Below, piece after piece: positions 1 through 64,000 of a DNA stretch of 64,000 bases (position 1 is the stretch's first letter; the number at the start of each line of letters is the position of its first letter). Under the pieces are notes generated by a model, which did no database searches, was not told the DNA's origin, and worked only from the letters and a program-made list of their open reading frames with translations. The position numbers and the translations under genes are program-made. This stretch comes from Campylobacterales bacterium (GTDB lineage Bacteria > Campylobacterota > Campylobacteria > Campylobacterales > Sulfurimonadaceae). The stretch covers positions 25,316 to 89,315 of the forward strand of contig JAPLGP010000005.1 of NCBI GenBank assembly GCA_026390075.1. The letters are read 5' to 3'.

Positions 1-1
1 A

Positions 2-2257
2 CTTTGTAGTGTCGCGAAAAAAGGTCTTTTGATTGAGCGAAGTAAGCCTGTTTTTTGGTCATGGGCGGAGAGAACAGCACTTGCAGAAGCAGAAGTTGAG
101 TACGAAGACAAAGAGTCTCACTCAATTTTTATCGCTTTTGAACTCAGCGATGAAGCAAAAGCTAAACTTGGCATACATGGTAAAGCTGCACCAGTTATCT
201 GGACTACAACGCCTTGGACAATCCCTGCAAACACGGGAATTTCACTCAATCCAAATGAAGAGTATGTACTTACAACTACGGGCTATATCGTAGCAAAAGA
301 GCTTCTAAACTCTCTCATAGAGCAGAATGTTTTAAGCGGAGATATCGCACAAACATTCAAAGCAACAGAGTTTGAAAACTTACTTGCAATCAACCCTCTC
401 AACAGTAGAACTTCTCGCATAGTTTTGGGTGAGCATGTTTTGATTGACAACGGAACAGGTTGTGTTCACACTGCTCCAGGGCATGGAGAAGACGACTACC
501 GTGTTGGACTTGTGTATGATTTAGAAGTGGTTATGCCAGTCGATGAAACGGGTTGTTTTGATGATACGGTTGTTAAGCTTGGTCTGATTCCACATGCCGA
601 AACTTTTGTTGGAAAACATATTTTTAAATCAAACGATGAAATTATCGAACTTATGGGTGAAAGCGTTTTAAAAGTAAGTAAATTCACACACTCTTATCCA
701 CATTGTTGGAGAAGTCACACTCCACTTATTTTTAGAGCAACAAAACAGTGGTTTATCTCAGTGGATGAAAAACCACTTGGCGAAGATAAAACTTTAAGAG
801 AGATAGCTCTGAGCGAAGTTGAAAAAACATTATTCGTGCCTGAGAGTGGAAGAAAAAGACTCACTTCTATGGTTGCGAACCGCCCTGATTGGTGTATTTC
901 TCGTCAGCGTGATTGGGGTGTGCCGATAGCATTTTTCAGAGTAAAAGCGACAGGCGAAGTTCTTTTGGATGAAAAAGTTTTAAACTTCACAGCTATGATT
1001 TTTGAGATGCACGGCAGTGATGTTTGGTACTCTATGTCGATTGAAGAGCTACTTTATGCAGGAAGCGGTTACAAAGCGGATGAACTAGAAAAAGTAACGG
1101 ACATTTTAGATGTTTGGTTTGACAGCGGTTCCACATGGAATGCGGTTTTAAAATCTCGTAACTATGATGCAGGTGCATATCAAGCTGACCTTTATGTAGA
1201 AGGCTCTGACCAACACCGCGGATGGTTTCAATCTTCTCTCTTTTTAAGTGCAGCAGTAGAACATAAAGCACCTTATAAAGGCGTTTTAACGCACGGTTTC
1301 ACAGTCGATGAAAAGGGCGAAAAAATGTCCAAATCCAAGGGCAATGTTGTTGCACCTGAGAGCGTTTTAAAAGAGTACGGAAGTGAAATTCTTCGTCTTT
1401 GGGTTGCTTCGAGCGACTACCAAAGTGACCTGAAAATCTCAGACGGCATCTTAAAACAGACCGCTGAAAACTACAGAAAACTGAGAAATACTTTTAGATT
1501 TTTGATGGCAAATATCAACGACTTGGAGAGTTTAGTTCCACATGCCGAGATGGGCGAACTTGACCAATGGATAGTTGGAGTTGCAAAAAAAGTTTTTGAC
1601 GACACACACAAAGCGTTTTCAAACTACAACTTTGTGCATGGAATGAGTTTGTTAAACAACTTTATCGTTAATGAGTTAAGCGGAATTTATCTTGACATCA
1701 CAAAAGACAGACTCTACTGTGACGCGGCAAATGACAAACATCGCCGTGCAAGTCAGAGTGCGATGGCTATCATCACAAAATCACTTCTGCTTTTAATCGC
1801 TCCGATTTTGACTTATACAGCGGATGAGATTATAGACAATGCACCAGCAATTATCAAAGGCGATGCAAAAGATATTTTTGAGTTAATGTACACTCCAATC
1901 GAAGCTGGCGAGAGTAGTTTCAACGCCGAGTATATGAATGAAGCAAGAGAAGGTTTTTACGAAATAGTTGATAAACTCAAAAAAGAGAAAATCATCAAAA
2001 GTACACTTGAACTTGTTTTGCATACAGAATCCAAAATAGCACTTGATATGAACACAACGGAAGCTGAGGATTGGTTCGTCGTCTCTGGCATATTTGAAGA
2101 TAAACCAGAAGAAGAGATACTTGGAACTTTTAAAGTCAATGAAGATACTTTTATTATCTCAAAAGCAACAAAAGCAAAATGCCCAAGATGTTGGAAATAT
2201 CACTCAGAAAATGAAGAATCCACATGCCAAAGATGTAGCGAGGTTCTAAGTGCCTAA
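2..2257 (+). CDS. ileS: Isoleucine--tRNA ligase (5' part outside window)
   Basis: WTTTPWT, GTGCVHTAPGHG, DWCISRQR, KMSKS motifs, C-terminal CPRCW zinc finger; frame open from base 2. Confidence 0.98.
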   Translation, partial: LCSVAKKGLLIERSKPVFWSWAERTALAEAEVEYEDKESHSIFIAFELSDEAKAKLGIHGKAAPVIWTTTPWTIPANTGISLNPNEEYVLTTTGYIVAKELLNSLIEQNVLSGDIAQTFKATEFENLLAINPLNSRTSRIVLGEHVLIDNGTGCVHTAPGHGEDDYRVGLVYDLEVVMPVDETGCFDDTVVKLGLIPHAETFVGKHIFKSNDEIIELMGESVLKVSKFTHSYPHCWRSHTPLIFRATKQWFISVDEKPLGEDKTLREIALSEVEKTLFVPESGRKRLTSMVANRPDWCISRQRDWGVPIAFFRVKATGEVLLDEKVLNFTAMIFEMHGSDVWYSMSIEELLYAGSGYKADELEKVTDILDVWFDSGSTWNAVLKSRNYDAGAYQADLYVEGSDQHRGWFQSSLFLSAAVEHKAPYKGVLTHGFTVDEKGEKMSKSKGNVVAPESVLKEYGSEILRLWVASSDYQSDLKISDGILKQTAENYRKLRNTFRFLMANINDLESLVPHAEMGELDQWIVGVAKKVFDDTHKAFSNYNFVHGMSLLNNFIVNELSGIYLDITKDRLYCDAANDKHRRASQSAMAIITKSLLLLIAPILTYTADEIIDNAPAIIKGDAKDIFELMYTPIEAGESSFNAEYMNEAREGFYEIVDKLKKEKIIKSTLELVLHTESKIALDMNTTEAEDWFVVSGIFEDKPEEEILGTFKVNEDTFIISKATKAKCPRCWKYHSENEESTCQRCSEVLSA

Positions 2258-2372
2258 CTTCGCAGAGCCAGTTTCTTTTACATTTATCGCAGTTACCGTA
2301 GCTGTGATATTTGTTATCATAGGTATTGGGATTGCACTTGTTAAGGTTGGTAAGAAGTCTAGGAATTCATAG
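2250..2372 (+). CDS. 40-aa single-TM membrane protein (MPNFAEPVSFTFIAVTVAVIFVIIGIGIALVKVGKKSRNS)
   Basis: GTG start overlapping the ileS stop; hydrophobic helix with basic tail; below the ORF-track cutoff. Confidence 0.55.
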   Translation: MPNFAEPVSFTFIAVTVAVIFVIIGIGIALVKVGKKSRNS

Positions 2373-2479
2373 GGGTTATTGCTTTAACTCCAAAAATGGA
2401 GATTCATTCAGATAGGTGTAATTTTAATGTAATTTTTAGATTATAACAGTTAGCATTAGGCACTAAACTTAAAGGAATT

Positions 2480-3241
2480 GTGGTTATGAATATATCAAAA
2501 ACAATAATTATTCTATCAATTGTTTTTACACTAAATGCTTCGGAAATAGAGCCATTTGGCAAATTTAAATTTGGTGATACAATAACACCAATTTATGAAA
2601 AATTATGTTCTATTGAAGGAATTAAAACAATTCAACTTGGTTTCTCAGAATCCATAACAAGAAATGATTTTTGTATTAGCAAGGAGTATGCAATTGAACA
2701 AATTGTAAAATCTGCTACTCCTAAATATGGTCCTATTTTGATATCAAAAGTTGAAATTCATGGTTTTGAAAATATTGCTAGATACAATTTATATATAAGA
2801 GCAGATGGGATAAATATAAAGAATGTAGATTTTGAACTCATTTTGCAATTAGGTGCTTTCAGGGAAGAACAAACAGCTGGAAGTTATCTTTTAACACAAA
2901 ATGATATTATTAAAATTCAAAATTTTTATGTTCCGTTAGAATTACAAAGGTTACAATTAAAACCTAAAGATAACAAGTCGTTAGAAATATATAAAAAAGA
3001 AATATTCACTATTTTATGGAATAAGTATGGTTATTTAGTAAATGATAAAAAAGCAAAAGAAATTTTTCAAAATCAAAATTATATGAATGTGTATGCAAAA
3101 GATAATACTCATTTATCCTTTAATGGAGATGGTGTAATTTATGATTCAGAAAATTATTTAAATAAATTAAGAGATGAAACATTGAAGTCTTATATGAAAG
3201 ATTTGCCAAAAAATAAAAATGATTCTAGTGAAAGTTTATAA
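2480..3241 (+). CDS. Hypothetical exported protein, AT-rich
   Basis: 253-aa ORF, AAGGA RBS, signal-peptide-like N-terminus. Confidence 0.7.
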   Translation: MVMNISKTIIILSIVFTLNASEIEPFGKFKFGDTITPIYEKLCSIEGIKTIQLGFSESITRNDFCISKEYAIEQIVKSATPKYGPILISKVEIHGFENIARYNLYIRADGINIKNVDFELILQLGAFREEQTAGSYLLTQNDIIKIQNFYVPLELQRLQLKPKDNKSLEIYKKEIFTILWNKYGYLVNDKKAKEIFQNQNYMNVYAKDNTHLSFNGDGVIYDSENYLNKLRDETLKSYMKDLPKNKNDSSESL

Positions 3242-3259
3242 AAATTAAGCGAGATAACC

Positions 3260-3673
3260 ATGATGTATAAAATGATAAGAATTTTACCAATGAGTAAAAA
3301 AATTGAATTTAAAAACACTGTTAGTATTCAAGATTTTTTCTTAAATGATTTACGACTTAGAGAAGATGGAGAATATTGTTACAAGAAACAAGGAATAAGA
3401 GCAAATGAGGGCTCAACTTTAATATTATTTCAATACGATAATAAGATTGTTGCTAGTGCTGATTTGGTAAAAATTGAAAAATTTAACAAAATTGAAAATG
3501 GGTATAAAGGAGCATTATATTTTAATCCAAAGTCAATTAGAGTTTTTGATGAACTTAATAATGAAGAAATTAATAATATTTTTAATACATCAATAAAGTT
3601 TGGGCAGACAAAATATTATTTAGATACTTCTTACCAAAAGAGATTTTTTAGCTATATTAAACTTCTTTCATAA
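3260..3673 (+). CDS. Hypothetical protein, possibly PUA/EVE-like
   Basis: 137-aa ORF; LILFQYDNKIVASA and YFNPKSIRVFD resemble domains seen N-terminal to HNH nucleases (by eye). Confidence 0.55.
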   Translation: MMYKMIRILPMSKKIEFKNTVSIQDFFLNDLRLREDGEYCYKKQGIRANEGSTLILFQYDNKIVASADLVKIEKFNKIENGYKGALYFNPKSIRVFDELNNEEINNIFNTSIKFGQTKYYLDTSYQKRFFSYIKLLS

Positions 3674-3784
3674 CCTATCTTTTTCTCGTTCCAGCTCTTT
3701 GTTTATCTTAAAAACCACCGCTAAAGAAAAAATAAACACATTTTGCTATAATACACCCAATAATTTATAACCATAGGAAAACTA

Positions 3785-5128
3785 GTGATTACATTAAAAG
3801 AAGCATTAAAATTAAATAAAGAAGAACTAGAAAATTTCAAAAACGATTTAAAAGCTAAAATAGAAGCGCGTCCTGAACTCAATGCGTATATTGATGTACA
3901 CAACATCGGTGAAGGTGTGCCGATAGCTATCAAGGACAATATCCAAGTCAAAGATTGGTCGGTAACTTCTGGCTCAAACATCCTTCAAGGCTACATCGCT
4001 CCTTACAATGCAACTGTTATCGAGAAGATGATGGCGTCAGGTTTAAGCCCGTTTGGAAGAACAAACATGGATGAGTTTGCGATGGGTTCAACTACTGAAT
4101 CAAGCTTTTATGGCAAAACATTAAATCCACATGCCAACGACCGAGTTCCTGGCGGAAGTAGTGGTGGAAGTGCCGCGGCTGTTGGAGCGGGTCTTGCCAT
4201 CGCTGCACTTGGAAGTGACACAGGTGGAAGTATCCGCCAACCTGCTGCATTTTGCGGTATTGTTGGGATGAAACCAACTTATGGACGCGTGAGCCGTTAT
4301 GGTTTAGGTGCATATGCTTCGAGTTTAGACCAAATTGGACCAATGACGCAAAATGTGGAAGATGCGGCGATTTTGTACGACATTATCAGTGGACATGATG
4401 CAAAAGATTCCACAAGTGCGGACATGAATGACAAAGTTTGTGATAAGTTAAATCCAGACCGTAAACTCCGTATCGCCGTGCTTCCAAAGTACATCGAAAA
4501 CGCTTCACAAGATGTAAAAGATGCGTATGCAAAAGCGACAAAAGCACTCAAAGATGCGGGACATGAGATAGTAGAAAAAGAGCTTATGGATGCAAAATAC
4601 GACATTTCAGCGTACTACATCACTGCAACCGCAGAAGCTACAACAAACTTGGCAAGATATGACGGTATCAGATATGGAAACCGCAAAATCGGCAAAGACT
4701 TGAATGACACTTTTGTAAAAACAAGAAGTGAAGGTTTCGGTGATGAAGTAAAACGCCGTATTTTACTTGGAAATTTCGTTCTCTCAAGCGGATATTACGA
4801 TGCGTACTATGTCAAAGCACAAAAAGTGCGTCACCTTATAAAAGATGAGTATACAAAAATATTTGAAAGTGCAGATTTGATTCTCTCACCAGTTGCACCA
4901 AGCGTTGCAAACAAATTCGGTGCATTTTCAAACCCGATGGAAATGTATTTGAGTGATATCTATACAATCAGTGTTAATCTTGCAGGACTCCCAGCCATCG
5001 CACTTCCAATCTCAAAAAGTAGTGAAGGAATGCCAATAGGACTTCAACTCATAGCTAAAGCCTACGATGAGCAAACACTTTTTGATGGTGCTTTGAGTTT
5101 GGAGAGAAAGATTAATTATACGAAGTAA
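3785..5128 (+). CDS. gatA: Asp/Glu-tRNA amidotransferase subunit A
   Basis: Amidase signature [31 protein letters not shown]. Confidence 0.97.
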
Positions 5129-5189
5129 ATAAGTTTTTATCAAAAAGAAACTTACATCTTATGGCATGTGGAAATATTTAACGAGATAT

Positions 5190-5300
5190 ATTAGAGTTCT
5201 TGCAAAACTCAGATTGCTTCGTCATTCTTCCTTGGCACATGACGGTCATTGCGAGTCGGCGTGAAGCAATCTAAAAAGAGAGTTTTGCAAGAAGTCTATT
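5190..5300. repeat. ~108-bp palindromic intergenic repeat, copy 1
   Basis: Terminal inverted repeat (A/T)TAGA(C/G)TTCTTGCAAAACT enclosing AGATTGCTTC..GAC / GTCATTGCG..GAAGCAATCT halves. Confidence 0.9.
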
Positions 5301-5381
5301 TTCATTTCCACATGCCAAGCTTTCATCTAAACTTTCAAAATAATTATTTGAGCTTCACTTTTTACAGCTACCACAACATCA

Positions 5382-8300
5382 CTAAAAAATAATATCCACA
5401 AATTCATTTCCATCTAAAGCAGTTAAAATCTTACTGTCCACTCGGATTGCAGAGTCTATTACTACATTTTGGAGCTTTGAGATAATGGTCAGTTTTAGTT
5501 CTCTGTTTCCTTGGTTTTGTCTTACAATTTTGTATAAATCTTCAAGCACACTTAGGTTCGTGTCCAATCTTATCGCAAGATTTATCGGCTCTTGCGGTAT
5601 TTCTCTGACTTCTGGTTTTGTTTTTTTTGTCTCTTTTTTTGCTTCTTTGAGTGTCATGATTTTGATGACGCTAATTCTAGTAAACATCTCTGTGTGCGTA
5701 ATTTTTACTTTAAAAGCGACTGGTTCGTCAAGATTCATCTCTGCTAATTCATCGAGTTTGTCTGAGAAAAGCATTATCTCGATATTTCCATGAAAATCCA
5801 TGAGGTTTACGATACCAAACTGATTTCCTTTTTTGGAAGTTTTTTTCACTATCTCTTCCACTTTTCCTATAAAAATCGCCGTTGAACCATCTTTTATATT
5901 TTCTATTTCAGAGGAGAGTGAATAGTTTAACTCGTCCATTGCGCCTCTAAACTCATCAAGTGGATGTCCTGAAACATAAAATCCCAAAGTCTCTTTTTCA
6001 AATTCTAAAATCTCTTTAAGCTCATATTCCCCAGAATTTGTTAGATTGAGTGCAACACTTGTAATCTCTGCATCATCTCCAAAAAGGCTTCCTGCTGCAT
6101 TTTTTTTGGCATCACTTGCTTTTTTTGCGGTTTCTGTTATAAGTTCTATTTGGTCTAGGAGAGCTTTTCTTGAAAATCCAAACCTGTCAAATCCGCCTGA
6201 TTTTATGCTTGATTCTATAAATCTTTTATTTACTTTTGAAGGGTCAATACGGTTTACAAAATTTTCGATGGAAGTAAAATCGCCATCTTGTTCTCTTGTA
6301 TTTATGATAGATAAAACCGCCGATTCTCCAACGCCTTTAATCGCACCCAAACCAAATAAAATAACATCTTTATCTTCTTTCGTAATTGCCGAGAACTCCA
6401 AATAAGAGTCGTTTACATCGGGTGGTGCAAGCTCAATTCCCATGCGTCGCACTTCATCAATGTAACGCACCACTTTATCTGTGTTATCTTTATCGGATGT
6501 CAGAAGTGCAGCCATAAACTCATTTGGATAGTAACTCTTAAGCCATGCTGTTTGAAAAGTAACCATTGCATAGGCTGCTGAGTGCGATTTGTTAAAACCG
6601 TACCCTGCAAATTTTTCAATCAAATCAAAGAGTTTTGAGGCTTTGTCATAATCATAACCCTGATTTTTTGCCCCAGTTGCAAACTCATCGTTATACACGC
6701 TCATATCTTTTTTCTTACCCATGGAACGGCGGATAATGTCCGAGTAGCCAAGTGAAAATCCGCCGATAGTTTGAACTATTTGCATAACTTGCTCTTGATA
6801 AACGATGACTCCATAAGTTTTTCCAAGAATCGGTTCCATCGGGTCAAAAGTGTAGGTAATGGCTTGTCTTCCATGTTTTCGCTCTATAAAATCATCCAGC
6901 ATTCCCGATTCCATCGGACCGGGGCGGTAGAGTGCCAAAACCGCGATTAAATCCTCGAAACTGTCTGGCTTAAGGCGTTTGTTCAAATCCTGCATACCTG
7001 AACTCTCTATCTGGAACATTCCGACAGTCTCACCCGTTCTTATAACCTCATATACTTTTGGGTCGTTTTCGTTTATCTCATGCCAATTTATCTCTTTGTT
7101 GTATCTTCTTTTGATAAGTTTTATGGCATTGTCGATAACATCGAGCGTTTTCAACCCCAAGAAGTCGAACTTGATTAAATCCACATCTTCCAAATAATTG
7201 AGCGAGTATTGCGTTACAAAAGTAGTTTCACCTGAGGGCTTATAAATAGGTGTTTTTTTCCAAAGCTCTTCATTTGAGATAACAACACCCGCCGCATGAA
7301 TACCTGAGTTTCGCTTCAAGCCCTCAAGCTTTTTAGCAAACTCCCAAACTCTTTGTGCGTTTGAATCACCCTCTATCAGCTCCCCAATCTTCGGCTCTTT
7401 TTGAAAAGCTCCCTCTTCAAACTTGCCATTTTTACTTTTTCCATTGAGGGTAATTCCTAGCTCATCGGGGATAAGTTTGGCTAATTTGTCCGCTTGAGAG
7501 AGTGGCATATCTAAAACTCTTGCCACATCACGAATCACCCCTTTTGCCAAGAGTGAACCAAAAGTGATAATCTGAGCGACTTGATTACGACCATATTTTT
7601 CAACCACATAATCGATGATTTCCCCACGGCGTGCTTGCATAAAGTCCATATCAATATCGGGCATGCTTATGCGTTCAGGGTTTAAAAATCTTTCAAAAAG
7701 CAGGTCATACTTCATAGGGTCGATGTCGGTAATGTCTAGCGAATACGCAACCAAACTTCCCGCCGCAGAGCCACGCCCAGGACCAACCGCTATGCCTCGC
7801 TCCTTTGCAACTTTCACAAAGTCCCAAACTATGAGCATGTATCCTGGAAATTTCATAGAGTTTATGACATCCATCTCAAACTCTAATCTGGCTCTGTACT
7901 CCTCATGCTTGGTTGACGGAACATGAACCAATCTGTTCTCAAGTCCTATGCGACAACGGTAGATAAAATACTCCGCATCGTTTTTATCCGCACTACTTTT
8001 CCAAGTTCTTTTTTCATCTTTTGAAGCGTCATCAGCAAGTGGTGCATCATCTTTATAATCTATCTCAAGTCCATCATTTTTTGAATACTCTGGAGTAAAC
8101 TTGAAGTTTGGTGGAGTTGGGTCACCTAGTTTTAGTTTTAAGTTACACTTTTCTACTATCTCTTGTGTGTGTGCTAATGCTTCAGGAATATCTGCAAAAA
8201 GCCGTGCCATCTGCTCTGGTGATTTGAGGTAAAACTCATGTACAGAGTGACGCATTCTCTTTGGGTCATCGTAGAGTTTATTCATCCCGATACACATAAA

Positions 8301-8987
8301 AGCTTCATGGTATTGCGCATCCCCAGGATAGGTGTAATGCGTGTCATTTGTAGCGACTACTTTTATGTTCGTCTCATTTGCGATACGAAGCACTTGGTCA
8401 TCGATAAAAAGTTGGTCGCCTATGCCATGACGCATAAGTTCAAGATAAAAATCCTCTCCAAACATCTCTTTGTATTCAAGTGCCACCACTTTTGCACCCT
8501 CATACCCCAAAGCACCGTTTCTTACATTTCTCTCGTTTGCAGTGTTGAGATGCCAGCTTACTTCCCCTTGAAGACAGGCAGAAGTACAGATGAGTCCCTC
8601 TGAATGTTCGCGAAGTTCGTGCTTATTTATACGAGGATAGTAGTAAAAACCATCTATAAAAGCCTTGGATGAAAGGTACATAAGATTCTCATACCCTTTT
8701 TGATTTTTAGCATACAAACAGATGTGAAATCTTTGTTTTGTACTCTTATCATCCAGCGTATCGCCATTGTGAATATACCCTTCCATCCCGATAATAGGCT
8801 TAATCCCTGCACTACTCATCTGCTGATAAAAATCAATCGCACCAAACATATTGCCGTGATCCGTCATAGCCACAGAGGTCATACCAAGCTCTTTTAAACG
8901 AGAAACAAGGTTTGAAATTTTGTTCGCACCATCTAAAAGTGAATATTCAGTGTGAAGATGGAGATGGGTAAAAGGTTGTGCGCTCAT
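5382..8987 (-). CDS. dnaE: DNA polymerase III alpha subunit
   Basis: PHP HLHLHTEYSLLDG, GPGRGSAAGS, PDIDMDF, GFNKSHSAAY. Confidence 0.98.
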   Translation of the reverse strand: MSAQPFTHLHLHTEYSLLDGANKISNLVSRLKELGMTSVAMTDHGNMFGAIDFYQQMSSAGIKPIIGMEGYIHNGDTLDDKSTKQRFHICLYAKNQKGYENLMYLSSKAFIDGFYYYPRINKHELREHSEGLICTSACLQGEVSWHLNTANERNVRNGALGYEGAKVVALEYKEMFGEDFYLELMRHGIGDQLFIDDQVLRIANETNIKVVATNDTHYTYPGDAQYHEAFMCIGMNKLYDDPKRMRHSVHEFYLKSPEQMARLFADIPEALAHTQEIVEKCNLKLKLGDPTPPNFKFTPEYSKNDGLEIDYKDDAPLADDASKDEKRTWKSSADKNDAEYFIYRCRIGLENRLVHVPSTKHEEYRARLEFEMDVINSMKFPGYMLIVWDFVKVAKERGIAVGPGRGSAAGSLVAYSLDITDIDPMKYDLLFERFLNPERISMPDIDMDFMQARRGEIIDYVVEKYGRNQVAQIITFGSLLAKGVIRDVARVLDMPLSQADKLAKLIPDELGITLNGKSKNGKFEEGAFQKEPKIGELIEGDSNAQRVWEFAKKLEGLKRNSGIHAAGVVISNEELWKKTPIYKPSGETTFVTQYSLNYLEDVDLIKFDFLGLKTLDVIDNAIKLIKRRYNKEINWHEINENDPKVYEVIRTGETVGMFQIESSGMQDLNKRLKPDSFEDLIAVLALYRPGPMESGMLDDFIERKHGRQAITYTFDPMEPILGKTYGVIVYQEQVMQIVQTIGGFSLGYSDIIRRSMGKKKDMSVYNDEFATGAKNQGYDYDKASKLFDLIEKFAGYGFNKSHSAAYAMVTFQTAWLKSYYPNEFMAALLTSDKDNTDKVVRYIDEVRRMGIELAPPDVNDSYLEFSAITKEDKDVILFGLGAIKGVGESAVLSIINTREQDGDFTSIENFVNRIDPSKVNKRFIESSIKSGGFDRFGFSRKALLDQIELITETAKKASDAKKNAAGSLFGDDAEITSVALNLTNSGEYELKEILEFEKETLGFYVSGHPLDEFRGAMDELNYSLSSEIENIKDGSTAIFIGKVEEIVKKTSKKGNQFGIVNLMDFHGNIEIMLFSDKLDELAEMNLDEPVAFKVKITHTEMFTRISVIKIMTLKEAKKETKKTKPEVREIPQEPINLAIRLDTNLSVLEDLYKIVRQNQGNRELKLTIISKLQNVVIDSAIRVDSKILTALDGNEFVDIIF

Positions 8988-9055
8988 AAATGTTACCTAT
9001 ATTTTATAAATTTTATTATAGTGAAACTGTCTTAATATGACTTTTCTATTGAATC

Positions 9056-9085
9056 CTTGGCATGTGGAAATTTCCACATGCCAAG
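9056..9085. terminator. Perfect 30-bp palindrome of two inverted GGCATGTGG motifs
   Basis: CTTGGCATGTGGAAA-TTTCCACATGCCAAG downstream of the Pit gene. Confidence 0.65.
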
Positions 9086-9145
9086 CAGTTTGTGGGACAC
9101 ATTATAGTTTATAGGGTTATGCAAGAAGTCTATTTAAAAATAACT

Positions 9146-10630
9146 TTATTTCGCGATAAAACTGAGACAGTAATAAATTCCTGAACTAAGTAATGCAGTT
9201 ACTGGCAAGGTGAAAATCCATGACAGTACAATAGTCTTTACCATACTTTTTTGTACCCCGCCTTCAGGTTCTGCAACCATAGATCCAGCAACGGCACTCG
9301 ATACGATATGCGTTGTACTAACCGGAGCATGGGCAAAGTTTGCCAATAAAATTGTCATCATTGCCATTGCTTGTGCAACCGTACCTTGCATATAACTAAT
9401 CGGTTGTGTTCCGATTTTTTCACCAATTGTATGGACAATTCTTTTATAACCTATCATCGTTCCGATACTCAAAGCAAATGCAACCGCTATAATTACCCAA
9501 GTTGGAACATATTCTGTTGCTAAGAGCATAGGTTTTCGTTGCGTTGAAATGTAGTCTGATTTATCTTTGTCCGTAATCAAATATGTTTTTTCTACTTGAC
9601 CAAAAAAGTTATCCGAACATAAAATTGCTGTATGAACACTCCAACGATCTTGCGCTGAGAGTTCCGTGTATGATTTAATACCATCAAGCTTAGTAGCAAT
9701 CAAAGAAGTCGTAGCATAAACTTCATTCACATTACACTCCGAAATCGTATTTTTTACTTTAAGCGCACTAATCAGATGTTTTTCACTCACGAGCTTATTC
9801 AAAACTTCATTATTTTCAGCGTAAAATTTTGCCAAATTTTCTGCACTATCGCGAGTTTGCTGAATTTTATATTGATGTGAATTCATATCGAGTGCGTAAT
9901 AAGTCGGTAGTATTCCAATAAGAATAATCATAATAATACCGATTCCTTTTTGCCCATCATTTGAACCGTGTGCAAAACTAACACCAGCACCCGTCGCAAT
10001 GATTCCCATACGCATCCAAAAATTTGGGCGTTTTCTTTTCACTTCGTTATCTGGTGTTTTGTAAAACTTTGGATTATGAATAAATTTTCGCATCGCTTTC
10101 ATAAGCAAAAATGCAAAACCAAATCCCAAAAGTGGAGAAAGAGCCAATGCAGTCAAAACACCATATAATGCTTTCCAATTCACACTTTGTGAAAGCTCAA
10201 AACCATGCATAACACCAAATACAGTGCTGACTCCGATAAGAGATCCGATGAGTGAATGTGAACTAGAAACTGGCAAACCAAAATACCATGTCCCAAAATT
10301 CCATATAACTGCAGAAATAAGCAAAGAATAAATCATAACCAATGTCGCATTTTGATTGGATGCGACCATGATATCTAGCGGTAATAAATGAACGATAACA
10401 TAAGCAACACCGATACCGCCCAAAAGAACACCTAAAAAGTTCATTATTCCCGACATAATAACGGAATATTTTGCTTCCATTGAATTTGTATAAATAATCA
10501 TTGCAACCGCGTTCGCAGTATCATGAAAACCGTTAATCATCTCATAAAAGAGAGCGATAGCTAACGATAGAAGTAATAAACCAATGGTGATAGTGTTGAC
10601 ATTATTGAGAGCTTCCCAAAGTACAGACAT
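9146..10630 (-). CDS. pitA: Pit-family inorganic phosphate transporter
   Basis: INGFHDTANAVA, LPVSSSHS, FAHGSNDGQKG, PVSTTH. Confidence 0.93.
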   Translation of the reverse strand: MSVLWEALNNVNTITIGLLLLSLAIALFYEMINGFHDTANAVAMIIYTNSMEAKYSVIMSGIMNFLGVLLGGIGVAYVIVHLLPLDIMVASNQNATLVMIYSLLISAVIWNFGTWYFGLPVSSSHSLIGSLIGVSTVFGVMHGFELSQSVNWKALYGVLTALALSPLLGFGFAFLLMKAMRKFIHNPKFYKTPDNEVKRKRPNFWMRMGIIATGAGVSFAHGSNDGQKGIGIIMIILIGILPTYYALDMNSHQYKIQQTRDSAENLAKFYAENNEVLNKLVSEKHLISALKVKNTISECNVNEVYATTSLIATKLDGIKSYTELSAQDRWSVHTAILCSDNFFGQVEKTYLITDKDKSDYISTQRKPMLLATEYVPTWVIIAVAFALSIGTMIGYKRIVHTIGEKIGTQPISYMQGTVAQAMAMMTILLANFAHAPVSTTHIVSSAVAGSMVAEPEGGVQKSMVKTIVLSWIFTLPVTALLSSGIYYCLSFIAK

Positions 10631-10672
10631 GCAATTATCCTAAAATTTAATATTAAGCAAAATTTCTAATGC

Positions 10673-10781
10673 AATAGACTTCTTGCATAACCCATTTTTA
10701 GATTGCTTCACTTCGTTCGCAATGACGGTCATGTGCCAAGGAAGAATGACGAAGCAATCTTGGGTTTGTAAGAAGTCTAAT
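10673..10781. repeat. ~108-bp palindromic repeat, copy 2
   Basis: AATAGACTTCTTGCA...TTTGTAAGAAGTCTAA with the same internal halves. Confidence 0.88.
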
Positions 10782-10858
10782 TATTTAGTTACGAAACGAT
10801 TGCAAATTATGCCCATATATCACTTTAAGAAGTTTAAAACAAGCGTAATATTACACTT

Positions 10859-12079
10859 TTACGCTTCGATATAATCCAAATCTTCATGAAAAGTTTCACG
10901 CGTAAAATAGAGTGCAGTTAAAGCAATAAAAAATACTACTAAGCCAACGACTGCAGCAGAACCTAAAACACCAAAACTTCCTTTAAGAAGCATAAAACTA
11001 GAGGTAATCGGCACTACAGAACCTCGAACAAAATTTGGAACTGTGGTTGCCACGGTTGCACGGATATTTGTTCCAAACTGCTCTGCCGCCATCGTAATAA
11101 AAAGTGCCCAGTAGCCACAGAACACACCAAGTAAAAATATTGCGGTATAAAAAGAAGAGGCAGTCACGCCTGAAAGAGTAAAATAATAAAGCACACTAAC
11201 AACTGATAAAATCATAAAAATAGTGTATGCGCGTTTACGGCTTTTCATCTGTTGTGAAAGATATCCACTCGCTAAATCGCCTATCGAAAGCCCGATATAG
11301 CAGTACATAAGAGCCTGACCCGCAGTCACATCTCCACTAATAGCTAGGGCTTTTGCAAACTCAGGTGAAAACATGACTAAAACCCCAACCACATACCAAA
11401 GAGGCATTCCGATGACAATCGCTTTAATGTATTTGCTAAAGAGTTTTTTATGTGTAAAAAGTCCAAAAAAATGACCCCGTTTGACATCATCACTCGCATG
11501 ATGCTCAAACATTGCCGACTCTTTGACTCGAAATCTCAACACAAGAAGCATAAAACCGAGCACTCCGCCGATAATATAAGCGTTGCGCCACGCAAAATGT
11601 TCTGTAACAAGATTTGCGGCTACAACACCAAGCACTCCGAATGCGGCAATACTCATAACCCCATATCCACGCAACTCTTTTGGCAAAATCTCAGCGACAA
11701 GCGTTACTCCAGCACCAAGCTCTCCAGCCAAACCAATCCCTGCAATAAAACGCAAAAGTGCATACTGTTCAACATTGGTTACAAAAGCATTAAGGAAATT
11801 GGCAACCGAATAGAGGATAATCGAAGCAAAAAGCACCGATAAACGCCCTTTTTTATCTCCTAAAATGCCCCAAAGAATCCCGCCGATAAGCATTCCAGAC
11901 ATTTGCGCATTGAGGATTATTGACCCCCAAAGAGTTATAGCTTCTTTGTCAAGTCCAAGTTCTGTTAAACTTGCAACTCGCACCACCCCAAATAAAATCA
12001 AATCGTAAATATCTACAAAATATCCCATCGCAATGACAATGACTGGAAGAGTGAGAACCTGACGCACAACAGATTTCAT
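10859..12079 (-). CDS. MFS transporter
   Basis: About 12 TM; GILGDKKGR motif A, GLAGELG, AEQFGTNIRAT. Confidence 0.92.
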   Translation of the reverse strand: MKSVVRQVLTLPVIVIAMGYFVDIYDLILFGVVRVASLTELGLDKEAITLWGSIILNAQMSGMLIGGILWGILGDKKGRLSVLFASIILYSVANFLNAFVTNVEQYALLRFIAGIGLAGELGAGVTLVAEILPKELRGYGVMSIAAFGVLGVVAANLVTEHFAWRNAYIIGGVLGFMLLVLRFRVKESAMFEHHASDDVKRGHFFGLFTHKKLFSKYIKAIVIGMPLWYVVGVLVMFSPEFAKALAISGDVTAGQALMYCYIGLSIGDLASGYLSQQMKSRKRAYTIFMILSVVSVLYYFTLSGVTASSFYTAIFLLGVFCGYWALFITMAAEQFGTNIRATVATTVPNFVRGSVVPITSSFMLLKGSFGVLGSAAVVGLVVFFIALTALYFTRETFHEDLDYIEA

Positions 12080-13221
12080 GACAATCTTCCTCTGTAATCT
12101 GTATAGTCAAATTCTTTAACAACATCCAATGAGCCATCTTTTCTATAAATGGCTAATGACGGGAGTTTTATACCATTAAAAGTAGTATTTTTCACAAAAG
12201 TGTAGTGGATTTGGTCTTCAAAGATAACTTTATCGCCGATTTTTAACGGTGCATCAAAAGAGTAATCACCCATAATATCCCCTGCTAAACAGGTGTTTCT
12301 GCCAAAACGGTAGGTGTATTTTTTCTCCCCTGCCTCACCACTTCCTCGAACATCTGCACGATACGGCATAGCCAAAGTGTCTGGCATGTGGGCTTCTGCA
12401 GAAGTGTCTAAAATAGCGACGCTCATGCCATTTTCAAAAACATCTAAAACAGTTGCGATTAGAAATCCTGTCTGCCAACCGACCGCTTCTCCCGGCTCTA
12501 AATAAACTTCAACATCGTATTTTGCTTTGAACTCTTTAATGAGACGAATGAGTTTTTCAACATCGTACCCTTTTTTGGTTATGTGATGTCCACCACCGAA
12601 ATTGATATATTTTAAACCTTTAAAGTATTTTGAAAATTTCTCTTCAAAAGCCACCAAAACTTCTTCAAGCGCATCTACATTTTGCTCACATAGTGCGTGA
12701 AAATTGAGTCCATCCACATGCTCTAAAACGCTCTCATCAAAATTCGCAAGAGTAGTACCCAAGCGGCTATAAATGCCACATGGATTGTAAATATCTTTTG
12801 GCGAAGAGGAGACTTCAGGGTTTATTCTCAAAGAAAGTTCGGCATGTGGATTTATCTCTTTGACTCTCTCTTTAAATTTAAAAAGTTGATTCGGTGCGTT
12901 AAAAACTATGTGGTCGGAAATTCGAGCGATTTCGTCGATATCTTCTTCTTTAAAAGCTGGAGAATAGGTGTGAACCTCGGCATGTGGATTATATTTACAA
13001 AACTCTTCTCTCGCCAATTTTGCTTCATGAAGTCCACTTGAAGTGCACCCTTTGAGGTATTTTGACACAAGAGGAAATGTACTCCACATGGCAAAACCTT
13101 TAAGAGCCAAGATTATCTTCGCCCCACTCTCTTTTTGTACATAATCAAGGAGTTTGAGATTGTTTTCTAAAAGCTCTTCCTCGCAAACATAACAAGGTGT
13201 TTTTATACTGTTTATATCCAT
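12076..13221 (-). CDS. nspC: Carboxynorspermidine decarboxylase
   Basis: TPCYV, LALKGF, HFHALCEQ-like NFHALCEQ, NFGGGH, EPGEA, YTFVKNTTFNG. Confidence 0.93.
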   Translation of the reverse strand: MDINSIKTPCYVCEEELLENNLKLLDYVQKESGAKIILALKGFAMWSTFPLVSKYLKGCTSSGLHEAKLAREEFCKYNPHAEVHTYSPAFKEEDIDEIARISDHIVFNAPNQLFKFKERVKEINPHAELSLRINPEVSSSPKDIYNPCGIYSRLGTTLANFDESVLEHVDGLNFHALCEQNVDALEEVLVAFEEKFSKYFKGLKYINFGGGHHITKKGYDVEKLIRLIKEFKAKYDVEVYLEPGEAVGWQTGFLIATVLDVFENGMSVAILDTSAEAHMPDTLAMPYRADVRGSGEAGEKKYTYRFGRNTCLAGDIMGDYSFDAPLKIGDKVIFEDQIHYTFVKNTTFNGIKLPSLAIYRKDGSLDVVKEFDYTDYRGRLS

Positions 13222-13245
13222 TGTATCACTCTTTTTACTAATTTT

Positions 13246-13983
13246 TTATCTGTTTTTACTTATAAATTTAGGGTAGTATTTTACGAGTCTATTTAATTCC
13301 CCTTCAAACTGACTACCCCATTGGTTTTCATTTTTCTTCAGCAATTCAAGAAATGCTATGCGTCGTTTAACAAAATATAAATATAAAACGGTGCTTACAA
13401 CAGCGGCATAAAGACACCAAAGTGATGTAAGCGCTAAAGGTTTAAGCCAATAAACTAAATTTATTCCCACTATATTTAACCATCCAAAAAGTTGAATAGG
13501 AATCTTTTCACTTAAAATCAAAGAGCCCCCAGTTGTCAAAATATATATAATTGCAACCCAATGATGATCTGTCGTAGGATTTACATAATAGAGTAAACCA
13601 TCTTTTAGAGAGACTGATGTAGGTTCAAATGAAAGCCCCCACATGGTATAAATTGACAATAAAGCACCCATAATCATAAGTATTGCAATTAAATTTTTTC
13701 TTAACCCTTTTGGTTCTATGAGCCAGATTGCCAATGGAATGATAAACTGCAACAGACCTTGGGCGTAAAAAACATAAATTGACTCGGCAATTTCTAAGGC
13801 TCTTGCTTCAATAAGACCATAAATTCCAAGCCAGACAAACCCTTGAGTAAACTCATGCATGGCAAAAAGTAGAGGTAAGGAGGCAAAAATCACTTCATGT
13901 GGTGTACTTACTTTGCGTAAAGTCATTATGCCAACTACACCAATAAGAGCGGAGAGAGCAAAATTTAAAATAGCAAAATACAC
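13246..13983 (-). CDS. Multi-pass membrane protein (DUF6629-like)
   Basis: ASLPLLFAMHEFTQGFVW and SLWCLYAA motifs. Confidence 0.7.
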   Translation of the reverse strand: MYFAILNFALSALIGVVGIMTLRKVSTPHEVIFASLPLLFAMHEFTQGFVWLGIYGLIEARALEIAESIYVFYAQGLLQFIIPLAIWLIEPKGLRKNLIAILMIMGALLSIYTMWGLSFEPTSVSLKDGLLYYVNPTTDHHWVAIIYILTTGGSLILSEKIPIQLFGWLNIVGINLVYWLKPLALTSLWCLYAAVVSTVLYLYFVKRRIAFLELLKKNENQWGSQFEGELNRLVKYYPKFISKNR

Positions 13984-14050
13984 ATGAATCCTTTTAGCTG
14001 ATGTTACGCACTAAAACGAACTAATAATTTAATATCAATAAACTAAATTA

Positions 14051-14154
14051 AACTTTTTGCAAAACTCTCTCATAAGATTGCTTCGCTTTGCTCGCAATGA
14101 CCGTCATTGCGAGGAGGAACGACGAAGCAATCTAAGTTTTGCAAGAAGTCTATT
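14051..14154. repeat. ~108-bp palindromic repeat, copy 3
   Basis: TTGCAAAACT...GTTTTGCAAGAAGTCTATT with the same internal halves. Confidence 0.88.
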
Positions 14155-14167
14155 ATTATAAAAAAAC

Positions 14168-15361
14168 TTACAGCTCTTTTACTTGCCAAGGAAGCCCTTG
14201 TGTGTTCATCTCTTCCATAAAAGCATCAGGGTCTAGTTGTTCCATGTTAAACACTCCAACTCCGCTCCAAATGCCTTTTAACATAAGTTTCGCACCAATC
14301 ATAGCAGGAACGCCCGTTGTATAAGAGACGCCTTGAGCGTTTGTCTCACGGAAGCACTCTTCATGGTCTTTTACTTGGTAGATATAAATCTTTCTTGGTT
14401 TTCCATCTTTGATACCCTCAACAACTACGCCGATGTTCGTTTTGCCTTTTGTTCGAGGACCAAGAGAAGCTGGGTCTGGAAGAAGAGTTTTTAGAAATTC
14501 CATAGGAACGATTTTCATTCCCTTGTGTTCAATTGGCTCAATTCCCAACATTCCAACATTTTCTAAACACTTCATGTGTGTCAAATAACTCTGTCCAAAT
14601 GTCATAAAAAATCGGATGCGTTTAAGCCCTTTGATGTTTAAAACCAAAGATTCCATCTCTTCATGGTAAAGCAAATAACTATCTTTTTCGCCCACTTCAG
14701 GATAATCCCAAACCATTTTAATCTCCATCGGCTCAGTCTCAATCCACTTTCCATTTTCCCAATAACGCCCTTTTGAAGAGACTTCTCTGAGGTTGATTTC
14801 AGGGTTGAAGTTGGTTGCAAAAGCGTAGCCATGGTCACCTGCGTTACAGTCTAGGATGTCGATTGTATGAATCTCATCAAAGTAGTGTTTTTGCGCATAA
14901 GCACAAAATACATTTGTAGCCCCAGGGTCAAAACCGCTTCCTAAAAGCCCCATAATTCCAGCTTCTTTGAACTTCGCATCTCTTTCCCACTGAAGTTTGT
15001 ACTCAAACTTTGCTTCATCTGGATGTTCATAATTTGCAGTATCAAGGTAAGGAGTTTTTGTTGCAATACACGCATCCATGATTGTTAAATCTTGATACGG
15101 AAGTGCCACATTTATCAGGATATCTGGCTTATGTAAGTTGATGAGTTTTATCACTTCGTCTGTGTTGTCTGCATCAACAGTTGCTATCTCAATGTTGGCA
15201 TGTGGAAGTTCACTTTTTATAACTTCACATCGACTAAGAGTTCTACTTGCCAATACAATCTTGCCAAATACATCTGCATTTTGCACACACTTATGTACAA
15301 CTACTCTACTTACTCCACCTGCGCCGATAATCAATGTTGTTTTCATAAAAAATTTCTCCAA
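14168..15361 (-). CDS. Saccharopine dehydrogenase family protein, likely carboxyspermidine dehydrogenase
   Basis: IIGAGGVS, YLDTANYE, GSGFDPG, FATNFNPEINLRE; next to nspC. Confidence 0.9.
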   Translation of the reverse strand: MEKFFMKTTLIIGAGGVSRVVVHKCVQNADVFGKIVLASRTLSRCEVIKSELPHANIEIATVDADNTDEVIKLINLHKPDILINVALPYQDLTIMDACIATKTPYLDTANYEHPDEAKFEYKLQWERDAKFKEAGIMGLLGSGFDPGATNVFCAYAQKHYFDEIHTIDILDCNAGDHGYAFATNFNPEINLREVSSKGRYWENGKWIETEPMEIKMVWDYPEVGEKDSYLLYHEEMESLVLNIKGLKRIRFFMTFGQSYLTHMKCLENVGMLGIEPIEHKGMKIVPMEFLKTLLPDPASLGPRTKGKTNIGVVVEGIKDGKPRKIYIYQVKDHEECFRETNAQGVSYTTGVPAMIGAKLMLKGIWSGVGVFNMEQLDPDAFMEEMNTQGLPWQVKEL

Positions 15362-15403
15362 AAAATAATTGCGGTATTATACTAATATATTATTTTTAAA
15401 CAT

Positions 15404-15775
15404 TTAAACGAGTTCAAATGCCTGTAATAAAACTGTAATCCAAATACCTGCTGTTAAAATCAAACTGAGCAAAACCAAAGTTGCTCCAGCGTCTTTTGCC
15501 TGTTTTGCAAGTATGTGATACTCCGTTGTTACCAAATCGACAACTCTCTCAATAGAGCTGTTTGTAACTTCTGCTAAAACAGGGATAAAAAGAGACAAGA
15601 AAAGAATACTTGCATATCCAAAACTAATCGGCAAATTCCACGCCACAATACCCATAACAAAAAACATTAAAAGCTGCCATTTGAACGATGTCTCATTTTT
15701 TGTTATGTCTATAAAGCCTTCTACGGCGTACATTCCGTTTCTAAAGAGTGAATGCTTGGGTTTATTTAGTTTCAT
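15404..15775 (-). CDS. dgkA: Diacylglycerol kinase
   Basis: EVTNSSIERVVD, AKQAKDAGA. Confidence 0.9.
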   Translation of the reverse strand: MKLNKPKHSLFRNGMYAVEGFIDITKNETSFKWQLLMFFVMGIVAWNLPISFGYASILFLSLFIPVLAEVTNSSIERVVDLVTTEYHILAKQAKDAGATLVLLSLILTAGIWITVLLQAFELV

Positions 15776-17594
15776 ATTTATCCTTCATTTTTTGTATAAT
15801 TTTTTGTAGTTCATCTGCTTTTGTATCTCTTGAAACTGGCGGAGCAAAATAGACCGTTATCTCTCTTCTTGCAAAAAAATTCTTCTTCATTTCTGGCTTA
15901 TATTTTGAAAAAATACTTCCAAAAATTCCATCGATGAAAAATGGAATTATAACACCCTCATAATCAGTTGGTATAAGTTCATAGCCTCTATTAAATAGAG
16001 CAATATCTGAAGTCATAGCTATCTCGCCCTCAGGATAAAGTGCAACGACTTTACCCTTTTTGAGTCTATTGTAAGCCTCTTTAAACGCATCTTTAAAGGC
16101 TTTTTGAGAGAGTGGTATCGCTTCACCTTTTTTAAAAATCGTGTGAAAACCCCTCCAGTTGTATATCTCTTTATCCATCATAAAATTGATTCTTCTTTCT
16201 ACTCCAAGCTGTAAGATAATCCAGTCTATCCAGCTTACATGATTTCCTAAAAGTAATACGGCATTGGCATGTGGAATATTTTCTAAGCCTACAAATTTAT
16301 AGTTATGTCTCATTCTAAAAACAAGCTCTATTATCGCCCAAAAAGTCATAACAGAGTAGCGTTTATAAAGCATGAGAAAAAGATACAAACCTACAAAAGA
16401 CATAAGATAAAAAAGTATTTCAGCATTCATTCCAAAGTATGCAAAAAGGGTTGTTAAAACTAAAAATGAGAACATAAAAATATTTTGTACAAAATTATTT
16501 CCTGCTAACACAGTTCCCAAATGAACTCTTGGTGTGATAAATTGGATTTGTGCGTTGAGTGGAACCATGAGTAAACCTGCAAAAATTCCAAAAAGTGTAA
16601 ACATAAGAGCCATTAAACTCATAGATTGCACAAAAGGAATGAGAAAAACCAAAAGAGTAATTCCAACTGAACCTACAACTACTAAACCTATATTGATGTA
16701 ATACTTGGAAAAATTTGCCGCCATAATAGAACCTATGACGATACCGATACCAGCGAGTGCCATAACACCTTGAACAAAGATTGTATTTGTAACTCCAAGT
16801 TCACTCTTTGCATACTCGCCAAATACAGCCAAAACAACCTGAGAGATAGACCAAAAAAGGCTCAGAGCTATAATAGCTTCAAAAACTTCTTTTTTTCTTC
16901 TCATAATGTGCAAATTTTTTACTAAATAGGCACCTTTTATATATCTTGCATATTGAAATTTTTTCTGGGATGTTTGTAGCATTTTATTTGGAAGTTTTGA
17001 AGTTAAAAACCACTCGACAATCGAACTTACAACCAAAAGCCAACCAAGAGGAGCTATGAGTTGCAAAATATCCTCTTTTGTTTGAAAACTATTATCTAAT
17101 AAGCCCTCAAACAAAACAGTATAAAAAATAATTCCACCCAAAATAGCAACTGTTGTGACCGCTTGAACTGCTCCATTGCCTGAACTTATAAATTCATTTC
17201 CAACTAACTCTTTTATGTATCCATACTTTGCAGGTCCATAAATAGCAGCTTGAACTCCAAGTAAAAAAGTCATAGCAAACGCTGTGTAAAACCACCCTTG
17301 ATAGTAGGATAATGTGATAAAAAGGGTAATAAGTATCGCAAAAATAGAAGCGTATTCCATGATTTTATTTTTTGGAAATTTATCGGCTAAAAAACCTGAG
17401 GGAGAAAACATCATGATAAAAGGAAGAAGTATAAGAGCATTTACAATTGCAGTTAAAACTATCTGCATCTGCCCATCATAAACTTTAAAAACAGTGTTTT
17501 GAATGATGATTTTATGACCTAAATCCGTAAAAGCATTTAAAAAAATAACTATGAGATAGTTTATAAATCCAGTTATTGCAAAGATTTTTCTCAT
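15762..17594 (-). CDS. MFS (LplT-like) fused to PlsC acyltransferase (Aas-like, no acyl-ACP synthetase domain)
   Basis: PAKYGYIKEL, NHVSWIDW, LYPEG. Confidence 0.88.
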   Translation of the reverse strand: MRKIFAITGFINYLIVIFLNAFTDLGHKIIIQNTVFKVYDGQMQIVLTAIVNALILLPFIMMFSPSGFLADKFPKNKIMEYASIFAILITLFITLSYYQGWFYTAFAMTFLLGVQAAIYGPAKYGYIKELVGNEFISSGNGAVQAVTTVAILGGIIFYTVLFEGLLDNSFQTKEDILQLIAPLGWLLVVSSIVEWFLTSKLPNKMLQTSQKKFQYARYIKGAYLVKNLHIMRRKKEVFEAIIALSLFWSISQVVLAVFGEYAKSELGVTNTIFVQGVMALAGIGIVIGSIMAANFSKYYINIGLVVVGSVGITLLVFLIPFVQSMSLMALMFTLFGIFAGLLMVPLNAQIQFITPRVHLGTVLAGNNFVQNIFMFSFLVLTTLFAYFGMNAEILFYLMSFVGLYLFLMLYKRYSVMTFWAIIELVFRMRHNYKFVGLENIPHANAVLLLGNHVSWIDWIILQLGVERRINFMMDKEIYNWRGFHTIFKKGEAIPLSQKAFKDAFKEAYNRLKKGKVVALYPEGEIAMTSDIALFNRGYELIPTDYEGVIIPFFIDGIFGSIFSKYKPEMKKNFFARREITVYFAPPVSRDTKADELQKIIQKMKDKYETK

Positions 17595-17597
17595 TTT

Positions 17598-18326
17598 TTA
17601 GCTATTTTCTTCTTCATCATTTGCTAAAGTCGTACTCCAGCCCTCATAAAAGCCATGTTCTTTTTTGATAAGTGCATACAACTCTTCAACAACTTTTTTT
17701 AGTTCTTCTTCTGTTGGCATGTGGATTTTAACTAAAGCCACTCCGTGTTCATACTCATCGTTGGCAATATCATCTTTAAATGTAAACCCAATGTCCATAG
17801 CGCTAATTATAAATCTCTCTTTTTGCGTGCTTGTGTCAAACACCGCATAATGCTCGATTTCTCTAGCAATAGTGTTATCATCTCCCTCTTCTTCTAGTAA
17901 AAATAGGATTTGCGCACTTTGAATGTGATGCGATTCTAACTCTGTTGGAGTGAGTTGAAGCTCATAAAAACTCCATTTCGTATCTCGTACAACATTACTC
18001 TCATAAACATAATTTGTAGGTGTTAAAATTTTTGCAACAATAGCGTTCAGTTCTTTAGAATCAGGTGCATAAAAATAAAACTCACTCCAACCATCTACAA
18101 CTCTGTTACCAACATATTTCGCTTTTTCTTCATGCTCAAGAGCAATGATAAGAGACTCTTTCGTCTCTAAAAACTCTTCATAACCATCTATATTTTGATT
18201 GAGTGCATCATACTTTATAAAAATACTAAATAACCATGGATTGCCCTCTTTAAAATCACCCGCATCAACATCAACTTCTATGTTTATAAGACTTTTGTCT
18301 TCCATTCTGTTAAAAATTTCTCTCAT
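17598..18326 (-). CDS. DUF695 / RraB-like domain protein
   Basis: DGWSEFYFY; C-terminal REIEHYAVF...GFYEGWST. Confidence 0.75.
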   Translation of the reverse strand: MREIFNRMEDKSLINIEVDVDAGDFKEGNPWLFSIFIKYDALNQNIDGYEEFLETKESLIIALEHEEKAKYVGNRVVDGWSEFYFYAPDSKELNAIVAKILTPTNYVYESNVVRDTKWSFYELQLTPTELESHHIQSAQILFLLEEEGDDNTIAREIEHYAVFDTSTQKERFIISAMDIGFTFKDDIANDEYEHGVALVKIHMPTEEELKKVVEELYALIKKEHGFYEGWSTTLANDEEENS

Positions 18327-18410
18327 TTTTTCTCTATCTTATTTTTTTATTTATTATAGCTGATTTTCAACTTTTAGTATTATAAAAAAGGAGGATAAAT
18401 ACATCTTACA

Positions 18411-18494
18411 TGAAAATGATTATCAAAACTATTGACATTTGAAAAAAAATAATATACAATTCTTCAAAACAAATGATTATGATAGTATTTATCA
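18411..18494 (+). promoter_or_regulatory. Sigma70 promoter flanked by two Fur-box-like sites
   Basis: TTGACA 18432-37, 17 bp, TACAAT 18455-60; AAAATGATTATCA upstream and 7-1-7-like TGATAGT-A-TTTATCA at 18480-94. Confidence 0.7.
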
Positions 18495-18514
18495 TAAATA
18501 AAAAAGGATTTAAA

Positions 18515-19747
18515 ATGACACCATCAAAACTATCGTTAGCTTTAATTACGGCATTGGCATTCTCAGGTTCTATTTATGCAGATGATGCATCTGAAATAGC
18601 TCAGTTAAAAAAAGAGATGAAAGAACTTCGTGCAATGACACAAACACTTGTAGAAGAAACAAGTGACTTAAAAACGGGTTCTAGTTACACTACAGTAGAT
18701 ACGGAAAAATCATATAGTGGTTTAGGAAGTGCAGCGTCAAAAGTGTACTATTCAAAATCTCCTCTTTCCATTGGCGGTTATGGTGAGGTAATGTACACAA
18801 ATAATAATGACAGTAGTAAAGGTTCAACATTGGCTGGAACTAAATTTGTTCCATACATCGGTTATAAATTTAGTGACAATATAATTTTAAATACTGAAAT
18901 TGAATTTGAGGGCGGAGGTGTAGATCGTGGAGGAAATGCAGGTGATGAAGTCGTAGTTGAATTTATGTATCTTGACTATTTAATCAACAAAAATGTAAAC
19001 ATTAGAGCTGGTAATTTTATCATACCAATGGGACTTATCAACCAAAAACACGAACCTACACTCTACAATACAGTTGAACGCCCAGACACTGAAAAATACA
19101 TTATACCTTCAACTTGGACTGAGACAGGTGCAATGGCATATGGTAACATTATAAATAATTTAACATACAATTTTGCAGCGGTTAGCGCCTTAAAAACAAA
19201 TGTAAATGGGAAAGAATGGATTAGAGAAGGGCGCGGTGGTCCAGTGGAGAGATCAAATCCTAACCTTGGTTTTGCGGCAAGATTGGACTATACAGGAATA
19301 AATGGGCTTTTAGTAGGTGCTTCGGCTTATTATGGACCTTCAACAGATGGTGTAAAGTCAGATACATCCATATATGATATTCACTTAGATTATAAAAATA
19401 GCGGTGCTAGAGTTTATGGAGTATATTCACAAGCAACGCGTTCTTCGGCTTCTAACATTGCAACTGATGCTGTGAAAAGTGCTCAGGGTGGTTATATAAA
19501 CTTGAGTTATGATATACTTTCCTTAACATCATCAACATATTCTTTACCACTGTTTGTGCAGTATGAGAGCTTGAATGCAGAGGAAAAAAGAGCTGATGGA
19601 ACTTCAGGCGATTCAACACAGACGACAACTATGGGTGTCAACTTTTTTCCTCATGAGCAGGTTGTGTTAAAATTAAATTATGCGATGAAAAGCCAAGGGA
19701 CGATTGACGACCAAATAACAAATGTGTCCATGGGCTTTATTTTTTAA
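18515..19747 (+). CDS. Outer-membrane porin-like protein (start moved to ATG 18515)
   Basis: AAAGGA RBS, signal peptide, coiled coil, NTEIEFE, HEPTLY, terminal Phe. Confidence 0.8.
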   Translation: MTPSKLSLALITALAFSGSIYADDASEIAQLKKEMKELRAMTQTLVEETSDLKTGSSYTTVDTEKSYSGLGSAASKVYYSKSPLSIGGYGEVMYTNNNDSSKGSTLAGTKFVPYIGYKFSDNIILNTEIEFEGGGVDRGGNAGDEVVVEFMYLDYLINKNVNIRAGNFIIPMGLINQKHEPTLYNTVERPDTEKYIIPSTWTETGAMAYGNIINNLTYNFAAVSALKTNVNGKEWIREGRGGPVERSNPNLGFAARLDYTGINGLLVGASAYYGPSTDGVKSDTSIYDIHLDYKNSGARVYGVYSQATRSSASNIATDAVKSAQGGYINLSYDILSLTSSTYSLPLFVQYESLNAEEKRADGTSGDSTQTTTMGVNFFPHEQVVLKLNYAMKSQGTIDDQITNVSMGFIF

Positions 19748-19758
19748 AAAGAGAAATT

Positions 19759-20286
19759 ATGAAAAAATTCTTTATATACATTATTCTGGTTTTTGCACTT
19801 CCTTTGAGTGCAGAAATCTTAACCTCTCCAATAGATGCAATGAAATATGCTTATGGACAAAACAGCGAAATAAGCAAAAATGATATTTTACTCTCCTCAG
19901 AACAAGAGAGTAGCATAAGTCAAGAAGCAAAAGTGGCACTAGATACTAAAATATTTAGAGTCTTCAAAGCCGTAGCAGATAATAAAATTCTTGGCTATGG
20001 AATTTTAATTAGCAAACAAGTTCGTTCAAAAAATGCAGTGATTCTTTACATAATTACTAAAGAGTCTCTATTAAAAAGCATAGAAATCATAGCTTTTAAT
20101 GAACCTATTGAATATTTGCCATCCAAAGAGTGGAGTTCACAGTTTCAAAATATTGAGACGACTCAAATGTTAAGAATTTCTAAAGAGATTCCGACTATAA
20201 CAGGTGCGACGCTCTCAGCTAGAAGTGCCGTAGATGGCTCACGAATAGCCTTTGCTTTTTATAACACGGTTCTAAAAGAGAAATAA
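19759..20286 (+). CDS. Exported FMN-binding domain protein
   Basis: ITGATLSA flavinylation motif, IIAFNEPIEY. Confidence 0.85.
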   Translation: MKKFFIYIILVFALPLSAEILTSPIDAMKYAYGQNSEISKNDILLSSEQESSISQEAKVALDTKIFRVFKAVADNKILGYGILISKQVRSKNAVILYIITKESLLKSIEIIAFNEPIEYLPSKEWSSQFQNIETTQMLRISKEIPTITGATLSARSAVDGSRIAFAFYNTVLKEK

Positions 20287-20759
20287 TGAAGTTCACCATC
20301 ATTAAAGATTTAAATCAAGACAGCATGATGAAGCCGATTTTATCAGGTTTGCTCTTTTTCACCCTGCTCTATCTTCTGTCAGATTTTATTGTAAAATATA
20401 GTAATTTTGGAATATTTCCACATGCCATACACGCAACACTCTTTGGAAATGAAGAACAGTTTATAGACCCAATAAATAAAGCATCATTTTTAGAGTTCTG
20501 GCATGTGGAAATCTTTTTTATTATGATGATTCTATTTACTCTAAGCACCGTTTATATTCGGCTAAGTAAAGCTTCAAAAAGTGCTATAGTTATAGTCAAT
20601 CTAATGATGATGAGTGCGATTACTTCACTCATTAGTTTGCCTCTTGCCTATTTTCTCAGCTCTGACTTTATAAACATTTATGTTGCAACTTTTTTTATCT
20701 GGCATATTTTAGCACTCATAAGTACGCTCTATTCTCTCAAAAGACTGCGTTATGCATAG
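20286..20759 (+). CDS. Membrane protein with conserved-looking His residues
   Basis: TM helices; LEFWHVEIF, WHIL. Confidence 0.7.
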   Translation: MKFTIIKDLNQDSMMKPILSGLLFFTLLYLLSDFIVKYSNFGIFPHAIHATLFGNEEQFIDPINKASFLEFWHVEIFFIMMILFTLSTVYIRLSKASKSAIVIVNLMMMSAITSLISLPLAYFLSSDFINIYVATFFIWHILALISTLYSLKRLRYA

Positions 20760-21207
20760 AGCATATAAAATCTCTATTCTTTATTTTGCTCTATTTACAC
20801 TTCTTTTATTAGGAAGTGGATATATGATTTTTGAGTCCAAAATAGGCTTTGACGCACAAAGAGCTTTGGCTTACTATATGGGCAATAAAGAGCTGTTTGT
20901 CGCTGCTAAAACAAATGTCGGTATTTTAAAACTGGCTCTGCCGCACATCTTTGGTTTTGCTCTTTTATCTATGATTATTTTGCATTTTTTAATCTTCACA
21001 AAATTTAGAAACAGTACATTTGTAAAGGTGTTGCTTTACACTCTATTCATTTCTCAATTTTTTGAAAGCTTCACTCCGTTTCTTATAATCAATATCTCTG
21101 AAATATTTATTTACCTGAAAATCATCTCATTTTTTATTTTTATGGGTCTTATTCCGATTGTTTTATATCTTCTTTTTGATAGTATTGCGCAAATAAAATT
21201 TAGATAG
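20752..21207 (+). CDS. Membrane protein, possible heme-b ligand pair
   Basis: LPHIFGFALLSMIILHF (His pair in one helix). Confidence 0.7.
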   Translation: MHRAYKISILYFALFTLLLLGSGYMIFESKIGFDAQRALAYYMGNKELFVAAKTNVGILKLALPHIFGFALLSMIILHFLIFTKFRNSTFVKVLLYTLFISQFFESFTPFLIINISEIFIYLKIISFFIFMGLIPIVLYLLFDSIAQIKFR

Positions 21208-21219
21208 GAAATTTTAATC

Positions 21220-21774
21220 ATGTTGGAAGTTTTTCTGCTCTCTTTCGCTCTTAGTATGGATGCATTTGCTGTTTCCATCGGTCTTGGTGTTAAAAATAAA
21301 TATTTTGACAAAACGCTAGCCCTTAAAGCCGCTCTATTTTTTGGTTTTTTTCAGGCTCTGATGCCGCTATTTGGTTATATTGCCAGCCTTGGAATTGGTG
21401 TTTATATAGAATCTATTGACCATTGGGTTGCCTTTATTTTACTCAGTATCATAGGTGGAAAAATGCTTTATGAGAGTTTTGGTGAGAATACGGAAGATGA
21501 AATTGCAATCATTACAAACAAAGTACTTCTCATCTTAGCAATAGCTACAAGCATAGATGCCATGGCAGCAGGTTTTACTCTAAATCTACTTCAACTAAAT
21601 CCTTATCTATCCATGATAATTATCGGTGTAGTGACCTTTATATTCGGCTATATTGGGGTTTTTATCGGCTCAAGAGGCGGTGAATATCTAGAGGATAAAG
21701 CTGAAAAATTAGGCGGTATTGTTCTTATTGGAATTGGTTTGAAAATCTTAATAGAACATACTTTATTACATTAG
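21220..21774 (+). CDS. mntP: Manganese efflux pump MntP family
   Basis: ALSMDAFAVS, DHWVAF, ATSIDA. Confidence 0.9.
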   Translation: MLEVFLLSFALSMDAFAVSIGLGVKNKYFDKTLALKAALFFGFFQALMPLFGYIASLGIGVYIESIDHWVAFILLSIIGGKMLYESFGENTEDEIAIITNKVLLILAIATSIDAMAAGFTLNLLQLNPYLSMIIIGVVTFIFGYIGVFIGSRGGEYLEDKAEKLGGIVLIGIGLKILIEHTLLH

Positions 21775-21878
21775 ATTTCTTGCAAAACTCTCTTCTTAGA
21801 TTGCTTCACTTCGTTCGCAATGACCGTCATTGCGAGGAAGAATGACGAAGTAATCTGAGTTTTGCAAGAACTCTATTA
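21771..21878. repeat. ~108-bp palindromic repeat, copy 4, between convergent mntP and apbE
   Basis: Touches both stop codons. Confidence 0.9.
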
Positions 21879-22820
21879 GTATATCTTTAAATTTTTAACG
21901 AATTCGTTGATATTTTTACTAACAATCAGTTTTGTGTCACTCTCTAAAATGATATACGCTATCGGCATTGACTCTAAAAAAATATAAGTTTTCTCTTTTG
22001 GCATGACGCTCGCAGCCGTCGCATACGCATCCAAGTCACTGCTTGGCATGTGGGAAATGAGTGTAATGGAACTAAAATTTTGCGCAGGCTTTTTTTGTTT
22101 TGGATTTATAAGATGATTATTTTCTGTAGATTCGACATATCTTTGGTAATTTCCGCTCGTACTTACACCTGTCTCTTTATTTAAGGTATCAAAGCTCGCT
22201 AAATAATTCTCGGCATGTGGGTTTTGAACATCTATATGACATGCATCAAGACATCGTATATCCCCACTTGCAGCTATTACGGCTTTAGTGATATTTTTAC
22301 TTTTAAAATACTCTGCTACCTTGTCCACTCCAAAACCTTTGCCCATACCGCCCAAATCTACTTTGATATTTTCATCTAAAGAAGCCTCTCTTTTGTTAAA
22401 AAACAGACCTTTAAAATTCACATGAGCATCTTCAAGTTCTTTGGCATGTGGAACTCTCTGGTTTGCACCAAATCTATACAAATCTTCTGTAATAGAGCCA
22501 ACAGTTATGTCAAAATATCCATCCGTCTGCTCATAATATTTTTTACTTAAAGAGAGGGCTTCATAGGTATATTGGTTTATGTCTGTTTTTTTATTGTGAT
22601 TTAATTTGTATATCTGAGCAGTTATATCGTAGGAAGATAGAGCGAGTTCAACATCTTTCATAATGCTAAAACCCTCTTCAATGGAGTTTTTATTTTTTTC
22701 TTCAAGAGAGAGAGTTATAAAAGTCCCCATCCCCACTTTTGTTCTGCTTAACATCTGCGCATCTAAAAAAGATACACAAATAAAAAGCAAAACTAAAAAT
22801 CTGTTAAAATTTTTTTTCAT
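21876..22820 (-). CDS. apbE: FAD:protein FMN transferase
   Basis: MGT, FDITVG, DLGGMGKG, STSGNY, HLINP, DAYATA. Confidence 0.93.
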   Translation of the reverse strand: MKKNFNRFLVLLFICVSFLDAQMLSRTKVGMGTFITLSLEEKNKNSIEEGFSIMKDVELALSSYDITAQIYKLNHNKKTDINQYTYEALSLSKKYYEQTDGYFDITVGSITEDLYRFGANQRVPHAKELEDAHVNFKGLFFNKREASLDENIKVDLGGMGKGFGVDKVAEYFKSKNITKAVIAASGDIRCLDACHIDVQNPHAENYLASFDTLNKETGVSTSGNYQRYVESTENNHLINPKQKKPAQNFSSITLISHMPSSDLDAYATAASVMPKEKTYIFLESMPIAYIILESDTKLIVSKNINEFVKNLKIY

Positions 22821-22894
22821 TTTTTTCTCGATTTTATTTTTGTTAGATTGTAGCTAATTTCAAGTTTTTATAGGATTTTTCGCCACTCTTATAT

Positions 22895-22931
22895 AATTTC
22901 CACATGCCGTACTCTTTGGCATGTGGAAATT
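22895..22931. terminator. Hairpin of inverted GGCATGTGG motifs at the tonB 3' end
   Basis: AATTTCCACATGCC-gtactcttt-GGCATGTGGAAATT. Confidence 0.65.
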
Positions 22932-23634
22932 ATTTTAAACTAAATGCTATTGGTAAAATAATCGTTGAAACACTTTGAGGTTTTGGTAAAACTTTATCTT
23001 TTAAAGAGAGTACCGATTCAAGTGCTGTAGTGTCCAATAACTCTCGACCTGAGGATTTTACTACAATTGCTTCAAGCAGTTTTCCATCCGTATCTATCAC
23101 TAATCGAACCTCCACAATACCGCTCCATCCCATTCTTCTAGCCGTATTTGGATAAATTAAATTTGCTAAAGCCATATCTCTAATAAGAGAAAAATTTGTT
23201 TGTATAAACTTCTCTTGTTGCTCTACAATCATCTTCTGTTTATCTACTTTTTCTTCTTTTATGGAAGATGGTGTTATAACTTCTTCAATTATTTCTTTTT
23301 CAATTGGTTTTATAGCTTCTTCTACGGGTTTTTGAGCTTTCATCTGCACAACTTGTTCTACATGTTTTTTTGTAGGTAAAACTTTTTCGATTTTTTTTGG
23401 CTCTGGCTTTGGCTCTGATTTAGATTCTATAACTTCTTTTGCTTCTACCATAGGTTGCAATGGAGCTGGTGGTTGATATGCTAAAAGATTTAAAGGGATA
23501 AAAATAGGTTCGTGAGGCACTTTTTTTTGTTCATAAAAATAAAACAAATAAGTGCAAAGAAGTAAAAAATGAACAACAAGAGAAAAAACTAAAGCTTTTG
23601 TTTCATGACCAATCAAAATGTTTAATTCCCTCAT
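22930..23634 (-). CDS. tonB: TonB family energy transducer
   Basis: N-terminal TM, Pro/Lys/Glu linker, YPNTARRMGWSGIVEV, SSGRELLD. Confidence 0.88.
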   Translation of the reverse strand: MRELNILIGHETKALVFSLVVHFLLLCTYLFYFYEQKKVPHEPIFIPLNLLAYQPPAPLQPMVEAKEVIESKSEPKPEPKKIEKVLPTKKHVEQVVQMKAQKPVEEAIKPIEKEIIEEVITPSSIKEEKVDKQKMIVEQQEKFIQTNFSLIRDMALANLIYPNTARRMGWSGIVEVRLVIDTDGKLLEAIVVKSSGRELLDTTALESVLSLKDKVLPKPQSVSTIILPIAFSLK

Positions 23635-23646
23635 TGTAAAATAAAA

Positions 23647-24675
23647 TTAAATAGTTACAACTTCATTCACTTCTAAGCCAAAACCGCTCAAACCTACAAA
23701 GTCGGTCTGTTTTAATGAAGTTATAAGATTCATTTTAGATATTCCAAGAAATTTAAGTATCTGCGCACCAATTCCAAACTCTTTCATTGCTGCATTGTCT
23801 TGGTGATTTGGTTTATTTATAAACACTAAAACTCCGCTATTTTGTTTTAAATATTCTATAGAGTTTATCAAATTGTTGTACTTAGCTTGATTTAAAAGAA
23901 GTTCCCTATCTGAGATTACATTGTGAACTCTCACATTTGCAATTGCACCAGCTTTATAAAATACTATGGCAGTATGTTCAACATTGTCATGGTCTTGAAA
24001 TGTATGTTGATTCACTTTTACACCAAAAAATTCTATCTCCTCAACTTGTGTTTCTTTAACTAATCTCTCATTTGCTAAGCGATACTCAACTATATCAGAT
24101 ATAAAAACTGTTTTAAGACTATGCATATCAGCGAAAATATCTAAATCATCGCGTCTTGCCATAGTTCCATCTTCTTTGATGATTTCACAAATAACTGATG
24201 ACTCACTAAGACCCGCTAAACGACATAAATCCACTGAACCTTCCGTATGTCCAGTTCGAATGAGCGTTCCACCATCTTTTGCTATGAGAGGAAAAATATG
24301 CCCTGGTTTTACAAGCTCCGTTGCATGACTGATAGGATTTGCTAAAATTTTAATAGTTTCATCTCTCTCGTGCGCAGATATACCTGTTAATGCATTTTTG
24401 GCATCAACTGAAACTGTGAAAGCCGTTTCATAAGAAGATGTATTTGAGCTAACCATCGGGTTTAATTCAAGTCTCGTCGCAATTGATTTGCTAAGTGCAA
24501 CACAAATTAAACCTCTGGCATGTGTAGCCATAAAGTTCACATGTGCAGGTGTTGAAAACGCAGAAGCATAAACTAAATCCCCCTCATTTTCTCTGTCTTC
24601 ATCATCTACCATGATGACCATATTTCCTTTTTTAATCTCTGATATAGCTTCTAATACTCTTTGCGTAGGTGTCAT
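23647..24675 (-). CDS. ribB: DHBP synthase fused to a degenerate GTP cyclohydrolase II-like domain
   Basis: VDDEDRENEGD, PGHIFPL, RTGHTEGSVDL; C-terminal FGIGAQIL. Confidence 0.92.
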   Translation of the reverse strand: MTPTQRVLEAISEIKKGNMVIMVDDEDRENEGDLVYASAFSTPAHVNFMATHARGLICVALSKSIATRLELNPMVSSNTSSYETAFTVSVDAKNALTGISAHERDETIKILANPISHATELVKPGHIFPLIAKDGGTLIRTGHTEGSVDLCRLAGLSESSVICEIIKEDGTMARRDDLDIFADMHSLKTVFISDIVEYRLANERLVKETQVEEIEFFGVKVNQHTFQDHDNVEHTAIVFYKAGAIANVRVHNVISDRELLLNQAKYNNLINSIEYLKQNSGVLVFINKPNHQDNAAMKEFGIGAQILKFLGISKMNLITSLKQTDFVGLSGFGLEVNEVVTI

Positions 24676-24766
24676 AAATTCTCTTTTTAATAATTTGGTT
24701 TTGATTATATAAAAATTTTAATTAAAAAGAGTTCAAACCATATTTGTAAATTTTACCATGCATTAC

Positions 24767-24795
24767 TTGACAAAGAGAGATATTTAACCTATAAT
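24767..24795 (+). promoter_or_regulatory. Sigma70 promoter of the tRNA cluster
   Basis: TTGACA-17 bp-TATAAT. Confidence 0.85.
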
Positions 24796-24835
24796 TCCGC
24801 TCCGTTAAAAGAACTAATTAGCTTTTAATATGTAT

Positions 24836-24912
<77 letters not shown>

Positions 24913-24933
24913 ATTTTTTACTCTTCAAAATGT

Positions 24934-25008
24934 TGGGGTGTCGCCAAGCGGTAAGGCACTGGTTTTTGGTACCAGTATTCAGGGGTTCGAATCCCTTCAC
25001 CCCATCCA
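24934..25008 (+). tRNA. tRNA-Gln(TTG)
   Basis: Cloverleaf, CTGGT-TTTTGGT-ACCAG arm, GTTCGAATC, CCA. Confidence 0.95.
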
Positions 25009-25042
25009 CAAAACTCTTCAAACCCCTATTTATAGGACATAA

Positions 25043-25119
25043 CGCGGAATAGAGCAGCACGGTAGCTCGACGGGCTCATAACCCGTAGGTCATAGGTTCA
25101 AATCCTATTTCCGCAACCA
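25043..25119 (+). tRNA. tRNA-Met(CAT), second initiator-type copy
   Basis: Near-identical to 24836-24912. Confidence 0.95.
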
Positions 25120-25177
25120 ATAATTATCACTTTTTCTTATAAAAATCACTTACTTTAAGTTTACGATTAAAATTATC

Positions 25178-25199
25178 TTTCCAACCTATTTCCAACCTA
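25178..25199 (+). repeat. Tandem 11-bp repeat TTTCCAACCTA x2, possible integrase arm site
   Basis: About 60 bp downstream of the tRNA 3' end. Confidence 0.45.
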
Positions 25200-25554
25200 A
25201 ATTTTTTTATGAATATTTATATATTTTGTAAATTGCAAGTTCTATATAATTTTTCAATTACTAGCTGCATATAATATTCTGAAAACTTTCAATTGACTGA
25301 CAGTATCGTCTTTATTCATGATTTTTCGCGGCAAAAGATTCCTCCATCTTCAAATAAAATGCTTCTTTAGTAAAAGGCAGACGCAGCATTGCAAACACTT
25401 TAATCTCCATCAATCGATTTCGATTATATAACCCTCTTTGTTCCATCTGTGCATTTTATGTCAGTAAATTCAAAATTTTGAGATGAATTACTCGAATCTC
25501 TCATGGTATTTTTACTAACAGTTGACCATGAATTACATTATAGTACTCTTATAG

Positions 25555-26097
25555 CTATTCCTCTTTTACAAACTTTAAATACTCTTCATTCTGCGAAGCA
25601 ATGTTAGCACCATCACTCCACCTCTCTGCCTCTTGTGCATCAATACTCTCTTGTACTTTGTTCGTTGCCATTCTTTTTGCATAATACGCATCAATATCAA
25701 ATGCTACTCCTCTGGTTTTACCATCAGGGTTACACTCTGTAATGATTCTGGCACACTCCATATATTCGATGTATTCATCGGCTAGTTCTTTCATACTCTC
25801 ATACTCTACAATAGAAAGAACCACTGCTTCTGGTTGTTCCTCTTTAGTGAGAATCATTCTGTTCACTTCGCTGGAGGTTAATGCACTGACATAGTGTGTT
25901 ATCTCTTTTGCAAAAGCATCTTGTGAGACCATCTCCTCTTGTTTGTATTTTTTAATACTGCTTTGTCTGTATTCCTCTTTCTCTTTCTCTTTTTTTGCAT
26001 TCTTAACTTTTTCATCTTTTTTTAAAAGTATTAATCCAATAAAGAGCACTGCTATCAAAATGCCAATCAGCATAAAGCCTACTGTTGTATTTTCCAT
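25555..26097 (-). CDS. TM-anchored protein with Phd/YefM-like segment
   Basis: MILTKEEQPEAVVLSIVEYE. Confidence 0.6.
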   Translation of the reverse strand: MENTTVGFMLIGILIAVLFIGLILLKKDEKVKNAKKEKEKEEYRQSSIKKYKQEEMVSQDAFAKEITHYVSALTSSEVNRMILTKEEQPEAVVLSIVEYESMKELADEYIEYMECARIITECNPDGKTRGVAFDIDAYYAKRMATNKVQESIDAQEAERWSDGANIASQNEEYLKFVKEE

Positions 26098-26303
26098 TAT
26101 TTACTCACTATTGTTGGCATGTGGGAATGCATGTCAAGTTTCTCTTCGAGTGCCGTGATGCGTTTTTGGAGTGCATCTAGAGTCTCTTCTTTGCAGCTTA
26201 TTCTCTTATAGATAACTTTTTTAGTAGAACCTATAGCCTCACTTATGCTACTTGCTATAAGAATCAAACCTACCATGATGATGAGATAATCTATTGTTTG
26301 CAT
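26097..26303 (-). CDS. Small membrane protein with coiled coil
   Basis: 68 aa, coupled to 25555-26097. Confidence 0.6.
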   Translation of the reverse strand: MQTIDYLIIMVGLILIASSISEAIGSTKKVIYKRISCKEETLDALQKRITALEEKLDMHSHMPTIVSK

Positions 26304-26318
26304 TTTTTATTTCCTTTT

Positions 26319-27008
26319 TTAGCTTTTAAATTTCTTCTCGCGCGCATCCTCAACAACTGTGGATAAAACTTCACATCTCTGCGTAATCTGATAGTTTTTG
26401 TATTCACAGAAGTAGAGAGATTTTATCTCTCTTGTCATACTGCCATCGACGCTGTAGTAACTAAACAATCCTAAGAATGAGCATTTCTTTATCAGCTGCT
26501 CTGGGTGTTTACATAGTAGCTCTTCATAATTTAATCCACTATCATAATGTTTGTTGTAAATAGTTTGCACTCCTTGTATCTGAAGGTTTCCATTTGCATC
26601 GACACTTATAGAGGCATCACGAAAGATGGTGTGTAAATCATCACATCCTGAGTTATAAAATCTCTCTCCTACAGGATTAATGATGATTGCTTTTTCTTCC
26701 TCATCGATTTTTATATCTACACCGCTGTAAAGTTGTTTGAGTGGATGTTGCTGTTTTTCTTTTACTGTGCTGTTTTGTTCTTGAAAAAGCTTTGAGAGTG
26801 CCGGATCGTTTTTGAGAAGAGAAGATGCTTGCATCATTCGCTCATACTCTGCAATAGAGAGCATGACTGAGCTCATTGTATCATTGTGAACAATGGCTAT
26901 CTTTTCTACTTCACCTGTAACTATTTTATTCATGTATGTATCTAGAGATAGAGCTAATTCCTCTACGCTAACCATCTCATTTTGTGAATAAGTAATCATA
27001 AATTTCAA
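26319..27008 (-). CDS. Protein with N-terminal Phd/YefM-like domain
   Basis: TYSQNEMVSVEEL...EKIAIVHND...VMLSIAEYE. Confidence 0.6.
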   Translation of the reverse strand: MKFMITYSQNEMVSVEELALSLDTYMNKIVTGEVEKIAIVHNDTMSSVMLSIAEYERMMQASSLLKNDPALSKLFQEQNSTVKEKQQHPLKQLYSGVDIKIDEEEKAIIINPVGERFYNSGCDDLHTIFRDASISVDANGNLQIQGVQTIYNKHYDSGLNYEELLCKHPEQLIKKCSFLGLFSYYSVDGSMTREIKSLYFCEYKNYQITQRCEVLSTVVEDAREKKFKS

Positions 27009-27132
27009 CTCCTTGATTGATTGTTTGGTTTGTTTTCATACTTGAAAAGGGATAAGGATAAACATAATTATCCCAAATATTACTATCGCTATCTGCGGTG
27101 TGCTCAAATGTTCCATAGCTCTATCCTTTTTT

Positions 27133-27441
27133 TTACTCATCTTCTTTGCAACTATTTATCTCAAAGAGCAAATCCTCTTTTTTGAAATACTCTTTGTAAA
27201 TGACCCAGCCATCTTTTTGAGCCACATGGTAAAACTCTTTGTTTCGCACCAGGTTTGGCGTGCAGATAAACTTAGTGTTGTTTGAAAACGCTTTTTTCTT
27301 GTCATTGTTGTAGAAATTATCAAAAAAATTACCCAGTGCAGAAAGAACTGTTACAAGGATAACTACTATGAGGGTAAGACCTACAGTTATTGCCAACATA
27401 TCTGAAACTTCTGAGTGCTTGTTAATATTGCTTTTTGCCAT
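27133..27441 (-). CDS. Small membrane protein
   Basis: TM plus two-Cys C-terminal domain; resembles 27441-27815. Confidence 0.65.
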   Translation of the reverse strand: MAKSNINKHSEVSDMLAITVGLTLIVVILVTVLSALGNFFDNFYNNDKKKAFSNNTKFICTPNLVRNKEFYHVAQKDGWVIYKEYFKKEDLLFEINSCKEDE

Positions 27442-27815
27442 TACTCTTTCTCCTCTTTTAAAACTTCACAACTACTCAAAGAGATAATTTCACTCTCTTT
27501 GATAAGATAATCATCTCGTTTACTGTACCCGCGTGCCTTAGAGACGATGATTGGTTTGTCTTCTGGATGACACATCAGCTCTTTGCCTTCATTGAAAGAT
27601 TTTCTTCCACTTTGGAGGGTTGTGTTATAGAGTGCAGATGCAAGTATCAGCACAAATACAATAACGCCTACATCTATTTTTAGCCTTGGAAATTCAGGTT
27701 TGTTTTCATGGTCTGCAACAGATAATTGTGACATCATAGATAAAATGCTCACAAACACAAGAAGTAAACTTACTAAGGCTGTCATCACTAGAATGTTGTA
27801 TGGTGTCATCTCCAT
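27441..27815 (-). CDS. Small membrane protein
   Basis: 2 TM plus two-Cys C-terminal domain. Confidence 0.65.
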   Translation of the reverse strand: MEMTPYNILVMTALVSLLLVFVSILSMMSQLSVADHENKPEFPRLKIDVGVIVFVLILASALYNTTLQSGRKSFNEGKELMCHPEDKPIIVSKARGYSKRDDYLIKESEIISLSSCEVLKEEKE

Positions 27816-27940
27816 TAGTGACTCTCCTCTGCTAAAATTGTTACAACTACATTATCTACAACTCTGATTGAAAACGCTTCTACACTATAGGTGCTATTGC
27901 CGAATATTTTTATCTGCTCTTTAGCTTGCGATACTTTCAT
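27815..27940 (-). CDS. 41-aa hypothetical protein
   Basis: GAGGAG RBS; TAATG overlap with the next ORF. Confidence 0.45.
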   Translation of the reverse strand: MKVSQAKEQIKIFGNSTYSVEAFSIRVVDNVVVTILAEESH

Positions 27941-28086
27941 ACTTATTTTTCACTCCTCTTGGTCTTTCAACTATTAGACTACCAAAATAATCAATAAGTA
28001 GTCATTACAAAAGTATAGTCATTATAGTCTTAAGTTTTCTTTAGACTACCATGTTATAATATTGTAAGTCATTCAAGGAGAGTACA

Positions 28087-28839
28087 TTGAATAAGTTCGA
28101 AGAGGAATTACAAAAACTATTTCCAAATACAAAAATTATTAAGCTCAAAGATATAACCACAAAAATAGCAACCATCTCAAAAGTAAGAATAGGTCAGACA
28201 AGAACTTTTAGTGAATATGATGAAATATCTCTTAATGATTTAGATGCATATGGTGTTATAACAGTTCCAGAGAATCCTAAGTATCTCGGTCCTGCGAATT
28301 ATTCGTCCATTGGCTCTCAGCGTTTGCTTGAGGGGGATGTTGTTCTAACCCATAGAGGAAGTGTTTTTAAAGTTGGGGTAGTTGGAAGTGAATATAAGAA
28401 AGTAATTGTCGGCAACAACAGCATGATACGCATACAATTTCCACATGCCAGAAATAAATATACTCCACTGTTTGTGCAAGCCTATCTACAACTCCCATTT
28501 GTTAAAGAGTATCTCAATAAGCAAATCACCTGTGGCTCAAAAGAGAGAAAGATTTTAAGTTCTGCAAATTTAGCAGAACTTCCTATTCCTGAGTTTGAGG
28601 AGAAGAAGCAAACATTTGATTTTTTAGAACTCTATTATGACAGAATCAGTATGACCTTGCAAGCGCAAAAGCTTTTAGATGAAGCAGCTAGGATTATTAA
28701 GACTATGGGAGTATTTAAAGAGTCTGTGATTTTTGATGCGCTCAATAAGAGTGATGAGATGGAAGTTATTTTAGCAAGAGATAAAAGAGTGCTTGTTGCA
28801 ATGGGGAAACTGCGAATGGAGATGGAGGCTTTAGTATGA
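28087..28839 (+). CDS. Orphan restriction-modification specificity (HsdS-like) half-subunit
   Basis: LLEGDVVL..RGS.FKV, LAELPIP; no hsdM or hsdR nearby. Confidence 0.6.
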   Translation: MNKFEEELQKLFPNTKIIKLKDITTKIATISKVRIGQTRTFSEYDEISLNDLDAYGVITVPENPKYLGPANYSSIGSQRLLEGDVVLTHRGSVFKVGVVGSEYKKVIVGNNSMIRIQFPHARNKYTPLFVQAYLQLPFVKEYLNKQITCGSKERKILSSANLAELPIPEFEEKKQTFDFLELYYDRISMTLQAQKLLDEAARIIKTMGVFKESVIFDALNKSDEMEVILARDKRVLVAMGKLRMEMEALV

Positions 28840-29021
28840 TAAATCATAAGGGTTATGATTATTTTGGGGTATATGTAATATTTATTTGTTTAGCTATTCT
28901 TGTAGTGTTTGAGGCATATGGACATCTTTTGGTAACTATTTTACTCTCTGGGTTTTATACGATTGTTGTGCAGAGTAAGAAGTATCCTAGGTTGTGGAAG
29001 TTGTTTGATGATGCGTTTTAA
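28836..29021 (+). CDS. Small 2-TM protein
   Basis: ATGA overlap with the upstream ORF. Confidence 0.5.
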   Translation: MINHKGYDYFGVYVIFICLAILVVFEAYGHLLVTILLSGFYTIVVQSKKYPRLWKLFDDAF

Positions 29022-29119
29022 AAAAGTATAACTATCGGTCACTAAAATTATTTCATAAATTCATTTACATTTTTAAAGTCAATATATGGTAATATGTTCC
29101 CAATTATAAAGGATATGCA

Positions 29120-30313
29120 ATGTCAATATTAGAATCTTTACAAGTCTATTCATCACTTTTTTTATCAAAAACGACACCAACTTACGAGCGAGAGCTTTTA
29201 CATAAAATAAATTTAAAAAATAAAATCATTGGAATTGTCGGTGCGAAGGGTGTTGGTAAAACAACTTTACTTTTGCAGTTTATGAAAAAACAAAACCTCA
29301 CTCCAAATGAGATGATGTATATAAGTGTTGATCATCCTTTAATGAGTTCTACAACTATCTTAGATATCGCCAAAGAGTTCGCAAGTTTTGGAGGAAAACT
29401 TCTTATTTTTGATGAAATTCACTCTCAAGCAGATTTTGCGAATGATTTAAAAACTATATGGGATTTTTTAGAGATAAACATAATTTTTTCAGGCTCATCC
29501 GCACTTCATTTAGATAATGCAGATTTGAGCAGAAGAGCTTTGAAGTATTACTTGCCAACTCTCTCTTTTAGGGAATATATAGAGATTCAAACTAATCAAA
29601 AGTTTGAGAAACAAACACTCGAAGATATTATAACTTCGCATACAACTTTTGCCACAACTGTTTTATCAACTCTCAAACCACTCAAATATTTCAAAGAGTA
29701 TCTTGAATATGGGTTTTATCCATTCTATTTAGAAGACACAGAGACTTCAAAAATCAAACTCTATGAAGCCATCAATAAAACTATCGATATAGATTTACTA
29801 AAAATCTACAACATAGACCCAAAAAAACTTAGAAATATAAAAAAAATATTAACGATGCTTTGCACAACCCTGCCCTATAAACCAAACATGACAACACTCG
29901 CAAGTGCCTGCGAAGTTGATATAAAAACTCTTTATATTTATCTGGGCGCACTATCTAGCGGGAAAATAATAAGAATGGTTTCATCCTATGCAAGAGGTGA
30001 AGAAATTATCAAAAAACCGGAAAAAATTTATCTAGATAATCCAAATATGTTCAATGCACTTTGTCAATCTTCAGATATTGGCACCATAAGAGAGAGTTTT
30101 TTTGCATCACTTTTAGAAAATGCTCTTTATGAAATTCAAGTTTCAAAAAAAGGGGATTTTATAGTCAATGACACCTATACTTTTGAGATAGGTGGCAAAA
30201 GCAAAAAATATAACCAAATTAAAAACTTAGAAAACTCGTTCATTGTGGCGGATAATCTTGAAGTTGGCTTTGGCAACAAGATACCTCTTTGGTTGTTTGG
30301 GTTTTTGTACTAA
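29120..30313 (+). CDS. AAA_14 / DUF4143 ATPase
   Basis: GAKGVGKTT, IFDEIH, FSGSS, KIYLDNPN, RESFF, FEIGGK. Confidence 0.88.
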   Translation: MSILESLQVYSSLFLSKTTPTYERELLHKINLKNKIIGIVGAKGVGKTTLLLQFMKKQNLTPNEMMYISVDHPLMSSTTILDIAKEFASFGGKLLIFDEIHSQADFANDLKTIWDFLEINIIFSGSSALHLDNADLSRRALKYYLPTLSFREYIEIQTNQKFEKQTLEDIITSHTTFATTVLSTLKPLKYFKEYLEYGFYPFYLEDTETSKIKLYEAINKTIDIDLLKIYNIDPKKLRNIKKILTMLCTTLPYKPNMTTLASACEVDIKTLYIYLGALSSGKIIRMVSSYARGEEIIKKPEKIYLDNPNMFNALCQSSDIGTIRESFFASLLENALYEIQVSKKGDFIVNDTYTFEIGGKSKKYNQIKNLENSFIVADNLEVGFGNKIPLWLFGFLY

Positions 30314-30328
30314 ATCAAGTAGTAAGAT

Positions 30329-32527
30329 ATGAATCTCCATGAACTTTACCAAAAACTTCAATCTTTAGAATCAGAAAAACAATCTATTGAACTTGAGCTA
30401 CTTCAAACCAAAAAACTCATAGAACAGCTCTCACCTTTTAGTAAAGAGCAAAAAATAGAACTTTTTAAATCACTCTTTATTGGAAGAAGTGATGTATTTG
30501 CAAAATATTGGATGAGTAAAGATGGTCTTAAAAAAGGCTATGCACCTGCAACTTATAGCTTCAAAGGGGATGATTATATTCCAGTCAGCAATGAAATAAT
30601 CCAACAGCACCTTGAAGGTAAAATGAGAATCGGTACCTATGCAATCTTGAATCAAACAATGGCAAAGTTCTTGGCAATTGATTTGGATAAAGCAAGTTTT
30701 ATAGAAGATGCAAGAGCTATAAAAACTATTTCAGAGCATTTAGGCTTAAAACCACTTTTTGAAATCTCAAAATCTGGAAATGGCATTCATATATGGTATT
30801 TTTTTGAAACGCCTATCAAAACAAAAGAGGCTAGAAAACTAGGCGACATTATTATCACAAAAGCTATGGATATAGGCAGTGATATTGATATGGGTAGTTA
30901 TGATAGAATGTTTCCAAATCAAGACTTTGTAGCCCCTGATGCTCTTGGCAATCTCATTGCTCTGCCACTGCATTTTACTTCAAGAAGTGAAAATAAAACA
31001 GTTTTTATAGATATTGACACTATGCAGTCTTTTACAAATCAGTGGGATGTTTTACAAACTGTGACAAAAATTTCAATCTATCAATTGGTCTCTATTCTAA
31101 GAGAAAATATTGCAAATACTTTCTTAGAAGAAACGCTTATGCCTTGGGAAATTAAACAAGAGAAAGCACTTGTTTTTCCAAAAACTACAAAAGCTGTTTT
31201 ACATGATGCACTCTATATCCAAAAGAGCTCTCTCTCAAAAGAAGTCTTAAATAAACTCAAAAGACTAGCCTCTTTCGCAAATCCAGAGTTTTTCATCTTG
31301 CAAAATCTTAGAAAATCAACTTTTAAAACACCAAGAGTTATCACATCTTTTGATGTAAATGAAAGATATATCATAGTGCCAAGAGGATTAAAAGACAAAG
31401 TCATCAAACTTTTTAAATCTCATGATTCAAATCTTTTGATAGAAGACACAAGAGTTTTTAAAAATATAGATAAACTCAATTTTACACTTCAGCTTCGAGA
31501 TGAACAACAAACTGCACTTAATAAAATTTTAAAACTTGACTACTCAGTGCTTATTGCACCTCCTGGATTTGGCAAAACTGCTGTCGCTTCAGCTGTAATC
31601 GCCGCGCGAGGTGTAAATACTTTGATATTAGTTCATAAAACAAATCTATTAGATCAGTGGGTAAAAAGAGTGTGTGAGTATTTTGGTGTGGATGCAAAGA
31701 GTATCGGAAAACTTGGTAATGGCAAGAAAAAACTCACATCAAATATAGATATAGCAACACTTCAATCACTAAAAAATAGAGCCGAAATGATTGAAGAGTA
31801 TTCACAAATAATAATTGATGAAGTGCATCATATTCCAGCCGTGTCATTTGAAATACCGCTAAAAAGATTTAAAGGTAAATATATTTTAGGTTTGAGTGCA
31901 ACACCACTCAGACAAGATGGCATGCATCCCATCATGTTTATGCAGTGCGGCGATGTGGCATATGAAGCAAAAAGAGATGTTAAGAAAATTCATACTTTAA
32001 AAACTATACCTTCATCCTTTGAAGCACTGAGCTATGATTTTGCAATGATACTCAACGAAATGGTTGAAGATTTTGATAGAAATAATCTCATCATTCAAGA
32101 GATAATGAAACTTCAAAATAGAAATGTTTTGGTGCTGAGTGAGAGAATTGAGCATCTTAATATTTTATACCACCTCTTAAATGCAAAAAAAATAAAATCT
32201 ATACTCTTGCATGGAGGCTTGCCATCGAAAATGAAAAAAGAATTACTAAAAGAAGCAAATACCTCTTCGGTGATACTTTCAACGAGTAGCTATATTGGCG
32301 AAGGCGTTGATTTTTCACATTTAGATGCAATTGTGTTTACAATGCCTGTCTCATTTTCTGGAAGAGTTATCCAATATTTAGGACGCATAGGCAGAAACAA
32401 TCAAGAGTGTATCGCAATAGATTTTTTTGATGAGAATACTCCAATGCTCAGGTCTAGTTATCACAAAAGACAAAAAGGCTATAAGCAGATGGGATATGCG
32501 GAGATTGATAGTAGAAGATTGTTTTAA
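30329..32527 (+). CDS. AEP primase-like (TOTE-type) domain fused to SF2 helicase
   Basis: FLAIDLD, SKSGNGIHIW, GNLIALPL; APPGFGKT, DEVHH, SAT, QYLGRIGR. Confidence 0.85.
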   Translation: MNLHELYQKLQSLESEKQSIELELLQTKKLIEQLSPFSKEQKIELFKSLFIGRSDVFAKYWMSKDGLKKGYAPATYSFKGDDYIPVSNEIIQQHLEGKMRIGTYAILNQTMAKFLAIDLDKASFIEDARAIKTISEHLGLKPLFEISKSGNGIHIWYFFETPIKTKEARKLGDIIITKAMDIGSDIDMGSYDRMFPNQDFVAPDALGNLIALPLHFTSRSENKTVFIDIDTMQSFTNQWDVLQTVTKISIYQLVSILRENIANTFLEETLMPWEIKQEKALVFPKTTKAVLHDALYIQKSSLSKEVLNKLKRLASFANPEFFILQNLRKSTFKTPRVITSFDVNERYIIVPRGLKDKVIKLFKSHDSNLLIEDTRVFKNIDKLNFTLQLRDEQQTALNKILKLDYSVLIAPPGFGKTAVASAVIAARGVNTLILVHKTNLLDQWVKRVCEYFGVDAKSIGKLGNGKKKLTSNIDIATLQSLKNRAEMIEEYSQIIIDEVHHIPAVSFEIPLKRFKGKYILGLSATPLRQDGMHPIMFMQCGDVAYEAKRDVKKIHTLKTIPSSFEALSYDFAMILNEMVEDFDRNNLIIQEIMKLQNRNVLVLSERIEHLNILYHLLNAKKIKSILLHGGLPSKMKKELLKEANTSSVILSTSSYIGEGVDFSHLDAIVFTMPVSFSGRVIQYLGRIGRNNQECIAIDFFDENTPMLRSSYHKRQKGYKQMGYAEIDSRRLF

Positions 32528-32617
32528 GATAAATTTGTTTTGCAATAGCATATTAACTTCAATTTATTGATGAATTATAAAAAATGCATCAAAAACAATT
32601 GTCGAGAAATGATCTTT

Positions 32618-32725
32618 ATTAGACTTCTTGCAAAACTCTCTTTTTAGATTGCTTCACTTCGTTCGCAATGACTGTCATTGCGAGGAGGAACGACGAAGCA
32701 ATCTTAGTTATGCAAGAACTCTATT
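32618..32725. repeat. ~108-bp palindromic repeat, copy 5
   Basis: Same inverted termini and halves; explains the spurious ORF 32628-32819. Confidence 0.9.
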
Positions 32726-32750
32726 ATTTAATACTTTAGAAATAGACTCT

Positions 32751-33059
32751 TTAGACATATATCGCTCTATCTATAATGAACTTTTTACCTGTTTTCCCCA
32801 TTCCTGTGCTATCAGCTAAATCTACAGGTAATCCAAGTGCTTTACTTATTTCTGCTTGTATCTCTTGAATGCGTTTAAATGAGCTAAAACCATATCTATT
32901 TGCAAACTCTGGGGTAGCTTCTACAAGAATATCAACATCACTATTTTGGGTCGCTTCATCACGAGAGTAGGAGCCAAAAAGTGCTTTAATTAAGAAACCC
33001 TCTTCTTGATAAACAGACTTAACATTTGTAAGATAATTTAATATTGATTGTTTGTCCAT
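32751..33059 (-). CDS. Minimal nucleotidyltransferase (MntA-type antitoxin)
   Basis: LFGSYSR..SDVDILVE, PVDLA. Confidence 0.88.
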   Translation of the reverse strand: MDKQSILNYLTNVKSVYQEEGFLIKALFGSYSRDEATQNSDVDILVEATPEFANRYGFSSFKRIQEIQAEISKALGLPVDLADSTGMGKTGKKFIIDRAIYV

Positions 33060-33259
33060 GGTAAGATTATAGCATTTTTAAGAAGTTTTTTTATAGTGGT
33101 TGCGCTTGTCTATAAATATGCAAGCATGCCAATCTTGACTAGCTAACGCATCAACACTTGATGTTAAATGAATGCCAAAAGAAATCAATACACAAATGCT
33201 CTCTTGTTTTAAAATGCGGAAATGCTGTTTTCTAAAGAGGATAACGGCCTAGAGGCTGC

Positions 33260-34045
33260 TTAAAATTCATAGACGACTCCTGCCCCGTAAAAAATTTGTA
33301 GAGGTTGTTGCATATCTAAAAAAGTATCTACCTCTTCATAAATAAATAAAATGAAATCAGCGCTGATTTGGTAGTTTATTTGGAAAAGTCTATCCCATTC
33401 ACTTCCCTGATAATACTTGTGATCGTCAGTATATACGATGTGTTCGGTTGAAAAAGAAAATTTACCAGGAAGATCATAATCAAGATGAAAACCATAAATC
33501 ATGTTGGCTTTACCTGTTCCATCAGGGCGTGATCCATACTGATTGTTGAGAATAACTTTTTCAATATCTAGAAGCCAATTAAGCTGACTACCTAACACAG
33601 CCGTACTGTAATTGTATCTACCTCCAACACCAGTATAAGAGCGTGTAATGGTATGATTAGTAGGAGCGTTATGCTCATATTCGACATACAAATCTATCGC
33701 TTCATTACGATATCCAATCGTGAAATCTTTATCTATCTCACTTAATGTTGTTAATGAATTCTGCGCATCTTTATCGGTTAAACAAGCAATATCGCCTTCA
33801 ATAAATAAATTTTTTCTTTCAAATTCGATGTCCATTTCGTAACGATTGTAAGCCGTACCACTGAAATCTGGTCGCGCATTCAAACTATCGGGATTATTAA
33901 AAAAATTGGTAACACTTCCGTCAATGCTAAAAGTTTCAAAAGTATCATTATCATCAAATTCTGGAATATGAATAGTATGTTTGATTTTTGCAAATAACAG
34001 GGTTGGAGAAATTACTAATAGAATTATTATCAGAATTTTTTGCAT
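33260..34045 (-). CDS. Hypothetical exported, beta-barrel-like protein
   Basis: Signal peptide, aromatic-rich strands, terminal YEF. Confidence 0.65.
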   Translation of the reverse strand: MQKILIIILLVISPTLLFAKIKHTIHIPEFDDNDTFETFSIDGSVTNFFNNPDSLNARPDFSGTAYNRYEMDIEFERKNLFIEGDIACLTDKDAQNSLTTLSEIDKDFTIGYRNEAIDLYVEYEHNAPTNHTITRSYTGVGGRYNYSTAVLGSQLNWLLDIEKVILNNQYGSRPDGTGKANMIYGFHLDYDLPGKFSFSTEHIVYTDDHKYYQGSEWDRLFQINYQISADFILFIYEEVDTFLDMQQPLQIFYGAGVVYEF

Positions 34046-34332
34046 GATACTGCTATTTTTGATTGAGTTATTGAAAATATTGGCAAAAGACTATCCTGAG
34101 CTAAAATGGTTTAAATATGGTAAATTATAGCGGATATAATCAAAAAGATTTCCCAGATCCGATGGTCGATTGGAGTTAAGTTCAGGAAACCATTTGGTTA
34201 ATAAAGATAAATTTGTTACAAATTGTAATCATAAGTATTGTACAAATGAAGATTTTCAATGTTGTTTAACTTAGAACATTTATTTTAATAATACATTAGT
34301 ACTATTTATAAATAAAAATTTAAGGATAAAAA

Positions 34333-34875
34333 ATGGCAATAGAACTAAAACAAATAGTAGAATGGTTAGAAGAACAAGAACTAAAATTTCAGCATATCCA
34401 AGAAAAGAGTGTAATTATTCTTATGTCTGGTAATGAAAAAGAGACACAAACTCATTTTATTCGTGCTAAAGATGATGGAGTTATTTTTGAGTGGACAATG
34501 CAATTGTTAGATGAAAACAATGATAATATAAAAATTAAAGATCACAAATATAGTATGCAAGTTCTTTCCCATATTCTTTATATAAACTACCAAACAAAAT
34601 TCGGCACATGGGAATTTGACCCAAGTGATGGAGATATTCGTTTAGCAGTAGAAATCCCACTCGAAGATGCTCTTATGACAAAAAAACAGTTCAACCGAGT
34701 ATCTGAGTATATGTTGGGTTATGGATCTTCATCTGCAAGCGAAATTAGACAGATACTAAAAACAGGCGAAGTTCCAAAAGATCCTAGTAATGCAGCTATG
34801 GTGGCTCAACTAGAAGCTATGCTAGCACAATTAAAAGGCAGTTCATCGAGTGCCTCAAGCAGTGATGGCATCTAA
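34333..34875 (+). CDS. YbjN-domain (T3SS-chaperone fold) protein
   Basis: INYQTKFGTWEFDPSDGDIRLAVEIP. Confidence 0.75.
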   Translation: MAIELKQIVEWLEEQELKFQHIQEKSVIILMSGNEKETQTHFIRAKDDGVIFEWTMQLLDENNDNIKIKDHKYSMQVLSHILYINYQTKFGTWEFDPSDGDIRLAVEIPLEDALMTKKQFNRVSEYMLGYGSSSASEIRQILKTGEVPKDPSNAAMVAQLEAMLAQLKGSSSSASSSDGI

Positions 34876-34929
34876 GAGATTTTTCTCTTAGACCATTAGT
34901 CATTTGAAATATTGTTATAAGGATTACTA

Positions 34930-37674
34930 TTGAGAACACTATTTTTAACGGCTAAAAAATTTGCTATTGATGCTAATGCATCTATTATTACGATTGAGTA
35001 TTTTAAAGAAGCACTTTCAACTTTAGAACTGATTGATTCAGATGCTAAAAAACTTGTATATGAATATCTCAATGTTAAGCCAAACTTGACAAGCAAAGTT
35101 TCAAATGAAAACATCGATGCAGCACAAAAATATAATGTTGTACCATTTGATGATGAAGTAAAAAAGTTTAAAGAGTATTTGGAATCACATGGCTTTGCTA
35201 TGACTTCTATAGTCTCTAAAATTTTTATCGAAAAAACAAATAACATGAAAACTGTTAAAGATAATATCGCTAAACTCCAAGAATCTCTCAAGTCACAAGT
35301 GCATGGACAAGAACAAGCGATAGAAGCAGTGTGTGATAAAATCGTTGAATCAAGCTATAACATAGCAACAGATACACCAAAAGCTATTTACTTTTTTCTC
35401 GGACCTCCTGCTACTGGAAAAACTATGCTCTCAAAGCTGATAGTTGATTATTTAGATGGATATGATGCTTTTAAGATTTTTGACATGACTCAGTATAGTA
35501 GTTCTAAAGATGGTTTTGGGCTATTTGGATTAGCAAAAGGGTACAGCGATGCAGGCGAAGGTAAACTCACAAAGTTTGTAAAAGAAAATCCTAAATCAGT
35601 TGTGGTTTTTGATGAGATAGAAAAAACGCATCCTGATGTACTTTCGAACTTTTTGATGATGCTCTCATCCGGCAAGGCAGAAGATGGTTTTAGCGGTGAA
35701 AGTATAGATTTTAAAAATACCATCGTTGTTTTTACATCAAACTTAGGCTCAGAACTTTACAACAACAGCGACTTTGTTCAACTCATGAAAGAAAATCCTC
35801 TTGAAGCCAATAGCACCATCATAGAAGCCATAGGCAGAGAAGAGCGAATCATAGATGGCAATCCAAGAAAAGCATTAAGCCCAGAGCTACTCTCAAGACT
35901 TTCACAAGGTCAAATTGTTCTTTTTAATAAGTTGCCTTTTGATGCTCTTATCAATATTGTAAAAACTAAGGTTTTAGAGGTTCAGGCTGGCTTCGAGTCA
36001 AATTGGGGAATAGATATTGAGTACGATACTTTCGATAGTATTATTGCTTTGTTACTACTTTCATTTGCACCTCAAATAGATGTGCGCAAGTTAAAATCTA
36101 AATTGCCTTTAGTGCTGTTTGATTTAGTAACGGATTTTATAAGAAAGAATGATGCTCTCGTCAGTAAGGTTAGTTTTAAAATAGAGAAACACTCCGATGA
36201 GCTTATACACTCTGAGCTTTTAGATCTAAACAGCGAGGCTCAAATAAAGTTTTTACACAACATATTTAGAAAAAATGAAACATTTAAATATAAACTCTCA
36301 GAGGATTTTGATTCTGGAGTGCTCACATATACATTTAGTGATGTTATGCGTAAAAAACTCTCAAGGTCGGTAGATTTTAGCGGCGAAGAAGGTTTAGTAT
36401 TTACCGTTCCATCTATCAGTTTTAATGATGTTGCCGGACACAGTGTTGCCAAAAAAAGACTAGGTGAAGTTATCAACATACTAAAAGAGCCTAAAAAACT
36501 AGATAAGTTTAAGGTGGGTGCACCAAAAGGGATGCTTCTTTATGGTGTTCCAGGAACGGGTAAAACGATGCTCGCCAAGGCATTTGCAAATGAAGCAGAC
36601 TTGCCTTTTATACAAACAACAGGCACTGAAATACTCGATATAGAACTGATGAAAAAAATCTTCAAAAAAGCTAGAGAGTATGCACCGGCTATAGTTTTTA
36701 TTGATGAGATAGATGCCATTGGTGCGCGTGATGGCTCTCGAATGGATATTATCATCAACCAGTTTCTTACCGAGCTTAATGGTTTTTCAGATAATGCGGA
36801 TGAGATGGTATTTGTCATAGCTGCAACAAATCTAAAAGAAAAAATAGACACAGCCATACTTCGCTCAGGCAGAATAGACCTGCATGTGGAAATAGATTCA
36901 CTCGACCGTGAAGCTAGAGAGTTTTTCATAGACAAGATTTTGAAAAAACCAACCTCCGGTGCATTTGATAAAGAAAAAATCTTAACATACACAGCCGGCA
37001 TGACGGGTGCAGACTTGGAAAAAGTGGCAAGAGAGAGTGCCCTTTATGTTTTTAGAAACTCTTTGGAGAGCATCACTCAAGAGATTTTGATAGAGCAGAT
37101 AAACACCATAAAATATGGCTCAAGAATCACGCACAAATCTATAGAAAAGCTAATGAAATCAACAGCTATACATGAAGCAGGACATGCTGTAATCTCAAGA
37201 GTCTTGATGCCAGAAGTGAAAATAGAACAGATAACCGTAGTTCCAAGAAACAATGCACTAGGGTTTGTCTCTTATGATCAAGATGCAGATTTGAGTAACC
37301 TAACTAGAAAAGATATAAAAAATAAACTCTGTGTCGCTTTTGCAGGACGAGAAGCACAGCTCAAAGAGTATGGGGAAGAAGGCTTCGACAGCGGAGCTTC
37401 AAGTGACTTAAACATGGCAACAAAGTATGCTCACTACGCCATCGCAACACTTGGCATGGGCGAAAGTACAGGTTATATAAATGTATCAAACTTTAAAGAA
37501 GATTCACTTTTTGACAAAGAGATAGAAACAGAACTAAAAGCGTGGTTAGATGAAGCACAGACTCAGACTAAAGAATTGGTTGAAAAACACTGGAACAAAA
37601 TCTCAGCACTTGCAAAACTGCTTGAAGAAAAAGAGATTGTGAATGAAGCAGAGCTTCTAACTTTGATGACATAA
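34930..37674 (+). CDS. Soluble hybrid: Clp-N-like domain, ClpB-D2 AAA, FtsH AAA, M41 metalloprotease
   Basis: GPPATGKT with DEIEKTHPDV; GVPGTGKT, FIDEIDAIG, RSGRID; HEAGH; no TM segment. Confidence 0.88.
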   Translation: MRTLFLTAKKFAIDANASIITIEYFKEALSTLELIDSDAKKLVYEYLNVKPNLTSKVSNENIDAAQKYNVVPFDDEVKKFKEYLESHGFAMTSIVSKIFIEKTNNMKTVKDNIAKLQESLKSQVHGQEQAIEAVCDKIVESSYNIATDTPKAIYFFLGPPATGKTMLSKLIVDYLDGYDAFKIFDMTQYSSSKDGFGLFGLAKGYSDAGEGKLTKFVKENPKSVVVFDEIEKTHPDVLSNFLMMLSSGKAEDGFSGESIDFKNTIVVFTSNLGSELYNNSDFVQLMKENPLEANSTIIEAIGREERIIDGNPRKALSPELLSRLSQGQIVLFNKLPFDALINIVKTKVLEVQAGFESNWGIDIEYDTFDSIIALLLLSFAPQIDVRKLKSKLPLVLFDLVTDFIRKNDALVSKVSFKIEKHSDELIHSELLDLNSEAQIKFLHNIFRKNETFKYKLSEDFDSGVLTYTFSDVMRKKLSRSVDFSGEEGLVFTVPSISFNDVAGHSVAKKRLGEVINILKEPKKLDKFKVGAPKGMLLYGVPGTGKTMLAKAFANEADLPFIQTTGTEILDIELMKKIFKKAREYAPAIVFIDEIDAIGARDGSRMDIIINQFLTELNGFSDNADEMVFVIAATNLKEKIDTAILRSGRIDLHVEIDSLDREAREFFIDKILKKPTSGAFDKEKILTYTAGMTGADLEKVARESALYVFRNSLESITQEILIEQINTIKYGSRITHKSIEKLMKSTAIHEAGHAVISRVLMPEVKIEQITVVPRNNALGFVSYDQDADLSNLTRKDIKNKLCVAFAGREAQLKEYGEEGFDSGASSDLNMATKYAHYAIATLGMGESTGYINVSNFKEDSLFDKEIETELKAWLDEAQTQTKELVEKHWNKISALAKLLEEKEIVNEAELLTLMT

Positions 37675-37720
37675 CCTGTCACACATATACGAAATAATAA
37701 AAACAAAAAAAAGGAACTCC
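37665..37720 (+). repeat. ~55-bp leader repeat with TGACA-N5-TGTCA palindrome and RBS, copy 1
   Basis: GATGACATAACCTGTCACACA...AAAAGGAACTCC; second copy at 41241. Confidence 0.85.
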
Positions 37721-37728
37721 TGAATAAC

Positions 37729-40700
37729 ATGAAAACACTCAGACTCTTCATAAGCTCAACATTCGATGATTTTAAGGATGAGAGAGATGCTATCCAAGCA
37801 GAGCTTATCCCTCATTTAACTAATCTATGTAAAAAATATAGTGTAGGTTTCATGCCAATAGACCTTCGCTGGGGCGTAGCAGCAGAAACACAACATGACC
37901 AAAAAACCATGGAGTTGTGTCTTAATGAGGTAAAAGCATGTAAAGGTGAACCAAATCCAGATTTTTTAATCTTAACAGGTGATAGATATGGGTGGATACC
38001 ACTGCCTTATATGATAGAAAAAGATGAGTTTGAGACACTTTATAGTTTTATCAAAGTTGCTGATAAAGAACTCATAAATAAATGGTATATGCTCGATGAG
38101 AACCAACTTCCAGCTTCATATATCTTGCAAAAAAGAGAAAACGAGTTTACTGACTATGACACATGGATGACAATTGAAAACAAACTAAGAACAATTCTGC
38201 AAGAGAGTATCACTCAAACCGACTACTCACAAGAGATAAAAGATAAATACTTCACATCAGCAACAGAATTTGAATATCTTGATTACATAAAAGATTTCAT
38301 AGGTGAAAAAAATGAAGCTCTCTTTGTTGTAGATAGAAAAATAAATAATAATGGCATCATTTCAGATAAATATTTTGATAACAACCAAAGACTTAAAAAA
38401 TTTAAAAAAGCTCTTCAGGATAAGGCACCAGATGAACACTATATCATCTCACATACGACACTTAAACCTAAAACATATCCTAAAGAGAAGGATGTAATTG
38501 AGACCTTACATGTGAACTCACTCATAGAACAGCTCAAAGAAAAACTCTCAGCCTCTATAGAAAAAGAACTTATTAGAGTAAGCGCTTATGACACAGCAAT
38601 CAGTGAACAAGAGATACACAGACTACATAAAAATTCCATCGCAAAAAACATCTTAGGTCGAGATGAAGAGATAAACGAGATTCAAGAGTATATAAATACA
38701 GATACATCCTCCAATCCATACATTATTTATGGAACTTCAGGTTTAGGAGAATCATCTGTCATGGCATGTGGAATTCTGCAAAGCGAAGAAGCACCCAACA
38801 AACAAGTGATATGTCGCTTCTGTGGCATAACCAAAGAATCATCAAGTACACGCTCGCTTTTGAAATCAATTTTCAAGGAGCTCGACATAGAACTTCCTGA
38901 AGAACAAGCAGAGCAAACAACAATGATGCAGGAGATGACAGCTAAAAAAGAGGACACCTTTGAACTAGATGTACAAGACGCATTTGTAAACATTAAGGAA
39001 GATGTCGTCATCTATATAGATGCATTAGACCAGCTCGGAGATAAAAGTAAATTAGAATGGCTCCCTTTTACCCTACCAAAAAATCTTAAAATAGTTCTCT
39101 CAGTACTCAAAGATGAAAACTATCAAGAAGACATCTATTATCATGATAAACTCGAAGAACTTGGATTTAACAACATGCACCCACTTTCAGTTCTCAGTAG
39201 TAGTGATATAGCAAAAAAAATTCTCTTAAACACCTTAAAACCTTACAATAGAACGCTTCAAAATAATCAAATAGAGTATATTATGAATCTATATAAAGAG
39301 ATAAACTCACCGCTTTATCTCAACATCATAGCCCAAGAAGCTCTACACTGGAGTAGTAATAAAAAAGATTTTGAACTAGCAAACACACAACAAGATGCTA
39401 TACATGAGTTTATAAAAAATCTAACAGAACTCTATCACCATAACAAACTGCTCATACAAAGAGTATTTGGTTATCTATTTGCTTCTCAAAACTCTTTAGA
39501 TGAAGCAATACTTTATGAGATACTCTCAAATGATGAAGAGCTTGTCAAAAACACTGAAAATGAATACCACACAAATGTCACAAAAAAACTTCCTATGTCC
39601 GTATGGGCAAGACTCAGCTATCAGATAGCACCGTTTTTAAAAGAGGATGAAAACGCGAAGATCAAGTTCTTTCACAGAGAATTTGGCGAGGGGGCAAAAG
39701 CACTTTACAGTGTAGAACTCTCACAAAAACTTCTAAATATCTTGCAAAATATGCTCGATGCAACGACACTAAATGATGAAAAAGAATCACTTACGGATAT
39801 TTATATCAAAACTCTTATGCATCAAAAATATCTTTATCCTGAGAGTTCTATTGAGGAACAGGTTCAATATTTAAGTACAAAAGTAAAAAGTGATGAAGTA
39901 TGGGTGAGAAATTTTATTACAAAAATTTTGCAATTAGGGGAAAAGTTTTATCAGCAAACTGAAGATAAATGGGCGAAAGCTTATAATCAATGCAATATGG
40001 ATATAGCTCAAGAACTTTATGACATAGATAAAAAATTATGGCAAGAGGTTTATATTAAAGCATTAAGAAATCTTGCACTTTCATTTTTAATAGAATATGA
40101 AGAAGAGGATGGATTTTTTTTATTGAATAAATTACAATTAATTCTTCAAGATCTCTATGTACAAGACGAAAAAATATGGCTAACTTATGCAGATGCTTTA
40201 ACTTTAAATGCTGGTGCATATAGTAAGAGTGACAATCGTTTCAAAGATGCAATTCAGTTTCAAGAAAAATCTTACAGCATTCTCAAACTTCATAAAGAAA
40301 GTTCTGAAAAATGGGCAGAATCTTATACAAGAGCTTTAAGTAGACTTGCAACGTTATATGCAACTGAAGGAAATTTTCAAAATGCAATACCATTGCAGCA
40401 AGAGGCATTAGGAATCCTAGAAAATCTATATGATACTAATAAAAAAAGATGGGCAGAGGACTATACAAGTACTTTAAAAAATCTTGGAGTATCTTATACT
40501 TTTATATCACAATTCAAAGATGCAATACAGTTATTAGAGTCATCTAAAGAAATACTAAAAAACTTATTTCAAGAAAATCGAATAAGATGGGCAGATGGTT
40601 ATACTACTTCATTAAACAACCTTGCATTGATATATAAGCAAACTGGAGCAACCTCTGAAGCGATGAAACTAGAAGAAGAATCATGGGAGATACTAGAAAA

Positions 40701-41229
40701 ATTATATAATAAGAATCCAAAACGATGGGTTGAGTCCTACTTATTAGCTTCCAACAGTCTTGCTATTTCATATTATAAAGCAAATTTTTTGGATAAAGGG
40801 GTAGAGCTACTTGGAAAATCATATTTGGTAGCAATCAAATTTTTGACTAAAAATCACCAATTGACGCAAAAAATCAAAGAGAATTATGATGAATCGCTGC
40901 GTAAAAGTAAAATTGATAATTTTGATCAAGATTTAACAACAATTTTATCTCTATCAAAAGCAATAGCAATGATGAATCATAGTTTTACAATAGATTTATC
41001 TCATTTATTAGAATCATTGGATTATGTGCAATTAAGCGGAAAAGCGTACATGGCTTTTATGGAAATTTTTGATTTTAACCCTCAACAGATTGAAAAAAGA
41101 GAAGATGTAAAAATATTGTTAGAAATGGCAAAAAATCATCCAAAAATCCCATATACTCAAGACTTTAAATCTCTTATAGAACAACTCAAAGAGTTATTCG
41201 TGGATGAGAAGATTTGTAGATTGAGATGA
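37729..41229 (+). CDS. DUF4062 + STAND/NACHT-like NTPase (Walker A K-to-E) + TPR + Clp-N-like C-terminus
   Basis: RLFISSTF.DF, IDLRWGV, GTSGLGES, IYIDALDQ, FFHREF, about 6 degenerate repeats. Confidence 0.82.
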   Translation: MKTLRLFISSTFDDFKDERDAIQAELIPHLTNLCKKYSVGFMPIDLRWGVAAETQHDQKTMELCLNEVKACKGEPNPDFLILTGDRYGWIPLPYMIEKDEFETLYSFIKVADKELINKWYMLDENQLPASYILQKRENEFTDYDTWMTIENKLRTILQESITQTDYSQEIKDKYFTSATEFEYLDYIKDFIGEKNEALFVVDRKINNNGIISDKYFDNNQRLKKFKKALQDKAPDEHYIISHTTLKPKTYPKEKDVIETLHVNSLIEQLKEKLSASIEKELIRVSAYDTAISEQEIHRLHKNSIAKNILGRDEEINEIQEYINTDTSSNPYIIYGTSGLGESSVMACGILQSEEAPNKQVICRFCGITKESSSTRSLLKSIFKELDIELPEEQAEQTTMMQEMTAKKEDTFELDVQDAFVNIKEDVVIYIDALDQLGDKSKLEWLPFTLPKNLKIVLSVLKDENYQEDIYYHDKLEELGFNNMHPLSVLSSSDIAKKILLNTLKPYNRTLQNNQIEYIMNLYKEINSPLYLNIIAQEALHWSSNKKDFELANTQQDAIHEFIKNLTELYHHNKLLIQRVFGYLFASQNSLDEAILYEILSNDEELVKNTENEYHTNVTKKLPMSVWARLSYQIAPFLKEDENAKIKFFHREFGEGAKALYSVELSQKLLNILQNMLDATTLNDEKESLTDIYIKTLMHQKYLYPESSIEEQVQYLSTKVKSDEVWVRNFITKILQLGEKFYQQTEDKWAKAYNQCNMDIAQELYDIDKKLWQEVYIKALRNLALSFLIEYEEEDGFFLLNKLQLILQDLYVQDEKIWLTYADALTLNAGAYSKSDNRFKDAIQFQEKSYSILKLHKESSEKWAESYTRALSRLATLYATEGNFQNAIPLQQEALGILENLYDTNKKRWAEDYTSTLKNLGVSYTFISQFKDAIQLLESSKEILKNLFQENRIRWADGYTTSLNNLALIYKQTGATSEAMKLEEESWEILEKLYNKNPKRWVESYLLASNSLAISYYKANFLDKGVELLGKSYLVAIKFLTKNHQLTQKIKENYDESLRKSKIDNFDQDLTTILSLSKAIAMMNHSFTIDLSHLLESLDYVQLSGKAYMAFMEIFDFNPQQIEKREDVKILLEMAKNHPKIPYTQDFKSLIEQLKELFVDEKICRLR

Positions 41230-41240
41230 TTAGTTTAAAA

Positions 41241-41294
41241 GATGACATAACCTGTCACACACATGCGAAACAATAAAAACAAAAAAGGAACTCC
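41241..41294 (+). repeat. ~55-bp leader repeat, copy 2
   Basis: Near-identical to 37665-37720. Confidence 0.85.
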
Positions 41295-41297
41295 CAA

Positions 41298-44200
41298 ATG
41301 AATAACAAAAAAACATTCCGCCTCTTCATCTCCTCAACCTTTAACGACTTCCGAAGAGAACGAGAAGTTTTACAAACAAAAGTATTTCCACATGCCAAAG
41401 AGTACGCTTCAAGCAAAGGTTACACTTTTCAACCCATAGACCTTAGATGGGGAGTAAGCAACGAAGCACAGCTTGACCAAAAAACATTAGAGCTTTGTCT
41501 AAGTGAAGTACGAGCATGTAAAAGCCATATACATCCAAACTTCTTGATTATGATAGGAGATAGATATGGTTGGGTTCCACTTCCTTATGCTATAGAAAAA
41601 GAAGAGTTTGAAACATTAACTGCACTCATGACTCAAAGTGATAAAGAAGCTGTTTTAGAATGGTATAAACTAGATAAAAACCAACTTCCAGCTTCTTATA
41701 TCCTAAAAGAGCGAAGCAATGAGTACAAAGTATTTGAAACCTGGGGAGCAGTTGAAACAAACATAAGAACAATCTTACAATCAGCAGTAAATAACTCAAA
41801 CCTAACCGAAGAACAAAAGCGCAAATACTTCCTCTCAGCAACAGAAGCAGAGGTAGAAGAGGGAATCATCCCTTACATCCAACCCACAAAATATCAAACA
41901 GATGAACTCCTAAACAAAAACAGTTCACTGCATACAGTTGACCCAGAACACATCTTTGGTTTCTTTAGAGATATTGACAAATCAACTCAAACAGAAGATA
42001 AGTTTATTCAAGAGGACTACAATGAAGCTCAAGATTTTAAAGAAAGGGTCAAAGCTGAACTACTAGAAAATAATATTCTTCATGCAAAAACAACTCAAGT
42101 AGATAAAGAGAAATTAGAAGAAACCTATCTTACAGAGTTTGAAAAAAGAATGACAGAGTTCTTAGAATCTCAAATAGATTCTCAAAAAGCAAAAGAGACA
42201 GATGAAAAACTCACACCCTTACAAATAGAACTCCAAGCCCAAAGCTACTTCGCACAAATAAAAAGAAAAGACTTCCTCGCACAAGAGAGTCTAAGAGAGA
42301 CAATAGCAAACTATATCTCAGATAACAACCAACAACCATTTCTCATCTACGGAGCATCAGGAAGAGGAAAATCCTCTCTCATGGCAAAAGCAATCGAAGA
42401 AGCAGAAGAGTCTCTTCAAAAAAGAGTAATCTACCGCTTCGTAGGAGCAACTCCATATTCTAGTTCAAGTAAAGAGATACTGACAAGTATATTTGAAGAG
42501 TTAGGCGTAGATGTAAGAAGTGAGCAAGAAAAAGAAGAAAATGAACTCACTTTCAACTCAAATGAAAAACAAGAATCATTTGAAGAGTTTAGCTATAGAA
42601 TAGAAAATGAGTTTATGAATCTAAAAGAACATATAACTATTTTCATAGACGCAGTAGATCAACTAGGAAATGATGATAATTTCCTATGGCTGCCAGAAAC
42701 TTTGCCATCAAATCTAAAAATAATCATTTCAGCACTAGATGATAAAAAATACGAAGAGGACAGCAAATATTTTACAAACCTAAAAACTCAAACTCAAACT
42801 CAAACCATTTACGAGATACCAGAATTTTCACAACCAAAAGAACTTCTAAAAGCTCTTCTCAAAAAAGAAGAGAGAACTCTCCAAACAAATCAAGAGAACT
42901 ACTTCTTAGAACAGTTTAAAACCGCCAACTCACCTTTGTACATAAACGTTGCAACTCAAGAGTTAAAAAACTGGAAAAGCTATGACACTCACCAAGAGCT
43001 AGAATCAACACAACAAGGAATCATAAAAGAGTTTGTAGAAAACTTACATAAAGTTTACCATCACGATAAAGAGTTTGTTCATAAAGTGTTAGGATACCTC
43101 TATGCTTCAAGAGATGGACTCAGTGAGAGCGAACTTCTTCAACTCATTGCAACAGATAAAGAATTTATCCAAAAAATGGCACCAGAGACATGGCATGAAA
43201 ACCCAAACAAAGAACTCCCTCTGGTTCACTGGTCAAGACTTCAAACACAACTCAAACCTTTTCTAAGTTCAAAAACTCAAGATGGTGAAGAACTCATGTA
43301 CTTCTTTCATAGAGAGTTTGAAGATGTCATAGCAAAACTTCCAAACCAAAGAGAAGAACATGAAGCGATTATAAAAGCTACTCAAAAATTGATAGAACAA
43401 AACCAAGACAAACCATTCGACTCTAACAGATGGGGGAAACTTTATGCGACACTTATTACAGAGTATGAACTAAGATACCAAGATAAAGAGAAACAAAAAG
43501 AGTTTGCAGAGTTTATTGCTATCATTAATGATGAACCGTGGATTCAAAAGTGTGTAAGTAATCTCACAGAGATTGGTTATACACATATGATATACAATCG
43601 AATGCGAAAAGCAATGGCATATCAAGAGAGTGTTTTATATGCAACTAAGGCACTTTATAAATCTGACAAAGAGAGATGGGCAAATAATTACACCACGGCC
43701 CTAAATAATTTAGCCTTATCATATACAAATGTAAACCGCCAAAATGAAGCGATAGCACTCCAAGAGAAGAGTCTTGCAATCCTTGAAGAACTTTATAGAT
43801 CTGACAAAGAGAGATGGGTGGAGTTTTACACTACATCTCTAAATAATCTAGCCTATTCATATACAAATGTAAACCGCCAAAATGAAGCGATAGCATTCCA
43901 AGAGAAAAGTCTTGCAATCCTTGAACCGCTTTATGCATCCGACCAAGAGAGATGGGCAAAGGATTACACTTTAGCTATGGGTAATCTAGCCACTTCATAC
44001 GCAAATGTAAACCGCCAAAATGAAGCGATAGCATTCCAAGAGAAAAGTCTTGCAATCCTTGAAGAACTTTATAAATCTGACAAAGAGAGATGGGCAAATA
44101 ATTACACCACGGCCCTAAATAATTTAGCCTTATCATATACAAATGTAAACCGCCAAAATGAAGCGATAGCATTCCAAGAGAAAAGTCTTGCAATCCTTGA

Positions 44201-45419
44201 AGCACTCTATACATCCGACAAAGAGAGATGGGCGGAGCTTTACATCAAAGCTCTGATTAATCTGGCAACTTCATATAAAAACGTAAACCACATAAACGAA
44301 GCAATAACGCTTGAAACTAAAGGTATTTCAATCCTTGAAGTACTTTATGAAATGCACTCTCAGAGATGGGCAGAGGATTACACCACGGCTCTAAATAATT
44401 TAGCCTTATCATATACAAATGTGAACCGCCAAAATGAAGCGATAACGCTTGGCGAGAAGAATCTTTCAATCTGTGAAACACTTTACACATCCGACAAAGA
44501 GAGATGGGCGGAGCTTTACATCACAGTTCTAAGTAATCTTGCAGTTTTTAGCGGAAAAATCAACCACATAGAGGAAGCCATAACACTTCAAGAAAAGAGT
44601 CTCACAATTCTTGAAATACATTACAAAACGGACCCTCAAAGATGGTCGGAGCTTTACACCAGAGCTCTAAATTCTTTAGCTTTCTTATATATGAATGCAA
44701 CCCGCCAAAACGAGGCAATAACACTTCAAGAAAAGAGTCTCACAATTCTTGAAATACATTACAAAACGGACCCTCAAAGATGGGCGGAGCTTTACACCAC
44801 AGTTCTGATTAATCTTGCAAATTCTTATGCAAATGCAAACCGCCAAAATGAAGCAATAGCACTCGAAGAGAAAAGTCTTGCAATTCGTGAAGCACTTTAT
44901 TCATCCGACAAAGAGAGATGGGCGGAGCTTTACACCAAAGCTCTGGATAATCTTGCCGTTACTTTTTATGACCATGGGGACAAAGAAAAATCTTTAAAAT
45001 TATTGAATGAAAATTATAAAATTCATAAAAAACATTATGGAGAAAATGATGCAAGAACTTTAGAAGTAATATCAAGCATAGAGATTGTTCAAGGCAAACA
45101 AATAAAAACTAGTGTTGTAAACGCAACATTTACAGATTTACTTTATCTTTCAAAGTTTATAGCACAAACAAAGGAACAAAATGAAATTTGTGAAACTAGT
45201 TTTATATATGCGCTAGGTTGTATAGAATTGAATGAACAAGCGAAACAAATTTTTTCACAATTGACTAACCTTGAAGAATTGGGTAGATATGAAGGCGCTC
45301 AACAATATATAGAACAGGTAAAAAACACTCCAAAGATTTTATATAGTGAAAAGTTAAAAGGAGTTGTTAAACAGCTTCAAGAGATATTTGGTGATAAGCC
45401 AATAGGGACATTGAGATGA
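41298..45419 (+). CDS. DUF4062 + STAND/NACHT-like NTPase + 10 TPR-like repeats + Clp-N-like C-terminus
   Basis: RLFISSTF, IDLRWGV, GASGRGKS, IFIDAVDQ, FFHREF. Confidence 0.85.
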   Translation: MNNKKTFRLFISSTFNDFRREREVLQTKVFPHAKEYASSKGYTFQPIDLRWGVSNEAQLDQKTLELCLSEVRACKSHIHPNFLIMIGDRYGWVPLPYAIEKEEFETLTALMTQSDKEAVLEWYKLDKNQLPASYILKERSNEYKVFETWGAVETNIRTILQSAVNNSNLTEEQKRKYFLSATEAEVEEGIIPYIQPTKYQTDELLNKNSSLHTVDPEHIFGFFRDIDKSTQTEDKFIQEDYNEAQDFKERVKAELLENNILHAKTTQVDKEKLEETYLTEFEKRMTEFLESQIDSQKAKETDEKLTPLQIELQAQSYFAQIKRKDFLAQESLRETIANYISDNNQQPFLIYGASGRGKSSLMAKAIEEAEESLQKRVIYRFVGATPYSSSSKEILTSIFEELGVDVRSEQEKEENELTFNSNEKQESFEEFSYRIENEFMNLKEHITIFIDAVDQLGNDDNFLWLPETLPSNLKIIISALDDKKYEEDSKYFTNLKTQTQTQTIYEIPEFSQPKELLKALLKKEERTLQTNQENYFLEQFKTANSPLYINVATQELKNWKSYDTHQELESTQQGIIKEFVENLHKVYHHDKEFVHKVLGYLYASRDGLSESELLQLIATDKEFIQKMAPETWHENPNKELPLVHWSRLQTQLKPFLSSKTQDGEELMYFFHREFEDVIAKLPNQREEHEAIIKATQKLIEQNQDKPFDSNRWGKLYATLITEYELRYQDKEKQKEFAEFIAIINDEPWIQKCVSNLTEIGYTHMIYNRMRKAMAYQESVLYATKALYKSDKERWANNYTTALNNLALSYTNVNRQNEAIALQEKSLAILEELYRSDKERWVEFYTTSLNNLAYSYTNVNRQNEAIAFQEKSLAILEPLYASDQERWAKDYTLAMGNLATSYANVNRQNEAIAFQEKSLAILEELYKSDKERWANNYTTALNNLALSYTNVNRQNEAIAFQEKSLAILEALYTSDKERWAELYIKALINLATSYKNVNHINEAITLETKGISILEVLYEMHSQRWAEDYTTALNNLALSYTNVNRQNEAITLGEKNLSICETLYTSDKERWAELYITVLSNLAVFSGKINHIEEAITLQEKSLTILEIHYKTDPQRWSELYTRALNSLAFLYMNATRQNEAITLQEKSLTILEIHYKTDPQRWAELYTTVLINLANSYANANRQNEAIALEEKSLAIREALYSSDKERWAELYTKALDNLAVTFYDHGDKEKSLKLLNENYKIHKKHYGENDARTLEVISSIEIVQGKQIKTSVVNATFTDLLYLSKFIAQTKEQNEICETSFIYALGCIELNEQAKQIFSQLTNLEELGRYEGAQQYIEQVKNTPKILYSEKLKGVVKQLQEIFGDKPIGTLR
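43659..45038 (+). repeat. Ten 138-bp (46-aa) coding tandem repeats
   Basis: Unit such as KSDKERWANNYTTALNNLALSYTNVNRQNEAIALQEKSLAILEELY; 138-bp spacing checked (43662 vs 43800). Confidence 0.92.
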
Positions 45420-45441
45420 AAAATGAGGTTTTTAAAATTTA

Positions 45442-46014
45442 TTGGCAAAAAGGTTATCTATGTCACAAGAAGAACAATTTAAAATTGAAAAAATAAAAGG
45501 TGATTTTGCTGAGCTTATTTGTAAGCATCATTTTGAATATATGGGCTTTAAAATGGATAAAGTCGGAATCGAAGATTTGTCACCCTCTTTTGCAAAACTT
45601 AGCAGTAGTAACAATGCGGTAACATCTTTGAAAAAACTTATTCAGTATATGCCGGATTTTTTAGCAGTTTATCCAAGCTTAGGTTTGGCATCTTTTATTG
45701 AAGTAAAGTACAGAAGAAATATAACAGATTTGCATCTAGTAGAGTTCTCAAAAGAGCTGCATCTTAGATATGAAAATGTAATGAAAGATGGCATTCCTTT
45801 ATATTTTTATCTTGTAACAAATAAAGCGCCGTATGTCTATATCATGAAAGCCTATGCTTTGAAGCACAAAGAACAAACCGGCGGGTTTTATAGTGTAGAA
45901 GATAATGCTTTAAATAATTTGGTGTTTTTCCAATCTAAAAACAAAAATGCCAGCTTTAGTGAGGCGTATAAAGACTGCATTAAAACTGCAATTGTTGAAA
46001 TTTTGGAGGCATAA
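45442..46014 (+). CDS. PD-(D/E)XK nuclease-like protein
   Basis: AELIC...MPDF...FIEVK. Confidence 0.65.
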   Translation: MAKRLSMSQEEQFKIEKIKGDFAELICKHHFEYMGFKMDKVGIEDLSPSFAKLSSSNNAVTSLKKLIQYMPDFLAVYPSLGLASFIEVKYRRNITDLHLVEFSKELHLRYENVMKDGIPLYFYLVTNKAPYVYIMKAYALKHKEQTGGFYSVEDNALNNLVFFQSKNKNASFSEAYKDCIKTAIVEILEA

Positions 46015-46016
46015 GT

Positions 46017-47996
46017 ATGAGAGTAGGTTTAATTAAAAATCAGGAGATTACGCCTGAAATACCACTCGTAGATGTTAAATTTACACACTCTCTTTGTATC
46101 GGTCAAACAGGGAGTGGCAAGACAAGTTCATTTGTTTATCCAAACCTTTTAAACAGGCTTAAGCTTGGTCATGGGGTGCTGTTTTTTGACATCAAAGGGA
46201 GTGAGCACAAGGCTATAAAAAAACTGGCAAAAGATGTAAACAGACTGCAAGATGTTTTAGAAGTAGGCAAGCCTTGGGGTGAAAATATAAATATTTTAAA
46301 AGATTTTAACAGTAGAACTTTCTCTACACTTTTAACTTCACTTGTAGGCGATCCAAAAGATGCAGGACAAAACGCATATTTTTATAACGCTGCGATTGCG
46401 CTAGGTCTTAATATTTTCAACATCTTAAAGCTTTGTTCTATCATTTCAAAAGAGATAAGAGAGTTAGGCATTGAAGTTTCTTTTGAACTGTATGAATTTT
46501 TTAGTTTTAGCGATTTGTACAAGGCAAGCTTGGGTATCAATAATCTTTATGATTTTTTGCAAGAGAAAAAAAGTTTTCAAGATGCTGTATTTGAGATTAT
46601 AAAAACAGATGCCGCCTTGTATCTTGGTAAAAATAAAGAGCTATATAAAAACATTGTTTTAAATTATGCCAATCTCAAGTCGCAATTAGCAAACTTACAA
46701 AAATATGATGTTCCGCAAAAAAAGAGAAATGACAGAGAGAAGTTTGACCTTGCGCTTATTCCTGTTATCCATTCACTCTCAGAAGCTTTTAGTTTTATGG
46801 TAACACCGGCGGCAAAATATATCTCGCAAAAAGATAATCCATTTGATATTGTTCAGAGTCTGCAAGATGGCAAAATCGTAATCATTAATGTGAGGGTAAT
46901 ACCCGATGCCATTTTAGAGTTGATGCTAGATCAGCTTTTTGAAAAGCTTATAGACTTAAATCTGGTTCGAGAGGAGCACAGGCATCCTACCTCTATTTTT
47001 ATAGATGAAGCACAAAGACTTATCAATAAGAATATTCCCTTAGATATATTGAGAAGTTCAAAAATAGATGTTATTTTGGCTGTTCAAAGCGAACTTCAAC
47101 TCATCAGTAAGTTTGGTTCCAAAGAGGACTGGCAGCAGATATCAGTAAATATCGCCGATAAATATGCCTATAGGTCATCCTTCTTCGGTGGCGACCATCT
47201 TGCCTCATTTTACATCGACACCGCAACATTGAATCCTTTTGAATACGCAAAAGAGCATGATACAAATATTAAAAAAGCGATACCAATTTTTATGGACAAA
47301 GATGAACTTGACTTTGTTGAACTAAAGTATCAGCATGAGGTTTTAAAGTTATCAGGTCTTACAAAAAATGAGCTGTTTCAATATGATGTCACTCATTTTG
47401 AGAATGAAAGAGAAGTGCTGATTTTCAATATAAAAACAATGAAAAAGCAGTATAAGAAGCTTTTTACATCATTTGAAGATAATCTAATTTTTTCCATCAT
47501 TGAAAAATTTGTTCCACTTCCTTTGGAAACACTGATAAATAAAGTCGGTATGACTCTTTCTCAAAATCTATGGAATCATATATATAATGAGTTTCATATT
47601 TGCAGTGAAGAGCAGTTTAATAAACTATTCATTGGAGCCTTTCCTTCACTCGTAGAAGTATGCAATTTCTTATTATTGAAACTTGACACTGATGATGAAG
47701 AGTATGAGGATATCTCCTTGAACTTGCTTGGTCAGGTGATGGAAAATCACTATGATGATATAGAGATACTCAAAGATGAAGAACTTGATGAGGACGATAT
47801 ACCTTTTGATGAGCCACAAGGAACTATCATCAGTATAAATTCTAAAAAAGCACAGCAAAAGTTAGAAAAAGTAATAGATGTGATGGGGTTTTTATATTAT
47901 GAAGCGGATAGTATGAGCTGTCTGCTTTTTAAAGATGCAGATAAAAACACTAACAAAGATAAAAGTCTAATAGAGGAAGAAGAAAGTGGATTTTGA
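46017..47996 (+). CDS. VirD4/TraD-like P-loop ATPase with acidic tail
   Basis: IGQTGSGKT, FFDIKG, IFIDEAQ, LAVQS. Confidence 0.75.
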   Translation: MRVGLIKNQEITPEIPLVDVKFTHSLCIGQTGSGKTSSFVYPNLLNRLKLGHGVLFFDIKGSEHKAIKKLAKDVNRLQDVLEVGKPWGENINILKDFNSRTFSTLLTSLVGDPKDAGQNAYFYNAAIALGLNIFNILKLCSIISKEIRELGIEVSFELYEFFSFSDLYKASLGINNLYDFLQEKKSFQDAVFEIIKTDAALYLGKNKELYKNIVLNYANLKSQLANLQKYDVPQKKRNDREKFDLALIPVIHSLSEAFSFMVTPAAKYISQKDNPFDIVQSLQDGKIVIINVRVIPDAILELMLDQLFEKLIDLNLVREEHRHPTSIFIDEAQRLINKNIPLDILRSSKIDVILAVQSELQLISKFGSKEDWQQISVNIADKYAYRSSFFGGDHLASFYIDTATLNPFEYAKEHDTNIKKAIPIFMDKDELDFVELKYQHEVLKLSGLTKNELFQYDVTHFENEREVLIFNIKTMKKQYKKLFTSFEDNLIFSIIEKFVPLPLETLINKVGMTLSQNLWNHIYNEFHICSEEQFNKLFIGAFPSLVEVCNFLLLKLDTDDEEYEDISLNLLGQVMENHYDDIEILKDEELDEDDIPFDEPQGTIISINSKKAQQKLEKVIDVMGFLYYEADSMSCLLFKDADKNTNKDKSLIEEEESGF

Positions 47997-48342
47997 GCGC
48001 GGTGATTATGCACGATTTCGTAGTGGTTATATTTTTGAGGTTGGCAGAATGGATGAAGGTTTTTTATATACAGATGAATGGGATTATTCTATCGAGTACT
48101 GGAAACCATACGCAAGACGCGATTGCATATTATGGAAGCCGAACGAGGATGAAGTGTGCTTATTTTGGAATAAAGATGCGCAATATGCAGTTATTGGCAA
48201 ATTTAAAGAGATGGCAGGTTCGCAATATTTGACACTGCATGGCGAAGTATATGAAAAAACACAGCCATATCTTTTCCAAGTACCATATTTTTTACAAGAT
48301 AAATACGGGTTGCCAAATAGTACTTTGAAATTCTTGAGCTGA
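47986..48342 (+). CDS. Hypothetical protein
   Basis: 118-aa ORF overlapping the upstream gene end. Confidence 0.6.
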   Translation: MDFERGDYARFRSGYIFEVGRMDEGFLYTDEWDYSIEYWKPYARRDCILWKPNEDEVCLFWNKDAQYAVIGKFKEMAGSQYLTLHGEVYEKTQPYLFQVPYFLQDKYGLPNSTLKFLS

Positions 48343-48353
48343 AGGAAAATAAG

Positions 48354-48458
48354 ATGCAATCAAAAACATTTAGACTTTTTATAAGCTCAACATTCAGTGA
48401 TTTTGTAAATGAGCGTGAAATTTTACACACAAAAGTATTTCCACATGCCAAAGTATAA
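48354..48458 (+). pseudogene. 34-codon remnant of a third DUF4062 gene
   Basis: MQSKTFRLFISSTFSDFVNEREILHTKVFPHAKV*. Confidence 0.85.
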
Positions 48459-48603
48459 AACATGGCAATTGACAAATGCAAGAAACTTAGTAATTTTAGT
48501 CAAATCTATAAATTCATTAATGCAACATAATGTGTTCAATAAATTTGACATTATTAAAGTATTTCAATACTATATAAAATATATTTGACAAAAAAGAGCT
48601 AGT

Positions 48604-48846
48604 ATGGATTTTAGAGAGTTTGGAAATGAGATGGCGAAACTACGAAAAACTAAAAATGTATCGCAAAAAGATTTGAGTGATGATTTGCATATTTCAAGAG
48701 CTACAATCAGCAGTTTTGAAAACGGTGGAAGCGTGAATATTGGGTTTAAAAAAGTTTTGCAGATAGCGGACTATCTTGGATATGAGATTGCACTCAAAGA
48801 AAAATCAGATTTTCCTGTTTTTGAGGAGATACTTAGTGGAGAATAA
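48604..48846 (+). CDS. hipB: HipB-like XRE HTH antitoxin
   Basis: HTH SQKDL..ISRATISSFENG; TTGACA-17-TACTAT promoter at 48545-73. Confidence 0.8.
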   Translation: MDFREFGNEMAKLRKTKNVSQKDLSDDLHISRATISSFENGGSVNIGFKKVLQIADYLGYEIALKEKSDFPVFEEILSGE

Positions 48847-49996
48847 TCTACTTGTTAAAGTTCAAGGCGATTTTGCTGGAAAAATGGTGCTTGAAGATGG
48901 TGAATATATCTTTAGTTATCAAACAGAAAATAAAGAGAATTTTATCTCTCTCACAATGCCATTAAGAACGAAAGACTATGTCCATACGAAACTCCATCCG
49001 ATTTTTGAGATGCATCTTCCTGAGGGTTATCTGCTCTCCATCATCAAAAAACATTTTGCAAAAATTGTAAAAACAGATGATTTTGGACTGTTGCAGCTTA
49101 TGTCACCTTCCATTGCTGGAAGAGTAACTTATGAGTCTCAAAAAAATAATCATAACTCCACTTTAACTCTTGATGAGCTTTTACATCCAAAAAGTGAAAA
49201 ACTTTTTGATGAGCTTGTTGAACGGTTTGCTCTTTCTTCTGCACTCAGCGGAGTTCAGCCAAAAGTATTGGCAAAAGTGCAAAACAAAGCGACTCTCAGG
49301 CTCGAACAATATATTGTAAAATCATGGGGAGAGGATTACAAAGAACTCTCTCTCAATGAGTACTATTGCATGAAGGTGGTGCAATATGCCGATGTACCAA
49401 CGCCTGAGTTTTATCTCTCAGATGATGAGAAGCTTTTTATCATGAAAAGATTTGATATTTTAGACGATGGCGAGAGTTTGGGCTTTGAAGATATGTGCGT
49501 ACTTCAAGCAAAACAGCGAGACGATAAATACAACGGCAGTTATGAGCAGATTGCAAAAACGATTCAGACCTTTGTATCAGGTAAAAATAAAAAAACTGCC
49601 TTTATTAACTTTTATAAAATGATTGTTATAAACAATCTTTTACAAAACGGTGATGCACATCTTAAAAACTTTGGGTTACTTTACCGTAACATTCACGATA
49701 TCTCGTTGGCACCTGCTTACGATGTTGTATCCACAACAGTTTATATAAAAAATGATGTTCCGGCACTTCATCTTTTGGGAAGTAAAAAATGGTGGGACAA
49801 AAAGTTTCTCCTACGCTTTGGCATGGAAAGTTGTAATTTGACAAACAATGAGGCAAATAAGTATTACGAGGAGTGTTTGAGTGCCATGAACAAAGTTGCC
49901 AACGAGATAGCACTTAGAATAAAGCATGAGAAAAATAGTGATAAGCGTGAAGTTTTAGAGAAACTTTTAAATTTAACAAATAAGGGAAACCATTGA
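48836..49996 (+). CDS. hipA: HipA-family kinase toxin (likely GTG start 48836)
   Basis: SGVQPK, KRFD, FEDMC, NGDAHLKNF, LAPAYD; GAGGAG RBS. Confidence 0.9.
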   Translation: MENNLLVKVQGDFAGKMVLEDGEYIFSYQTENKENFISLTMPLRTKDYVHTKLHPIFEMHLPEGYLLSIIKKHFAKIVKTDDFGLLQLMSPSIAGRVTYESQKNNHNSTLTLDELLHPKSEKLFDELVERFALSSALSGVQPKVLAKVQNKATLRLEQYIVKSWGEDYKELSLNEYYCMKVVQYADVPTPEFYLSDDEKLFIMKRFDILDDGESLGFEDMCVLQAKQRDDKYNGSYEQIAKTIQTFVSGKNKKTAFINFYKMIVINNLLQNGDAHLKNFGLLYRNIHDISLAPAYDVVSTTVYIKNDVPALHLLGSKKWWDKKFLLRFGMESCNLTNNEANKYYEECLSAMNKVANEIALRIKHEKNSDKREVLEKLLNLTNKGNH

Positions 49997-51900
49997 ACAA
50001 TCTAACTAAAACAATAAACAGTTATAAAAACTCTCCAAGCATCATCTATTTTTTGCTTGAAAACAAGCCATTGACACTAGCTATTGTCGCTGTCGCTGCA
50101 TTTATAGTGCGCTTTTTGTTGGGTATTCAAAGCGGTTCTGCTGTCGATGCTTTAAGCCAAGCCTTAGGGTTCGCTTCAATCATGTCGGCGTCTATGATTG
50201 CTATCTTGCTCTATTTTAAAGATGCCGTGAACATGCAGCTTGTTAAGCGTATCTCTGAGAGTGGGCATGCTGTGGTGTTTGGTCTTGGCGAGGTTAGTAC
50301 TGCATTCTTAACAAATGAAAGTACAAATAACAGTAGCAACTACATCATATTTGAAAAGAGTACCCAAAATGAAAATATCGAGCAGTTTAGAAAAGCTGGA
50401 ATGGGAGTGGTGCAAGGGAACGCTTTTGATACCGAGCACTTGGAAAAACTCAATTTTGAGACGATGGATTATGCTATCGTAGCACTTGGAAATGACAGAC
50501 TCAACATAGAACTCTCAATAATGATTATAGATCATTACAAAGAGAAACAAATCAATACTCCCATCAAAATAATTGTGCATATAATTAACCAAGACCTCAA
50601 TGCACTTTTTCATCAGAAGTTTGTAGCCCCAGAAGCAAACAAAGAACATAAGATAGATATACAGACTTTTTCGTTTTATGAAGAAGCAGCAGAGAGCTTT
50701 TTTGAAAACAACTTTATAGACGGAGAGAGCAACGAAATTATGCAAAGTTATGAAGATTACCACATCGCAGTTGTTGGCAATGGTGAACTGGCTATGAACA
50801 TCATCTATCAAGCTACAAAGATAGCACATCTTCCAAATGAAAATAAACTACATGTACACATAGTAGATAAAGACGCTAAAGCTTTTAAACAGCGCGTCAT
50901 CAAAAGATACTCGGGTATAGAAAAGGTTGTCTCTTTAGAAGCCGTGAAACTTGATGATGAGACGCTGGAGTACTTTGAGCAAAAAGAGTTGTGGCATAAA
51001 AAAAACCTTACACATGTCATAGTCTGTTATGATGATGAAGAGAAAAACATTAAGATAGCTACTGACCTTTTTAACAAGACATATCTCTCTGCTGCGATAG
51101 ATGGTGCTTTAAAAACCCGTATCAATTTTGCAATATTTAACGCATATAAGATGAGTGCTAAAATAGATGCAGACGAAGAGAGTTTCAAACAGTTCTTTAC
51201 TTTTGCTGATATCAAAGATATATGCACACGAGAAAACCTGCTTGATGAGAAAACTGACCTTATTGCCAAACTGGTGCATAAAACCTATGCTGATGAATAC
51301 GCACCAAATGCACTTTATGATTTGAATGATAAAGCAGTAGATAAAGAAGAGATACATAATAAATGGTACGAATATTCAAAACTCAGCGATAAACTCTCAA
51401 GCATAGCACAAAGCAAGCATATTCCTATGAAGCTAAAAGCGCTAGGACTAAAAAGTGTTCCATCTTACAAATCACCAAAAGAGCTTATAGAATATAACCG
51501 TAAGATATTTGATGCTGTACTACAAGAAGAGAGAGATTCTTTAGGACTAACTGATGCCTTTTTGCAAGAGTATTCAAAAGAACTTCCAAAAATATGGGGC
51601 AGTGATGAAGATAAAAAGAGTATCAACATCTTATATTTTCCAAAAGAATATAAAAGTATGTTGGAAAAACTCACACGCACGGAACATAACCGTTGGAATG
51701 CATTTCAATATCTCAATGGTTGGACATATAATGAGGTAACATCAAAACCTAAAAAAGAGCATGCCTGTTTATTGCCTCTAAGTGAGTTTGAAAAACATGA
51801 ACTGCAACTCACAGTCATTTATGACTTATATTCGATTTTATATATTCCAAATTATTTGGCTAATGCTGGGTATGAGATAATTTTTAGGGAACCAAAATGA
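49993..51900 (+). CDS. 2-TM + RCK/TrkA_N-like + RyR-domain protein
   Basis: HAVVFGLGE, VVGNGELA, HIPMKLKALG, EHNRWNAFQYLNGW..EHACLLP. Confidence 0.78.
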   Translation: MNNLTKTINSYKNSPSIIYFLLENKPLTLAIVAVAAFIVRFLLGIQSGSAVDALSQALGFASIMSASMIAILLYFKDAVNMQLVKRISESGHAVVFGLGEVSTAFLTNESTNNSSNYIIFEKSTQNENIEQFRKAGMGVVQGNAFDTEHLEKLNFETMDYAIVALGNDRLNIELSIMIIDHYKEKQINTPIKIIVHIINQDLNALFHQKFVAPEANKEHKIDIQTFSFYEEAAESFFENNFIDGESNEIMQSYEDYHIAVVGNGELAMNIIYQATKIAHLPNENKLHVHIVDKDAKAFKQRVIKRYSGIEKVVSLEAVKLDDETLEYFEQKELWHKKNLTHVIVCYDDEEKNIKIATDLFNKTYLSAAIDGALKTRINFAIFNAYKMSAKIDADEESFKQFFTFADIKDICTRENLLDEKTDLIAKLVHKTYADEYAPNALYDLNDKAVDKEEIHNKWYEYSKLSDKLSSIAQSKHIPMKLKALGLKSVPSYKSPKELIEYNRKIFDAVLQEERDSLGLTDAFLQEYSKELPKIWGSDEDKKSINILYFPKEYKSMLEKLTRTEHNRWNAFQYLNGWTYNEVTSKPKKEHACLLPLSEFEKHELQLTVIYDLYSILYIPNYLANAGYEIIFREPK

Positions 51901-53957
51901 ACAGCAATAAAGAAAATAGTAAATTGAATTTTTCAAAAATAAAAAAGAAAATACTGCAAAAGCATATAATCAAAATAGTTCCACTAATTTTAGGTGCTTT
52001 TGCGATTTTTGCTGCTTTTATTGGTTTGTATAGTCCACCTGAGGGTGAATTTTTTTCAGCATTTTACGGTGCTTTTGGTTTTTTTGGCGGCAATGGAGAC
52101 AGTAAATTGATACCCAACTCTAATTGGTTGAAAATAGCAGCAATCACTGCACCTCTATCGGTTGTTTTTTTACTCATGTTTGTTTTTTCTCAAAAAATTT
52201 ATAAATGGTATTTTTTTATTTTTAATAGCAAAAATCACTTTGTTATTTGCGGTTTAGGTGATATGGGAAGCGCATTAGCCAAAGATATGCTTATAGAGGG
52301 AAAACTCAAAGAAAATGGTTATTCTAAACTTGTTGTAATTGAAGCTGATGAAACAAACTCGCATGTAGAGGACATACGACTCAAAGGAGGGATTGTCATT
52401 ATTGGTGATGCAACAAGTAACGATATTTTAAAAGAAGCAAAAATTAATGATGCAAAAACTGTGGTAATGCTCACTGGTAAAGATCTGTTAAATATAGAGA
52501 TTACTATTAAAATTTCCAAACTTAATCATCACCAGATGAATTATGATTTTCAACAATTTATAAAAGCTATGTTTTGTTGGCAAATAGATAATAGTGTTGT
52601 TCAACAATCACTTTATGTACATTTGGATAATCGAGAAAACTATGAACTACTAAGAAGCGATACTTTTAAATACATGAACATAAAAAGCTTTAACCTTTAT
52701 GATAGTGCTGCTCAAACTCTTTTTATGCAACACACCTTAGGAATAAATGTAGAAACGATGCAACCTAATGGAAATGTAAAAATTGCATTGGTCGGATTTG
52801 ATAAAGTTGGAGAAAGCATCTTATATAGAATTTTAAATCTTGGACATTTTTATAATCAAGTACCTATAGAGGTTGATATATATGATTGTGATATACAAAC
52901 AAAAGAACAAGAGTTTTTAAAAAGTTACCCTATAAATCAAGATATTTGTAAAAATTATTGGAGAGTAGAATTTAAAGATGAATCACAATTTTATACTCAA
53001 AATATTGATTACACCCAGATAGTATTTTGTAGTCTTGACTCTACAAGAAGTTTTCAAGATGCTATGAGAGTTATGAAAACACACACAAAAGAGATAATTG
53101 AAAAAAATATTCAGGCATATCTTTTTGCTGATGTACATTATGCATTGGGAGATCTTTTATCAACAGATAAAAATGTTTTTAAAAATCTGTACACATTTGG
53201 TAATTTTGATAGGTTATGCACCTATGATGTAATAGTAAATGAGTCTTTAGATGAAATGGCTAAAAAATCTAATGCCAGATACAATGAGTTGCATAAATAT
53301 GAAGGATATCAAAAATTTAATATTAAAAAATGGTCAACTAACGAAGTTAAACTAACTATTGCTAATTCCATGTATCATTATAAAAATCGTATTCTTCCAA
53401 TGCAAGAACAATGGAAAGCATTAGACAATTTTTTAAAAGATTCAAATCGTATGCAAGTAGAACATCTGAGTATAAAATTCAAAGTTATCAATCACTACTT
53501 AAGCCAAAAGAACAAACAAGGTGAATATGAACAGTTAAAACAACAGGCTCTTAAAAAATGGTTTATATATGGCGGTGAGATGCTATGGGATAAAATGCCA
53601 AATACAAAAGAGTTATTAGAATATATACCTTTGGATGTGTTAGATAGACTTGCTCAAGTTGAACATAACAGATGGAATGCTTTTCATATACTTAATGGCT
53701 GGAAAAAGCTTGATATTCCATCAGATGCAACTGAGAAAATGAAGAAAAATGTACAATTAAAACTTCACCCTTGTCTAGTAAAATGGGATGAACTTGACAA
53801 TACATCTAGAAACCATGAACACGATTATAAATCTGATGATATTGAAACTGTTATGAGAATAGGTGATATGGTAAAAAATAGTAAAAAATTTAGAAACATA
53901 AAACTTATTCAAGAATTTAGAAATGTAATGTGTTCTTTAAAAAAAGATAGGAAATAG
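51897..53957 (+). CDS. 2-TM + RCK/TrkA_N-like + RyR-domain protein, paralog
   Basis: HFVICGLGDMG, IIGDAT, EHNRWNAFHILNGW..LHPCLVKWDEL. Confidence 0.8.
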   Translation: MNSNKENSKLNFSKIKKKILQKHIIKIVPLILGAFAIFAAFIGLYSPPEGEFFSAFYGAFGFFGGNGDSKLIPNSNWLKIAAITAPLSVVFLLMFVFSQKIYKWYFFIFNSKNHFVICGLGDMGSALAKDMLIEGKLKENGYSKLVVIEADETNSHVEDIRLKGGIVIIGDATSNDILKEAKINDAKTVVMLTGKDLLNIEITIKISKLNHHQMNYDFQQFIKAMFCWQIDNSVVQQSLYVHLDNRENYELLRSDTFKYMNIKSFNLYDSAAQTLFMQHTLGINVETMQPNGNVKIALVGFDKVGESILYRILNLGHFYNQVPIEVDIYDCDIQTKEQEFLKSYPINQDICKNYWRVEFKDESQFYTQNIDYTQIVFCSLDSTRSFQDAMRVMKTHTKEIIEKNIQAYLFADVHYALGDLLSTDKNVFKNLYTFGNFDRLCTYDVIVNESLDEMAKKSNARYNELHKYEGYQKFNIKKWSTNEVKLTIANSMYHYKNRILPMQEQWKALDNFLKDSNRMQVEHLSIKFKVINHYLSQKNKQGEYEQLKQQALKKWFIYGGEMLWDKMPNTKELLEYIPLDVLDRLAQVEHNRWNAFHILNGWKKLDIPSDATEKMKKNVQLKLHPCLVKWDELDNTSRNHEHDYKSDDIETVMRIGDMVKNSKKFRNIKLIQEFRNVMCSLKKDRK

Positions 53958-53998
53958 TTTTATGACTATAAAAGATTCAAATTATTAATAAAAAGATA

Positions 53999-54106
53999 AA
54001 TAGACTTCTTGCAAAACTAAGATTGCTTCGTCGTTCCTCCTCGCAATGACGGTCATTGCGAACGAAGTGAAGCAATCTAAAAAGAGAGTTTTGCAAGAAG
54101 TCTAAT
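53999..54106. repeat. ~108-bp palindromic repeat, copy 6
   Basis: AATAGACTTCTTGCAAAACT...AGTTTTGCAAGAAGTCTAA. Confidence 0.9.
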
Positions 54107-54136
54107 ATTTAGACTATTACAAAAAGGAATCAATCT

Positions 54137-55750
54137 ATGTTGAAACAAATCGTAGAATATGGGATAATCACGCAAGAGCAAGCCCAACTCATAGATAAAC
54201 TGCACTACACAACCAAAAAAGATATTGATTTACTTTTAGAAGAGTATGGTTATATCAACAGCGTTACTAGAGCTCAAATGCAAGCACGGCAAAATGAAAT
54301 TCCATATGTTGATTTGTCTTCTCATAGTATTACTGAGGAAGCCTTACAGTGTATCACTAAAGAAAAAGCACTAGAATATACATTATTGCCCCTCTATGTA
54401 AATGAGCATGAACTTACAATTGCCATAAACGAAGCAGCTGATTTTGGGAAACTTATTTTTTTGGAACGCCATACACAAAAAAATATCCGTTTTGTATATA
54501 CAGATACTCAGCAGCTTTTATCACATATTCAGATGCATTATTATGGTGAAAAATCTTTGCAAGTATATATGTATGATTTTGAGACTAGCGATGTAATTCT
54601 ACTTCTTAATACGCTTTTAAACAGTGCTATAGATTATCGTGCATCAGATATTCACTTGTCTCCAGAGCATGATGCCTTACATGTTTTTTTCAGGATAGAT
54701 GGGGTGTTGCAACATATGGCAGTAGTGAAGCTTGAGATGTTGTCCTCTCTTGCAGTGCGCATAAAAACACTTTCAAATCTTGATATTTCTCAAAAACGCA
54801 TTGCTATGGATGGCTCTTTTTCGCATCACCATTTAGATAAAGAGTTTGACTTTCGTGTTTCAACTTTGCCGACTGATATGGGTGAAAATATAGTCATGCG
54901 TATTTTGTCAAAAGATGCTAATCTGTTTAAGGTTGATAATCTAGGGATCAATGAAAGCAATACTAAAAAAATTAAAGAGTTGATACATAAACCTTATGGT
55001 GTTATCTTGATTACAGGTCCAACAGGCAGCGGTAAAACAACAACACTTTATGCGGTTCTCAACGAAATCAATAGATTACAAAAAAATATTTTAACTATTG
55101 AAAACCCCATAGAATACCGTTTTCCTTTCATAAAACAAACACAATACAACCCAAAAGCAGGTTTTACTTATGATATGGCAATTAAATCTTTTATGCGTCA
55201 AGACCCCGATGTAATTATGGTTGGAGAAATTCGAGATCCGCAAACAGCCGAACTTGCAATGGAAGCTTCTATCACTGGGCATATGGTGCTCTCTACGCTT
55301 CATACCAATGATGCGCTGAGTGCTATTACACGACTTAAAAGTCTGGATGTCGCGCCATATCTCTTAGGTTCTGGAATGTTGGCTGTTCTGGCACAGCGCT
55401 TAGTGCGAAAATTGTGCGAACATTGTAAAATACCTCAAGAACTTCAAAAAGAAGATTTAAAGAATTATAACTTCGGCATAGATGACCTTAATGTAGCAAA
55501 AGATATAACAATTTTCAAAGCATGTGGATGCGACCGATGTTATGGTTTAGGATACAAAGGGCGCATTGCGATAGTAGAAATAGTTGAAATAGATAAACAA
55601 ATGCAGAGATATATTTCAGATGGAGCAACAGAGAGTCAGCTGCATACTTACACAAAAGAACAAGGCATGAAAACACTTAGAGATGATGCCTTGGAAAAAG
55701 TTTTTACAGGCAAAACATCTTTTGATGAAGTTGAACGACATATTTTCTAA
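54137..55750 (+). CDS. GspE/PilB-family secretion ATPase
   Basis: ASDIH, GPTGSGKTTTLY, RQDPDVIMVGEIRD, TGHMVLSTLHTN, CEHC/CDRC. Confidence 0.92.
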   Translation: MLKQIVEYGIITQEQAQLIDKLHYTTKKDIDLLLEEYGYINSVTRAQMQARQNEIPYVDLSSHSITEEALQCITKEKALEYTLLPLYVNEHELTIAINEAADFGKLIFLERHTQKNIRFVYTDTQQLLSHIQMHYYGEKSLQVYMYDFETSDVILLLNTLLNSAIDYRASDIHLSPEHDALHVFFRIDGVLQHMAVVKLEMLSSLAVRIKTLSNLDISQKRIAMDGSFSHHHLDKEFDFRVSTLPTDMGENIVMRILSKDANLFKVDNLGINESNTKKIKELIHKPYGVILITGPTGSGKTTTLYAVLNEINRLQKNILTIENPIEYRFPFIKQTQYNPKAGFTYDMAIKSFMRQDPDVIMVGEIRDPQTAELAMEASITGHMVLSTLHTNDALSAITRLKSLDVAPYLLGSGMLAVLAQRLVRKLCEHCKIPQELQKEDLKNYNFGIDDLNVAKDITIFKACGCDRCYGLGYKGRIAIVEIVEIDKQMQRYISDGATESQLHTYTKEQGMKTLRDDALEKVFTGKTSFDEVERHIF

Positions 55751-55856
55751 ATTATTATTGGAATGTGTATTTTAAATTTTTATACAAATAATAAAAAATG
55801 TAGTTTAACACGCTTAAAAGTAATATTTTACTAACATTCTTATAATTTCAGGAGAA

Positions 55857-56795
55857 TTGATGCAAGAAAGTAAGCACGATAAATTTTTTTCAAGAGCACT
55901 ACTCATACTGCAAAGACTTTCAGTAGAAGGTTCTGTAAGTATAATAGATTTGGCAAAGGATTATAATTGCGATAAAAGAACAATCTACCGTGACATAAAA
56001 AGACTTCATTTTTTCCCGCTGGAACTCAATGCGGGAATAGTAAGTGTTGCAGACGGTTTTAGCCTCGAACACGCTAAACTTCAAGAAAATGAGCTGCTCA
56101 TTGCAGAACTAGCCTTTAGTGCAATAGATGGCATAGACAGTAAAATAGACAAACATATCCAAGCTATTCGCGCAAAACTTTCTAATCCTCTTTTCTTCAC
56201 ACCATACAGCATAAAAGCAGAGGCATATGAAGATATAAATATGAATTCAGAGTTGCTAAATAAAATCGAAGACGCGATTATGAAAAGAAATATATCAAAA
56301 GTAACAAGTAACTCAGTGATGGCAACAATTGAGCCTTATAAAGTTGTTGCATTTGATGGTTTTTGGTATCTACTCGCAAAAGATTTAAAAGATCAAAAAA
56401 TTAAAACATTTCTCGTTTCCTATATTAATGAGTTTAGAGCAACTGCGCAAGTTTATGAAACAACAAAAACCAATATTAATCAAGTTTTAGAAAATGTCCA
56501 TACAGCTTGGTTTGAAGACGGCAACAGCTTTGAGGTAAAAATCAAAGTAAAATCACCAGTTGCCAAGTATTTCAAACTCAAAAAGCATCTATCGTCTCAA
56601 AAAATTATAAAAGAGGATAGTGACGGTTCTCTGATTGTGAGTTTTGAAGTAAGTAGTGACGAAGATGTGGACAATATCATTAAAGCTTGGTTGCCACATG
56701 TAGAAGTGATAAAACCTGAGCGATTTAGAAAAAAATTTATTGTTGAACTAGAAGAGTATGTTAGAGAATTAAAAACTGTTCAGTATGATATATAA
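55857..56795 (+). CDS. WYL-domain transcriptional regulator (HTH-WYL-WCX)
   Basis: RTIYRDI, EPYKVV..GFWYL, PHVEVIKP. Confidence 0.9.
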   Translation: MMQESKHDKFFSRALLILQRLSVEGSVSIIDLAKDYNCDKRTIYRDIKRLHFFPLELNAGIVSVADGFSLEHAKLQENELLIAELAFSAIDGIDSKIDKHIQAIRAKLSNPLFFTPYSIKAEAYEDINMNSELLNKIEDAIMKRNISKVTSNSVMATIEPYKVVAFDGFWYLLAKDLKDQKIKTFLVSYINEFRATAQVYETTKTNINQVLENVHTAWFEDGNSFEVKIKVKSPVAKYFKLKKHLSSQKIIKEDSDGSLIVSFEVSSDEDVDNIIKAWLPHVEVIKPERFRKKFIVELEEYVRELKTVQYDI

Positions 56796-56798
56796 GCT

Positions 56799-56828
56799 GC
56801 AGGAAACCCAAAAAGTCTCCTGCTTTTT
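56799..56828 (+). terminator. Rho-independent terminator after the WYL gene
   Basis: GCAGGA...TCCTGC followed by TTTTT. Confidence 0.55.
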
Positions 56829-56859
56829 AGTGTATAGGGGAGTGGTTACAATCTAAAAT

Positions 56860-57102
56860 TTATTTCTTAATTGTTAATTCACGATTATTATCATAATGTA
56901 CAACATCACCTTGTTGTCCTATTGTATCATTTTTTACAGGCTTTTCTTTCTCCTTTTCACGATAATTATCATAATATACAACATCACCTTGTTGACCAAT
57001 TGCATAACCTTTAACAATATACTTTTCTTCATCTTTAGCAGATGCAACATTGACCAACAGTATAGTCAGACTAAGAAATAAAATCTTTACTATTTTTTTC
57101 AT
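56860..57102 (-). CDS. Small secreted protein with internal repeat
   Basis: Signal peptide; IGQQGDVV(Y/H)YDN twice; AAGGAG RBS. Confidence 0.75.
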   Translation of the reverse strand: MKKIVKILFLSLTILLVNVASAKDEEKYIVKGYAIGQQGDVVYYDNYREKEKEKPVKNDTIGQQGDVVHYDNNRELTIKK

Positions 57103-57178
57103 TTTCTCTCCTTGAGAAATTTATTTGAAGCAACTCAATCAAAGCTTTGTTGATTGATATTAAAATAATAAAGTATCT

Positions 57179-57199
57179 ATATGACAGGTTGAGTCATAT
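57179..57199. promoter_or_regulatory. Palindromic operator-like site
   Basis: ATATGAC-AGGTTGA-GTCATAT; the reverse strand matches TGACATAACCTGTCA at 13/15. Confidence 0.6.
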
Positions 57200-57261
57200 T
57201 AGTTTTAAGTTTACTTATCAAGATTTGATACATATACACATAATTACTTATTGATAAAAAA

Positions 57262-58182
57262 TCAACCACCCAAATAATGCTCAGTAATAGAGGCTCTGTT
57301 ATGCTTCATCTCTGAACTCACACCTAAAAGACTATCTTTATAACTATATCCCGCTTGAGCATATTCCATTATCCTATTTTTCGCAAAATTCCATCTCAAT
57401 CCATGAGAACCTTCTGAATCTTCTTTACTTTTTAAACATGATTGTTTTATATCATCATAATATTTTTGGCGATTGATTTTAAAGGTTAAATTATCAGATA
57501 AATATTCGACTAACGCATTGTATGTTTGCACTGAAACAAGAACATTTCCTTCTTTCCCGCCTTTCTCTTTTGTGAAAATCACCCCTTTTTGCATATTTGT
57601 TATGGAATCATATTCTATGCCACAAAGCTGAATATGCTTAATTAGAGAAACACCTTCAATTCTTGCTCCGCCCTCATACTGAATATTAGCTGCCAATTTA
57701 TGTGTTGCATCTGATATATTATTAATGAGCAATTTTGGATTTTTATACGCACGATTGTGGTAATTATTTATAACCAACTTCAAATCTCGAGACTCATTTA
57801 AAATATCTTGGCGAATGGAAAAATCATAGTTTTTTTCAGTACCATGTGTGCTTTTAGTGAACATTTTTAAAGCTATTTCAAGCTTGCCAAGTGCTGCTGA
57901 AATTTTTTCAAGATATTGCTTGCTTGGATAATAATCAATTTTATACTCCATATATGCTTCTATATGTTCTGAAGATATTTTTTCACAATCTTTGATATTC
58001 CAATGTTCCTTGAGATAGTTCAAAAAATTATTCCAAATATTGCGATAAGTTTCCATTGTTTTATAACTAGAAACTTTTTGATAATTAGAATGCGTTGCAT
58101 CAATTTTCTCATCTTTTTTTGCACCAACTTCAAAAATTATTTTTGCTAACATTGATGTTTGATAATAAACGCTTCCTCTCAT
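57262..58182 (-). CDS. Tyrosine recombinase
   Basis: GARIEG, KGGK, HGLRWNF, H(NRASITEH)Y catalytic set. Confidence 0.82.
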   Translation of the reverse strand: MRGSVYYQTSMLAKIIFEVGAKKDEKIDATHSNYQKVSSYKTMETYRNIWNNFLNYLKEHWNIKDCEKISSEHIEAYMEYKIDYYPSKQYLEKISAALGKLEIALKMFTKSTHGTEKNYDFSIRQDILNESRDLKLVINNYHNRAYKNPKLLINNISDATHKLAANIQYEGGARIEGVSLIKHIQLCGIEYDSITNMQKGVIFTKEKGGKEGNVLVSVQTYNALVEYLSDNLTFKINRQKYYDDIKQSCLKSKEDSEGSHGLRWNFAKNRIMEYAQAGYSYKDSLLGVSSEMKHNRASITEHYLGG

Positions 58183-58701
58183 TATTTCTTCTTTATATAA
58201 ATTTATTTTGATAGTTTCAGCCTCTATCAGTAGGCAAATTTTGTTAAGTCAATCTGCATGTTATTTTCGATTTTTGCATCTAAATCGCCAGTTTTTCGAG
58301 TGAACTAACTAGTAGCTATAATATATAATTTTAAAATACTCTTCCAATTTAAAGCTTGTCAAACTTCTCTCATCTGATATAGTCAAGATAATTCTAAATG
58401 AAAGAAAATCCATTTATCTCACGCTCTTTTAGTTACGATGGTGTGAAACACTCGTAAGTGAATCTGAGCTCCAACGATTAATTTTACATGTGTTATAAAA
58501 ATTTAATGATGAACTATAACACGAAACTCTGTTTGATTAAGGTTTTGATTTTTTTTGGAAGATATGGGTGTTTTTTGCAGTTTCCATTTTGCTTGCAGAA
58601 GACTTTCAACTCCTCATCCACAAGGGAATTTGTACTGTTTTTATAAAATTTGCAAAAAACAGTAAAAAAAACAAATACTAAACAGGTGAATAAACATCTA
58701 T

Positions 58702-59490
58702 TTATATATGTTGTAACACCTTATGCGGTAAATTCGATGGCATCTGAATAGCTGTAGATTTTACACCTTGATCATTATAGGGATATGTTTGCGCATATGA
58801 TAGTGCATATTCAAAGGCTCTTTCGATAAATAAAAGCTGTTCATCCCTTTCATTTATCAGAGAAATTATATGCTTTATATCTTTTGATCCATCATGCTTA
58901 CTTAAAATATCTGTAACTATATCGCCTTGTTGTGTTGGCACTAAATAGTGTGTAGATTTTTGAAGAGCTATTATGCAAATGGAAAGTGTAATACTTTGTG
59001 CATCAGTTTTGTTAAATTTAAAAATCTTTGCTAAAACCCGTCTAAAAACATTTGCTACAATCTCTTTAGTGCTAAACACTTGGTAGGATTTAGATGTGCT
59101 CATTTTATTCTTTACATCTCTTAAATTTAAAGTCACAACCTTTGAATTTGGATCAACAATCATAAAATCATTTGTGTCAAGCAAGAGCAAAATTTTAAAA
59201 AATGCACTATGGAATGGCTCATTAATCCAAAGTTGCTCAAGTACTATTGTGTGATATAAATATCTCATATCATTGTCATTTAAGTCCCACTGATGATAAA
59301 TTTGATATTTAATTTTATGTGTTTGAAATTCGTAGAGTTGCTCTGGCTCTTGAACCACAGAAGAAACCTCCTCTTGCAGAGGTGCTTCAATAGCTCTTTG
59401 AATTTGGATAGATTTTATAAAACCATTAGCCATAACAAATATTGCTATAGCTAAAAATGAAATGCCTACCAATACTTCTCTATCATCCAT
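58702..59490 (-). CDS. Hypothetical protein with N-terminal TM
   Basis: 262-aa ORF in an operon. Confidence 0.65.
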   Translation of the reverse strand: MDDREVLVGISFLAIAIFVMANGFIKSIQIQRAIEAPLQEEVSSVVQEPEQLYEFQTHKIKYQIYHQWDLNDNDMRYLYHTIVLEQLWINEPFHSAFFKILLLLDTNDFMIVDPNSKVVTLNLRDVKNKMSTSKSYQVFSTKEIVANVFRRVLAKIFKFNKTDAQSITLSICIIALQKSTHYLVPTQQGDIVTDILSKHDGSKDIKHIISLINERDEQLLFIERAFEYALSYAQTYPYNDQGVKSTAIQMPSNLPHKVLQHI

Positions 59491-59496
59491 TTTATA

Positions 59497-59970
59497 CTAC
59501 TTATTGAGATATTTTTGATCATGAAGTAGTTTTGTGAGATTTTGAGGAGTAAAACGGTACTCTCTTTCTAAAACTACTGAAACAGAATATCCCATAAAAG
59601 CAAGGTTGAAAATTTTGTACATTGCTCTTGCTTCGGATTTTGAGATGAAAATATTTTCATCACCATCGATTTTTAACTTTAGATTTTTTGTTTTTTGATG
59701 TTCGGCGATAGTAAGATATTTGTTTTGATCATTCCCACCATCGAATAAAGAAAGCTCTTCCATAAAATGTACAGTGTCGCTAAAAGTAGATGTTAAAATT
59801 TGATTTCCAACTAAAATCAACTCATTTCTGATATATTTTTTCTTTACAATTCTATCTTCTTCAAATATATGAAGTAGATAAATTCCTTTGTCTAAATTGA
59901 GTGAAACTAATATAAGCGTTAATTCTTTACCATTATCATCTGTTAGTGTAATTAATTGATCCCATGCCAT
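59497..59970 (-). CDS. Hypothetical protein
   Basis: 157-aa ORF in an operon. Confidence 0.65.
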   Translation of the reverse strand: MAWDQLITLTDDNGKELTLILVSLNLDKGIYLLHIFEEDRIVKKKYIRNELILVGNQILTSTFSDTVHFMEELSLFDGGNDQNKYLTIAEHQKTKNLKLKIDGDENIFISKSEARAMYKIFNLAFMGYSVSVVLEREYRFTPQNLTKLLHDQKYLNK

Positions 59971-59972
59971 TT

Positions 59973-60437
59973 TTAATTCTCCTGATTTTGTATATTTTTT
60001 TCTAATTCATTCCATAATTCATAGATTGTAGAATATGAAACTTCCAGCTTGTGATATTTGGCAAAGTATGCAGCAATCTCTCTAAAACTCATGTTTTGTT
60101 CAAGTTTCAAAGTTCGCACAATTGCCCAGTATCCAAGCACCTTTTGCCGTTTAACTTTTACTTTAGTGTTTTTACCTCGAAGTTTTATTGCATTAAGATT
60201 GACATCATCAAGCTCTCCTACAACAAAATTAATTGCTAAAATAAGCGATGCAAGTGTCAAGACTGCATTATCTGCATCACTATGTAAATTTTTTAGTTTG
60301 TGAAAAAGTGTTTTTTGATACTCTAGAATTTTCAACTTCGTACTTATGTCAACTTTTGCGAAAAAACGCAATTGTTGGTTTTGGATTTCAATGCTCATTT
60401 TTGTAAGCTTTTCTAGCTCTAATTGTTTTTCAGTCAT
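59973..60437 (-). CDS. Hypothetical protein with C-terminal HTH-like segment
   Basis: SFREIAAYF..VSYSTIY. Confidence 0.6.
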   Translation of the reverse strand: MTEKQLELEKLTKMSIEIQNQQLRFFAKVDISTKLKILEYQKTLFHKLKNLHSDADNAVLTLASLILAINFVVGELDDVNLNAIKLRGKNTKVKVKRQKVLGYWAIVRTLKLEQNMSFREIAAYFAKYHKLEVSYSTIYELWNELEKNIQNQEN

Positions 60438-60450
60438 ATTTTCTACTAAA

Positions 60451-60696
60451 TCAAGCTGTTTTTATGCCTATCGACAACCACTCAGCAATTGATTGTTTAG
60501 GATATAAAACTCGCCCTCTCTTGCCACTATTCACCTTTTTATACGATGGACCTATTCCATTTCTACGCCATAATTCAAGCGTACTACTACTTACTCCGAT
60601 AGCGTCTGCTGTTTGTTTTTGATTTAATGCTAGTAATTGCTTAAACTTCGGGTTAATATTATTTATCTCTTCTATAATCTGTGTTATACTATTCAT
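60451..60696 (-). CDS. Excisionase/AlpA-like HTH protein
   Basis: QTADAIGVSSSTLELWRRNGIGP..RVLY. Confidence 0.8.
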   Translation of the reverse strand: MNSITQIIEEINNINPKFKQLLALNQKQTADAIGVSSSTLELWRRNGIGPSYKKVNSGKRGRVLYPKQSIAEWLSIGIKTA

Positions 60697-60807
60697 TGCG
60701 TCTCCTGATTGAATACCTTAATATTCAAAAGAATAGTATCATATTTATTAGATGATGCTTAAATTGTATATTATAATATTCTTTTTATTCAAACAAGGAA
60801 TATATTA

Positions 60808-61266
60808 ATGTTAGACCATGAAAAAATTAGAAAAATTAGAAAAACTCTAGGTTATAAATCTAGAGAAAAATTTGCGGAAAAATTAGGCATACCTTTTCCA
60901 ACTTTAAGAGCCTATGAACAAGGAATAATTGAGAATATTCCTCATTCTTTTATTGCTACATTAACCGATAAATTTAATATAAATATGAATTGGCTTATGT
61001 TTGGGGAAGGTGAGATGTTCATTAAAAATGACAATAAAACTAATACTTTTACTAATACAACCGTTGCTGGTAATGGTTCCATATTTGACAACTCAAAACG
61101 CAAAACTATCACAAGTAACCCAGATTATGCAGATACTCACATACCTGTTTATATCATTGATGAACTTAACCTCTTGTTTTCAAGAGCAGTGCAAAAAAAT
61201 AAAATAGATGATGTAAACACAGCGCTTGAAGATTTTATTCATGAACAAAAAAAACTGTTGAGATAA
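60808..61266 (+). CDS. XRE-family repressor
   Basis: REKFAEKLGI..TLRAYEQG, NWLMFGEG. Confidence 0.85.
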   Translation: MLDHEKIRKIRKTLGYKSREKFAEKLGIPFPTLRAYEQGIIENIPHSFIATLTDKFNINMNWLMFGEGEMFIKNDNKTNTFTNTTVAGNGSIFDNSKRKTITSNPDYADTHIPVYIIDELNLLFSRAVQKNKIDDVNTALEDFIHEQKKLLR

Positions 61267-61270
61267 TTAA

Positions 61271-61801
61271 ATGTCCAACACTTTTAATCATACAACCGTC
61301 AATGATGAGGGTTCCATATTCAAAGACTCAATCATCAAAAAAGCAATATTTACAGAGCCTCATTTACCTATTCATTCATTTAAACATTACAATTTTTATG
61401 ACACCTACTTAATGAGTTATTTATCTATTTACATTCTTGTCGGCTTTATAAATCTATTTTATACTATAAATTTTTTTGTTATATTCACTTTAATAGCTTG
61501 CTTATTTTTAATAACTTACCGCATGTTGCAAATAATGGAAATACTTCATGTTTACAACTACAATTTTGCGTGTAACGGTGTAATAATTTCTTTTGCATCG
61601 ATAAAAGATATTAAATATCAAAAGAATTCTTTGCGCTTAAAAATCGAATACGATAAAAAAAAAGATTCTGATCTAAAAATGCCAGATGAGTTGGTTTTTT
61701 ACAAAAAAGATGAATTAAAAATATTTATTGAACAATATAACAAAGCAAAATCTTATATCATAATTTCAGAAACTAAACCATTATCGACTGAAAGTCCATA
61801 G
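61271..61801 (+). CDS. Membrane protein
   Basis: 2 TM helices. Confidence 0.6.
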   Translation: MSNTFNHTTVNDEGSIFKDSIIKKAIFTEPHLPIHSFKHYNFYDTYLMSYLSIYILVGFINLFYTINFFVIFTLIACLFLITYRMLQIMEILHVYNYNFACNGVIISFASIKDIKYQKNSLRLKIEYDKKKDSDLKMPDELVFYKKDELKIFIEQYNKAKSYIIISETKPLSTESP

Positions 61802-62168
61802 GTTGCATAGGTAGGATTTCACCTTCTTCTTCATAGTCAAAAAACATCTCTCCTTTTTTGGCAAATCTAACATAAAAACTAGCACAACTTAAAGGTTCTG
61901 AGCATACTGTAATAGCACTGCTTGATAGATATTTTTCTATCATATCTTTTTCTGATATTGATAAATCTTTTTTTCTCATGTATGTATGAAAACTCTGTTT
62001 CTTGTAAAATACTTCATCATCCTTTATTTCTAACGGCTCGTATGTTTCAACTACTGCAAATAATGACTTATGTTCGTACTCTTCAAACGGTGACAATATG
62101 GCAGATAGTCTATTCTGAAAAAAATCAGAACTAATGCTTATATATTTTGTTGGTGTTGACACTTTCAA
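61773..62168 (-). CDS. Hypothetical protein
   Basis: 131-aa ORF. Confidence 0.5.
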   Translation of the reverse strand: MKVSTPTKYISISSDFFQNRLSAILSPFEEYEHKSLFAVVETYEPLEIKDDEVFYKKQSFHTYMRKKDLSISEKDMIEKYLSSSAITVCSEPLSCASFYVRFAKKGEMFFDYEEEGEILPMQPMDFQSIMV

Positions 62169-62805
62169 CTCCTTTGATTTGTAAAGTTAAAATAACTTTG
62201 CCGACACTCTCAAGAAAAAAACACTTTAGAAGATTGGTGCTTCGTCCCTCAGCTCCAAGTGCTATTACCCTTATAGAGCTAATTGCACCATTGATTTTTT
62301 GTGTAAAAAATCTGACAATCTTTGTATTATTTTTAACTGTTCTAAGTGAGATTTTTGCGTATTTTGCTATGTTGGCGTAGGTTAGTTTGATGCTCTTGCG
62401 AAGTAATGCTTCAACTGTTGCTCTAATGCGTCCAGCTGTTTTTAATCGCTTTATATCTGCTGTTCTTGATGCTGATTTGCTTTGTCTTGCTGCAACTTCT
62501 TTTTTGTACAGGTCGTTTGAGAGGTTTTTTATTTTTTTAAACTGCATTGTACCAACTCTGTTTTGCTTTGCTTTTTTGAAATTATTGGCGTTCTCTTCGC
62601 AAAAGTGCAGAACTGACTTTATAATTGACTTTGGTTTGATTGGTTCATCAAATTTCGCATTGATAAGCTCTGCTCGTTTTTCTAGCTTTTCTTGTAGGTT
62701 CTTATGTTTTGCAATTGTATAACCATAGCGTCTGAGCTCATTAAATAAATCTATATGTCTGCTTCCAGTGCTTTGTATGTTTTCATTCTTAAAATTCCGT
62801 ATATT
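62131..62805 (-). pseudogene. 5'-truncated replication initiator (PriCT-like + HTH)
   Basis: Frame of ORF 62131-62547 stays open upstream: GSRHIDLFNELRRYGY...AELINAKFDEPIKPKSIIKSVLHF, with no ATG until 62547. Confidence 0.6.
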
Positions 62806-63529
62806 TTAATTCAATTGCTTTAACATCAAATGTATCATCATATCCAAGCAGTATCTTTAAATCATGAAGAGCATTTGACACATCAGACCTCGTCATACTC
62901 TTTTTTGTGTATTTTGGATTTGATTTTATACTTTCACCTATGCGTCTGTGATGACAAATGTCATTTCTTGCATTTCTCACAATTGAAAACAAGGCTTTAA
63001 TCTGGTGCTTGTTATTGTATTTTGGCTTACCGTCTTTTGCTGAGATTTTATCTTTTTTGATTGAGGAATCAAAAATATTTCCATATCTTGAACCGCCTAA
63101 AAAAACTAACTCTAAAGTTCCAAAAGAGATACTATTTAAAGCCTTTGAAGGTTTATCAAGTCCTCTAATAGATTGTTTTTGAAAATCACCTAAATCACTC
63201 ATTACTCTGTCTAAATGCCACTGATTACCATAAACTTTTACCATCTTATGATTTATAAGAGTTCTTAAAAATGCTTCAAATTGGCTTATCTGTATATATA
63301 AAAAGTAGTATTGATTTGTTATTTTAATAATCTCTTGTATATATTGACCTATGGTGTCTTCTTCACTATCTTTTACTATTTTTCTATTGTTATTTAGTGC
63401 TTTGGCACTATCTTCAAGTATAAATTTTTCTTTCTGTTTTATAAGCTTTAATGCAATTTTTGTTTCACTTATTGTGTGCGTTGCTATATTATTGTCTAAC
63501 AATATTTGCCTAAAGTGTCTATGATTCAT
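62789..63529 (-). CDS. Abi-like (Abi_2/AbiF-type) HEPN ribonuclease
   Basis: FEAFLRT..YGNQW, ISFGTL, RNDICHHRRI (RxxxxH). Confidence 0.75.
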   Translation of the reverse strand: MNHRHFRQILLDNNIATHTISETKIALKLIKQKEKFILEDSAKALNNNRKIVKDSEEDTIGQYIQEIIKITNQYYFLYIQISQFEAFLRTLINHKMVKVYGNQWHLDRVMSDLGDFQKQSIRGLDKPSKALNSISFGTLELVFLGGSRYGNIFDSSIKKDKISAKDGKPKYNNKHQIKALFSIVRNARNDICHHRRIGESIKSNPKYTKKSMTRSDVSNALHDLKILLGYDDTFDVKAIELKYTEF

Positions 63530-63670
63530 TTAAGGTTACCCAATGTATAATTACGCCACTCCTCAAAGGGTGCCGAATCGTTCAAGATATTTGGCTGCAT
63601 CAACCTCGAGTTGAAATTCTTTGAGATTATCATCGTAAACTCCCTTTTAAAACTAAAATTATATCTTATT

Positions 63671-64000
63671 TCAAAACTCTAATCCATCTACTTCATTTCT
63701 GCCGCTATGGTCTGCTAACTTTGCATATCTCAAAGTCATTTTTATATCTTTATGATTCATGAGCTTTTGAATAGTAAAAATTGGAGTTCCATTAATAGCA
63801 AGGTGTGAGGCGAAAGTATGTCTTAGTGAGTGAAGCACTACTCTATTCTTTCTATCGTCTGATTCAAGCTTTGTATTGAATAGCTTATTCATAATCTCTC
63901 TTAATGGCTTTTGAATAGTTGTTTCACTCACATCAAAGAGTTTTTCCGCATGTTCAATCTCAGCTGTGTAATCTTTTAAAAGTTCAATTACATCGTCTTT
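63671..64000 (-). CDS. Tyrosine integrase, C-terminal part (5' outside window)
   Basis: HSLRHTFASHL, MNHKDIKMTLRY; frame open to the window edge. Confidence 0.92.
   Translation of the reverse strand, partial: KDDVIELLKDYTAEIEHAEKLFDVSETTIQKPLREIMNKLFNTKLESDDRKNRVVLHSLRHTFASHLAINGTPIFTIQKLMNHKDIKMTLRYAKLADHSGRNEVDGLEF

Follow-up and report, generated by a model that had tools for sequence, protein, structure and literature searches.

A non-palindromic 10-base word repeated throughout the genomes of one Sulfurimonas clade is a strong candidate for a DNA uptake sequence

The window, by which we mean the whole 64,000-nt stretch of DNA that was analysed, comprises a stretch of core genes, including ileS, gatA, dnaE, pitA and tRNA genes, and an accessory or defence-like island. 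The island encodes an AAA_14/DUF4143 ATPase, a PrimPol-helicase, a ClpB/FtsH-like and STAND pair, a VirD4/TraD-like protein, HipA, an MshE-like ATPase and a WYL regulator, and it also gave a weak integrase match. The window holds 26 exact copies of the 9-mer GGCATGTGG, 15 on the plus strand and 11 on the minus strand, whereas dinucleotide shuffles contained 0.16 copies on average and 2 at most. All 26 copies named in the original prediction were recovered in place and with the same strand division, and every one fits the proposed consensus YGGCATGTGGR. The copies and the two parts of the window are as follows.

1..28449: core-gene stretch (ileS, gatA, dnaE, pitA, tRNAs), 23 copies, 0.81 per kb
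590..598 (-): word copy in ileS, CCA-CAT-GCC read as Pro-His-Ala; orthologues IPNAE, here IPHAE
1538..1546 (-): word copy in ileS, Pro-His-Ala; orthologues TPYEE, here VPHAE, three residue changes
2220..2228 (-): word copy in ileS, Ser-Thr-Cys frame, mainly synonymous changes; L106 has a copy too
4127..4135 (-): word copy in gatA, Pro-His-Ala
5163..5171 (+): intergenic word copy, 35 nt past the gatA stop
5308..5316 (-): intergenic word copy, 66 nt past the dnaE stop; the wide pair 5163/5308 brackets an unlike palindromic repeat
9059..9082 (9059+ / 9074-): tight inverted pair, hairpin with a 13-bp stem, 64 nt past the pitA stop, MFE -24.3
12383..12391 (+): word copy in ORF 12076..13221, His-Met-Pro
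12841..12849 (+): word copy in ORF 12076..13221, Pro-His-Ala
12979..12987 (+): word copy in ORF 12076..13221, Pro-His-Ala
15197..15205 (+): word copy in ORF 14168..15361, Pro-His-Ala
16266..16274 (+): word copy in an acyltransferase/LplT-like ORF, Pro-His-Ala
17716..17724 (+): word copy in ORF 17598..18326, His-Met-Pro
20418..20426 (-): word copy in ORF 20286..20759, Pro-His-Ala
20500..20508 (+): word copy in ORF 20286..20759, sense strand, Trp-His-Val
22045..22053 (+): word copy in ORF 21876..22820, His-Met-Pro
22212..22220 (+): word copy in ORF 21876..22820, Pro-His-Ala
22443..22451 (+): word copy in ORF 21876..22820, Pro-His-Ala
22900..22926 (22900- / 22918+): tight inverted pair, hairpin 4 nt past the stop of ORF 22930..23634, MFE -23.8
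26116..26124 (+): single word copy just outside the called start of ORF 25555..26097
28441..28449 (-): word copy in ORF 28087..28839, Pro-His-Ala; final copy of the dense core stretch
28450..64000: accessory or defence-like island, 3 copies, 0.08 per kb
38763..38771 (+): word copy in the first STAND-like gene, Ala-Cys-Gly frame
41388..41396 (-): word copy in the second STAND-like gene, Pro-His-Ala
48441..48449 (-): single intergenic word copy upstream of the hipA locus

On our ORF map, 18 copies are coding and 8 intergenic, instead of the predicted 20 and 6, a small gap that hinges on two short ORFs. The coding copies read as Pro-His-Ala (12), His-Met-Pro (3), Ser-Thr-Cys, Trp-His-Val and Ala-Cys-Gly (one each), where 13 Pro-His-Ala and 4 His-Met-Pro had been claimed. 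The intergenic copies form two tight hairpin pairs (MFE ~ -24 kcal/mol) and one wide pair, and two further copies stand alone.

The enrichment noticed in the window extends to the whole 2.4-Mb Sulfurimonas genome, in which GGCATGTGG is the commonest 9-mer. It occurs 1433 times (729/704 by strand), compared to 4-8 copies expected from Markov models of orders 0-3, a 200- to 300-fold excess over the low-order models. The 10-mer GGCATGTGGA has 1307 copies, with 1.4-2.6 expected from the same orders. A sequence logo gave the full form YTYGGCATGTGGAAnT, with random flanks beyond -4 and +13, and an information content of ~18-20 bits across 10-12 contiguous bases. The core is sharply defined, as one-mismatch variants of CATGTG occur only 0-8 times each, while the outer positions are more tolerant. 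Copies are spaced in a slightly clumped rather than regular manner (CV 1.07 vs 0.95 for random placement).

A word of this kind could be the core of a mobile or REP/MITE-type repeat, or a repeat at the peptide level, and the fact that some copies are intergenic inverted pairs would fit, as would a separate palindromic repeat family of this genome, one member of which sits between two words. REP/MITE repeats have a longer conserved unit and are essentially intergenic, whereas the flanks of the word are random beyond four bases and 73% of its copies are single copies within unrelated genes, in six frames. Moreover, no viral contig carried more than one chance match to the word. REP/MITE repeats were therefore rejected, and we consider the probability of the whole class of explanation practically negligible.

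Neither transcription nor replication imposes a polarity on the word. We counted 502 sense and 545 antisense copies, and by strand 305/308 copies where GC skew is negative and 236/229 where it is positive, whereas genes track the skew strongly (720/267 and 525/222). The alternative named in the original prediction was Chi, and a short, G-rich, over-represented word could indeed be a polar recombination or segregation signal, either Chi (AddAB/RecBCD) or a KOPS-like FtsK-orienting sequence. As leading-strand polarity is absent, Chi is ruled out, and a polar signal in general is very improbable. Known Chi sites also have a density and an over-representation far below those of GGCATGTGGA.

The word is four times denser in intergenic than in coding DNA (2.0 vs 0.47 copies per kb). 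Of 83 intergenic inverted pairs with a mean MFE of -20, 39 lie in convergent spacers, 37 between tandem genes at a median of 12 nt past the stop codon, and 3 between divergent genes. The hairpins formed by these pairs may act as terminators, a role that we word with caution because a T-run is present in only 29 of the 83.

The coding copies use all six reading frames and leave a mark on the proteome: the tripeptide PHA occurs 389 times vs 30 expected (13x) and ACG 269 times vs 26 expected. An alignment of IleS with ~30 orthologues revealed the changes IPNAE to IPHAE, in which N became H, and TPYEE to VPHAE. Writing of the word thus forced amino-acid changes in IleS, and the suspicion that Pro-His-Ala residues are motif-driven proved correct for this protein.

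Throughout the genome the word is depleted in compositionally atypical DNA (rho -0.27, p 6e-5 for tetranucleotide atypicality), and there are 10 word-free gaps of at least 10 kb vs 3.8 expected. The longest word-free stretch of the genome falls within the island of the window.

To our knowledge, Neisseriaceae and Pasteurellaceae are the only families for which sequence-specific uptake of DNA has been documented. We found no description of the word in the searchable literature. Among 251 Sulfurimonadaceae genomes, 8 contained 725-1307 copies, 8 contained 40-330 and the rest 20 or fewer, while a reversed-word control gave 0-5 copies. The word-bearing genomes form one DnaE clade (support 100/99), and high counts are confined to one Sulfurimonas clade, that is, to part of one genus. 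The same word was present in 12 independent loci (L001, L002, L024, L026, L085, L106, L133, L165 and L167-L169; L082 has a left-half variant). At orthologous sites, word 9-mers were kept in 7/7, 4/7, 3/7 and 2/7 cases vs a background 9-mer conservation of 0.49, 0.12, 0.11 and 0.07, the numbers being small. In the word-poor lineage L166, which is nested in the clade, 0/7 orthologous words were kept and decayed remnants were visible.

Sister lineages show words of their own at the same sites (TGCATCTGG, TACATGTAAA and AAACGCAG). Variants of the word in relatives include GCATGTGGAA, TTTGGCATGT and TGCATCTGG, other lineages have TGCATCTG, TACATGTA and AAACGCAG, and the words TACATGTA, AGCGCGCT and GCAATTGC of related lineages are palindrome-like and restriction-type in look. 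Cultivated species also differ, with AAACGC in S. aquatica and TACATGTA in Ca. S. marisnigri. We regard the Campylobacterota words CTGCGTTT, ACATCCCAAG, TACATGTA and GATGAGGT as the same phenomenon as GGCATGTGGA; CTGCGTTT and TACATGTA were found in the loci examined here.

Radical turnover of words between sister species would be explained more easily by swappable target-recognition domains (TRDs) of methyltransferases. The word or its core would then be a lineage-specific methylation target, only methylated DNA would be admitted by the uptake machine, and word switches would be swaps of specificity. The sole characterised self-discrimination in the phylum, that of C. jejuni with CtsM and RAATTY, is based on methylation and not on a long word (PMC10046745). 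Like C. jejuni, the present genome (G000) has an MSHA/Cts-like cluster and a gene of the EcoRI-methylase family, besides D12-class, HsdM and MmeI-family enzymes and three C5 methylases. The MmeI-like gene is a mosaic, its N-terminus being 99% identical to a Sulfurovum protein and its TRD 53%, and the restriction-type look of TACATGTA, AGCGCGCT and GCAATTGC would also suit a methylase. RAATTY, however, is a 6-base methylase site serving as an epigenetic mark, not a long word in hundreds-fold excess, and 18-20 bits over 10-12 contiguous bases exceed usual methylase sites. Close MmeI-like homologues with TRDs 83-85% identical occur in genomes without the word or with another one. Outside the word, CATG shows nothing unusual (O/E 0.75), unlike real restriction targets, which are avoided in this genome; the D12 and C5 enzymes are plausibly explained by the avoided palindromes ACGT, GATC, GGCC and CCGG. 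Methylation-dependent uptake is for these reasons quite unlikely. The HIP1-like or CATG-methylation origin that the original prediction had left open found no support, given the asymmetry of the word, the O/E value of CATG and the behaviour of the one methylase examined, an MmeI-like enzyme that does not track the word.

HIP1 of cyanobacteria (GCGATCGC) resembles GGCATGTGGA in being a hyper-abundant short word in genes and spacers whose function is unsettled. It is a palindrome tied to methylase sites, whereas GGCATGTGGA forms hairpins only via inverted copies. Biased repair or gene conversion, as proposed for HIP1, belongs to a wider set of DNA-level roles apart from uptake, which includes binding by an abundant chromosomal protein, be it for nucleoid organisation or as an orientation-free self-mark in repair or defence. 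Any process of genome-wide maintenance would produce a word that is abundant and strand-symmetric, is conserved at orthologous sites, decays once lost and is scarce in foreign DNA. We know of no such system with ~1,400 non-palindromic 10-mers in coding DNA at a cost in residues, HIP1-type words are palindromes, and the full set of features, with hairpin pairs past stop codons, related words in sister lineages and competence genes, fits only the two known families of uptake sequences. A role of this type therefore appears unlikely, though less so than a methylation-dependent tag.

The comparison with these two families was made in the original prediction; it can be extended to the hairpin pairs that follow stop codons, the kindred words of sister lineages, the decay after loss and the competence genes. 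Like the Neisseriaceae DUS (AT-GCCGTCTGAA with several dialects, recognised by the minor type IV pilin ComP), GGCATGTGGA belongs to a non-palindromic word of 10-12 bases that occurs about once per 1-2 kb in either orientation, has flanks softer than its sharp core, uses several coding frames and forms hairpin pairs behind genes. Both are depleted in acquired DNA, have clade-specific variants and occur beside genes for a type IV pilus machine, ComEC and DprA. Unlike the DUS, the word resides in Campylobacterota, is unrelated in sequence and has no identified ComP orthologue beside it. Nearby species have strongly divergent words or no word at all, so that its turnover is faster than that between DUS dialects; these differences between sister lineages are more radical than those between Neisseriaceae dialects, which counts against an uptake tag. 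The Pasteurellaceae USS (AAGTGCGGT / ACAAGCGGT) leaves the same genomic footprint as GGCATGTGGA, and has extended AT-rich flanks that GGCATGTGGA lacks; the two have no relation in sequence or phylogeny. The USS receptor is also unproven, ComN being a prediction. In two sources on the USS, coding copies are described as distorting the proteome and pairs as sitting at terminators (PMC2817400; bioRxiv 10.1101/2025.10.24.684340).

The genome encodes ComEC (PF03772, 1.4e-23), DprA (1.1e-53), an MSHA/Cts-like pilus cluster, PilT-like ATPases and at least 6 extra pilins, and the uptake and pilus genes carry word copies themselves. Nine proteins match the pilin N-terminal methylation motif above the Pfam cut-off and one more below it. 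A crude pattern search did not find ComEA, and a literature search found no paper on competence in Sulfurimonas. The four pseudopilins of a T2SS-like cluster neither co-varied with the word nor showed extra divergence across word boundaries, and this cluster is intact in the word-poor lineage. The negative outcome for these receptor candidates, the failure to find ComEA, the clumped spacing and the methylation-based self-discrimination of C. jejuni likewise count against an uptake tag. Pilin-like proteins outside the T2SS cluster are putative receptors (G000 C43:28964-30977, C22:37700-38695 and C48:226-900).

We consider it somewhat better than an even bet that GGCATGTGGA is a clade-specific genomic 'self' word held at the DNA level, most likely by a mechanism of the DUS/USS type. 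The sequence-level predictions of the original claim all hold, and 'uptake sequence' is a strong candidate designation, not a finding. On this reading the word would bias uptake: a competence pilus would expose a DNA receptor that favours fragments bearing it, and ComEC and DprA/RecA would then import and recombine them. Over many generations, such a bias could spread new copies through the core genome and mend decayed ones, a molecular drive possibly aided by selection, and inverted pairs may have been co-opted as hairpins directly past genes.

What is new here is the survey of 251 genomes, the record of conservation and decay at orthologous sites, the cost in amino acids and the negative tests of two candidate determinants. 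We tentatively propose, at slightly less than even confidence, that Sulfurimonas and its relatives, perhaps much of Campylobacterota, use fast-switching uptake words for self-DNA that are recognised by an as yet undescribed class of receptor. In sister species the word is a related or a wholly different one (GGCATGTGGA, TGCATCTGG, TACATGTA, AAACGCAG) or has been lost. With the nested word-poor lineages, a simple comparison of gene presence could then lead to the receptor. The word separates native from acquired DNA and could aid the binning of metagenomic contigs and, if functional, the design of genetic tools for Sulfurimonas. With a third independent case, among sulfur-oxidising Campylobacterota of free-living habit, the question of how uptake specificity arises and changes would become testable, because many words, visible switches and natural losses occur within one genus. 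If the words do switch fast, uptake sequences would limit gene flow widely and in an evolvable manner rather than being a curiosity of two proteobacterial families.

All 26 exact copies of the 9-mer GGCATGTGG that the original prediction had placed in the window were recovered by a pattern search, 15 on the plus strand and 11 on the minus strand, and all of them (26/26) fit YGGCATGTGGR. Dinucleotide-preserving shuffles of the window contained a mean of 0.16 and a maximum of 2 copies. The predicted division into 20 coding and 6 intergenic copies was close to, but not identical with, the 18 and 8 obtained with our ORF map. The 18 coding copies are read as Pro-His-Ala (12 copies), His-Met-Pro (3 copies), and Ser-Thr-Cys, Trp-His-Val, and Ala-Cys-Gly (1 copy each). 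The eight intergenic copies comprise two singles and three pairs:

9059/9074 (9059-9082): tight inverted pair, 64 nt after a stop codon, MFE about -24 kcal/mol
22900/22918 (22900-22926): tight inverted pair, 4 nt after a stop codon, MFE about -24 kcal/mol
5163/5308: wide pair in a convergent spacer, bracketing a different palindromic repeat

The repeat flanked by the words at 5163 and 5308 (window positions 5190-5300) folds to about -74 kcal/mol and belongs to a separate family of intergenic palindromes, ..CTTGCAAAACTC AGATTGCTTCG .. CGCAATGAC-GTCATTGCG .., found at ~190 places in the window's own genome (G000), where its part AGATTGCTTC occurs 193 times.

DnaE assigns the window to Sulfurimonas (Campylobacterota), the nearest public relatives being uncultured Sulfurimonas genomes with 96%, 94%, and 92% DnaE protein identity. 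The enrichment extends to the entire G000 assembly (2.40 Mb, 61 contigs, 34.3% G+C), in which GGCATGTGG is present in 1433 copies (729/704 on the two strands; 0.6 per kb), occurs on every large contig, and is the top 9-mer, outranking every A/T-rich word. For the 10-mer GGCATGTGGA, 1307 copies were observed versus 1.4-2.6 expected from Markov models of orders 0-3. Alignment of the G000 copies gave the logo YTYGGCATGTGGAAnT. Since background composition is regained four bases upstream and beyond position +13, the word is a discrete element rather than the core of a longer repeat. Within the inner CATGTG, each one-mismatch variant is present only 0-8 times, compared to the 1307 perfect copies, and the outer positions are more tolerant (e.g., GGCATGTGCA, 131 copies). 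The distribution of copies over 10-kb segments is close to Poisson (mean 5.8, variance 6.4); no regular spacing was found, the copies being slightly clumped. Viral contigs scanned with a 14-mer gave only single chance matches. The 1.5-kb contig C2 of G000 opens (positions 1-90) with five tandem 17-bp units ATTTGTTCGGCATGTGG, each of which contains the word.

No leading-strand polarity was observed, the two orientations being represented by 305/308 copies at negative and 236/229 copies at positive GC skew, whereas the genes of G000 track GC skew strongly. A polar signal of the Chi or KOPS type is therefore excluded. Orientation is also independent of transcription (502 sense and 545 antisense copies). 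Coding copies occupy all six reading frames (379, 251, 172, 94, 79, and 72 copies), and therefore no peptide is under selection; a REP/MITE or peptide repeat is ruled out by the random flanks and the use of six frames. The word distorts the G000 proteome, as the tripeptides PHA (389 observed, 30 expected), ACG (269 and 26), HMP (106 and 12), and GMW (83 and 8) are strongly over-represented, while reversed-tripeptide controls were close to their expected counts.

Word density is 2.0 per kb in intergenic versus 0.47 per kb in coding DNA of G000. Genome-wide, 115 close inverted pairs were identified (58 +/-, 57 -/+). Among 83 intergenic pairs, 39 lie in convergent and 37 in tandem spacers and only 3 in divergent spacers, although the latter make up 27% of the intergenic bases. 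Pairs in tandem spacers are located at a median of 12 nt past the upstream stop and 105 nt ahead of the next start. The intergenic pairs have a mean MFE of -20 kcal/mol, with a T-run in only 29 of the 83, and may act as terminators. The placement reported for inverted copies of the DNA uptake sequence (DUS) of Neisseriaceae and the uptake signal sequence (USS) of Pasteurellaceae matches that of the G000 pairs (bioRxiv 10.1101/2025.10.24.684340).

Words per 10 kb become fewer as tetranucleotide atypicality rises (rho -0.27, p 6e-5), and G000 contains 10 word-free gaps of at least 10 kb, compared to 3.8 expected. The longest word-free stretch (16.9 kb) and a second gap of 10.3 kb both lie within the right-hand part of the window (28450-64000), which has 3 copies in 35.5 kb, versus 23 copies in the 28.5 kb with core genes. 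This part encodes an AAA_14/DUF4143 ATPase, a PrimPol-helicase, a ClpB/FtsH-like protein with two STAND-like genes, a VirD4/TraD-like protein, HipA, an extra MshE-like ATPase (54137-55750), a WYL regulator, and a weak integrase match. This accessory island with defence-like genes has fewer words than any other region of G000 and was therefore probably acquired recently.

Among 251 Sulfurimonadaceae genomes, the 10-mer was abundant only inside the window's genus: eight genomes contained 725-1307 copies, one 330, four 141-183, three 40-71, and the rest at most 20, with 0-5 copies of the reversed word as a control. JBAZSV01, JAABQD01, and JAHJJX01 also belong to the word-rich genomes. In a DnaE tree that included comparison loci from relatives and metagenomes (L numbers), the word-carrying loci formed one clade with support 100/99, (L002, L026), (L001, (L008, (window, L024))), and word density was zero outside it. 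L008 (JBAZSU01) is nested in this clade yet word-poor: its 23.6 kb contain one exact copy and three copies with a single mismatch. A synteny comparison around dnaE aligned only dnaE, which has no word. Variants are GCATGTGGAA, the core in L026 and L133, the left-half form TTTGGCATGT in L082, and TGCATCTG(G), the word of L172. The words of several further lineages, given next, are unrelated to it or resemble it only distantly. L018, L064, L081, L104, and L164 carry CTGCGTTT/AAACGCAG. In Sulfurimonas aquatica (CP046072), the word is AAACGC(GA), whose 8-mer has 10 copies in 21.5 kb, and in Candidatus S. marisnigri (CP054493) it is TACATGTA (16 copies in 21.5 kb), also the word in Sulfurospirillum. 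Further words are TTAGCATCA in L011, AGCGCGCT in L016, and TAGATTCTG in Helicobacter sp. CLO-3 (47 copies in 23 kb versus 0.9 expected), and GCAATTGC and TAAATTTA are other hyper-frequent Campylobacterota words (L076, L077).

Comparison with ~30 IleS orthologues supported the notion that Pro-His-Ala residues are driven by the word. The copy at 590 required an exchange of Asn for His (IPNAE to IPHAE) and the copy at 1538 three replacements (TPYEE to VPHAE); the copy at 2220 involved mainly synonymous changes. At the site of copy 590, a lineage with the word AAACGCAG has its own word (CCA AAC GCA GAG). Orthologous sites were also followed in a syntenic 12-gene cluster resembling a type II secretion system (T2SS) from eight relatives. 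There, CTTGGCATGTGGAAA is identical across five word-bearing lineages in which the host gene's protein is only 63-88% identical to that of G000. Of seven G000 word 9-mers in the cluster, word-bearing relatives kept 7/7, 4/7, 3/7, and 2/7, small numbers that are consistent, whereas only 49%, 11.6%, 11%, and 7% of background 9-mers survived in the same comparisons. The word-poor lineage L166 (GCA_947498025.1), which is nested among the word-bearers and has the same overall divergence, kept 0/7; it has CTATGCATGTAGAGG at the CTTGGCATGTGGAAA site and remnants with one to three mismatches at other sites. In L172 and Ca. S. marisnigri, two of these positions are occupied by the lineage's own word. 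These comparisons indicate that the clade ancestor had the word, that descendants actively maintain it, and that maintenance has ceased in at least one lineage, from which the word is disappearing.

G000 encodes DprA (PF02481, 1.1e-53), ComEC (PF03772, 1.4e-23), a RecA candidate recognized by its P-loop pattern alone, and an MSHA/Cts-like pilus cluster with a PilO-like protein, a 539-aa secretin, an AAA_22 ATPase, a TPR protein, an MshE-like ATPase, and a T2SSF platform protein. There are two PilT-like ATPases, one named by its BLAST paralogue and a T2SSE match, and six pilin-like proteins outside the T2SS-like cluster, one of them absent from the scan and one under the Pfam cut-off. The pilins at C43:28964-30977, C22:37700-38695, and C48:226-900 are the first candidates for a receptor. 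The T2SS-like cluster is complete, with four pseudopilins, and the word occurs within it and within ComEC and DprA. ComEA was not found in G000 by a crude pattern search, nor was a ComB-type secretion system by a crude search; the VirB4/ComB4 pattern candidates resembled SbcC, UvrA, an ABC transporter, and FtsK by eye.

As a receptor, the T2SS-like cluster with its pseudopilins was rejected, as it shows no divergence jump across word boundaries and is intact in word-poor L166; its proteins show no extra divergence between same-word and other-word genomes. In relatives it borders on giant cadherin-like proteins or multihaem cytochromes and is therefore probably a genuine secretion system. It is split in G000 (C54:33794-41776, C38:314-2478) and contiguous in 8/8 relatives. 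An MmeI-family enzyme likewise found no support as specificity determinant, because 83-85% identical recognition domains occur where the word is absent (L161, L162) or replaced by CTGCGTTT (L164); the enzyme is widespread across families. The G000 protein (C38:30562-33270) is a mosaic, with 99% identity to a Sulfurovum protein in the N-terminal 330 residues versus 53% in the target-recognition domain, which points to recent inter-genus exchange and domain swap.

Strong site avoidance is the usual mark of restriction systems. G000 has three C5 methylases and one of the D12 class, and its extreme avoidance of ACGT (O/E 0.02), GATC (0.14), GGCC (0.14), CCGG (0.15), GTCGAC (0.04), and GTATAC (0.09) suggests several active restriction systems. 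The methylation-linked origin that the CATG core had left open found no support: CATG outside the word is ordinary (O/E 0.75), and there is no hint of a CATG methylase. The word is enriched in a genome that purges real restriction targets, the reverse of how such targets behave. A methyl-marked version of an uptake tag, as in C. jejuni, appears quite improbable. G000 also encodes an EcoRI-methylase-family adenine methylase (C55:39994-41079; PF13651, 4e-128), possibly the equivalent of C. jejuni CtsM; RAATTY sites are not avoided.

Taken together, the word is somewhat more plausibly than otherwise a DUS/USS-like self-DNA uptake word, for which we infer an uptake bias and a receptor, because its full feature set matches both known uptake-sequence families. 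The shared features are abundance, a sharp core, strand symmetry, use of all frames at a cost to proteins, post-stop hairpin pairs, scarcity in foreign DNA, restriction to a clade with variants, active maintenance together with decay, and the presence of uptake genes such as those for ComEC and DprA. Copies would be spread by biased uptake and recombination. A genome-wide function unrelated to uptake is unlikely; we know of nothing besides the two known families that matches the full set.

The papers searched contained no report of an uptake sequence from Sulfurimonas, Campylobacterota, or Epsilonproteobacteria, and searches with the word itself matched solely primers. A 1999 study reportedly found no uptake sequence in H. 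pylori. In a 2025 survey, uptake sequences are still taken to consist of the DUS (Neisseriaceae) and the USS (Pasteurellaceae). With complete genomes and different words, S. aquatica and Ca. S. marisnigri are candidates for cross-uptake tests.

Follow-up and report, generated by a model that had tools for sequence, protein, structure and literature searches.

The locus described here raises the question of what a soluble AAA+ zinc protease does beside two NLR-like proteins in a bacterial defence island, that is, whether it serves them as a killing effector or controls them. The window, meaning the whole stretch of DNA that was analysed, comprised 64,000 nt from a Campylobacterales bacterium (GCA_026390075.1, contig JAPLGP010000005.1, positions 25,316-89,315, forward strand). 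The four co-oriented genes reported in the first-pass annotation were recovered as ORFs at 34333-34875, 34930-37674, 37729-41229 and 41298-45419 with gaps of 54, 54 and 68 nt, and encode a YbjN-fold protein (gene 1), the protease and two STAND proteins (ST1 and ST2). The partner families had one copy each in the 2.4-Mb genome, all inside 20 kb, and the defence-island surroundings included PDC-S01, a PrimPol-helicase (TOTE), HipA, WYL and a type I S-subunit fragment. The locus is read as a composite conflict locus, most likely with an anti-phage role, and it matches no named system. In the preferred reading, given a probability of about 40%, the NADase sensors are under post-translational control by the protease and its adaptor, and the protease is not the killer; we infer both the domain interaction on which this depends and its direction.

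The protease gene (34930-37674, + strand, TTG start) encodes 914 aa comprising an N-terminal domain, a ClpB-D2 AAA module, an FtsH AAA module and an M41 peptidase. The earlier description of a second ClpB AAA module joined to an FtsH AAA and a HEAGH protease was borne out by Pfam and NCBIfam, and a hydropathy scan showed no transmembrane (TM) segment, as expected from the claimed lack of a membrane anchor. Pfam placed AAA_2 at residues 151-325 (2.5e-30), AAA at 535-656 (2.5e-40) and Peptidase_M41 at 742-910 (3e-27). Residues 93-396 aligned to positions 535-822 of the NCBIfam ClpB model, which is the D2 module, and scored 130 bits where the cut-off is 1232, with the D2 region alone aligning; residues 494-909 aligned to FtsH TIGR01241 (4e-89) with 300 bits against a cut-off of 600. 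The ClpB-D2-type ring 1 (35380-35904, +; AAA_2) carried Walker A GPPATGKT and Walker B VFDEIEK, with G158-T165 and D228/E229 invariant and the pore-loop aromatic KG[Y/F/W] retained. Both Walker motifs were also intact in the FtsH-type ring 2 (36532-36897, +; Pfam AAA), in which the pore-1 loop (MFVGVG) was lost through a six-residue deletion and the pore-2 region was shortened; the comparison was made with the FtsH of the same genome and five family members, all five of which shared the deletion. Processive degradation by the protease is therefore uncertain, since its FtsH-type ring is predicted to have no pore loops. The M41 zinc peptidase domain (37153-37659, +) had its HEAGH motif at 37171-37185 and Asp826 as third ligand, and H748, E749, H752 and D826 were invariant in 15 homologs. 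At 90% identity the protease family, which is widespread and uncharacterised, falls into more than 2,300 clusters, and separate FtsH, ClpB and ClpA proteins are encoded elsewhere in the same genome. A contig search with FtsH-core peptide patterns returned nearly exclusively housekeeping FtsH loci, with one relative (L001). Plasmid and phage matches from tblastn were set aside as belonging to another cluster (AAA, PIN, hypothetical, ClpB-like AAA and 4Fe-4S genes) or as generic ClpB-like genes.

Gene 1 (34333-34875, +) encodes a protein of 180 aa with a YbjN / type III secretion chaperone fold, which contains a Ser-rich linker and has a conserved Gly-Ile at its C-terminus. Its AlphaFold model (pLDDT 83) had DR_1245 of the YbjN family as best PDB match (Foldseek E 6.6e-5, probability 1.0), followed by the type III secretion chaperones ExsC, SchA, SicP, SycE and CesT. 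The earlier assignment to YbjN thus holds for the fold and fails at the Pfam threshold, where YbjN PF10722 scored 15.2 bits against 22 (E 0.025); NCBIfam gave no match for gene 1. Precomputed YbjN matches of its relatives were likewise faint or unmarked. A C-terminal Ile was found in 12 of 14 aligned sequences, mostly as ...GI. Homologs of gene 1 adjoined the protease in 13 loci, and in the census of about 18 loci the YbjN-fold protein and the protease formed the constant unit. Gene 1 is a candidate for a protein that regulates the protease or serves it as adaptor. This pair occurred without a STAND in L168, L082, L083 and L089, and in L168 it was situated among the housekeeping genes znuABC, secG and frr; a STAND was absent from the Parazoarcus and Amphritea loci that contain the pair. 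The protease thus has a STAND-independent function, and the autonomy of the pair argues against its being simply a STAND effector.

Both proteins encoded after the protease had the DUF4062-STAND-TPR architecture first proposed for them, and are paralogs. ST1 (37729-41229, +; 1166 aa) and ST2 (41298-45419, +; 1373 aa) matched DUF4062 (PF13271) at 7.7e-11 and 2.3e-10, respectively, an NPHP3_N-type STAND NTPase, and TPR_10/TPR_12 repeats at 3.8e-13 and 8.3e-49 (all Pfam). The Walker A of ST1 is degenerate (GTSGLGES, 38731-38754), a change from Lys to Glu that was unique among eight related STANDs; ST2 has an intact Walker A (GASGRGKS, 42351-42374) and a Walker B of DAVDQ. The ST2 repeats formed a tandem array of 9.5 units of 138 bp (46 aa) with 75% matches in Tandem Repeats Finder (43650-44957, +), likely a variable sensing surface. 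No PADLOC v2.0 family matched ST1 or ST2 at E ≤ 0.01, the named Avs models included. DUF4062 has been described as NIR, a TIR-like NADase effector (10.64898/2026.09.04.749371, 10.64898/2026.05.01.722283), and the same preprints report NAD+ depletion by NIR in Avs2, Swarozyc, Vulcan and Vesta and NIR NLR-like proteins that work as single genes. In agreement with this, residues 5-99 of ST2 matched the crystal structure of the TEP1 NADase domain (11gz, 3.7e-13), and a profile of eight NIR domains matched it at 3e-19. Acidic residues were found at two candidate sites, namely IEKxEFE after the RYGW strand and an S-A-T-E-x-E motif whose E185 was invariant in eight sequences; the ST2-TEP1 alignment ends at residue ~100, before E1008, and neither candidate Glu mapped unambiguously onto TEP1 E1008 or KpSwz E97. 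Since DUF4062 is a TIR-like NADase effector, ST1 and ST2 are each predicted to be sensor and effector within a single chain. The proposal that the protease is the effector of effector-less STANDs is therefore not supported in that form, because these STANDs bring an NADase of their own and because the pair also occurs in loci devoid of STANDs.

A physical link between the STANDs and the protease is nevertheless plausible, as first suggested, because ST1 and ST2 each end in a homolog of the protease N-domain. This domain of the protease (residues ~1-88; 34930-35193, +) was modelled by AlphaFold as five helices (pLDDT 92), and its counterparts are residues 1066-1166 of ST1 (40924-41226, +) and 1275-1373 of ST2 (45120-45416, +). 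An HMM built from STAND-type C-domains only, searched against ~3,800 local ORFs, matched residues ~3-86 of every family protease and nothing else besides them. The reciprocal HMM of protease N-termini matched ST1 at 3.3e-7 and ST2 at 1e-3, and hhalign joined the two groups with 95.5% probability (E 1.5e-8, 83 columns). The domain is rare, with 41 representatives of the C-domain among 1.84 billion proteins in a profile search, and all six assessable STAND- or TPR-type carriers lay within 7 kb of a protease. It had no match in NCBIfam or PADLOC. The protease N-domain had no match in Pfam, with Clp_N absent even at E 10; Foldseek against the PDB gave no significant match, and the most consistent of the weak ones were ClpC/ClpC1 N-domains (probability 0.6-0.8, TM-score ~0.4, E ≥ 0.12), with histone folds also among them. 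The ST2 C-domain terminates in a family-conserved GDxxIGTLR-COOH, and conserved extreme C-termini such as this one and the ...GI of the YbjN-like proteins would be expected of docking or degron tails. The presence of the domain on STANDs and protease could also reflect common descent only.

The same homology would suit a form of the first-pass model in which TPR sensing and STAND oligomerisation come first and the clustered STAND C-domains then recruit and activate the protease, by domain-domain association, as an executioner or second effector degrading host or phage proteins. Such recruitment would be akin to that of CARD-proteases by CARD-NLR proteins in bacterial gasdermin systems; we consider this role of the protease rather unlikely. 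In the protease the M41 site is intact, as are both Walker motifs, and the adaptor-like domain was also carried by possible effectors or scaffolds, namely TM proteins of ~445 aa and, encoded beside a protease, a protein of 703 aa that has the domain three times in tandem. Homotypic adaptor domains linking NLR-like proteins and proteases provide a precedent (PMC10312443, PMC13236601). However, such an executioner would be added to STANDs already equipped with an NADase, the protease and its partner persist without STANDs and in one case in a housekeeping setting, and the domain occupies the sensor end of the STANDs and not their N-terminus, where the effector lies. The examined TM carriers also had no linkage to a protease, none being encoded near the distant ~445-aa proteins (L170, L171).

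In the preferred reading of post-translational control, the YbjN-fold protein and the soluble two-ring protease form the constant core pair, joined by the STANDs in the lineage of the window and in at least three others. The TPR array would sense, and the NIR domain would kill by NAD+ depletion upon oligomerisation. The ~100-aa domain may couple STANDs and protease to each other, be it by direct contact or by way of a YbjN-like protein binding both copies, and the protease would unfold or degrade the STANDs, which would keep the NADase silent in uninfected cells. Alternatively, its task may be to dismantle activated STAND oligomers. The direction of control is left unconstrained by the results, and the protease may be a negative regulator, an activator or a co-effector.

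Joint occurrence of the families argues for a functional connection of some kind. In four protease lineages of at most 55% identity, NIR-STANDs adjoined the protease or were found in its vicinity, in shuffled gene orders, and such co-location extended over protease lineages of 35-88% identity. The order was protease followed by STAND in the window and in L090-92; STAND, protease, YbjN-like protein and TrkA_N protein in L164; and convergent in L165, while the STAND was 3-8 kb away in L081 and L169. In the control set of about 45 ordinary-ClpB loci (~600 kb), none of the partner families was found. The first-pass annotation had presented the set as a candidate new system: neighbourhood comparison and PADLOC confirmed its recurrence in other loci and the lack of a corresponding named PADLOC system, and the claim of novelty did not stand for half of the set, which belongs to the described class of NIR-effector NLR-like proteins.

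Further families recurred in these protease/STAND loci, among them TrkA_N-RyR proteins and a VirD4-like ATPase. The co-directional run of the window continues past ST2 with ORFs at 45442-46014, 46017-47996 and 47986-48342 (gaps of 22, 2 and -11 nt), and the unit therefore probably comprises more than four genes; terminator and promoter scans gave chance-level results only and did not delimit transcription units. The first of these ORFs (45442-46014, +) encodes a 190-aa protein with a PD...E-x-K-like motif (MPDF...IEVK), possibly a small nuclease to judge from the motif; by blastp the S. baltica locus ends with a 56% homolog, and Pfam, PADLOC and NCBIfam gave no match. The second (46017-47996, +) encodes a 659-aa VirD4/TraG/HerA-like P-loop ATPase (Pfam T4SS-DNA_transf 9.8e-6, TraG-D_C 3.8e-4), which was found again by cross-locus blastp and HMM in the protease loci L164 (51% identity) and L167. 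Further downstream (49993-53957, +), two TrkA_N (Rossmann/RCK)-RyR membrane proteins with two TM helices each were identified with Pfam and a TM scan, and had no match in NCBIfam or PADLOC. Their homologs occurred in L081 (75%), L166 (55%), L164 (42%), L090/L091 (36%), where the gene overlaps the protease start, and L169. The TrkA_N-RyR proteins probably belong to one functional neighbourhood with the protease and the NIR-STANDs.

The STAND genes may have a regulation of their own. A palindromic 15-mer, TGACATAACCTGTCA (37667-37681, +), lies within a conserved block of ~45 bp upstream of ST1, and an identical copy lies upstream of ST2 (41243-41257); the two upstream regions are ~90% identical across ~45 bp, whereas the proteins are just 37% identical. 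As each STAND gene has its own conserved upstream palindrome, separate regulation from the protease is suggested. This element is one of the observations that would fit mere neighbours, i.e. a self-contained proteostasis or defence pair next to ordinary single-gene NIR-STANDs that share an old mobile domain and do not cooperate. The stand-alone pairs, the single-gene function of NIR NLR-like proteins and the dense defence island, where unrelated systems cluster, are in line with this, and so are the protease-adjacent STANDs of L091 and L081, in which the ~100-aa domain was sought and not found. Nonetheless, the absence of cooperation is held to be unlikely: four to six families recur jointly at 35-55% protein identity in varied gene orders, the partner families are absent from the control loci, and a domain of such rarity is nevertheless present on neighbours of the very protease that bears it.

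A third explanation starts from the position of the domain copy at the C-terminal, sensor end of the STANDs. The C-domain would then be an integrated decoy, likened to the integrated-domain guards of plant NLRs, that baits a phage inhibitor of the protease N-domain; binding would trigger the NADase and the STANDs would guard the protease. An autonomous pair to which STANDs were added in some lineages only would fit such a guard. So would mycobacterial ClpC2, a separate protein found among the weak structural neighbours, since it carries a ClpC1-N-domain-like module and thereby shows that an N-domain can be copied onto another protein. The ligands bound by ClpC2 are those of ClpC1. Within such a scheme the TrkA_N-RyR proteins might be NAD(H)/ADPR-responsive downstream components. 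However, the C- and N-domains are only ~17% identical and have separate conserved termini, which indicates an ancient copy and not a tracking mimic; moreover, no phage inhibitor is known and no result separates a decoy from simple docking. We regard the decoy as improbable.

Should the preferred reading of control by the protease hold, the locus would suggest a new way in which a protease controls the immune sensors of bacteria. Research on bacterial immunity currently gives much attention to NLR-like STANDs that have NADase effectors, which also have a link to human TEP1, NWD1 and NPHP3, and the locus offers a candidate, testable answer to how such sensors stay silent or are reset after activation. 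As the sensors bear a copy of the putative docking domain of the protease, the connection may be called hard-wired. If true, it would add a new regulatory layer, or an effector-recruitment adaptor, to bacterial NLRs, would give a function to a large orphan protease family, and would make the rare ~100-aa domain a marker for further clients.

Compared with known systems, PADLOC gave partial similarity to the protease for IetAS (IetA), Dodola (DolB), PDC-M37B and CBASS TRIP13 (1.8e-28 to 9e-11), whereas gene 1, ST1 and ST2 had no match. Each of these matches covers a single AAA module, and the cognate partners IetS, DolA, PDC-M37A and HORMA/CD-NTase were absent from the neighbouring genes. TRIP13 offers an analogy as an AAA+ remodeller that turns an immune sensor off. 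The MoxR-vWA FtsH ternary systems resemble the locus in their conflict context and in having two AAA+ modules in one protein, one of them FtsH-type. In these systems two FtsH-type AAA domains, the first inactive, act with MoxR and vWA partners, controlled assembly and disassembly of effector complexes was proposed and an M41 peptidase was not described (Kaur, Burroughs, Iyer, Aravind 2020, PMC7159879). Ring 1 of the present protease is instead of ClpB-D2 type and looks active, and M41 is present. Identity with a ternary system was rejected because the MoxR and vWA partners are absent, neither domain being found among the genes at 28 to 57 kb of the window.

The protease resembles FtsH in its FtsH-type AAA with SRH and in an M41 domain with HEXXH and an Asp ligand, and differs from it in having no TM anchor or periplasmic domain, in the ClpB-D2-type ring placed in front and in the deleted MFVG pore-1 loop. 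With ClpB, ClpA and ClpC it shares the D2-type ring with pore aromatic and a helical domain at the N-terminus to which adaptors or substrates may dock. In contrast to these unfoldases, whose N-domain adaptors include ClpS and MecA, it has one Hsp100-type ring, no M-domain and no recognisable Clp_N, and its peptidase is fused instead of being a separate ClpP. Gene 1 is reminiscent of the ClpX adaptor SspB in that it encodes a small partner protein with a dimer fold, in which a flexible linker is combined with a conserved peptide at the C-terminus. The bacterial CARD-NLR/CARD-protease/gasdermin systems likewise combine a nearby NLR-like protein and a protease through a common small adaptor domain. 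Here, however, the domain has another fold and is located at the C-terminus of a STAND with its own NADase, the protease is an AAA+ metalloprotease and not trypsin- or caspase-like, and there is no gasdermin. A similar architecture is that of the NIR-effector Avs/NLR-like proteins PsAvs2 (Le Mouellic et al. 2026) and Swarozyc (Osinski et al. 2026), in which, as in ST1 and ST2, an N-terminal NIR precedes a STAND and C-terminal repeats, an architecture reported in these preprints to deplete NAD+ on phage sensing. Unlike them, ST1 and ST2 are encoded in tandem, with the P-loop Lys dead in one of the two, have a link to a protease/chaperone pair mentioned in neither preprint, and carry an extra C-domain homologous to the N-terminus of the neighbouring protease.

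The first-pass annotation had described four co-oriented genes that included a soluble ClpB/FtsH fusion protease and paired DUF4062-STAND-TPR proteins, and this was confirmed by ORF, Pfam, NCBIfam and hydropathy analysis in the window of the 2.4 Mb genome (33% GC). Gene 1 (34333-34875), encoding a YbjN-like protein of 180 aa, is followed after 54 nt by the protease gene (34930-37674), after another 54 nt by the first STAND gene, ST1 (37729-41229, 1166 aa), and after 68 nt by the second, ST2 (41298-45419, 1373 aa). Gene 1 scored under the threshold of the Pfam YbjN model; its predicted structure matched DR_1245, which belongs to the YbjN family, and also type III secretion chaperones. In the 914-aa protease, Pfam identified AAA_2 (residues 151-325), AAA (535-656) and Peptidase_M41 (742-910), and in NCBIfam alignments residues 93-396 correspond to the ClpB D2 part and residues 494-909 to FtsH, both scoring far under the family cut-offs. 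No hydrophobic segment was found in the protease, and its HEAGH motif and Asp826 were invariant in 15 homologs. Throughout the family, a six-residue deletion in the FtsH-type ring removes the pore-1 loop MFVGVG (window ~36630-36650, residues ~568-575) and the pore-2 region is shortened. The Walker motifs are intact, as is the M41 site, and the ClpB-D2-type ring retains the aromatic residue after KG. Separate FtsH, ClpB and ClpA genes are present elsewhere in the genome.

The fusion protease family is large (over 2,300 clusters at 90% identity) and has members in Campylobacterota (Sulfurimonas, Sulfuricurvum, Sulfurovum) as well as in Gamma- and Betaproteobacteria (Amphritea, Parazoarcus); the nearest relative was from Candidatus Sulfurimonas baltica with 88% identity. 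Its constant neighbour is a YbjN-fold gene, which adjoins it in the window, in the comparison loci L081, L082, L083, L085-L089, L164 and L167-L169, and beside the more distant protease versions of 1,030-1,150 aa (L103, L104). At L168 the YbjN-like/protease pair stands alone between znuABC and secG/frr. A second locus type was found in Parazoarcus (L082 12757-15274) and Amphritea (L083 12751-15221), in which no STAND is present and the pair is joined by another YbjN-like paralog and by a conserved protein of ~445 aa that lacks any Pfam match. In the YbjN-like proteins encoded beside the protease, a flexible or helical linker leads to a conserved C-terminal Gly-Ile (rarely Ser-Ile), a layout that may recall the tethering tails of AAA+ adaptors; in the two loci with paralogs, only the first carries the Gly-Ile end. 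In the metagenome contig L164, the protease homolog (9346-12241) was split into ORFs of 93 aa and 818 aa at a run of seven G, probably by a frameshift or an assembly error. Two protease loci (L164 3884-4678 and L167 20713-21453) contain a gene of the N-formylglutamate amidohydrolase (FGase) family.

In four protease lineages with at most 55% identity to one another (the window with L081 and L165; L169; L090-L092; L164), genes for STANDs with a DUF4062 (NIR) domain were located beside the protease or in its vicinity. Gene order among these varies: the protease precedes the STAND in the window and L090-L092, the order is STAND, protease, YbjN-like and TrkA_N in L164, protease and STAND are convergent in L165, and the STAND lies two to several genes from the protease in L081 and L169. 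The partner families were not found at about 45 control loci with ordinary ClpB-type genes (~600 kb), and in the window genome every partner family is single-copy with all copies within 20 kb. A STAND is absent from several protease loci. Three lines of evidence, namely co-location, the controls and a shared domain, indicate that the link between protease and STANDs is real. Plain co-residence of independent systems was considered distinctly unlikely.

The C-terminal ~100 residues of ST1 and ST2 (C-domain) show homology to the N-terminal ~88 residues of the protease (N-domain). A search of 1.84 billion proteins with a profile built from both STAND C-termini retrieved only 41 representatives, the majority of them DUF4062-STAND-TPR or -ankyrin proteins. 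An HMM built from these carriers matched residues ~3-86 of every family protease and nothing else in a local set of about 3,800 ORFs, the reciprocal HMM of protease N-termini matched ST1 (3.3e-7) and ST2 (1e-3), and hhalign of C-domains against N-domains gave 95.5% probability (E 1.5e-8). Domain sharing between the STANDs and the protease was thus confirmed. A bundle of five helices was predicted for the shared domain with high confidence (pLDDT 92). The model had no significant match in the PDB and its weak best matches were ClpC-type N-domains, so the label 'Clp-N-like' is unproven. The domain was also found at the N-terminus of a TPR protein near the S. baltica protease, and in three tandem copies (residues 249-331, 507-592 and 609-681) in a 703-aa protein of L167 (3275-5386, minus strand), which belongs to a three-gene operon divergent from the protease whose proteins have no Pfam match. 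It was not found in the protease-adjacent STANDs of L091 and L081, and distant transmembrane-protein carriers are not near proteases. The C-domain could alternatively be bait in an integrated-decoy guard, a reading that was considered very unlikely.

ST1 and ST2 are paralogs (37% identical), each with DUF4062, an NPHP3_N-type STAND NTPase and TPR repeats by Pfam, and the tandem array of ST2 comprises 9.5 units of 138 bp. In two 2026 preprints DUF4062 is shown to be a TIR-like NADase, named NIR, which is the N-terminal effector of Avs2, other NLR-like proteins, Swarozyc, Vulcan and Vesta and is also found in human TEP1 (10.64898/2026.09.04.749371, 10.64898/2026.05.01.722283). ST2 residues 5-99 matched the TEP1 NADase crystal structure 11gz (E 3.7e-13), as did a profile built from eight NIR domains of related proteins (3e-19), and acidic residues are conserved at both candidate catalytic-glutamate positions, the mapping of which is ambiguous. 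Because their N-terminal DUF4062 is a NIR NADase, ST1 and ST2 each combine, judging from sequence, sensor, switch and effector in one complete protein, a kind already described, and would require no protease as effector. The model of the first-pass annotation, in which the STANDs recruit the protease as executioner, was considered unlikely, though the shared domain could still serve it. The reading preferred here, at a probability of roughly 40%, is that the STANDs would sense through their TPR arrays and oligomerise to deplete NAD+, and that the YbjN-like/protease pair, coupled to them by the shared domain, would act on them post-translationally as a safety or reset device. Coupling could be direct, with the N-domain touching the C-domain, or both copies of the domain could be bound by the dimeric YbjN-like protein.

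The Walker A motif of ST1 (38731-38754) reads GTSGLGES, with Glu replacing the P-loop Lys, while GK[ST] is kept in ST2 and six other related STANDs, unlike ST1. With this dead lysine, ST1 may serve ST2 as a helper or regulatory partner, or the two may form a sensor/helper pair. Identical copies of the palindromic 15-mer TGACATAACCTGTCA were found upstream of ST1 (37667-37681) and ST2 (41243-41257), within a ~45-bp block about 90% conserved between the two upstream regions. A looser TGAC-N7-GTCA match lies near a WYL regulator gene (57182-57196). Since 5 shuffles out of 100 also reached three matches to the loose pattern, the ST1/ST2 pair alone is convincing. Since they have their own conserved upstream block with the palindrome, ST1 and ST2 may be regulated on their own.

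Three further window gene families have homologs that recur at the same foreign loci, and the functional unit may therefore extend beyond four genes. Homologs of the second TrkA_N-RyR membrane protein (51897-53957) were found in L166 (55%), directly after a C-domain STAND, in L164 (42%) and in L090/L091 (36%), where they overlap the protease start. The first (49993-51900) has homologs in L081 (75%) and L169, and a VirD4-like ATPase (46017-47996) in L164 (51%) and L167. The S. baltica locus closes with a 56% homolog of a 190-aa window protein. Because NAD(H) is bound by TrkA_N domains, a connection of the TrkA_N-RyR proteins to the NADase output is conceivable. Directly upstream of the TrkA_N-RyR pair are genes for a HipB-like HTH protein and for a HipA kinase (48604-49996; PADLOC PDC-M03A, weak), with overlapping starts and stops. 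An AAA_14/DUF4143 ATPase (PADLOC PDC-S01) followed by an AEP-TOTE primase-helicase fusion occupies 29120-32527, and a 44% homolog of the AAA_14 gene adjoins the L164 STAND.

No system of this composition was found in PADLOC, NCBIfam or literature searches. The MoxR-vWA 'FtsH ternary systems' (PMC7159879) differ from the window locus in partners and domain make-up. A conserved five-gene cluster on the plasmids L172 (Polaromonas pPNAP02) and L173 (Moellerella), encoding a large AAA protein, a PIN-domain protein, a hypothetical protein, a ClpB-D2-like AAA ATPase and a 4Fe-4S protein, is a different system with only the D2-type AAA module in common. Of the two halves of the locus, the one with the STANDs falls into a known kind, the NLR-like proteins with NIR effectors. 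The half with the protease and the YbjN-like protein appears undescribed, as does its hard-wired connection to the sensors.

Follow-up and report, generated by a model that had tools for sequence, protein, structure and literature searches.

Two large STAND NTPase genes in this genome, STAND1 and STAND2, are each preceded by a short palindrome, TGAC-N7-GTCA, and the same pattern occurs on the reverse strand before a small secreted-protein gene that lies beside a WYL-domain regulator. The question raised by this locus is whether the palindrome is a genuine operator, which protein reads it and in which direction it works. As argued below, it is quite likely the box of the island's own wHTH-WYL-WCX factor, placed in three promoters and used for activation in the manner of DriD and PafBC. 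STAND1, STAND2 and the small secreted-protein gene would then probably answer to one DriD/PafBC-like sensor, as an activator-dependent regulon of three promoters.

Three oriented boxes in one island

A pattern search of the window (by which is meant the whole 64,000-nt stretch of DNA that was analysed) returns three TGAC-N7-GTCA sites, all of them upstream of a gene and in the same orientation as that gene (Table 1). The original prediction had placed one site before each STAND gene (the first over the stop codon of the preceding protease gene) and one on the reverse strand before the small secreted gene, and the coordinates bear this out: box 1 overlaps the protease stop (TAA, 37672-74), and the minus-strand box 3 has the top PWM score of the genome. 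When scanned for genome-wide, as had been proposed, the full-length box pattern is confined to these three sites. More specifically, TGAC-N7-GTCA has just 20 sites in the genome (2.40 Mb), ATGAC..AACCTGTCA has three in the 2.4 Mb genome, all in the window and within 20 kb, and the shorter TGAC..AACCTGTCA likewise has three, all in the window; the 20-mer ATGACATAACCTGTCACACA, with up to four mismatches, matches the three window boxes only in the whole genome.

Table 1. Coordinates of the boxes, predicted promoter elements and genes in the window
Feature	Position	Strand	Description	Basis
WYL box 1	37667-37681	+	TGACATAACCTGTCA; PWM 23.5, genome rank 2	
-10-like hexamer AATAAT	37693-37698	+	exactly 11 nt after box 1	
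Predicted transcription start	near 37705	+	followed by RBS AAGGAA, then STAND1 ATG 37729	
STAND1	37729-41229	+	DUF4062 + STAND NTPase (NPHP3_N/nSTAND1) + TPR, 1166 aa	Pfam
WYL box 2	41243-41257	+	TGACATAACCTGTCA, identical to box 1; PWM 17.2, genome rank 3	
-10-like hexamer AACAAT	41269-41274	+	11 nt after box 2; transcription start predicted near 41281	
STAND2	41298-45419	+	DUF4062 + STAND NTPase + TPR, 1373 aa	Pfam
190-aa gene and TraG/HerA-like ATPase gene	45442-47996	+	ATPase of 659 aa; behind STAND2	
wHTH-WYL-WCX regulator	55860-56795	+	311 aa; proposed binder	Pfam, PADLOC, fold
Small secreted-protein gene	56860-57102	-	80 aa, signal peptide, internal repeat IGQQGDVV.YDN; downstream of box 3	
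-10-like hexamer TATTAT	57165-57170	-	11 nt after box 3; transcription start predicted near 57158	
WYL box 3	57182-57196	-	TGACTCAACCTGTCA read on the minus strand; PWM 25.0, genome rank 1	

The two STAND boxes are not independent of each other, since both are part of one duplicated leader (GATGAC...GGAACTCC) in which 51/56 columns are identical (91%); identity falls to 56% in the 60 nt that flank this leader and to 64-67% in the coding DNA. Shuffled versions of the window hold 0.68 +/- 0.89 TGAC-N7-GTCA sites and reach three or more in 5 of 100 shuffles. On these grounds it could be argued that the sites share no function, two being copies of a duplicated STAND leader and the third a chance match; the palindrome might otherwise act as an mRNA hairpin or as a site for the adjacent tyrosine recombinase. 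We find this scarcely credible. A PWM trained solely on the sites of other genomes places the three window boxes as the top three of this genome, with box 3 as the best match and a next score of 13.6 (training sites score 24 or more), and this validates box 3, as a predicted site, independently. The 5-bp arms could pair weakly in RNA, but the box is upstream of the predicted transcription start and therefore absent from the transcript of its own promoter, and the one arm base in which box 3 differs (A to T) is not compensated. An integrase-like gene does end close to box 3, with its 3' end 66 bp away; however, other genomes have boxes at promoters that lack an integrase, and tyrosine recombinases need longer arms in their core sites than the 4-5 bp seen here.

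The proteins of the STAND pair are 37% identical, far less than their leaders. STAND2, the 190-aa gene and the TraG-like gene are separated by gaps of 22 and 2 nt, and the latter two are probably co-transcribed with STAND2 from the box-2 promoter; in related genomes, a homologue of the TraG/HerA-like ATPase gene comes before WYL. No box was found in this genome before the YbjN/protease, hipBA, RCK or T2SSE genes, or before WYL itself, in the 106-bp region upstream of it. The proposal of an island-wide regulon thus has to be narrowed to three promoters. A search for tRNA-derived att repeats as island borders found none. A 21-bp perfect palindrome, TCGCAATGACgGTCATTGCGA (54041-61), was considered as the true WYL operator and rejected as a REP/MITE-like repeat: it is the tip of a ~105-nt hairpin (-52 kcal/mol), and its 10-mer arm has ~93 copies in the genome.

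The box follows the WYL family

The regulator has the domain order wHTH-WYL-WCX, as predicted from Pfam matches (HTH_11 8.6e-7, WYL 3.7e-8, WCX 6.5e-11), and PADLOC WYL models match it at 2.8e-22. It is encoded at some distance from the STAND boxes (10-18 kb; 14.6 kb from box 2, with the STAND2 stop codon 10.4 kb upstream of it). Eight other Sulfurimonas genomes or contigs have orthologues of the regulator, at 45-80% identity, and YGACA-N5-TGTCR boxes ring them all. Strict boxes number 21 in 167 kb of WYL-orthologue loci and 0 in 1.24 Mb around STAND homologues, and counts of a box together with a -10 element are 24 and 0, respectively; the 79 STAND-homologue loci from other genomes show neither a box nor a common upstream motif. 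Since STAND homologues elsewhere are unboxed, the link runs through WYL and not through the STAND family. The idea that the operator ties the STAND genes to WYL is therefore supported, both by these boxes around the orthologues and by the GAC-N7-GTC geometry discussed below.

In the relatives, boxed promoters are conserved before a TraG-like-WYL operon, a divergent AAA_5 operon, a Band_7 gene and a YbjN-protease operon (whose boxed YbjN/AAA-FtsH protease is 74% identical to that of the window), and small exported proteins or lipoproteins are also boxed. A genus-wide scan of 121 genomes with YGACAYAWSYTGTCA gave 39 matches, spread over 17 of them, whereas the reversed control gave 2. Boxes were present in all four other genomes with a WYL orthologue at least 60% identical (9, 4, 2 and 1 boxes), and one genome with a 45% orthologue has 8. 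Ten genomes carry one or two boxes without a close WYL orthologue; among the four of these that were looked at, two have what look like chance matches in coding DNA, and two have genuine boxed promoters, with only 29%-identical WYL homologues found. The 16-mer of the window's own genome had no matches in 60 relatives, the pattern being too strict, and no convincing boxes lie near distant WYL homologues (32-44% identity).

These results also bear on whether the box, as a real promoter element, could be read by another factor encoded elsewhere, with WYL a mere neighbour. The WYL gene does not adjoin the STAND boxes in this genome, and well-formed boxed promoters occur in genomes G091 and G141, where no close WYL orthologue was detected. 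G091, however, is a fragmented assembly (89% complete, 240 contigs), and both genomes hold distant WYL homologues. The core conserved in relatives comprises AAA_5, a 485-aa protein, the TraG-like ATPase and WYL, and of these only WYL is a DNA-binding protein. At every orthologous locus seen, the WYL operon has a boxed promoter, and solved WYL-DNA complexes show the same geometry as the box. A second factor is thus very improbable.

The protein itself is compatible with such a role. Its recognition helix reads K39-R40-T41-I42-Y43-R44-D45, and R40 and R44 are both kept in 39 of 43 orthologues, the other four having K at one of the positions. The pattern [K/R]-R-T-x-x-R resembles the residues R36, R37, T38, E40 and R41 named for DriD (PMC10853764), which makes R40 and R44 the candidate pair for reading the half-site. 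No covariation of helix position 43 with the outer base of the box was seen: the RTIYRD helix recurs in the L083 orthologue, where most boxes are CGAC...GTCG. Taking motif, neighbourhood and helix together, we infer that the WYL regulator binds the boxes.

A fixed register and the direction of control

The genus consensus can be written as YGACA-YAWSY-TGTCR, 11 nt, TAnAMT. A [TA]A...T hexamer follows at exactly 11 nt in 31 of 36 oriented boxes, against 14 boxes for the next best offset, and since the spacer sequences are unrelated, this register is selected and not inherited. In relatives the hexamer is usually TATACT, from which the three window hexamers, assigned as -10 elements by sequence, deviate, and this counts against the proposed reading. 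Each is followed by an RBS and a start codon, with a short leader of 22-33 nt from hexamer to RBS and ATG (62 nt for the small secreted gene). The box is thereby predicted to span about -38 to -24, the usual place of a -35 element. A dimer centred near -31 would classically repress, which counts against activation.

Simple scans found no consensus sigma-70 promoter and no terminator at the three sites, and TGACA cannot itself serve as a -35 element because the spacer would be 20-21 nt. The absent -35 is not diagnostic, since promoters of Campylobacterota generally lack one. A sigma-54 or ECF promoter and an integron attC or dif/Xer-like site were both rejected by eye, their spacing and arms being unfit.

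With the box in this position, the same WYL protein could also work the other way, as a repressor in the style of BrxR and CapW that sits on -38 to -24 and leaves on binding ssDNA, so that the STAND genes are de-repressed. The box does overlap the core promoter, and a missing -35 is the normal state in this phylum. The defence-adjoining WYL factors characterised so far, BrxR and CapW, repress through palindromes of ~20 bp (PMC11662680), and both are significant fold matches to the regulator. Against this, more than 30 promoters that are otherwise unrelated share an invariant register of 11 nt, as is typical where activation is stereospecific, and this register equals the register of DriD and PafBC promoters (PMC13004042, PMC8635444). 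In a Foldseek search of the PDB with the AF2 model, DriD (1e-13) and PafBC (4e-13) outrank CapW (4e-8) and BrxR (1e-7) by five to six orders of magnitude; the model is of moderate quality (pLDDT 73, pTM 0.38), and the placement between its domains is uncertain. Finally, the RWHVR motif of CapW and BrxR (PMC11662680) is replaced by a canonical W169-Y170-L171, invariant in 43 orthologues, within a family consensus, DGIWYLLAKD, that has neither RWHVR nor flanking arginines. Repression is therefore unlikely, and we infer that the regulator activates.

Under activation, the proposed sequence of events would begin with a nucleic acid signal that frees the wHTH domains; this signal is probably ssDNA, arising when DNA is damaged or phage replicates. 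The two conserved arginines, R40 and R44, would then recognise G and C in each GAC half-site, and the bound dimer would help RNA polymerase onto promoters that the polymerase alone uses poorly, switching on STAND1, the STAND2 operon (with the 190-aa protein and the TraG-like ATPase) and the small secreted protein. Behind the WYL motif, however, one of the two arginines aligned with PafB has not been conserved (KTFL versus RTFR), and the ligand may therefore be something other than ssDNA.

What this implies for the genus can be put forward tentatively, with rather less confidence than the regulon itself: Sulfurimonas may possess an undescribed and very divergent branch of WYL activators, whose box and -10 element may act as a portable promoter cassette. 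If so, new conflict genes could join one damage- or phage-sensing circuit by gaining a leader of ~55 bp, and the users of the cassette would be the DUF4062-STAND-TPR pair here, and the AAA-FtsH protease, ATPases, Band_7 and small exported proteins elsewhere. The regulon itself predicts inducible and not constitutive transcription of the large STAND NTPase pair, which bears on how costly NLR-like sensors are tolerated. The boxes give a testable regulon for an uncharacterised WYL family (three promoters here, more than 30 in the genus) in a phylum without a studied one, and the consensus can be used for annotating WYL targets in Sulfurimonas genomes and metagenome-assembled genomes.

Comparison with known WYL systems

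Solved WYL factors read a GAC-N7-GTC geometry (PMC13004042, PMC10853764, PMC12392091), and YGAC-N7-GTCR fits all three boxes of the window as well as more than 30 others in the loci of orthologues. Similarity to these factors in sequence is marginal, with profile E-values of 0.001 for PafBC and 0.09 for DriD in searches of PDB sequences, and phmmer with the window protein gave no DriD match at E up to 1; this is too little similarity for placing the family inside the DriD or DdaA clade. The analogy with BrxR and CapW that was originally drawn holds in so far as the operator is of the WYL type; the closer analogues are the activators DriD, DdaA and PafBC, because of the 11-nt register, the fold ranking and the canonical WYL motif in place of RWHVR. 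BrxR and CapW (of BREX and CBASS, respectively) are likewise wHTH-WYL-WCX factors of defence islands, with promoter palindromes and a response to ssDNA (PMC11662680). However, both repress, and each has its gene directly upstream of the system under its control, a position that the window regulator does not have; their fold matches are weaker, and no fixed distance from box to -10 is described in the BrxR/CapW literature compared.

DdaA, an activator of Acinetobacter and other Moraxellaceae, binds CGWCA-N5-TGWCG (PMC12392091), and its box, of which CGACAATATGTGTCG is one instance, has the inner core GACA-N5-TGTC in common with that of Sulfurimonas. Its direct targets of activation include both repair genes and anti-phage systems, namely CRISPR-Cas, Zorya and RM (PMC12392091, PMC13010146). 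In contrast to its genome-wide DNA-damage regulon, which replaces SOS, the whole-genome PWM scan here gives the three island promoters and no DNA-damage genes (recA, recJ, uvr and others), and the Sulfurimonas box differs in abutting the -10 element by 11 nt.

PafBC, the actinobacterial factor that works by sigma adaptation and the second-best fold match, acts at promoters without a -35 element, where two arginines read the GTC. Its element, tGTCgg-N10-tANNNT, places the T of TGTC 16 nt before the -10, as does TGTCA-N11-TAnAMT here (PMC8635444). PafBC is, however, heterodimeric, engages a single half-site and needs RNA polymerase in order to bind DNA, whereas the full palindrome of Sulfurimonas implies a homodimer using both wHTH domains.

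The nearest relative in design is DriD, an activator of Caulobacter crescentus with the same domain order and the best fold match. Its box, ATACGAC-N7-GTCGTAT, overlaps the -35 position and keeps a constant spacing to the -10 (PMC13004042), and both boxes have two GAC/GTC half-sites around an AT-rich centre of 7 bp; the engineered didA oligonucleotide (PMC13004042) can be read as having 10-11 nt to the -10, against 11 nt here. The arginines at i and i+4 of the recognition helix, R37/R41 in DriD (PMC10853764), have putative counterparts in R40/R44; in DriD this pair, and in PafB the pair R46/R50, recognises the Gs of GAC/GTC (PMC10853764, PMC8635444). The differences are that the two proteins are only ~15% identical, so that profile searches barely detect DriD; that the outer bases of the box are T/A here and C/G in DriD, whose flanking ATA/TAT arms are absent; that the position of Glu40 is Tyr (Y, R, Q, E or H among orthologues); and that the predicted targets belong to the island (STAND NTPases, ATPases, protease, Band_7 and small exported proteins) instead of didA, bapE, recJ and dnaG. 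Nevertheless, the register matches that of the cryo-EM complexes of DriD and PafBC, which suggests that the geometry of WYL activation is conserved across distant phyla. If this is true, the distance from the GTC half-site to the -10, common to PafBC in Actinobacteria, DriD in Alphaproteobacteria and the present family in Campylobacterota, would represent an ancestral geometry for docking RNA polymerase.

Sites of the box

The original prediction placed a shared operator, the 15-base palindrome TGAC-N7-GTCA (the box), before both STAND genes and before a small secreted gene, and a pattern search bears this out, with exactly three matches in the 64-kb window, one before each of these genes. All three lie in short spacers between co-directional genes and are oriented toward the downstream gene. 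Since at least three sites are reached in 5 of 100 shuffles of the window (mean 0.68), the bare count is only mildly unusual. The whole assembly (2.40 Mb, 34% G+C) holds only 20 TGAC-N7-GTCA sites, and an extended motif is far more specific than this palindrome alone: TGAC..AACCTGTCA has three matches in the 2.40 Mb, all in the window, and assembly-wide matches to the 20-mer ATGACATAACCTGTCACACA with up to 4 mismatches are confined to the three window boxes.

STAND1 and STAND2 are both DUF4062-STAND-TPR genes, with proteins 37% identical over 1068 residues and coding DNA 64-67% identical. Their leaders, running from GATGAC as far as the RBS region GGAACTCC, match in 51 of 56 columns (91%), a likeness that takes in the non-conserved 11-nt spacer as well as the 5′UTR, and the 60 nt preceding them are 56% identical, which is background level. 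Boxes 1 and 2 belong to one duplicated leader and are statistically a single count, so that the weight falls on box 3 and on evidence from outside the window. Near-identical leaders on diverged coding DNA point to promoter copying or gene conversion, and to the leader as a portable, putatively WYL-dependent promoter unit.

Boxes and other features of the window, with paired boxes of three loci in other genomes
Feature	Position	Strand	Sequence	11-nt spacer	Hexamer	Setting
Box 1	37667-37681	+	TGACATAACCTGTCA	cacatatacga	AATAAT (37693-98)	AAA-FtsH-like protease to STAND1; overlaps protease TAA stop
Box 2	41243-41257	+	TGACATAACCTGTCA, identical to box 1	cacacatgcga	AACAAT (41269-74)	STAND1 to STAND2
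Box 3	57182-57196	minus	TGACTCAACCTGTCA	tatagatactt	TATTAT (57165-70)	integrase-like gene to 80-aa signal-peptide gene
STAND leaders	37665-37720; 41241-41294
tRNA-Met/Gln/Met cluster	24836-25119
Genes past tRNA cluster	29120-33059
Rearranged region	34333-56795
659-aa ATPase	46017-47996
STAND remnant, 34 codons	48354-48458	+	MQSKTFRLFISSTFSDFVNEREILHTKVFPHAKV, stop
Hairpin, ~105 nt	54001-54105		TCGCAATGACgGTCATTGCGA (tip)
WYL gene	55860-56795	+
Paired divergent boxes, L087	8265-8302
Paired divergent boxes, L114	8792-8868
Paired divergent boxes, L083	4464-4503

Association of the box with the WYL family

An alignment-based scan of other genomes gave 79 loci with STAND relatives, and many of the closest are from Campylobacterota (Sulfurimonas, Sulfurovum, Sulfurospirillum, Campylobacter concisus, Arcobacter). 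The box is missing upstream of all 79, and no motif is common to the sequences ahead of these genes. The WYL protein (HTH_11, WYL and WCX domains) belongs to a family populous in Sulfurimonas (43-80% identity among the 120 matches listed of 301). On contigs carrying its 80%, 72% and 69% orthologues, and in the WYL-orthologue regions of five further genus genomes, the box recurs repeatedly, with variants including TGACATAACCTGTCA, TGACACAAGCTGTCA, CGACACAACTTGTCA and CGACGCAACCTGTCG. Strict boxes number 21 in 167 kb of WYL loci versus 0 in 1.24 Mb around STAND homologues, and boxes with a -10 number 24 versus 0 in the same stretches. In these sequences the box is carried by the WYL family and not by the STAND family.

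When the asymmetry of the centre is used to orient the boxes (YTGTC lying in the 3′ half), a [TA]A...T hexamer lies exactly 11 nt downstream in 31 of 36, the next commonest offset accounting for 14. This hexamer is mostly TATACT, but also TAAACT, TAGACT, TATAAT or TAATAT, and in most boxed promoters an RBS and start codon follow 22-33 nt past it. Since the sequences between box and hexamer are unrelated, the register is kept by selection and not inherited. The three window sites fit the pattern, and the box forms part of a predicted promoter, covering -38 to -24 if the predicted -10 is placed at -12 to -7. Recurrent boxed genes across genomes are the TraG-like-WYL operon, which implies a probable autoregulation of WYL in these relatives, a divergent AAA_5 operon, Band_7, a YbjN-protease operon, an inositol-phosphatase-like gene, an FGase-like gene and several small exported proteins or lipoproteins, so that the small secreted gene of the window is a typical target.

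A genome scan had been proposed along with the box, and a weight matrix trained on 29 box-plus-(-10) sites, all from other genomes, ranks the three window sites first to third over the full assembly (25.0 for box 3, 23.5 for box 1 and 17.2 for box 2; lowest training score 24.1), followed by a match at 13.6. Box 3 is therefore not a chance match, and the predicted regulon in this genome comprises three promoters. The suggested island-wide regulon is narrowed to these promoters: within the window, YbjN/protease, hipBA, the two RCK/RyR genes, T2SSE and WYL itself all lack a box ahead of them.

Across the genus, YGACAYAWSYTGTCA has 39 matches in 17 of 121 genomes (2 for a reversed control pattern), counts that overstate independence as the genomes are mutually related; most relatives are metagenome-assembled. 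Each of the four other genomes whose WYL orthologue reaches 60% identity or more is boxed (9, 4, 2 and 1 boxes), one with a 45% orthologue has eight boxes, mostly within ~55 kb of WYL, and five with 32-44% homologues have 0 or 1 each. Ten genomes have one or two boxes each without a close WYL orthologue. Four of these were viewed: in two the box lies in coding DNA without a -10 and is thus probably a chance match, and in G091 (L093, G091:C44) and G141 (L094, G141:C42) well-formed boxed promoters stand beside regulon-type genes (an AAA_5 orthologue, a protease-like gene and a metallophosphatase). The WYL homologues found in these two are only 29% identical, and the G091 assembly is fragmented (89% complete, 240 contigs); either the orthologue escaped assembly or the box is read by a divergent paralogue. 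Such orphan promoters are a residual weakness in a one-to-one link between box and WYL.

Rearrangement of the locus

On the 80%, 72% and 69% orthologue contigs, the genes for an AAA_5 ATPase and for a 485-aa protein run in one direction and those for a TraG-like ATPase and WYL in the other, a conserved core directly followed in two of the three contig sets by genes for a YbjN-like protein and for an AAA-FtsH protease (74% identical to that of the window). At three loci (L087, L114, L083) the divergent AAA_5 and TraG-like-WYL operons have one box each, back to back and 8-47 bp apart, each with a -10 at 11 nt. The 659-aa ATPase of the window is a homologue of the TraG-like gene; T2SSE, which now lies upstream of WYL, is unrelated. 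The window WYL gene has lost its boxed promoter.

Gene order is rearranged relative to L083 and L084, where TraG-like and WYL are followed by one or two small genes, YbjN-like, protease and a non-STAND gene (a small signal-peptide protein in L083, a 503-aa ankyrin-repeat protein with a PDC-M72A match in L084). The window reads YbjN, protease, STAND1, STAND2, a 190-aa gene and TraG-like, then ~7.9 kb to WYL with a 118-aa ORF, a STAND remnant, hipBA, two RCK/RyR genes and T2SSE. The remnant, of a third DUF4062-STAND gene, lies between the TraG-like ATPase and hipB without a WYL box upstream, which suggests truncation on arrival of the hipBA-RCK-RCK-T2SSE block. Between the second RCK/RyR gene and T2SSE is a hairpin (-52 kcal/mol) tipped by a perfect palindrome; its 10-mer arm occurs at ~93 genome places and its outer arm at ~20, so it is a REP/MITE-like dispersed repeat and was rejected as a WYL box despite its TGAC/GTCA content. 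Ahead of the variable region lies a tRNA cluster, and the genes past it encode an AAA_14/DUF4143 ATPase, a TOTE-type AEP primase-helicase (PF22548, 1.6e-68) and a minimal nucleotidyltransferase. A search of the window for tRNA-derived direct repeats that would mark an end of the island found none.

Proposed mode of action and known WYL factors

That WYL factors control defence genes (BrxR, CapW, DdaA) is already known, as is a GAC-N7-GTC box. New are a very divergent WYL family in Campylobacterota, with its consensus and target set in Sulfurimonas (a full-text literature search found no study of the Sulfurimonas family), and the predicted wiring of paired STAND NTPases into a WYL regulon, so far in this genome only.

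On evidence that is computational throughout, WYL is taken with moderate confidence to be a DriD/PafBC-like activator: a homodimer would bind the box through both wHTH domains and, once a nucleic-acid ligand has been sensed, recruit RNA polymerase to weak promoters that have no -35. Repression from the same box is considered unlikely, but two points leave room for it: a dimer with its centre near -31 is classically a repressor, and Campylobacterota promoters generally lack a -35.

An AlphaFold2 model of WYL (43 orthologues; pLDDT 73) matches DriD best (1e-13), then PafBC (4e-13), CapW (4e-8) and BrxR (1e-7), similarity at the sequence level being marginal for all four. Unlike the CapW/BrxR repressors, for which an RWHVR motif is typical (PMC11662680), the Sulfurimonas family lacks RWHVR and keeps a canonical WYL; of two arginines after the WYL motif aligning with PafB, one is not conserved. 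In DriD and PafB an arginine pair at i, i+4 reads the guanines of GAC/GTC (PMC10853764, PMC8635444), and in the Sulfurimonas family the helix R40-T-I-x-R44-D is near-invariant, with both arginines kept in 39 of 43 orthologues and K at one of the two in the other four. Among known boxes, that of DdaA (Acinetobacter), which activates repair and anti-phage genes, is CGWCA-N5-TGWCG (PMC12392091, PMC13010146), and that of DriD is ATACGAC-N7-GTCGTAT, which covers the place of the -35 and keeps a constant distance to the -10 (PMC13004042). The didA oligonucleotide in the Methods of the DriD paper carries an engineered TTGACA (PMC13004042); in our own reading, not stated there, a 17-nt spacer would put the -10 at CAATCT, with GTCG ending 11 nt short of that hexamer; a 16-nt spacer would make this distance 10 nt. 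PafBC promoters follow tGTCgg-N10-tANNNT (PMC8635444), in which TGTC starts 16 nt before the -10, the same as in the Sulfurimonas TGTCA-N11-hexamer.
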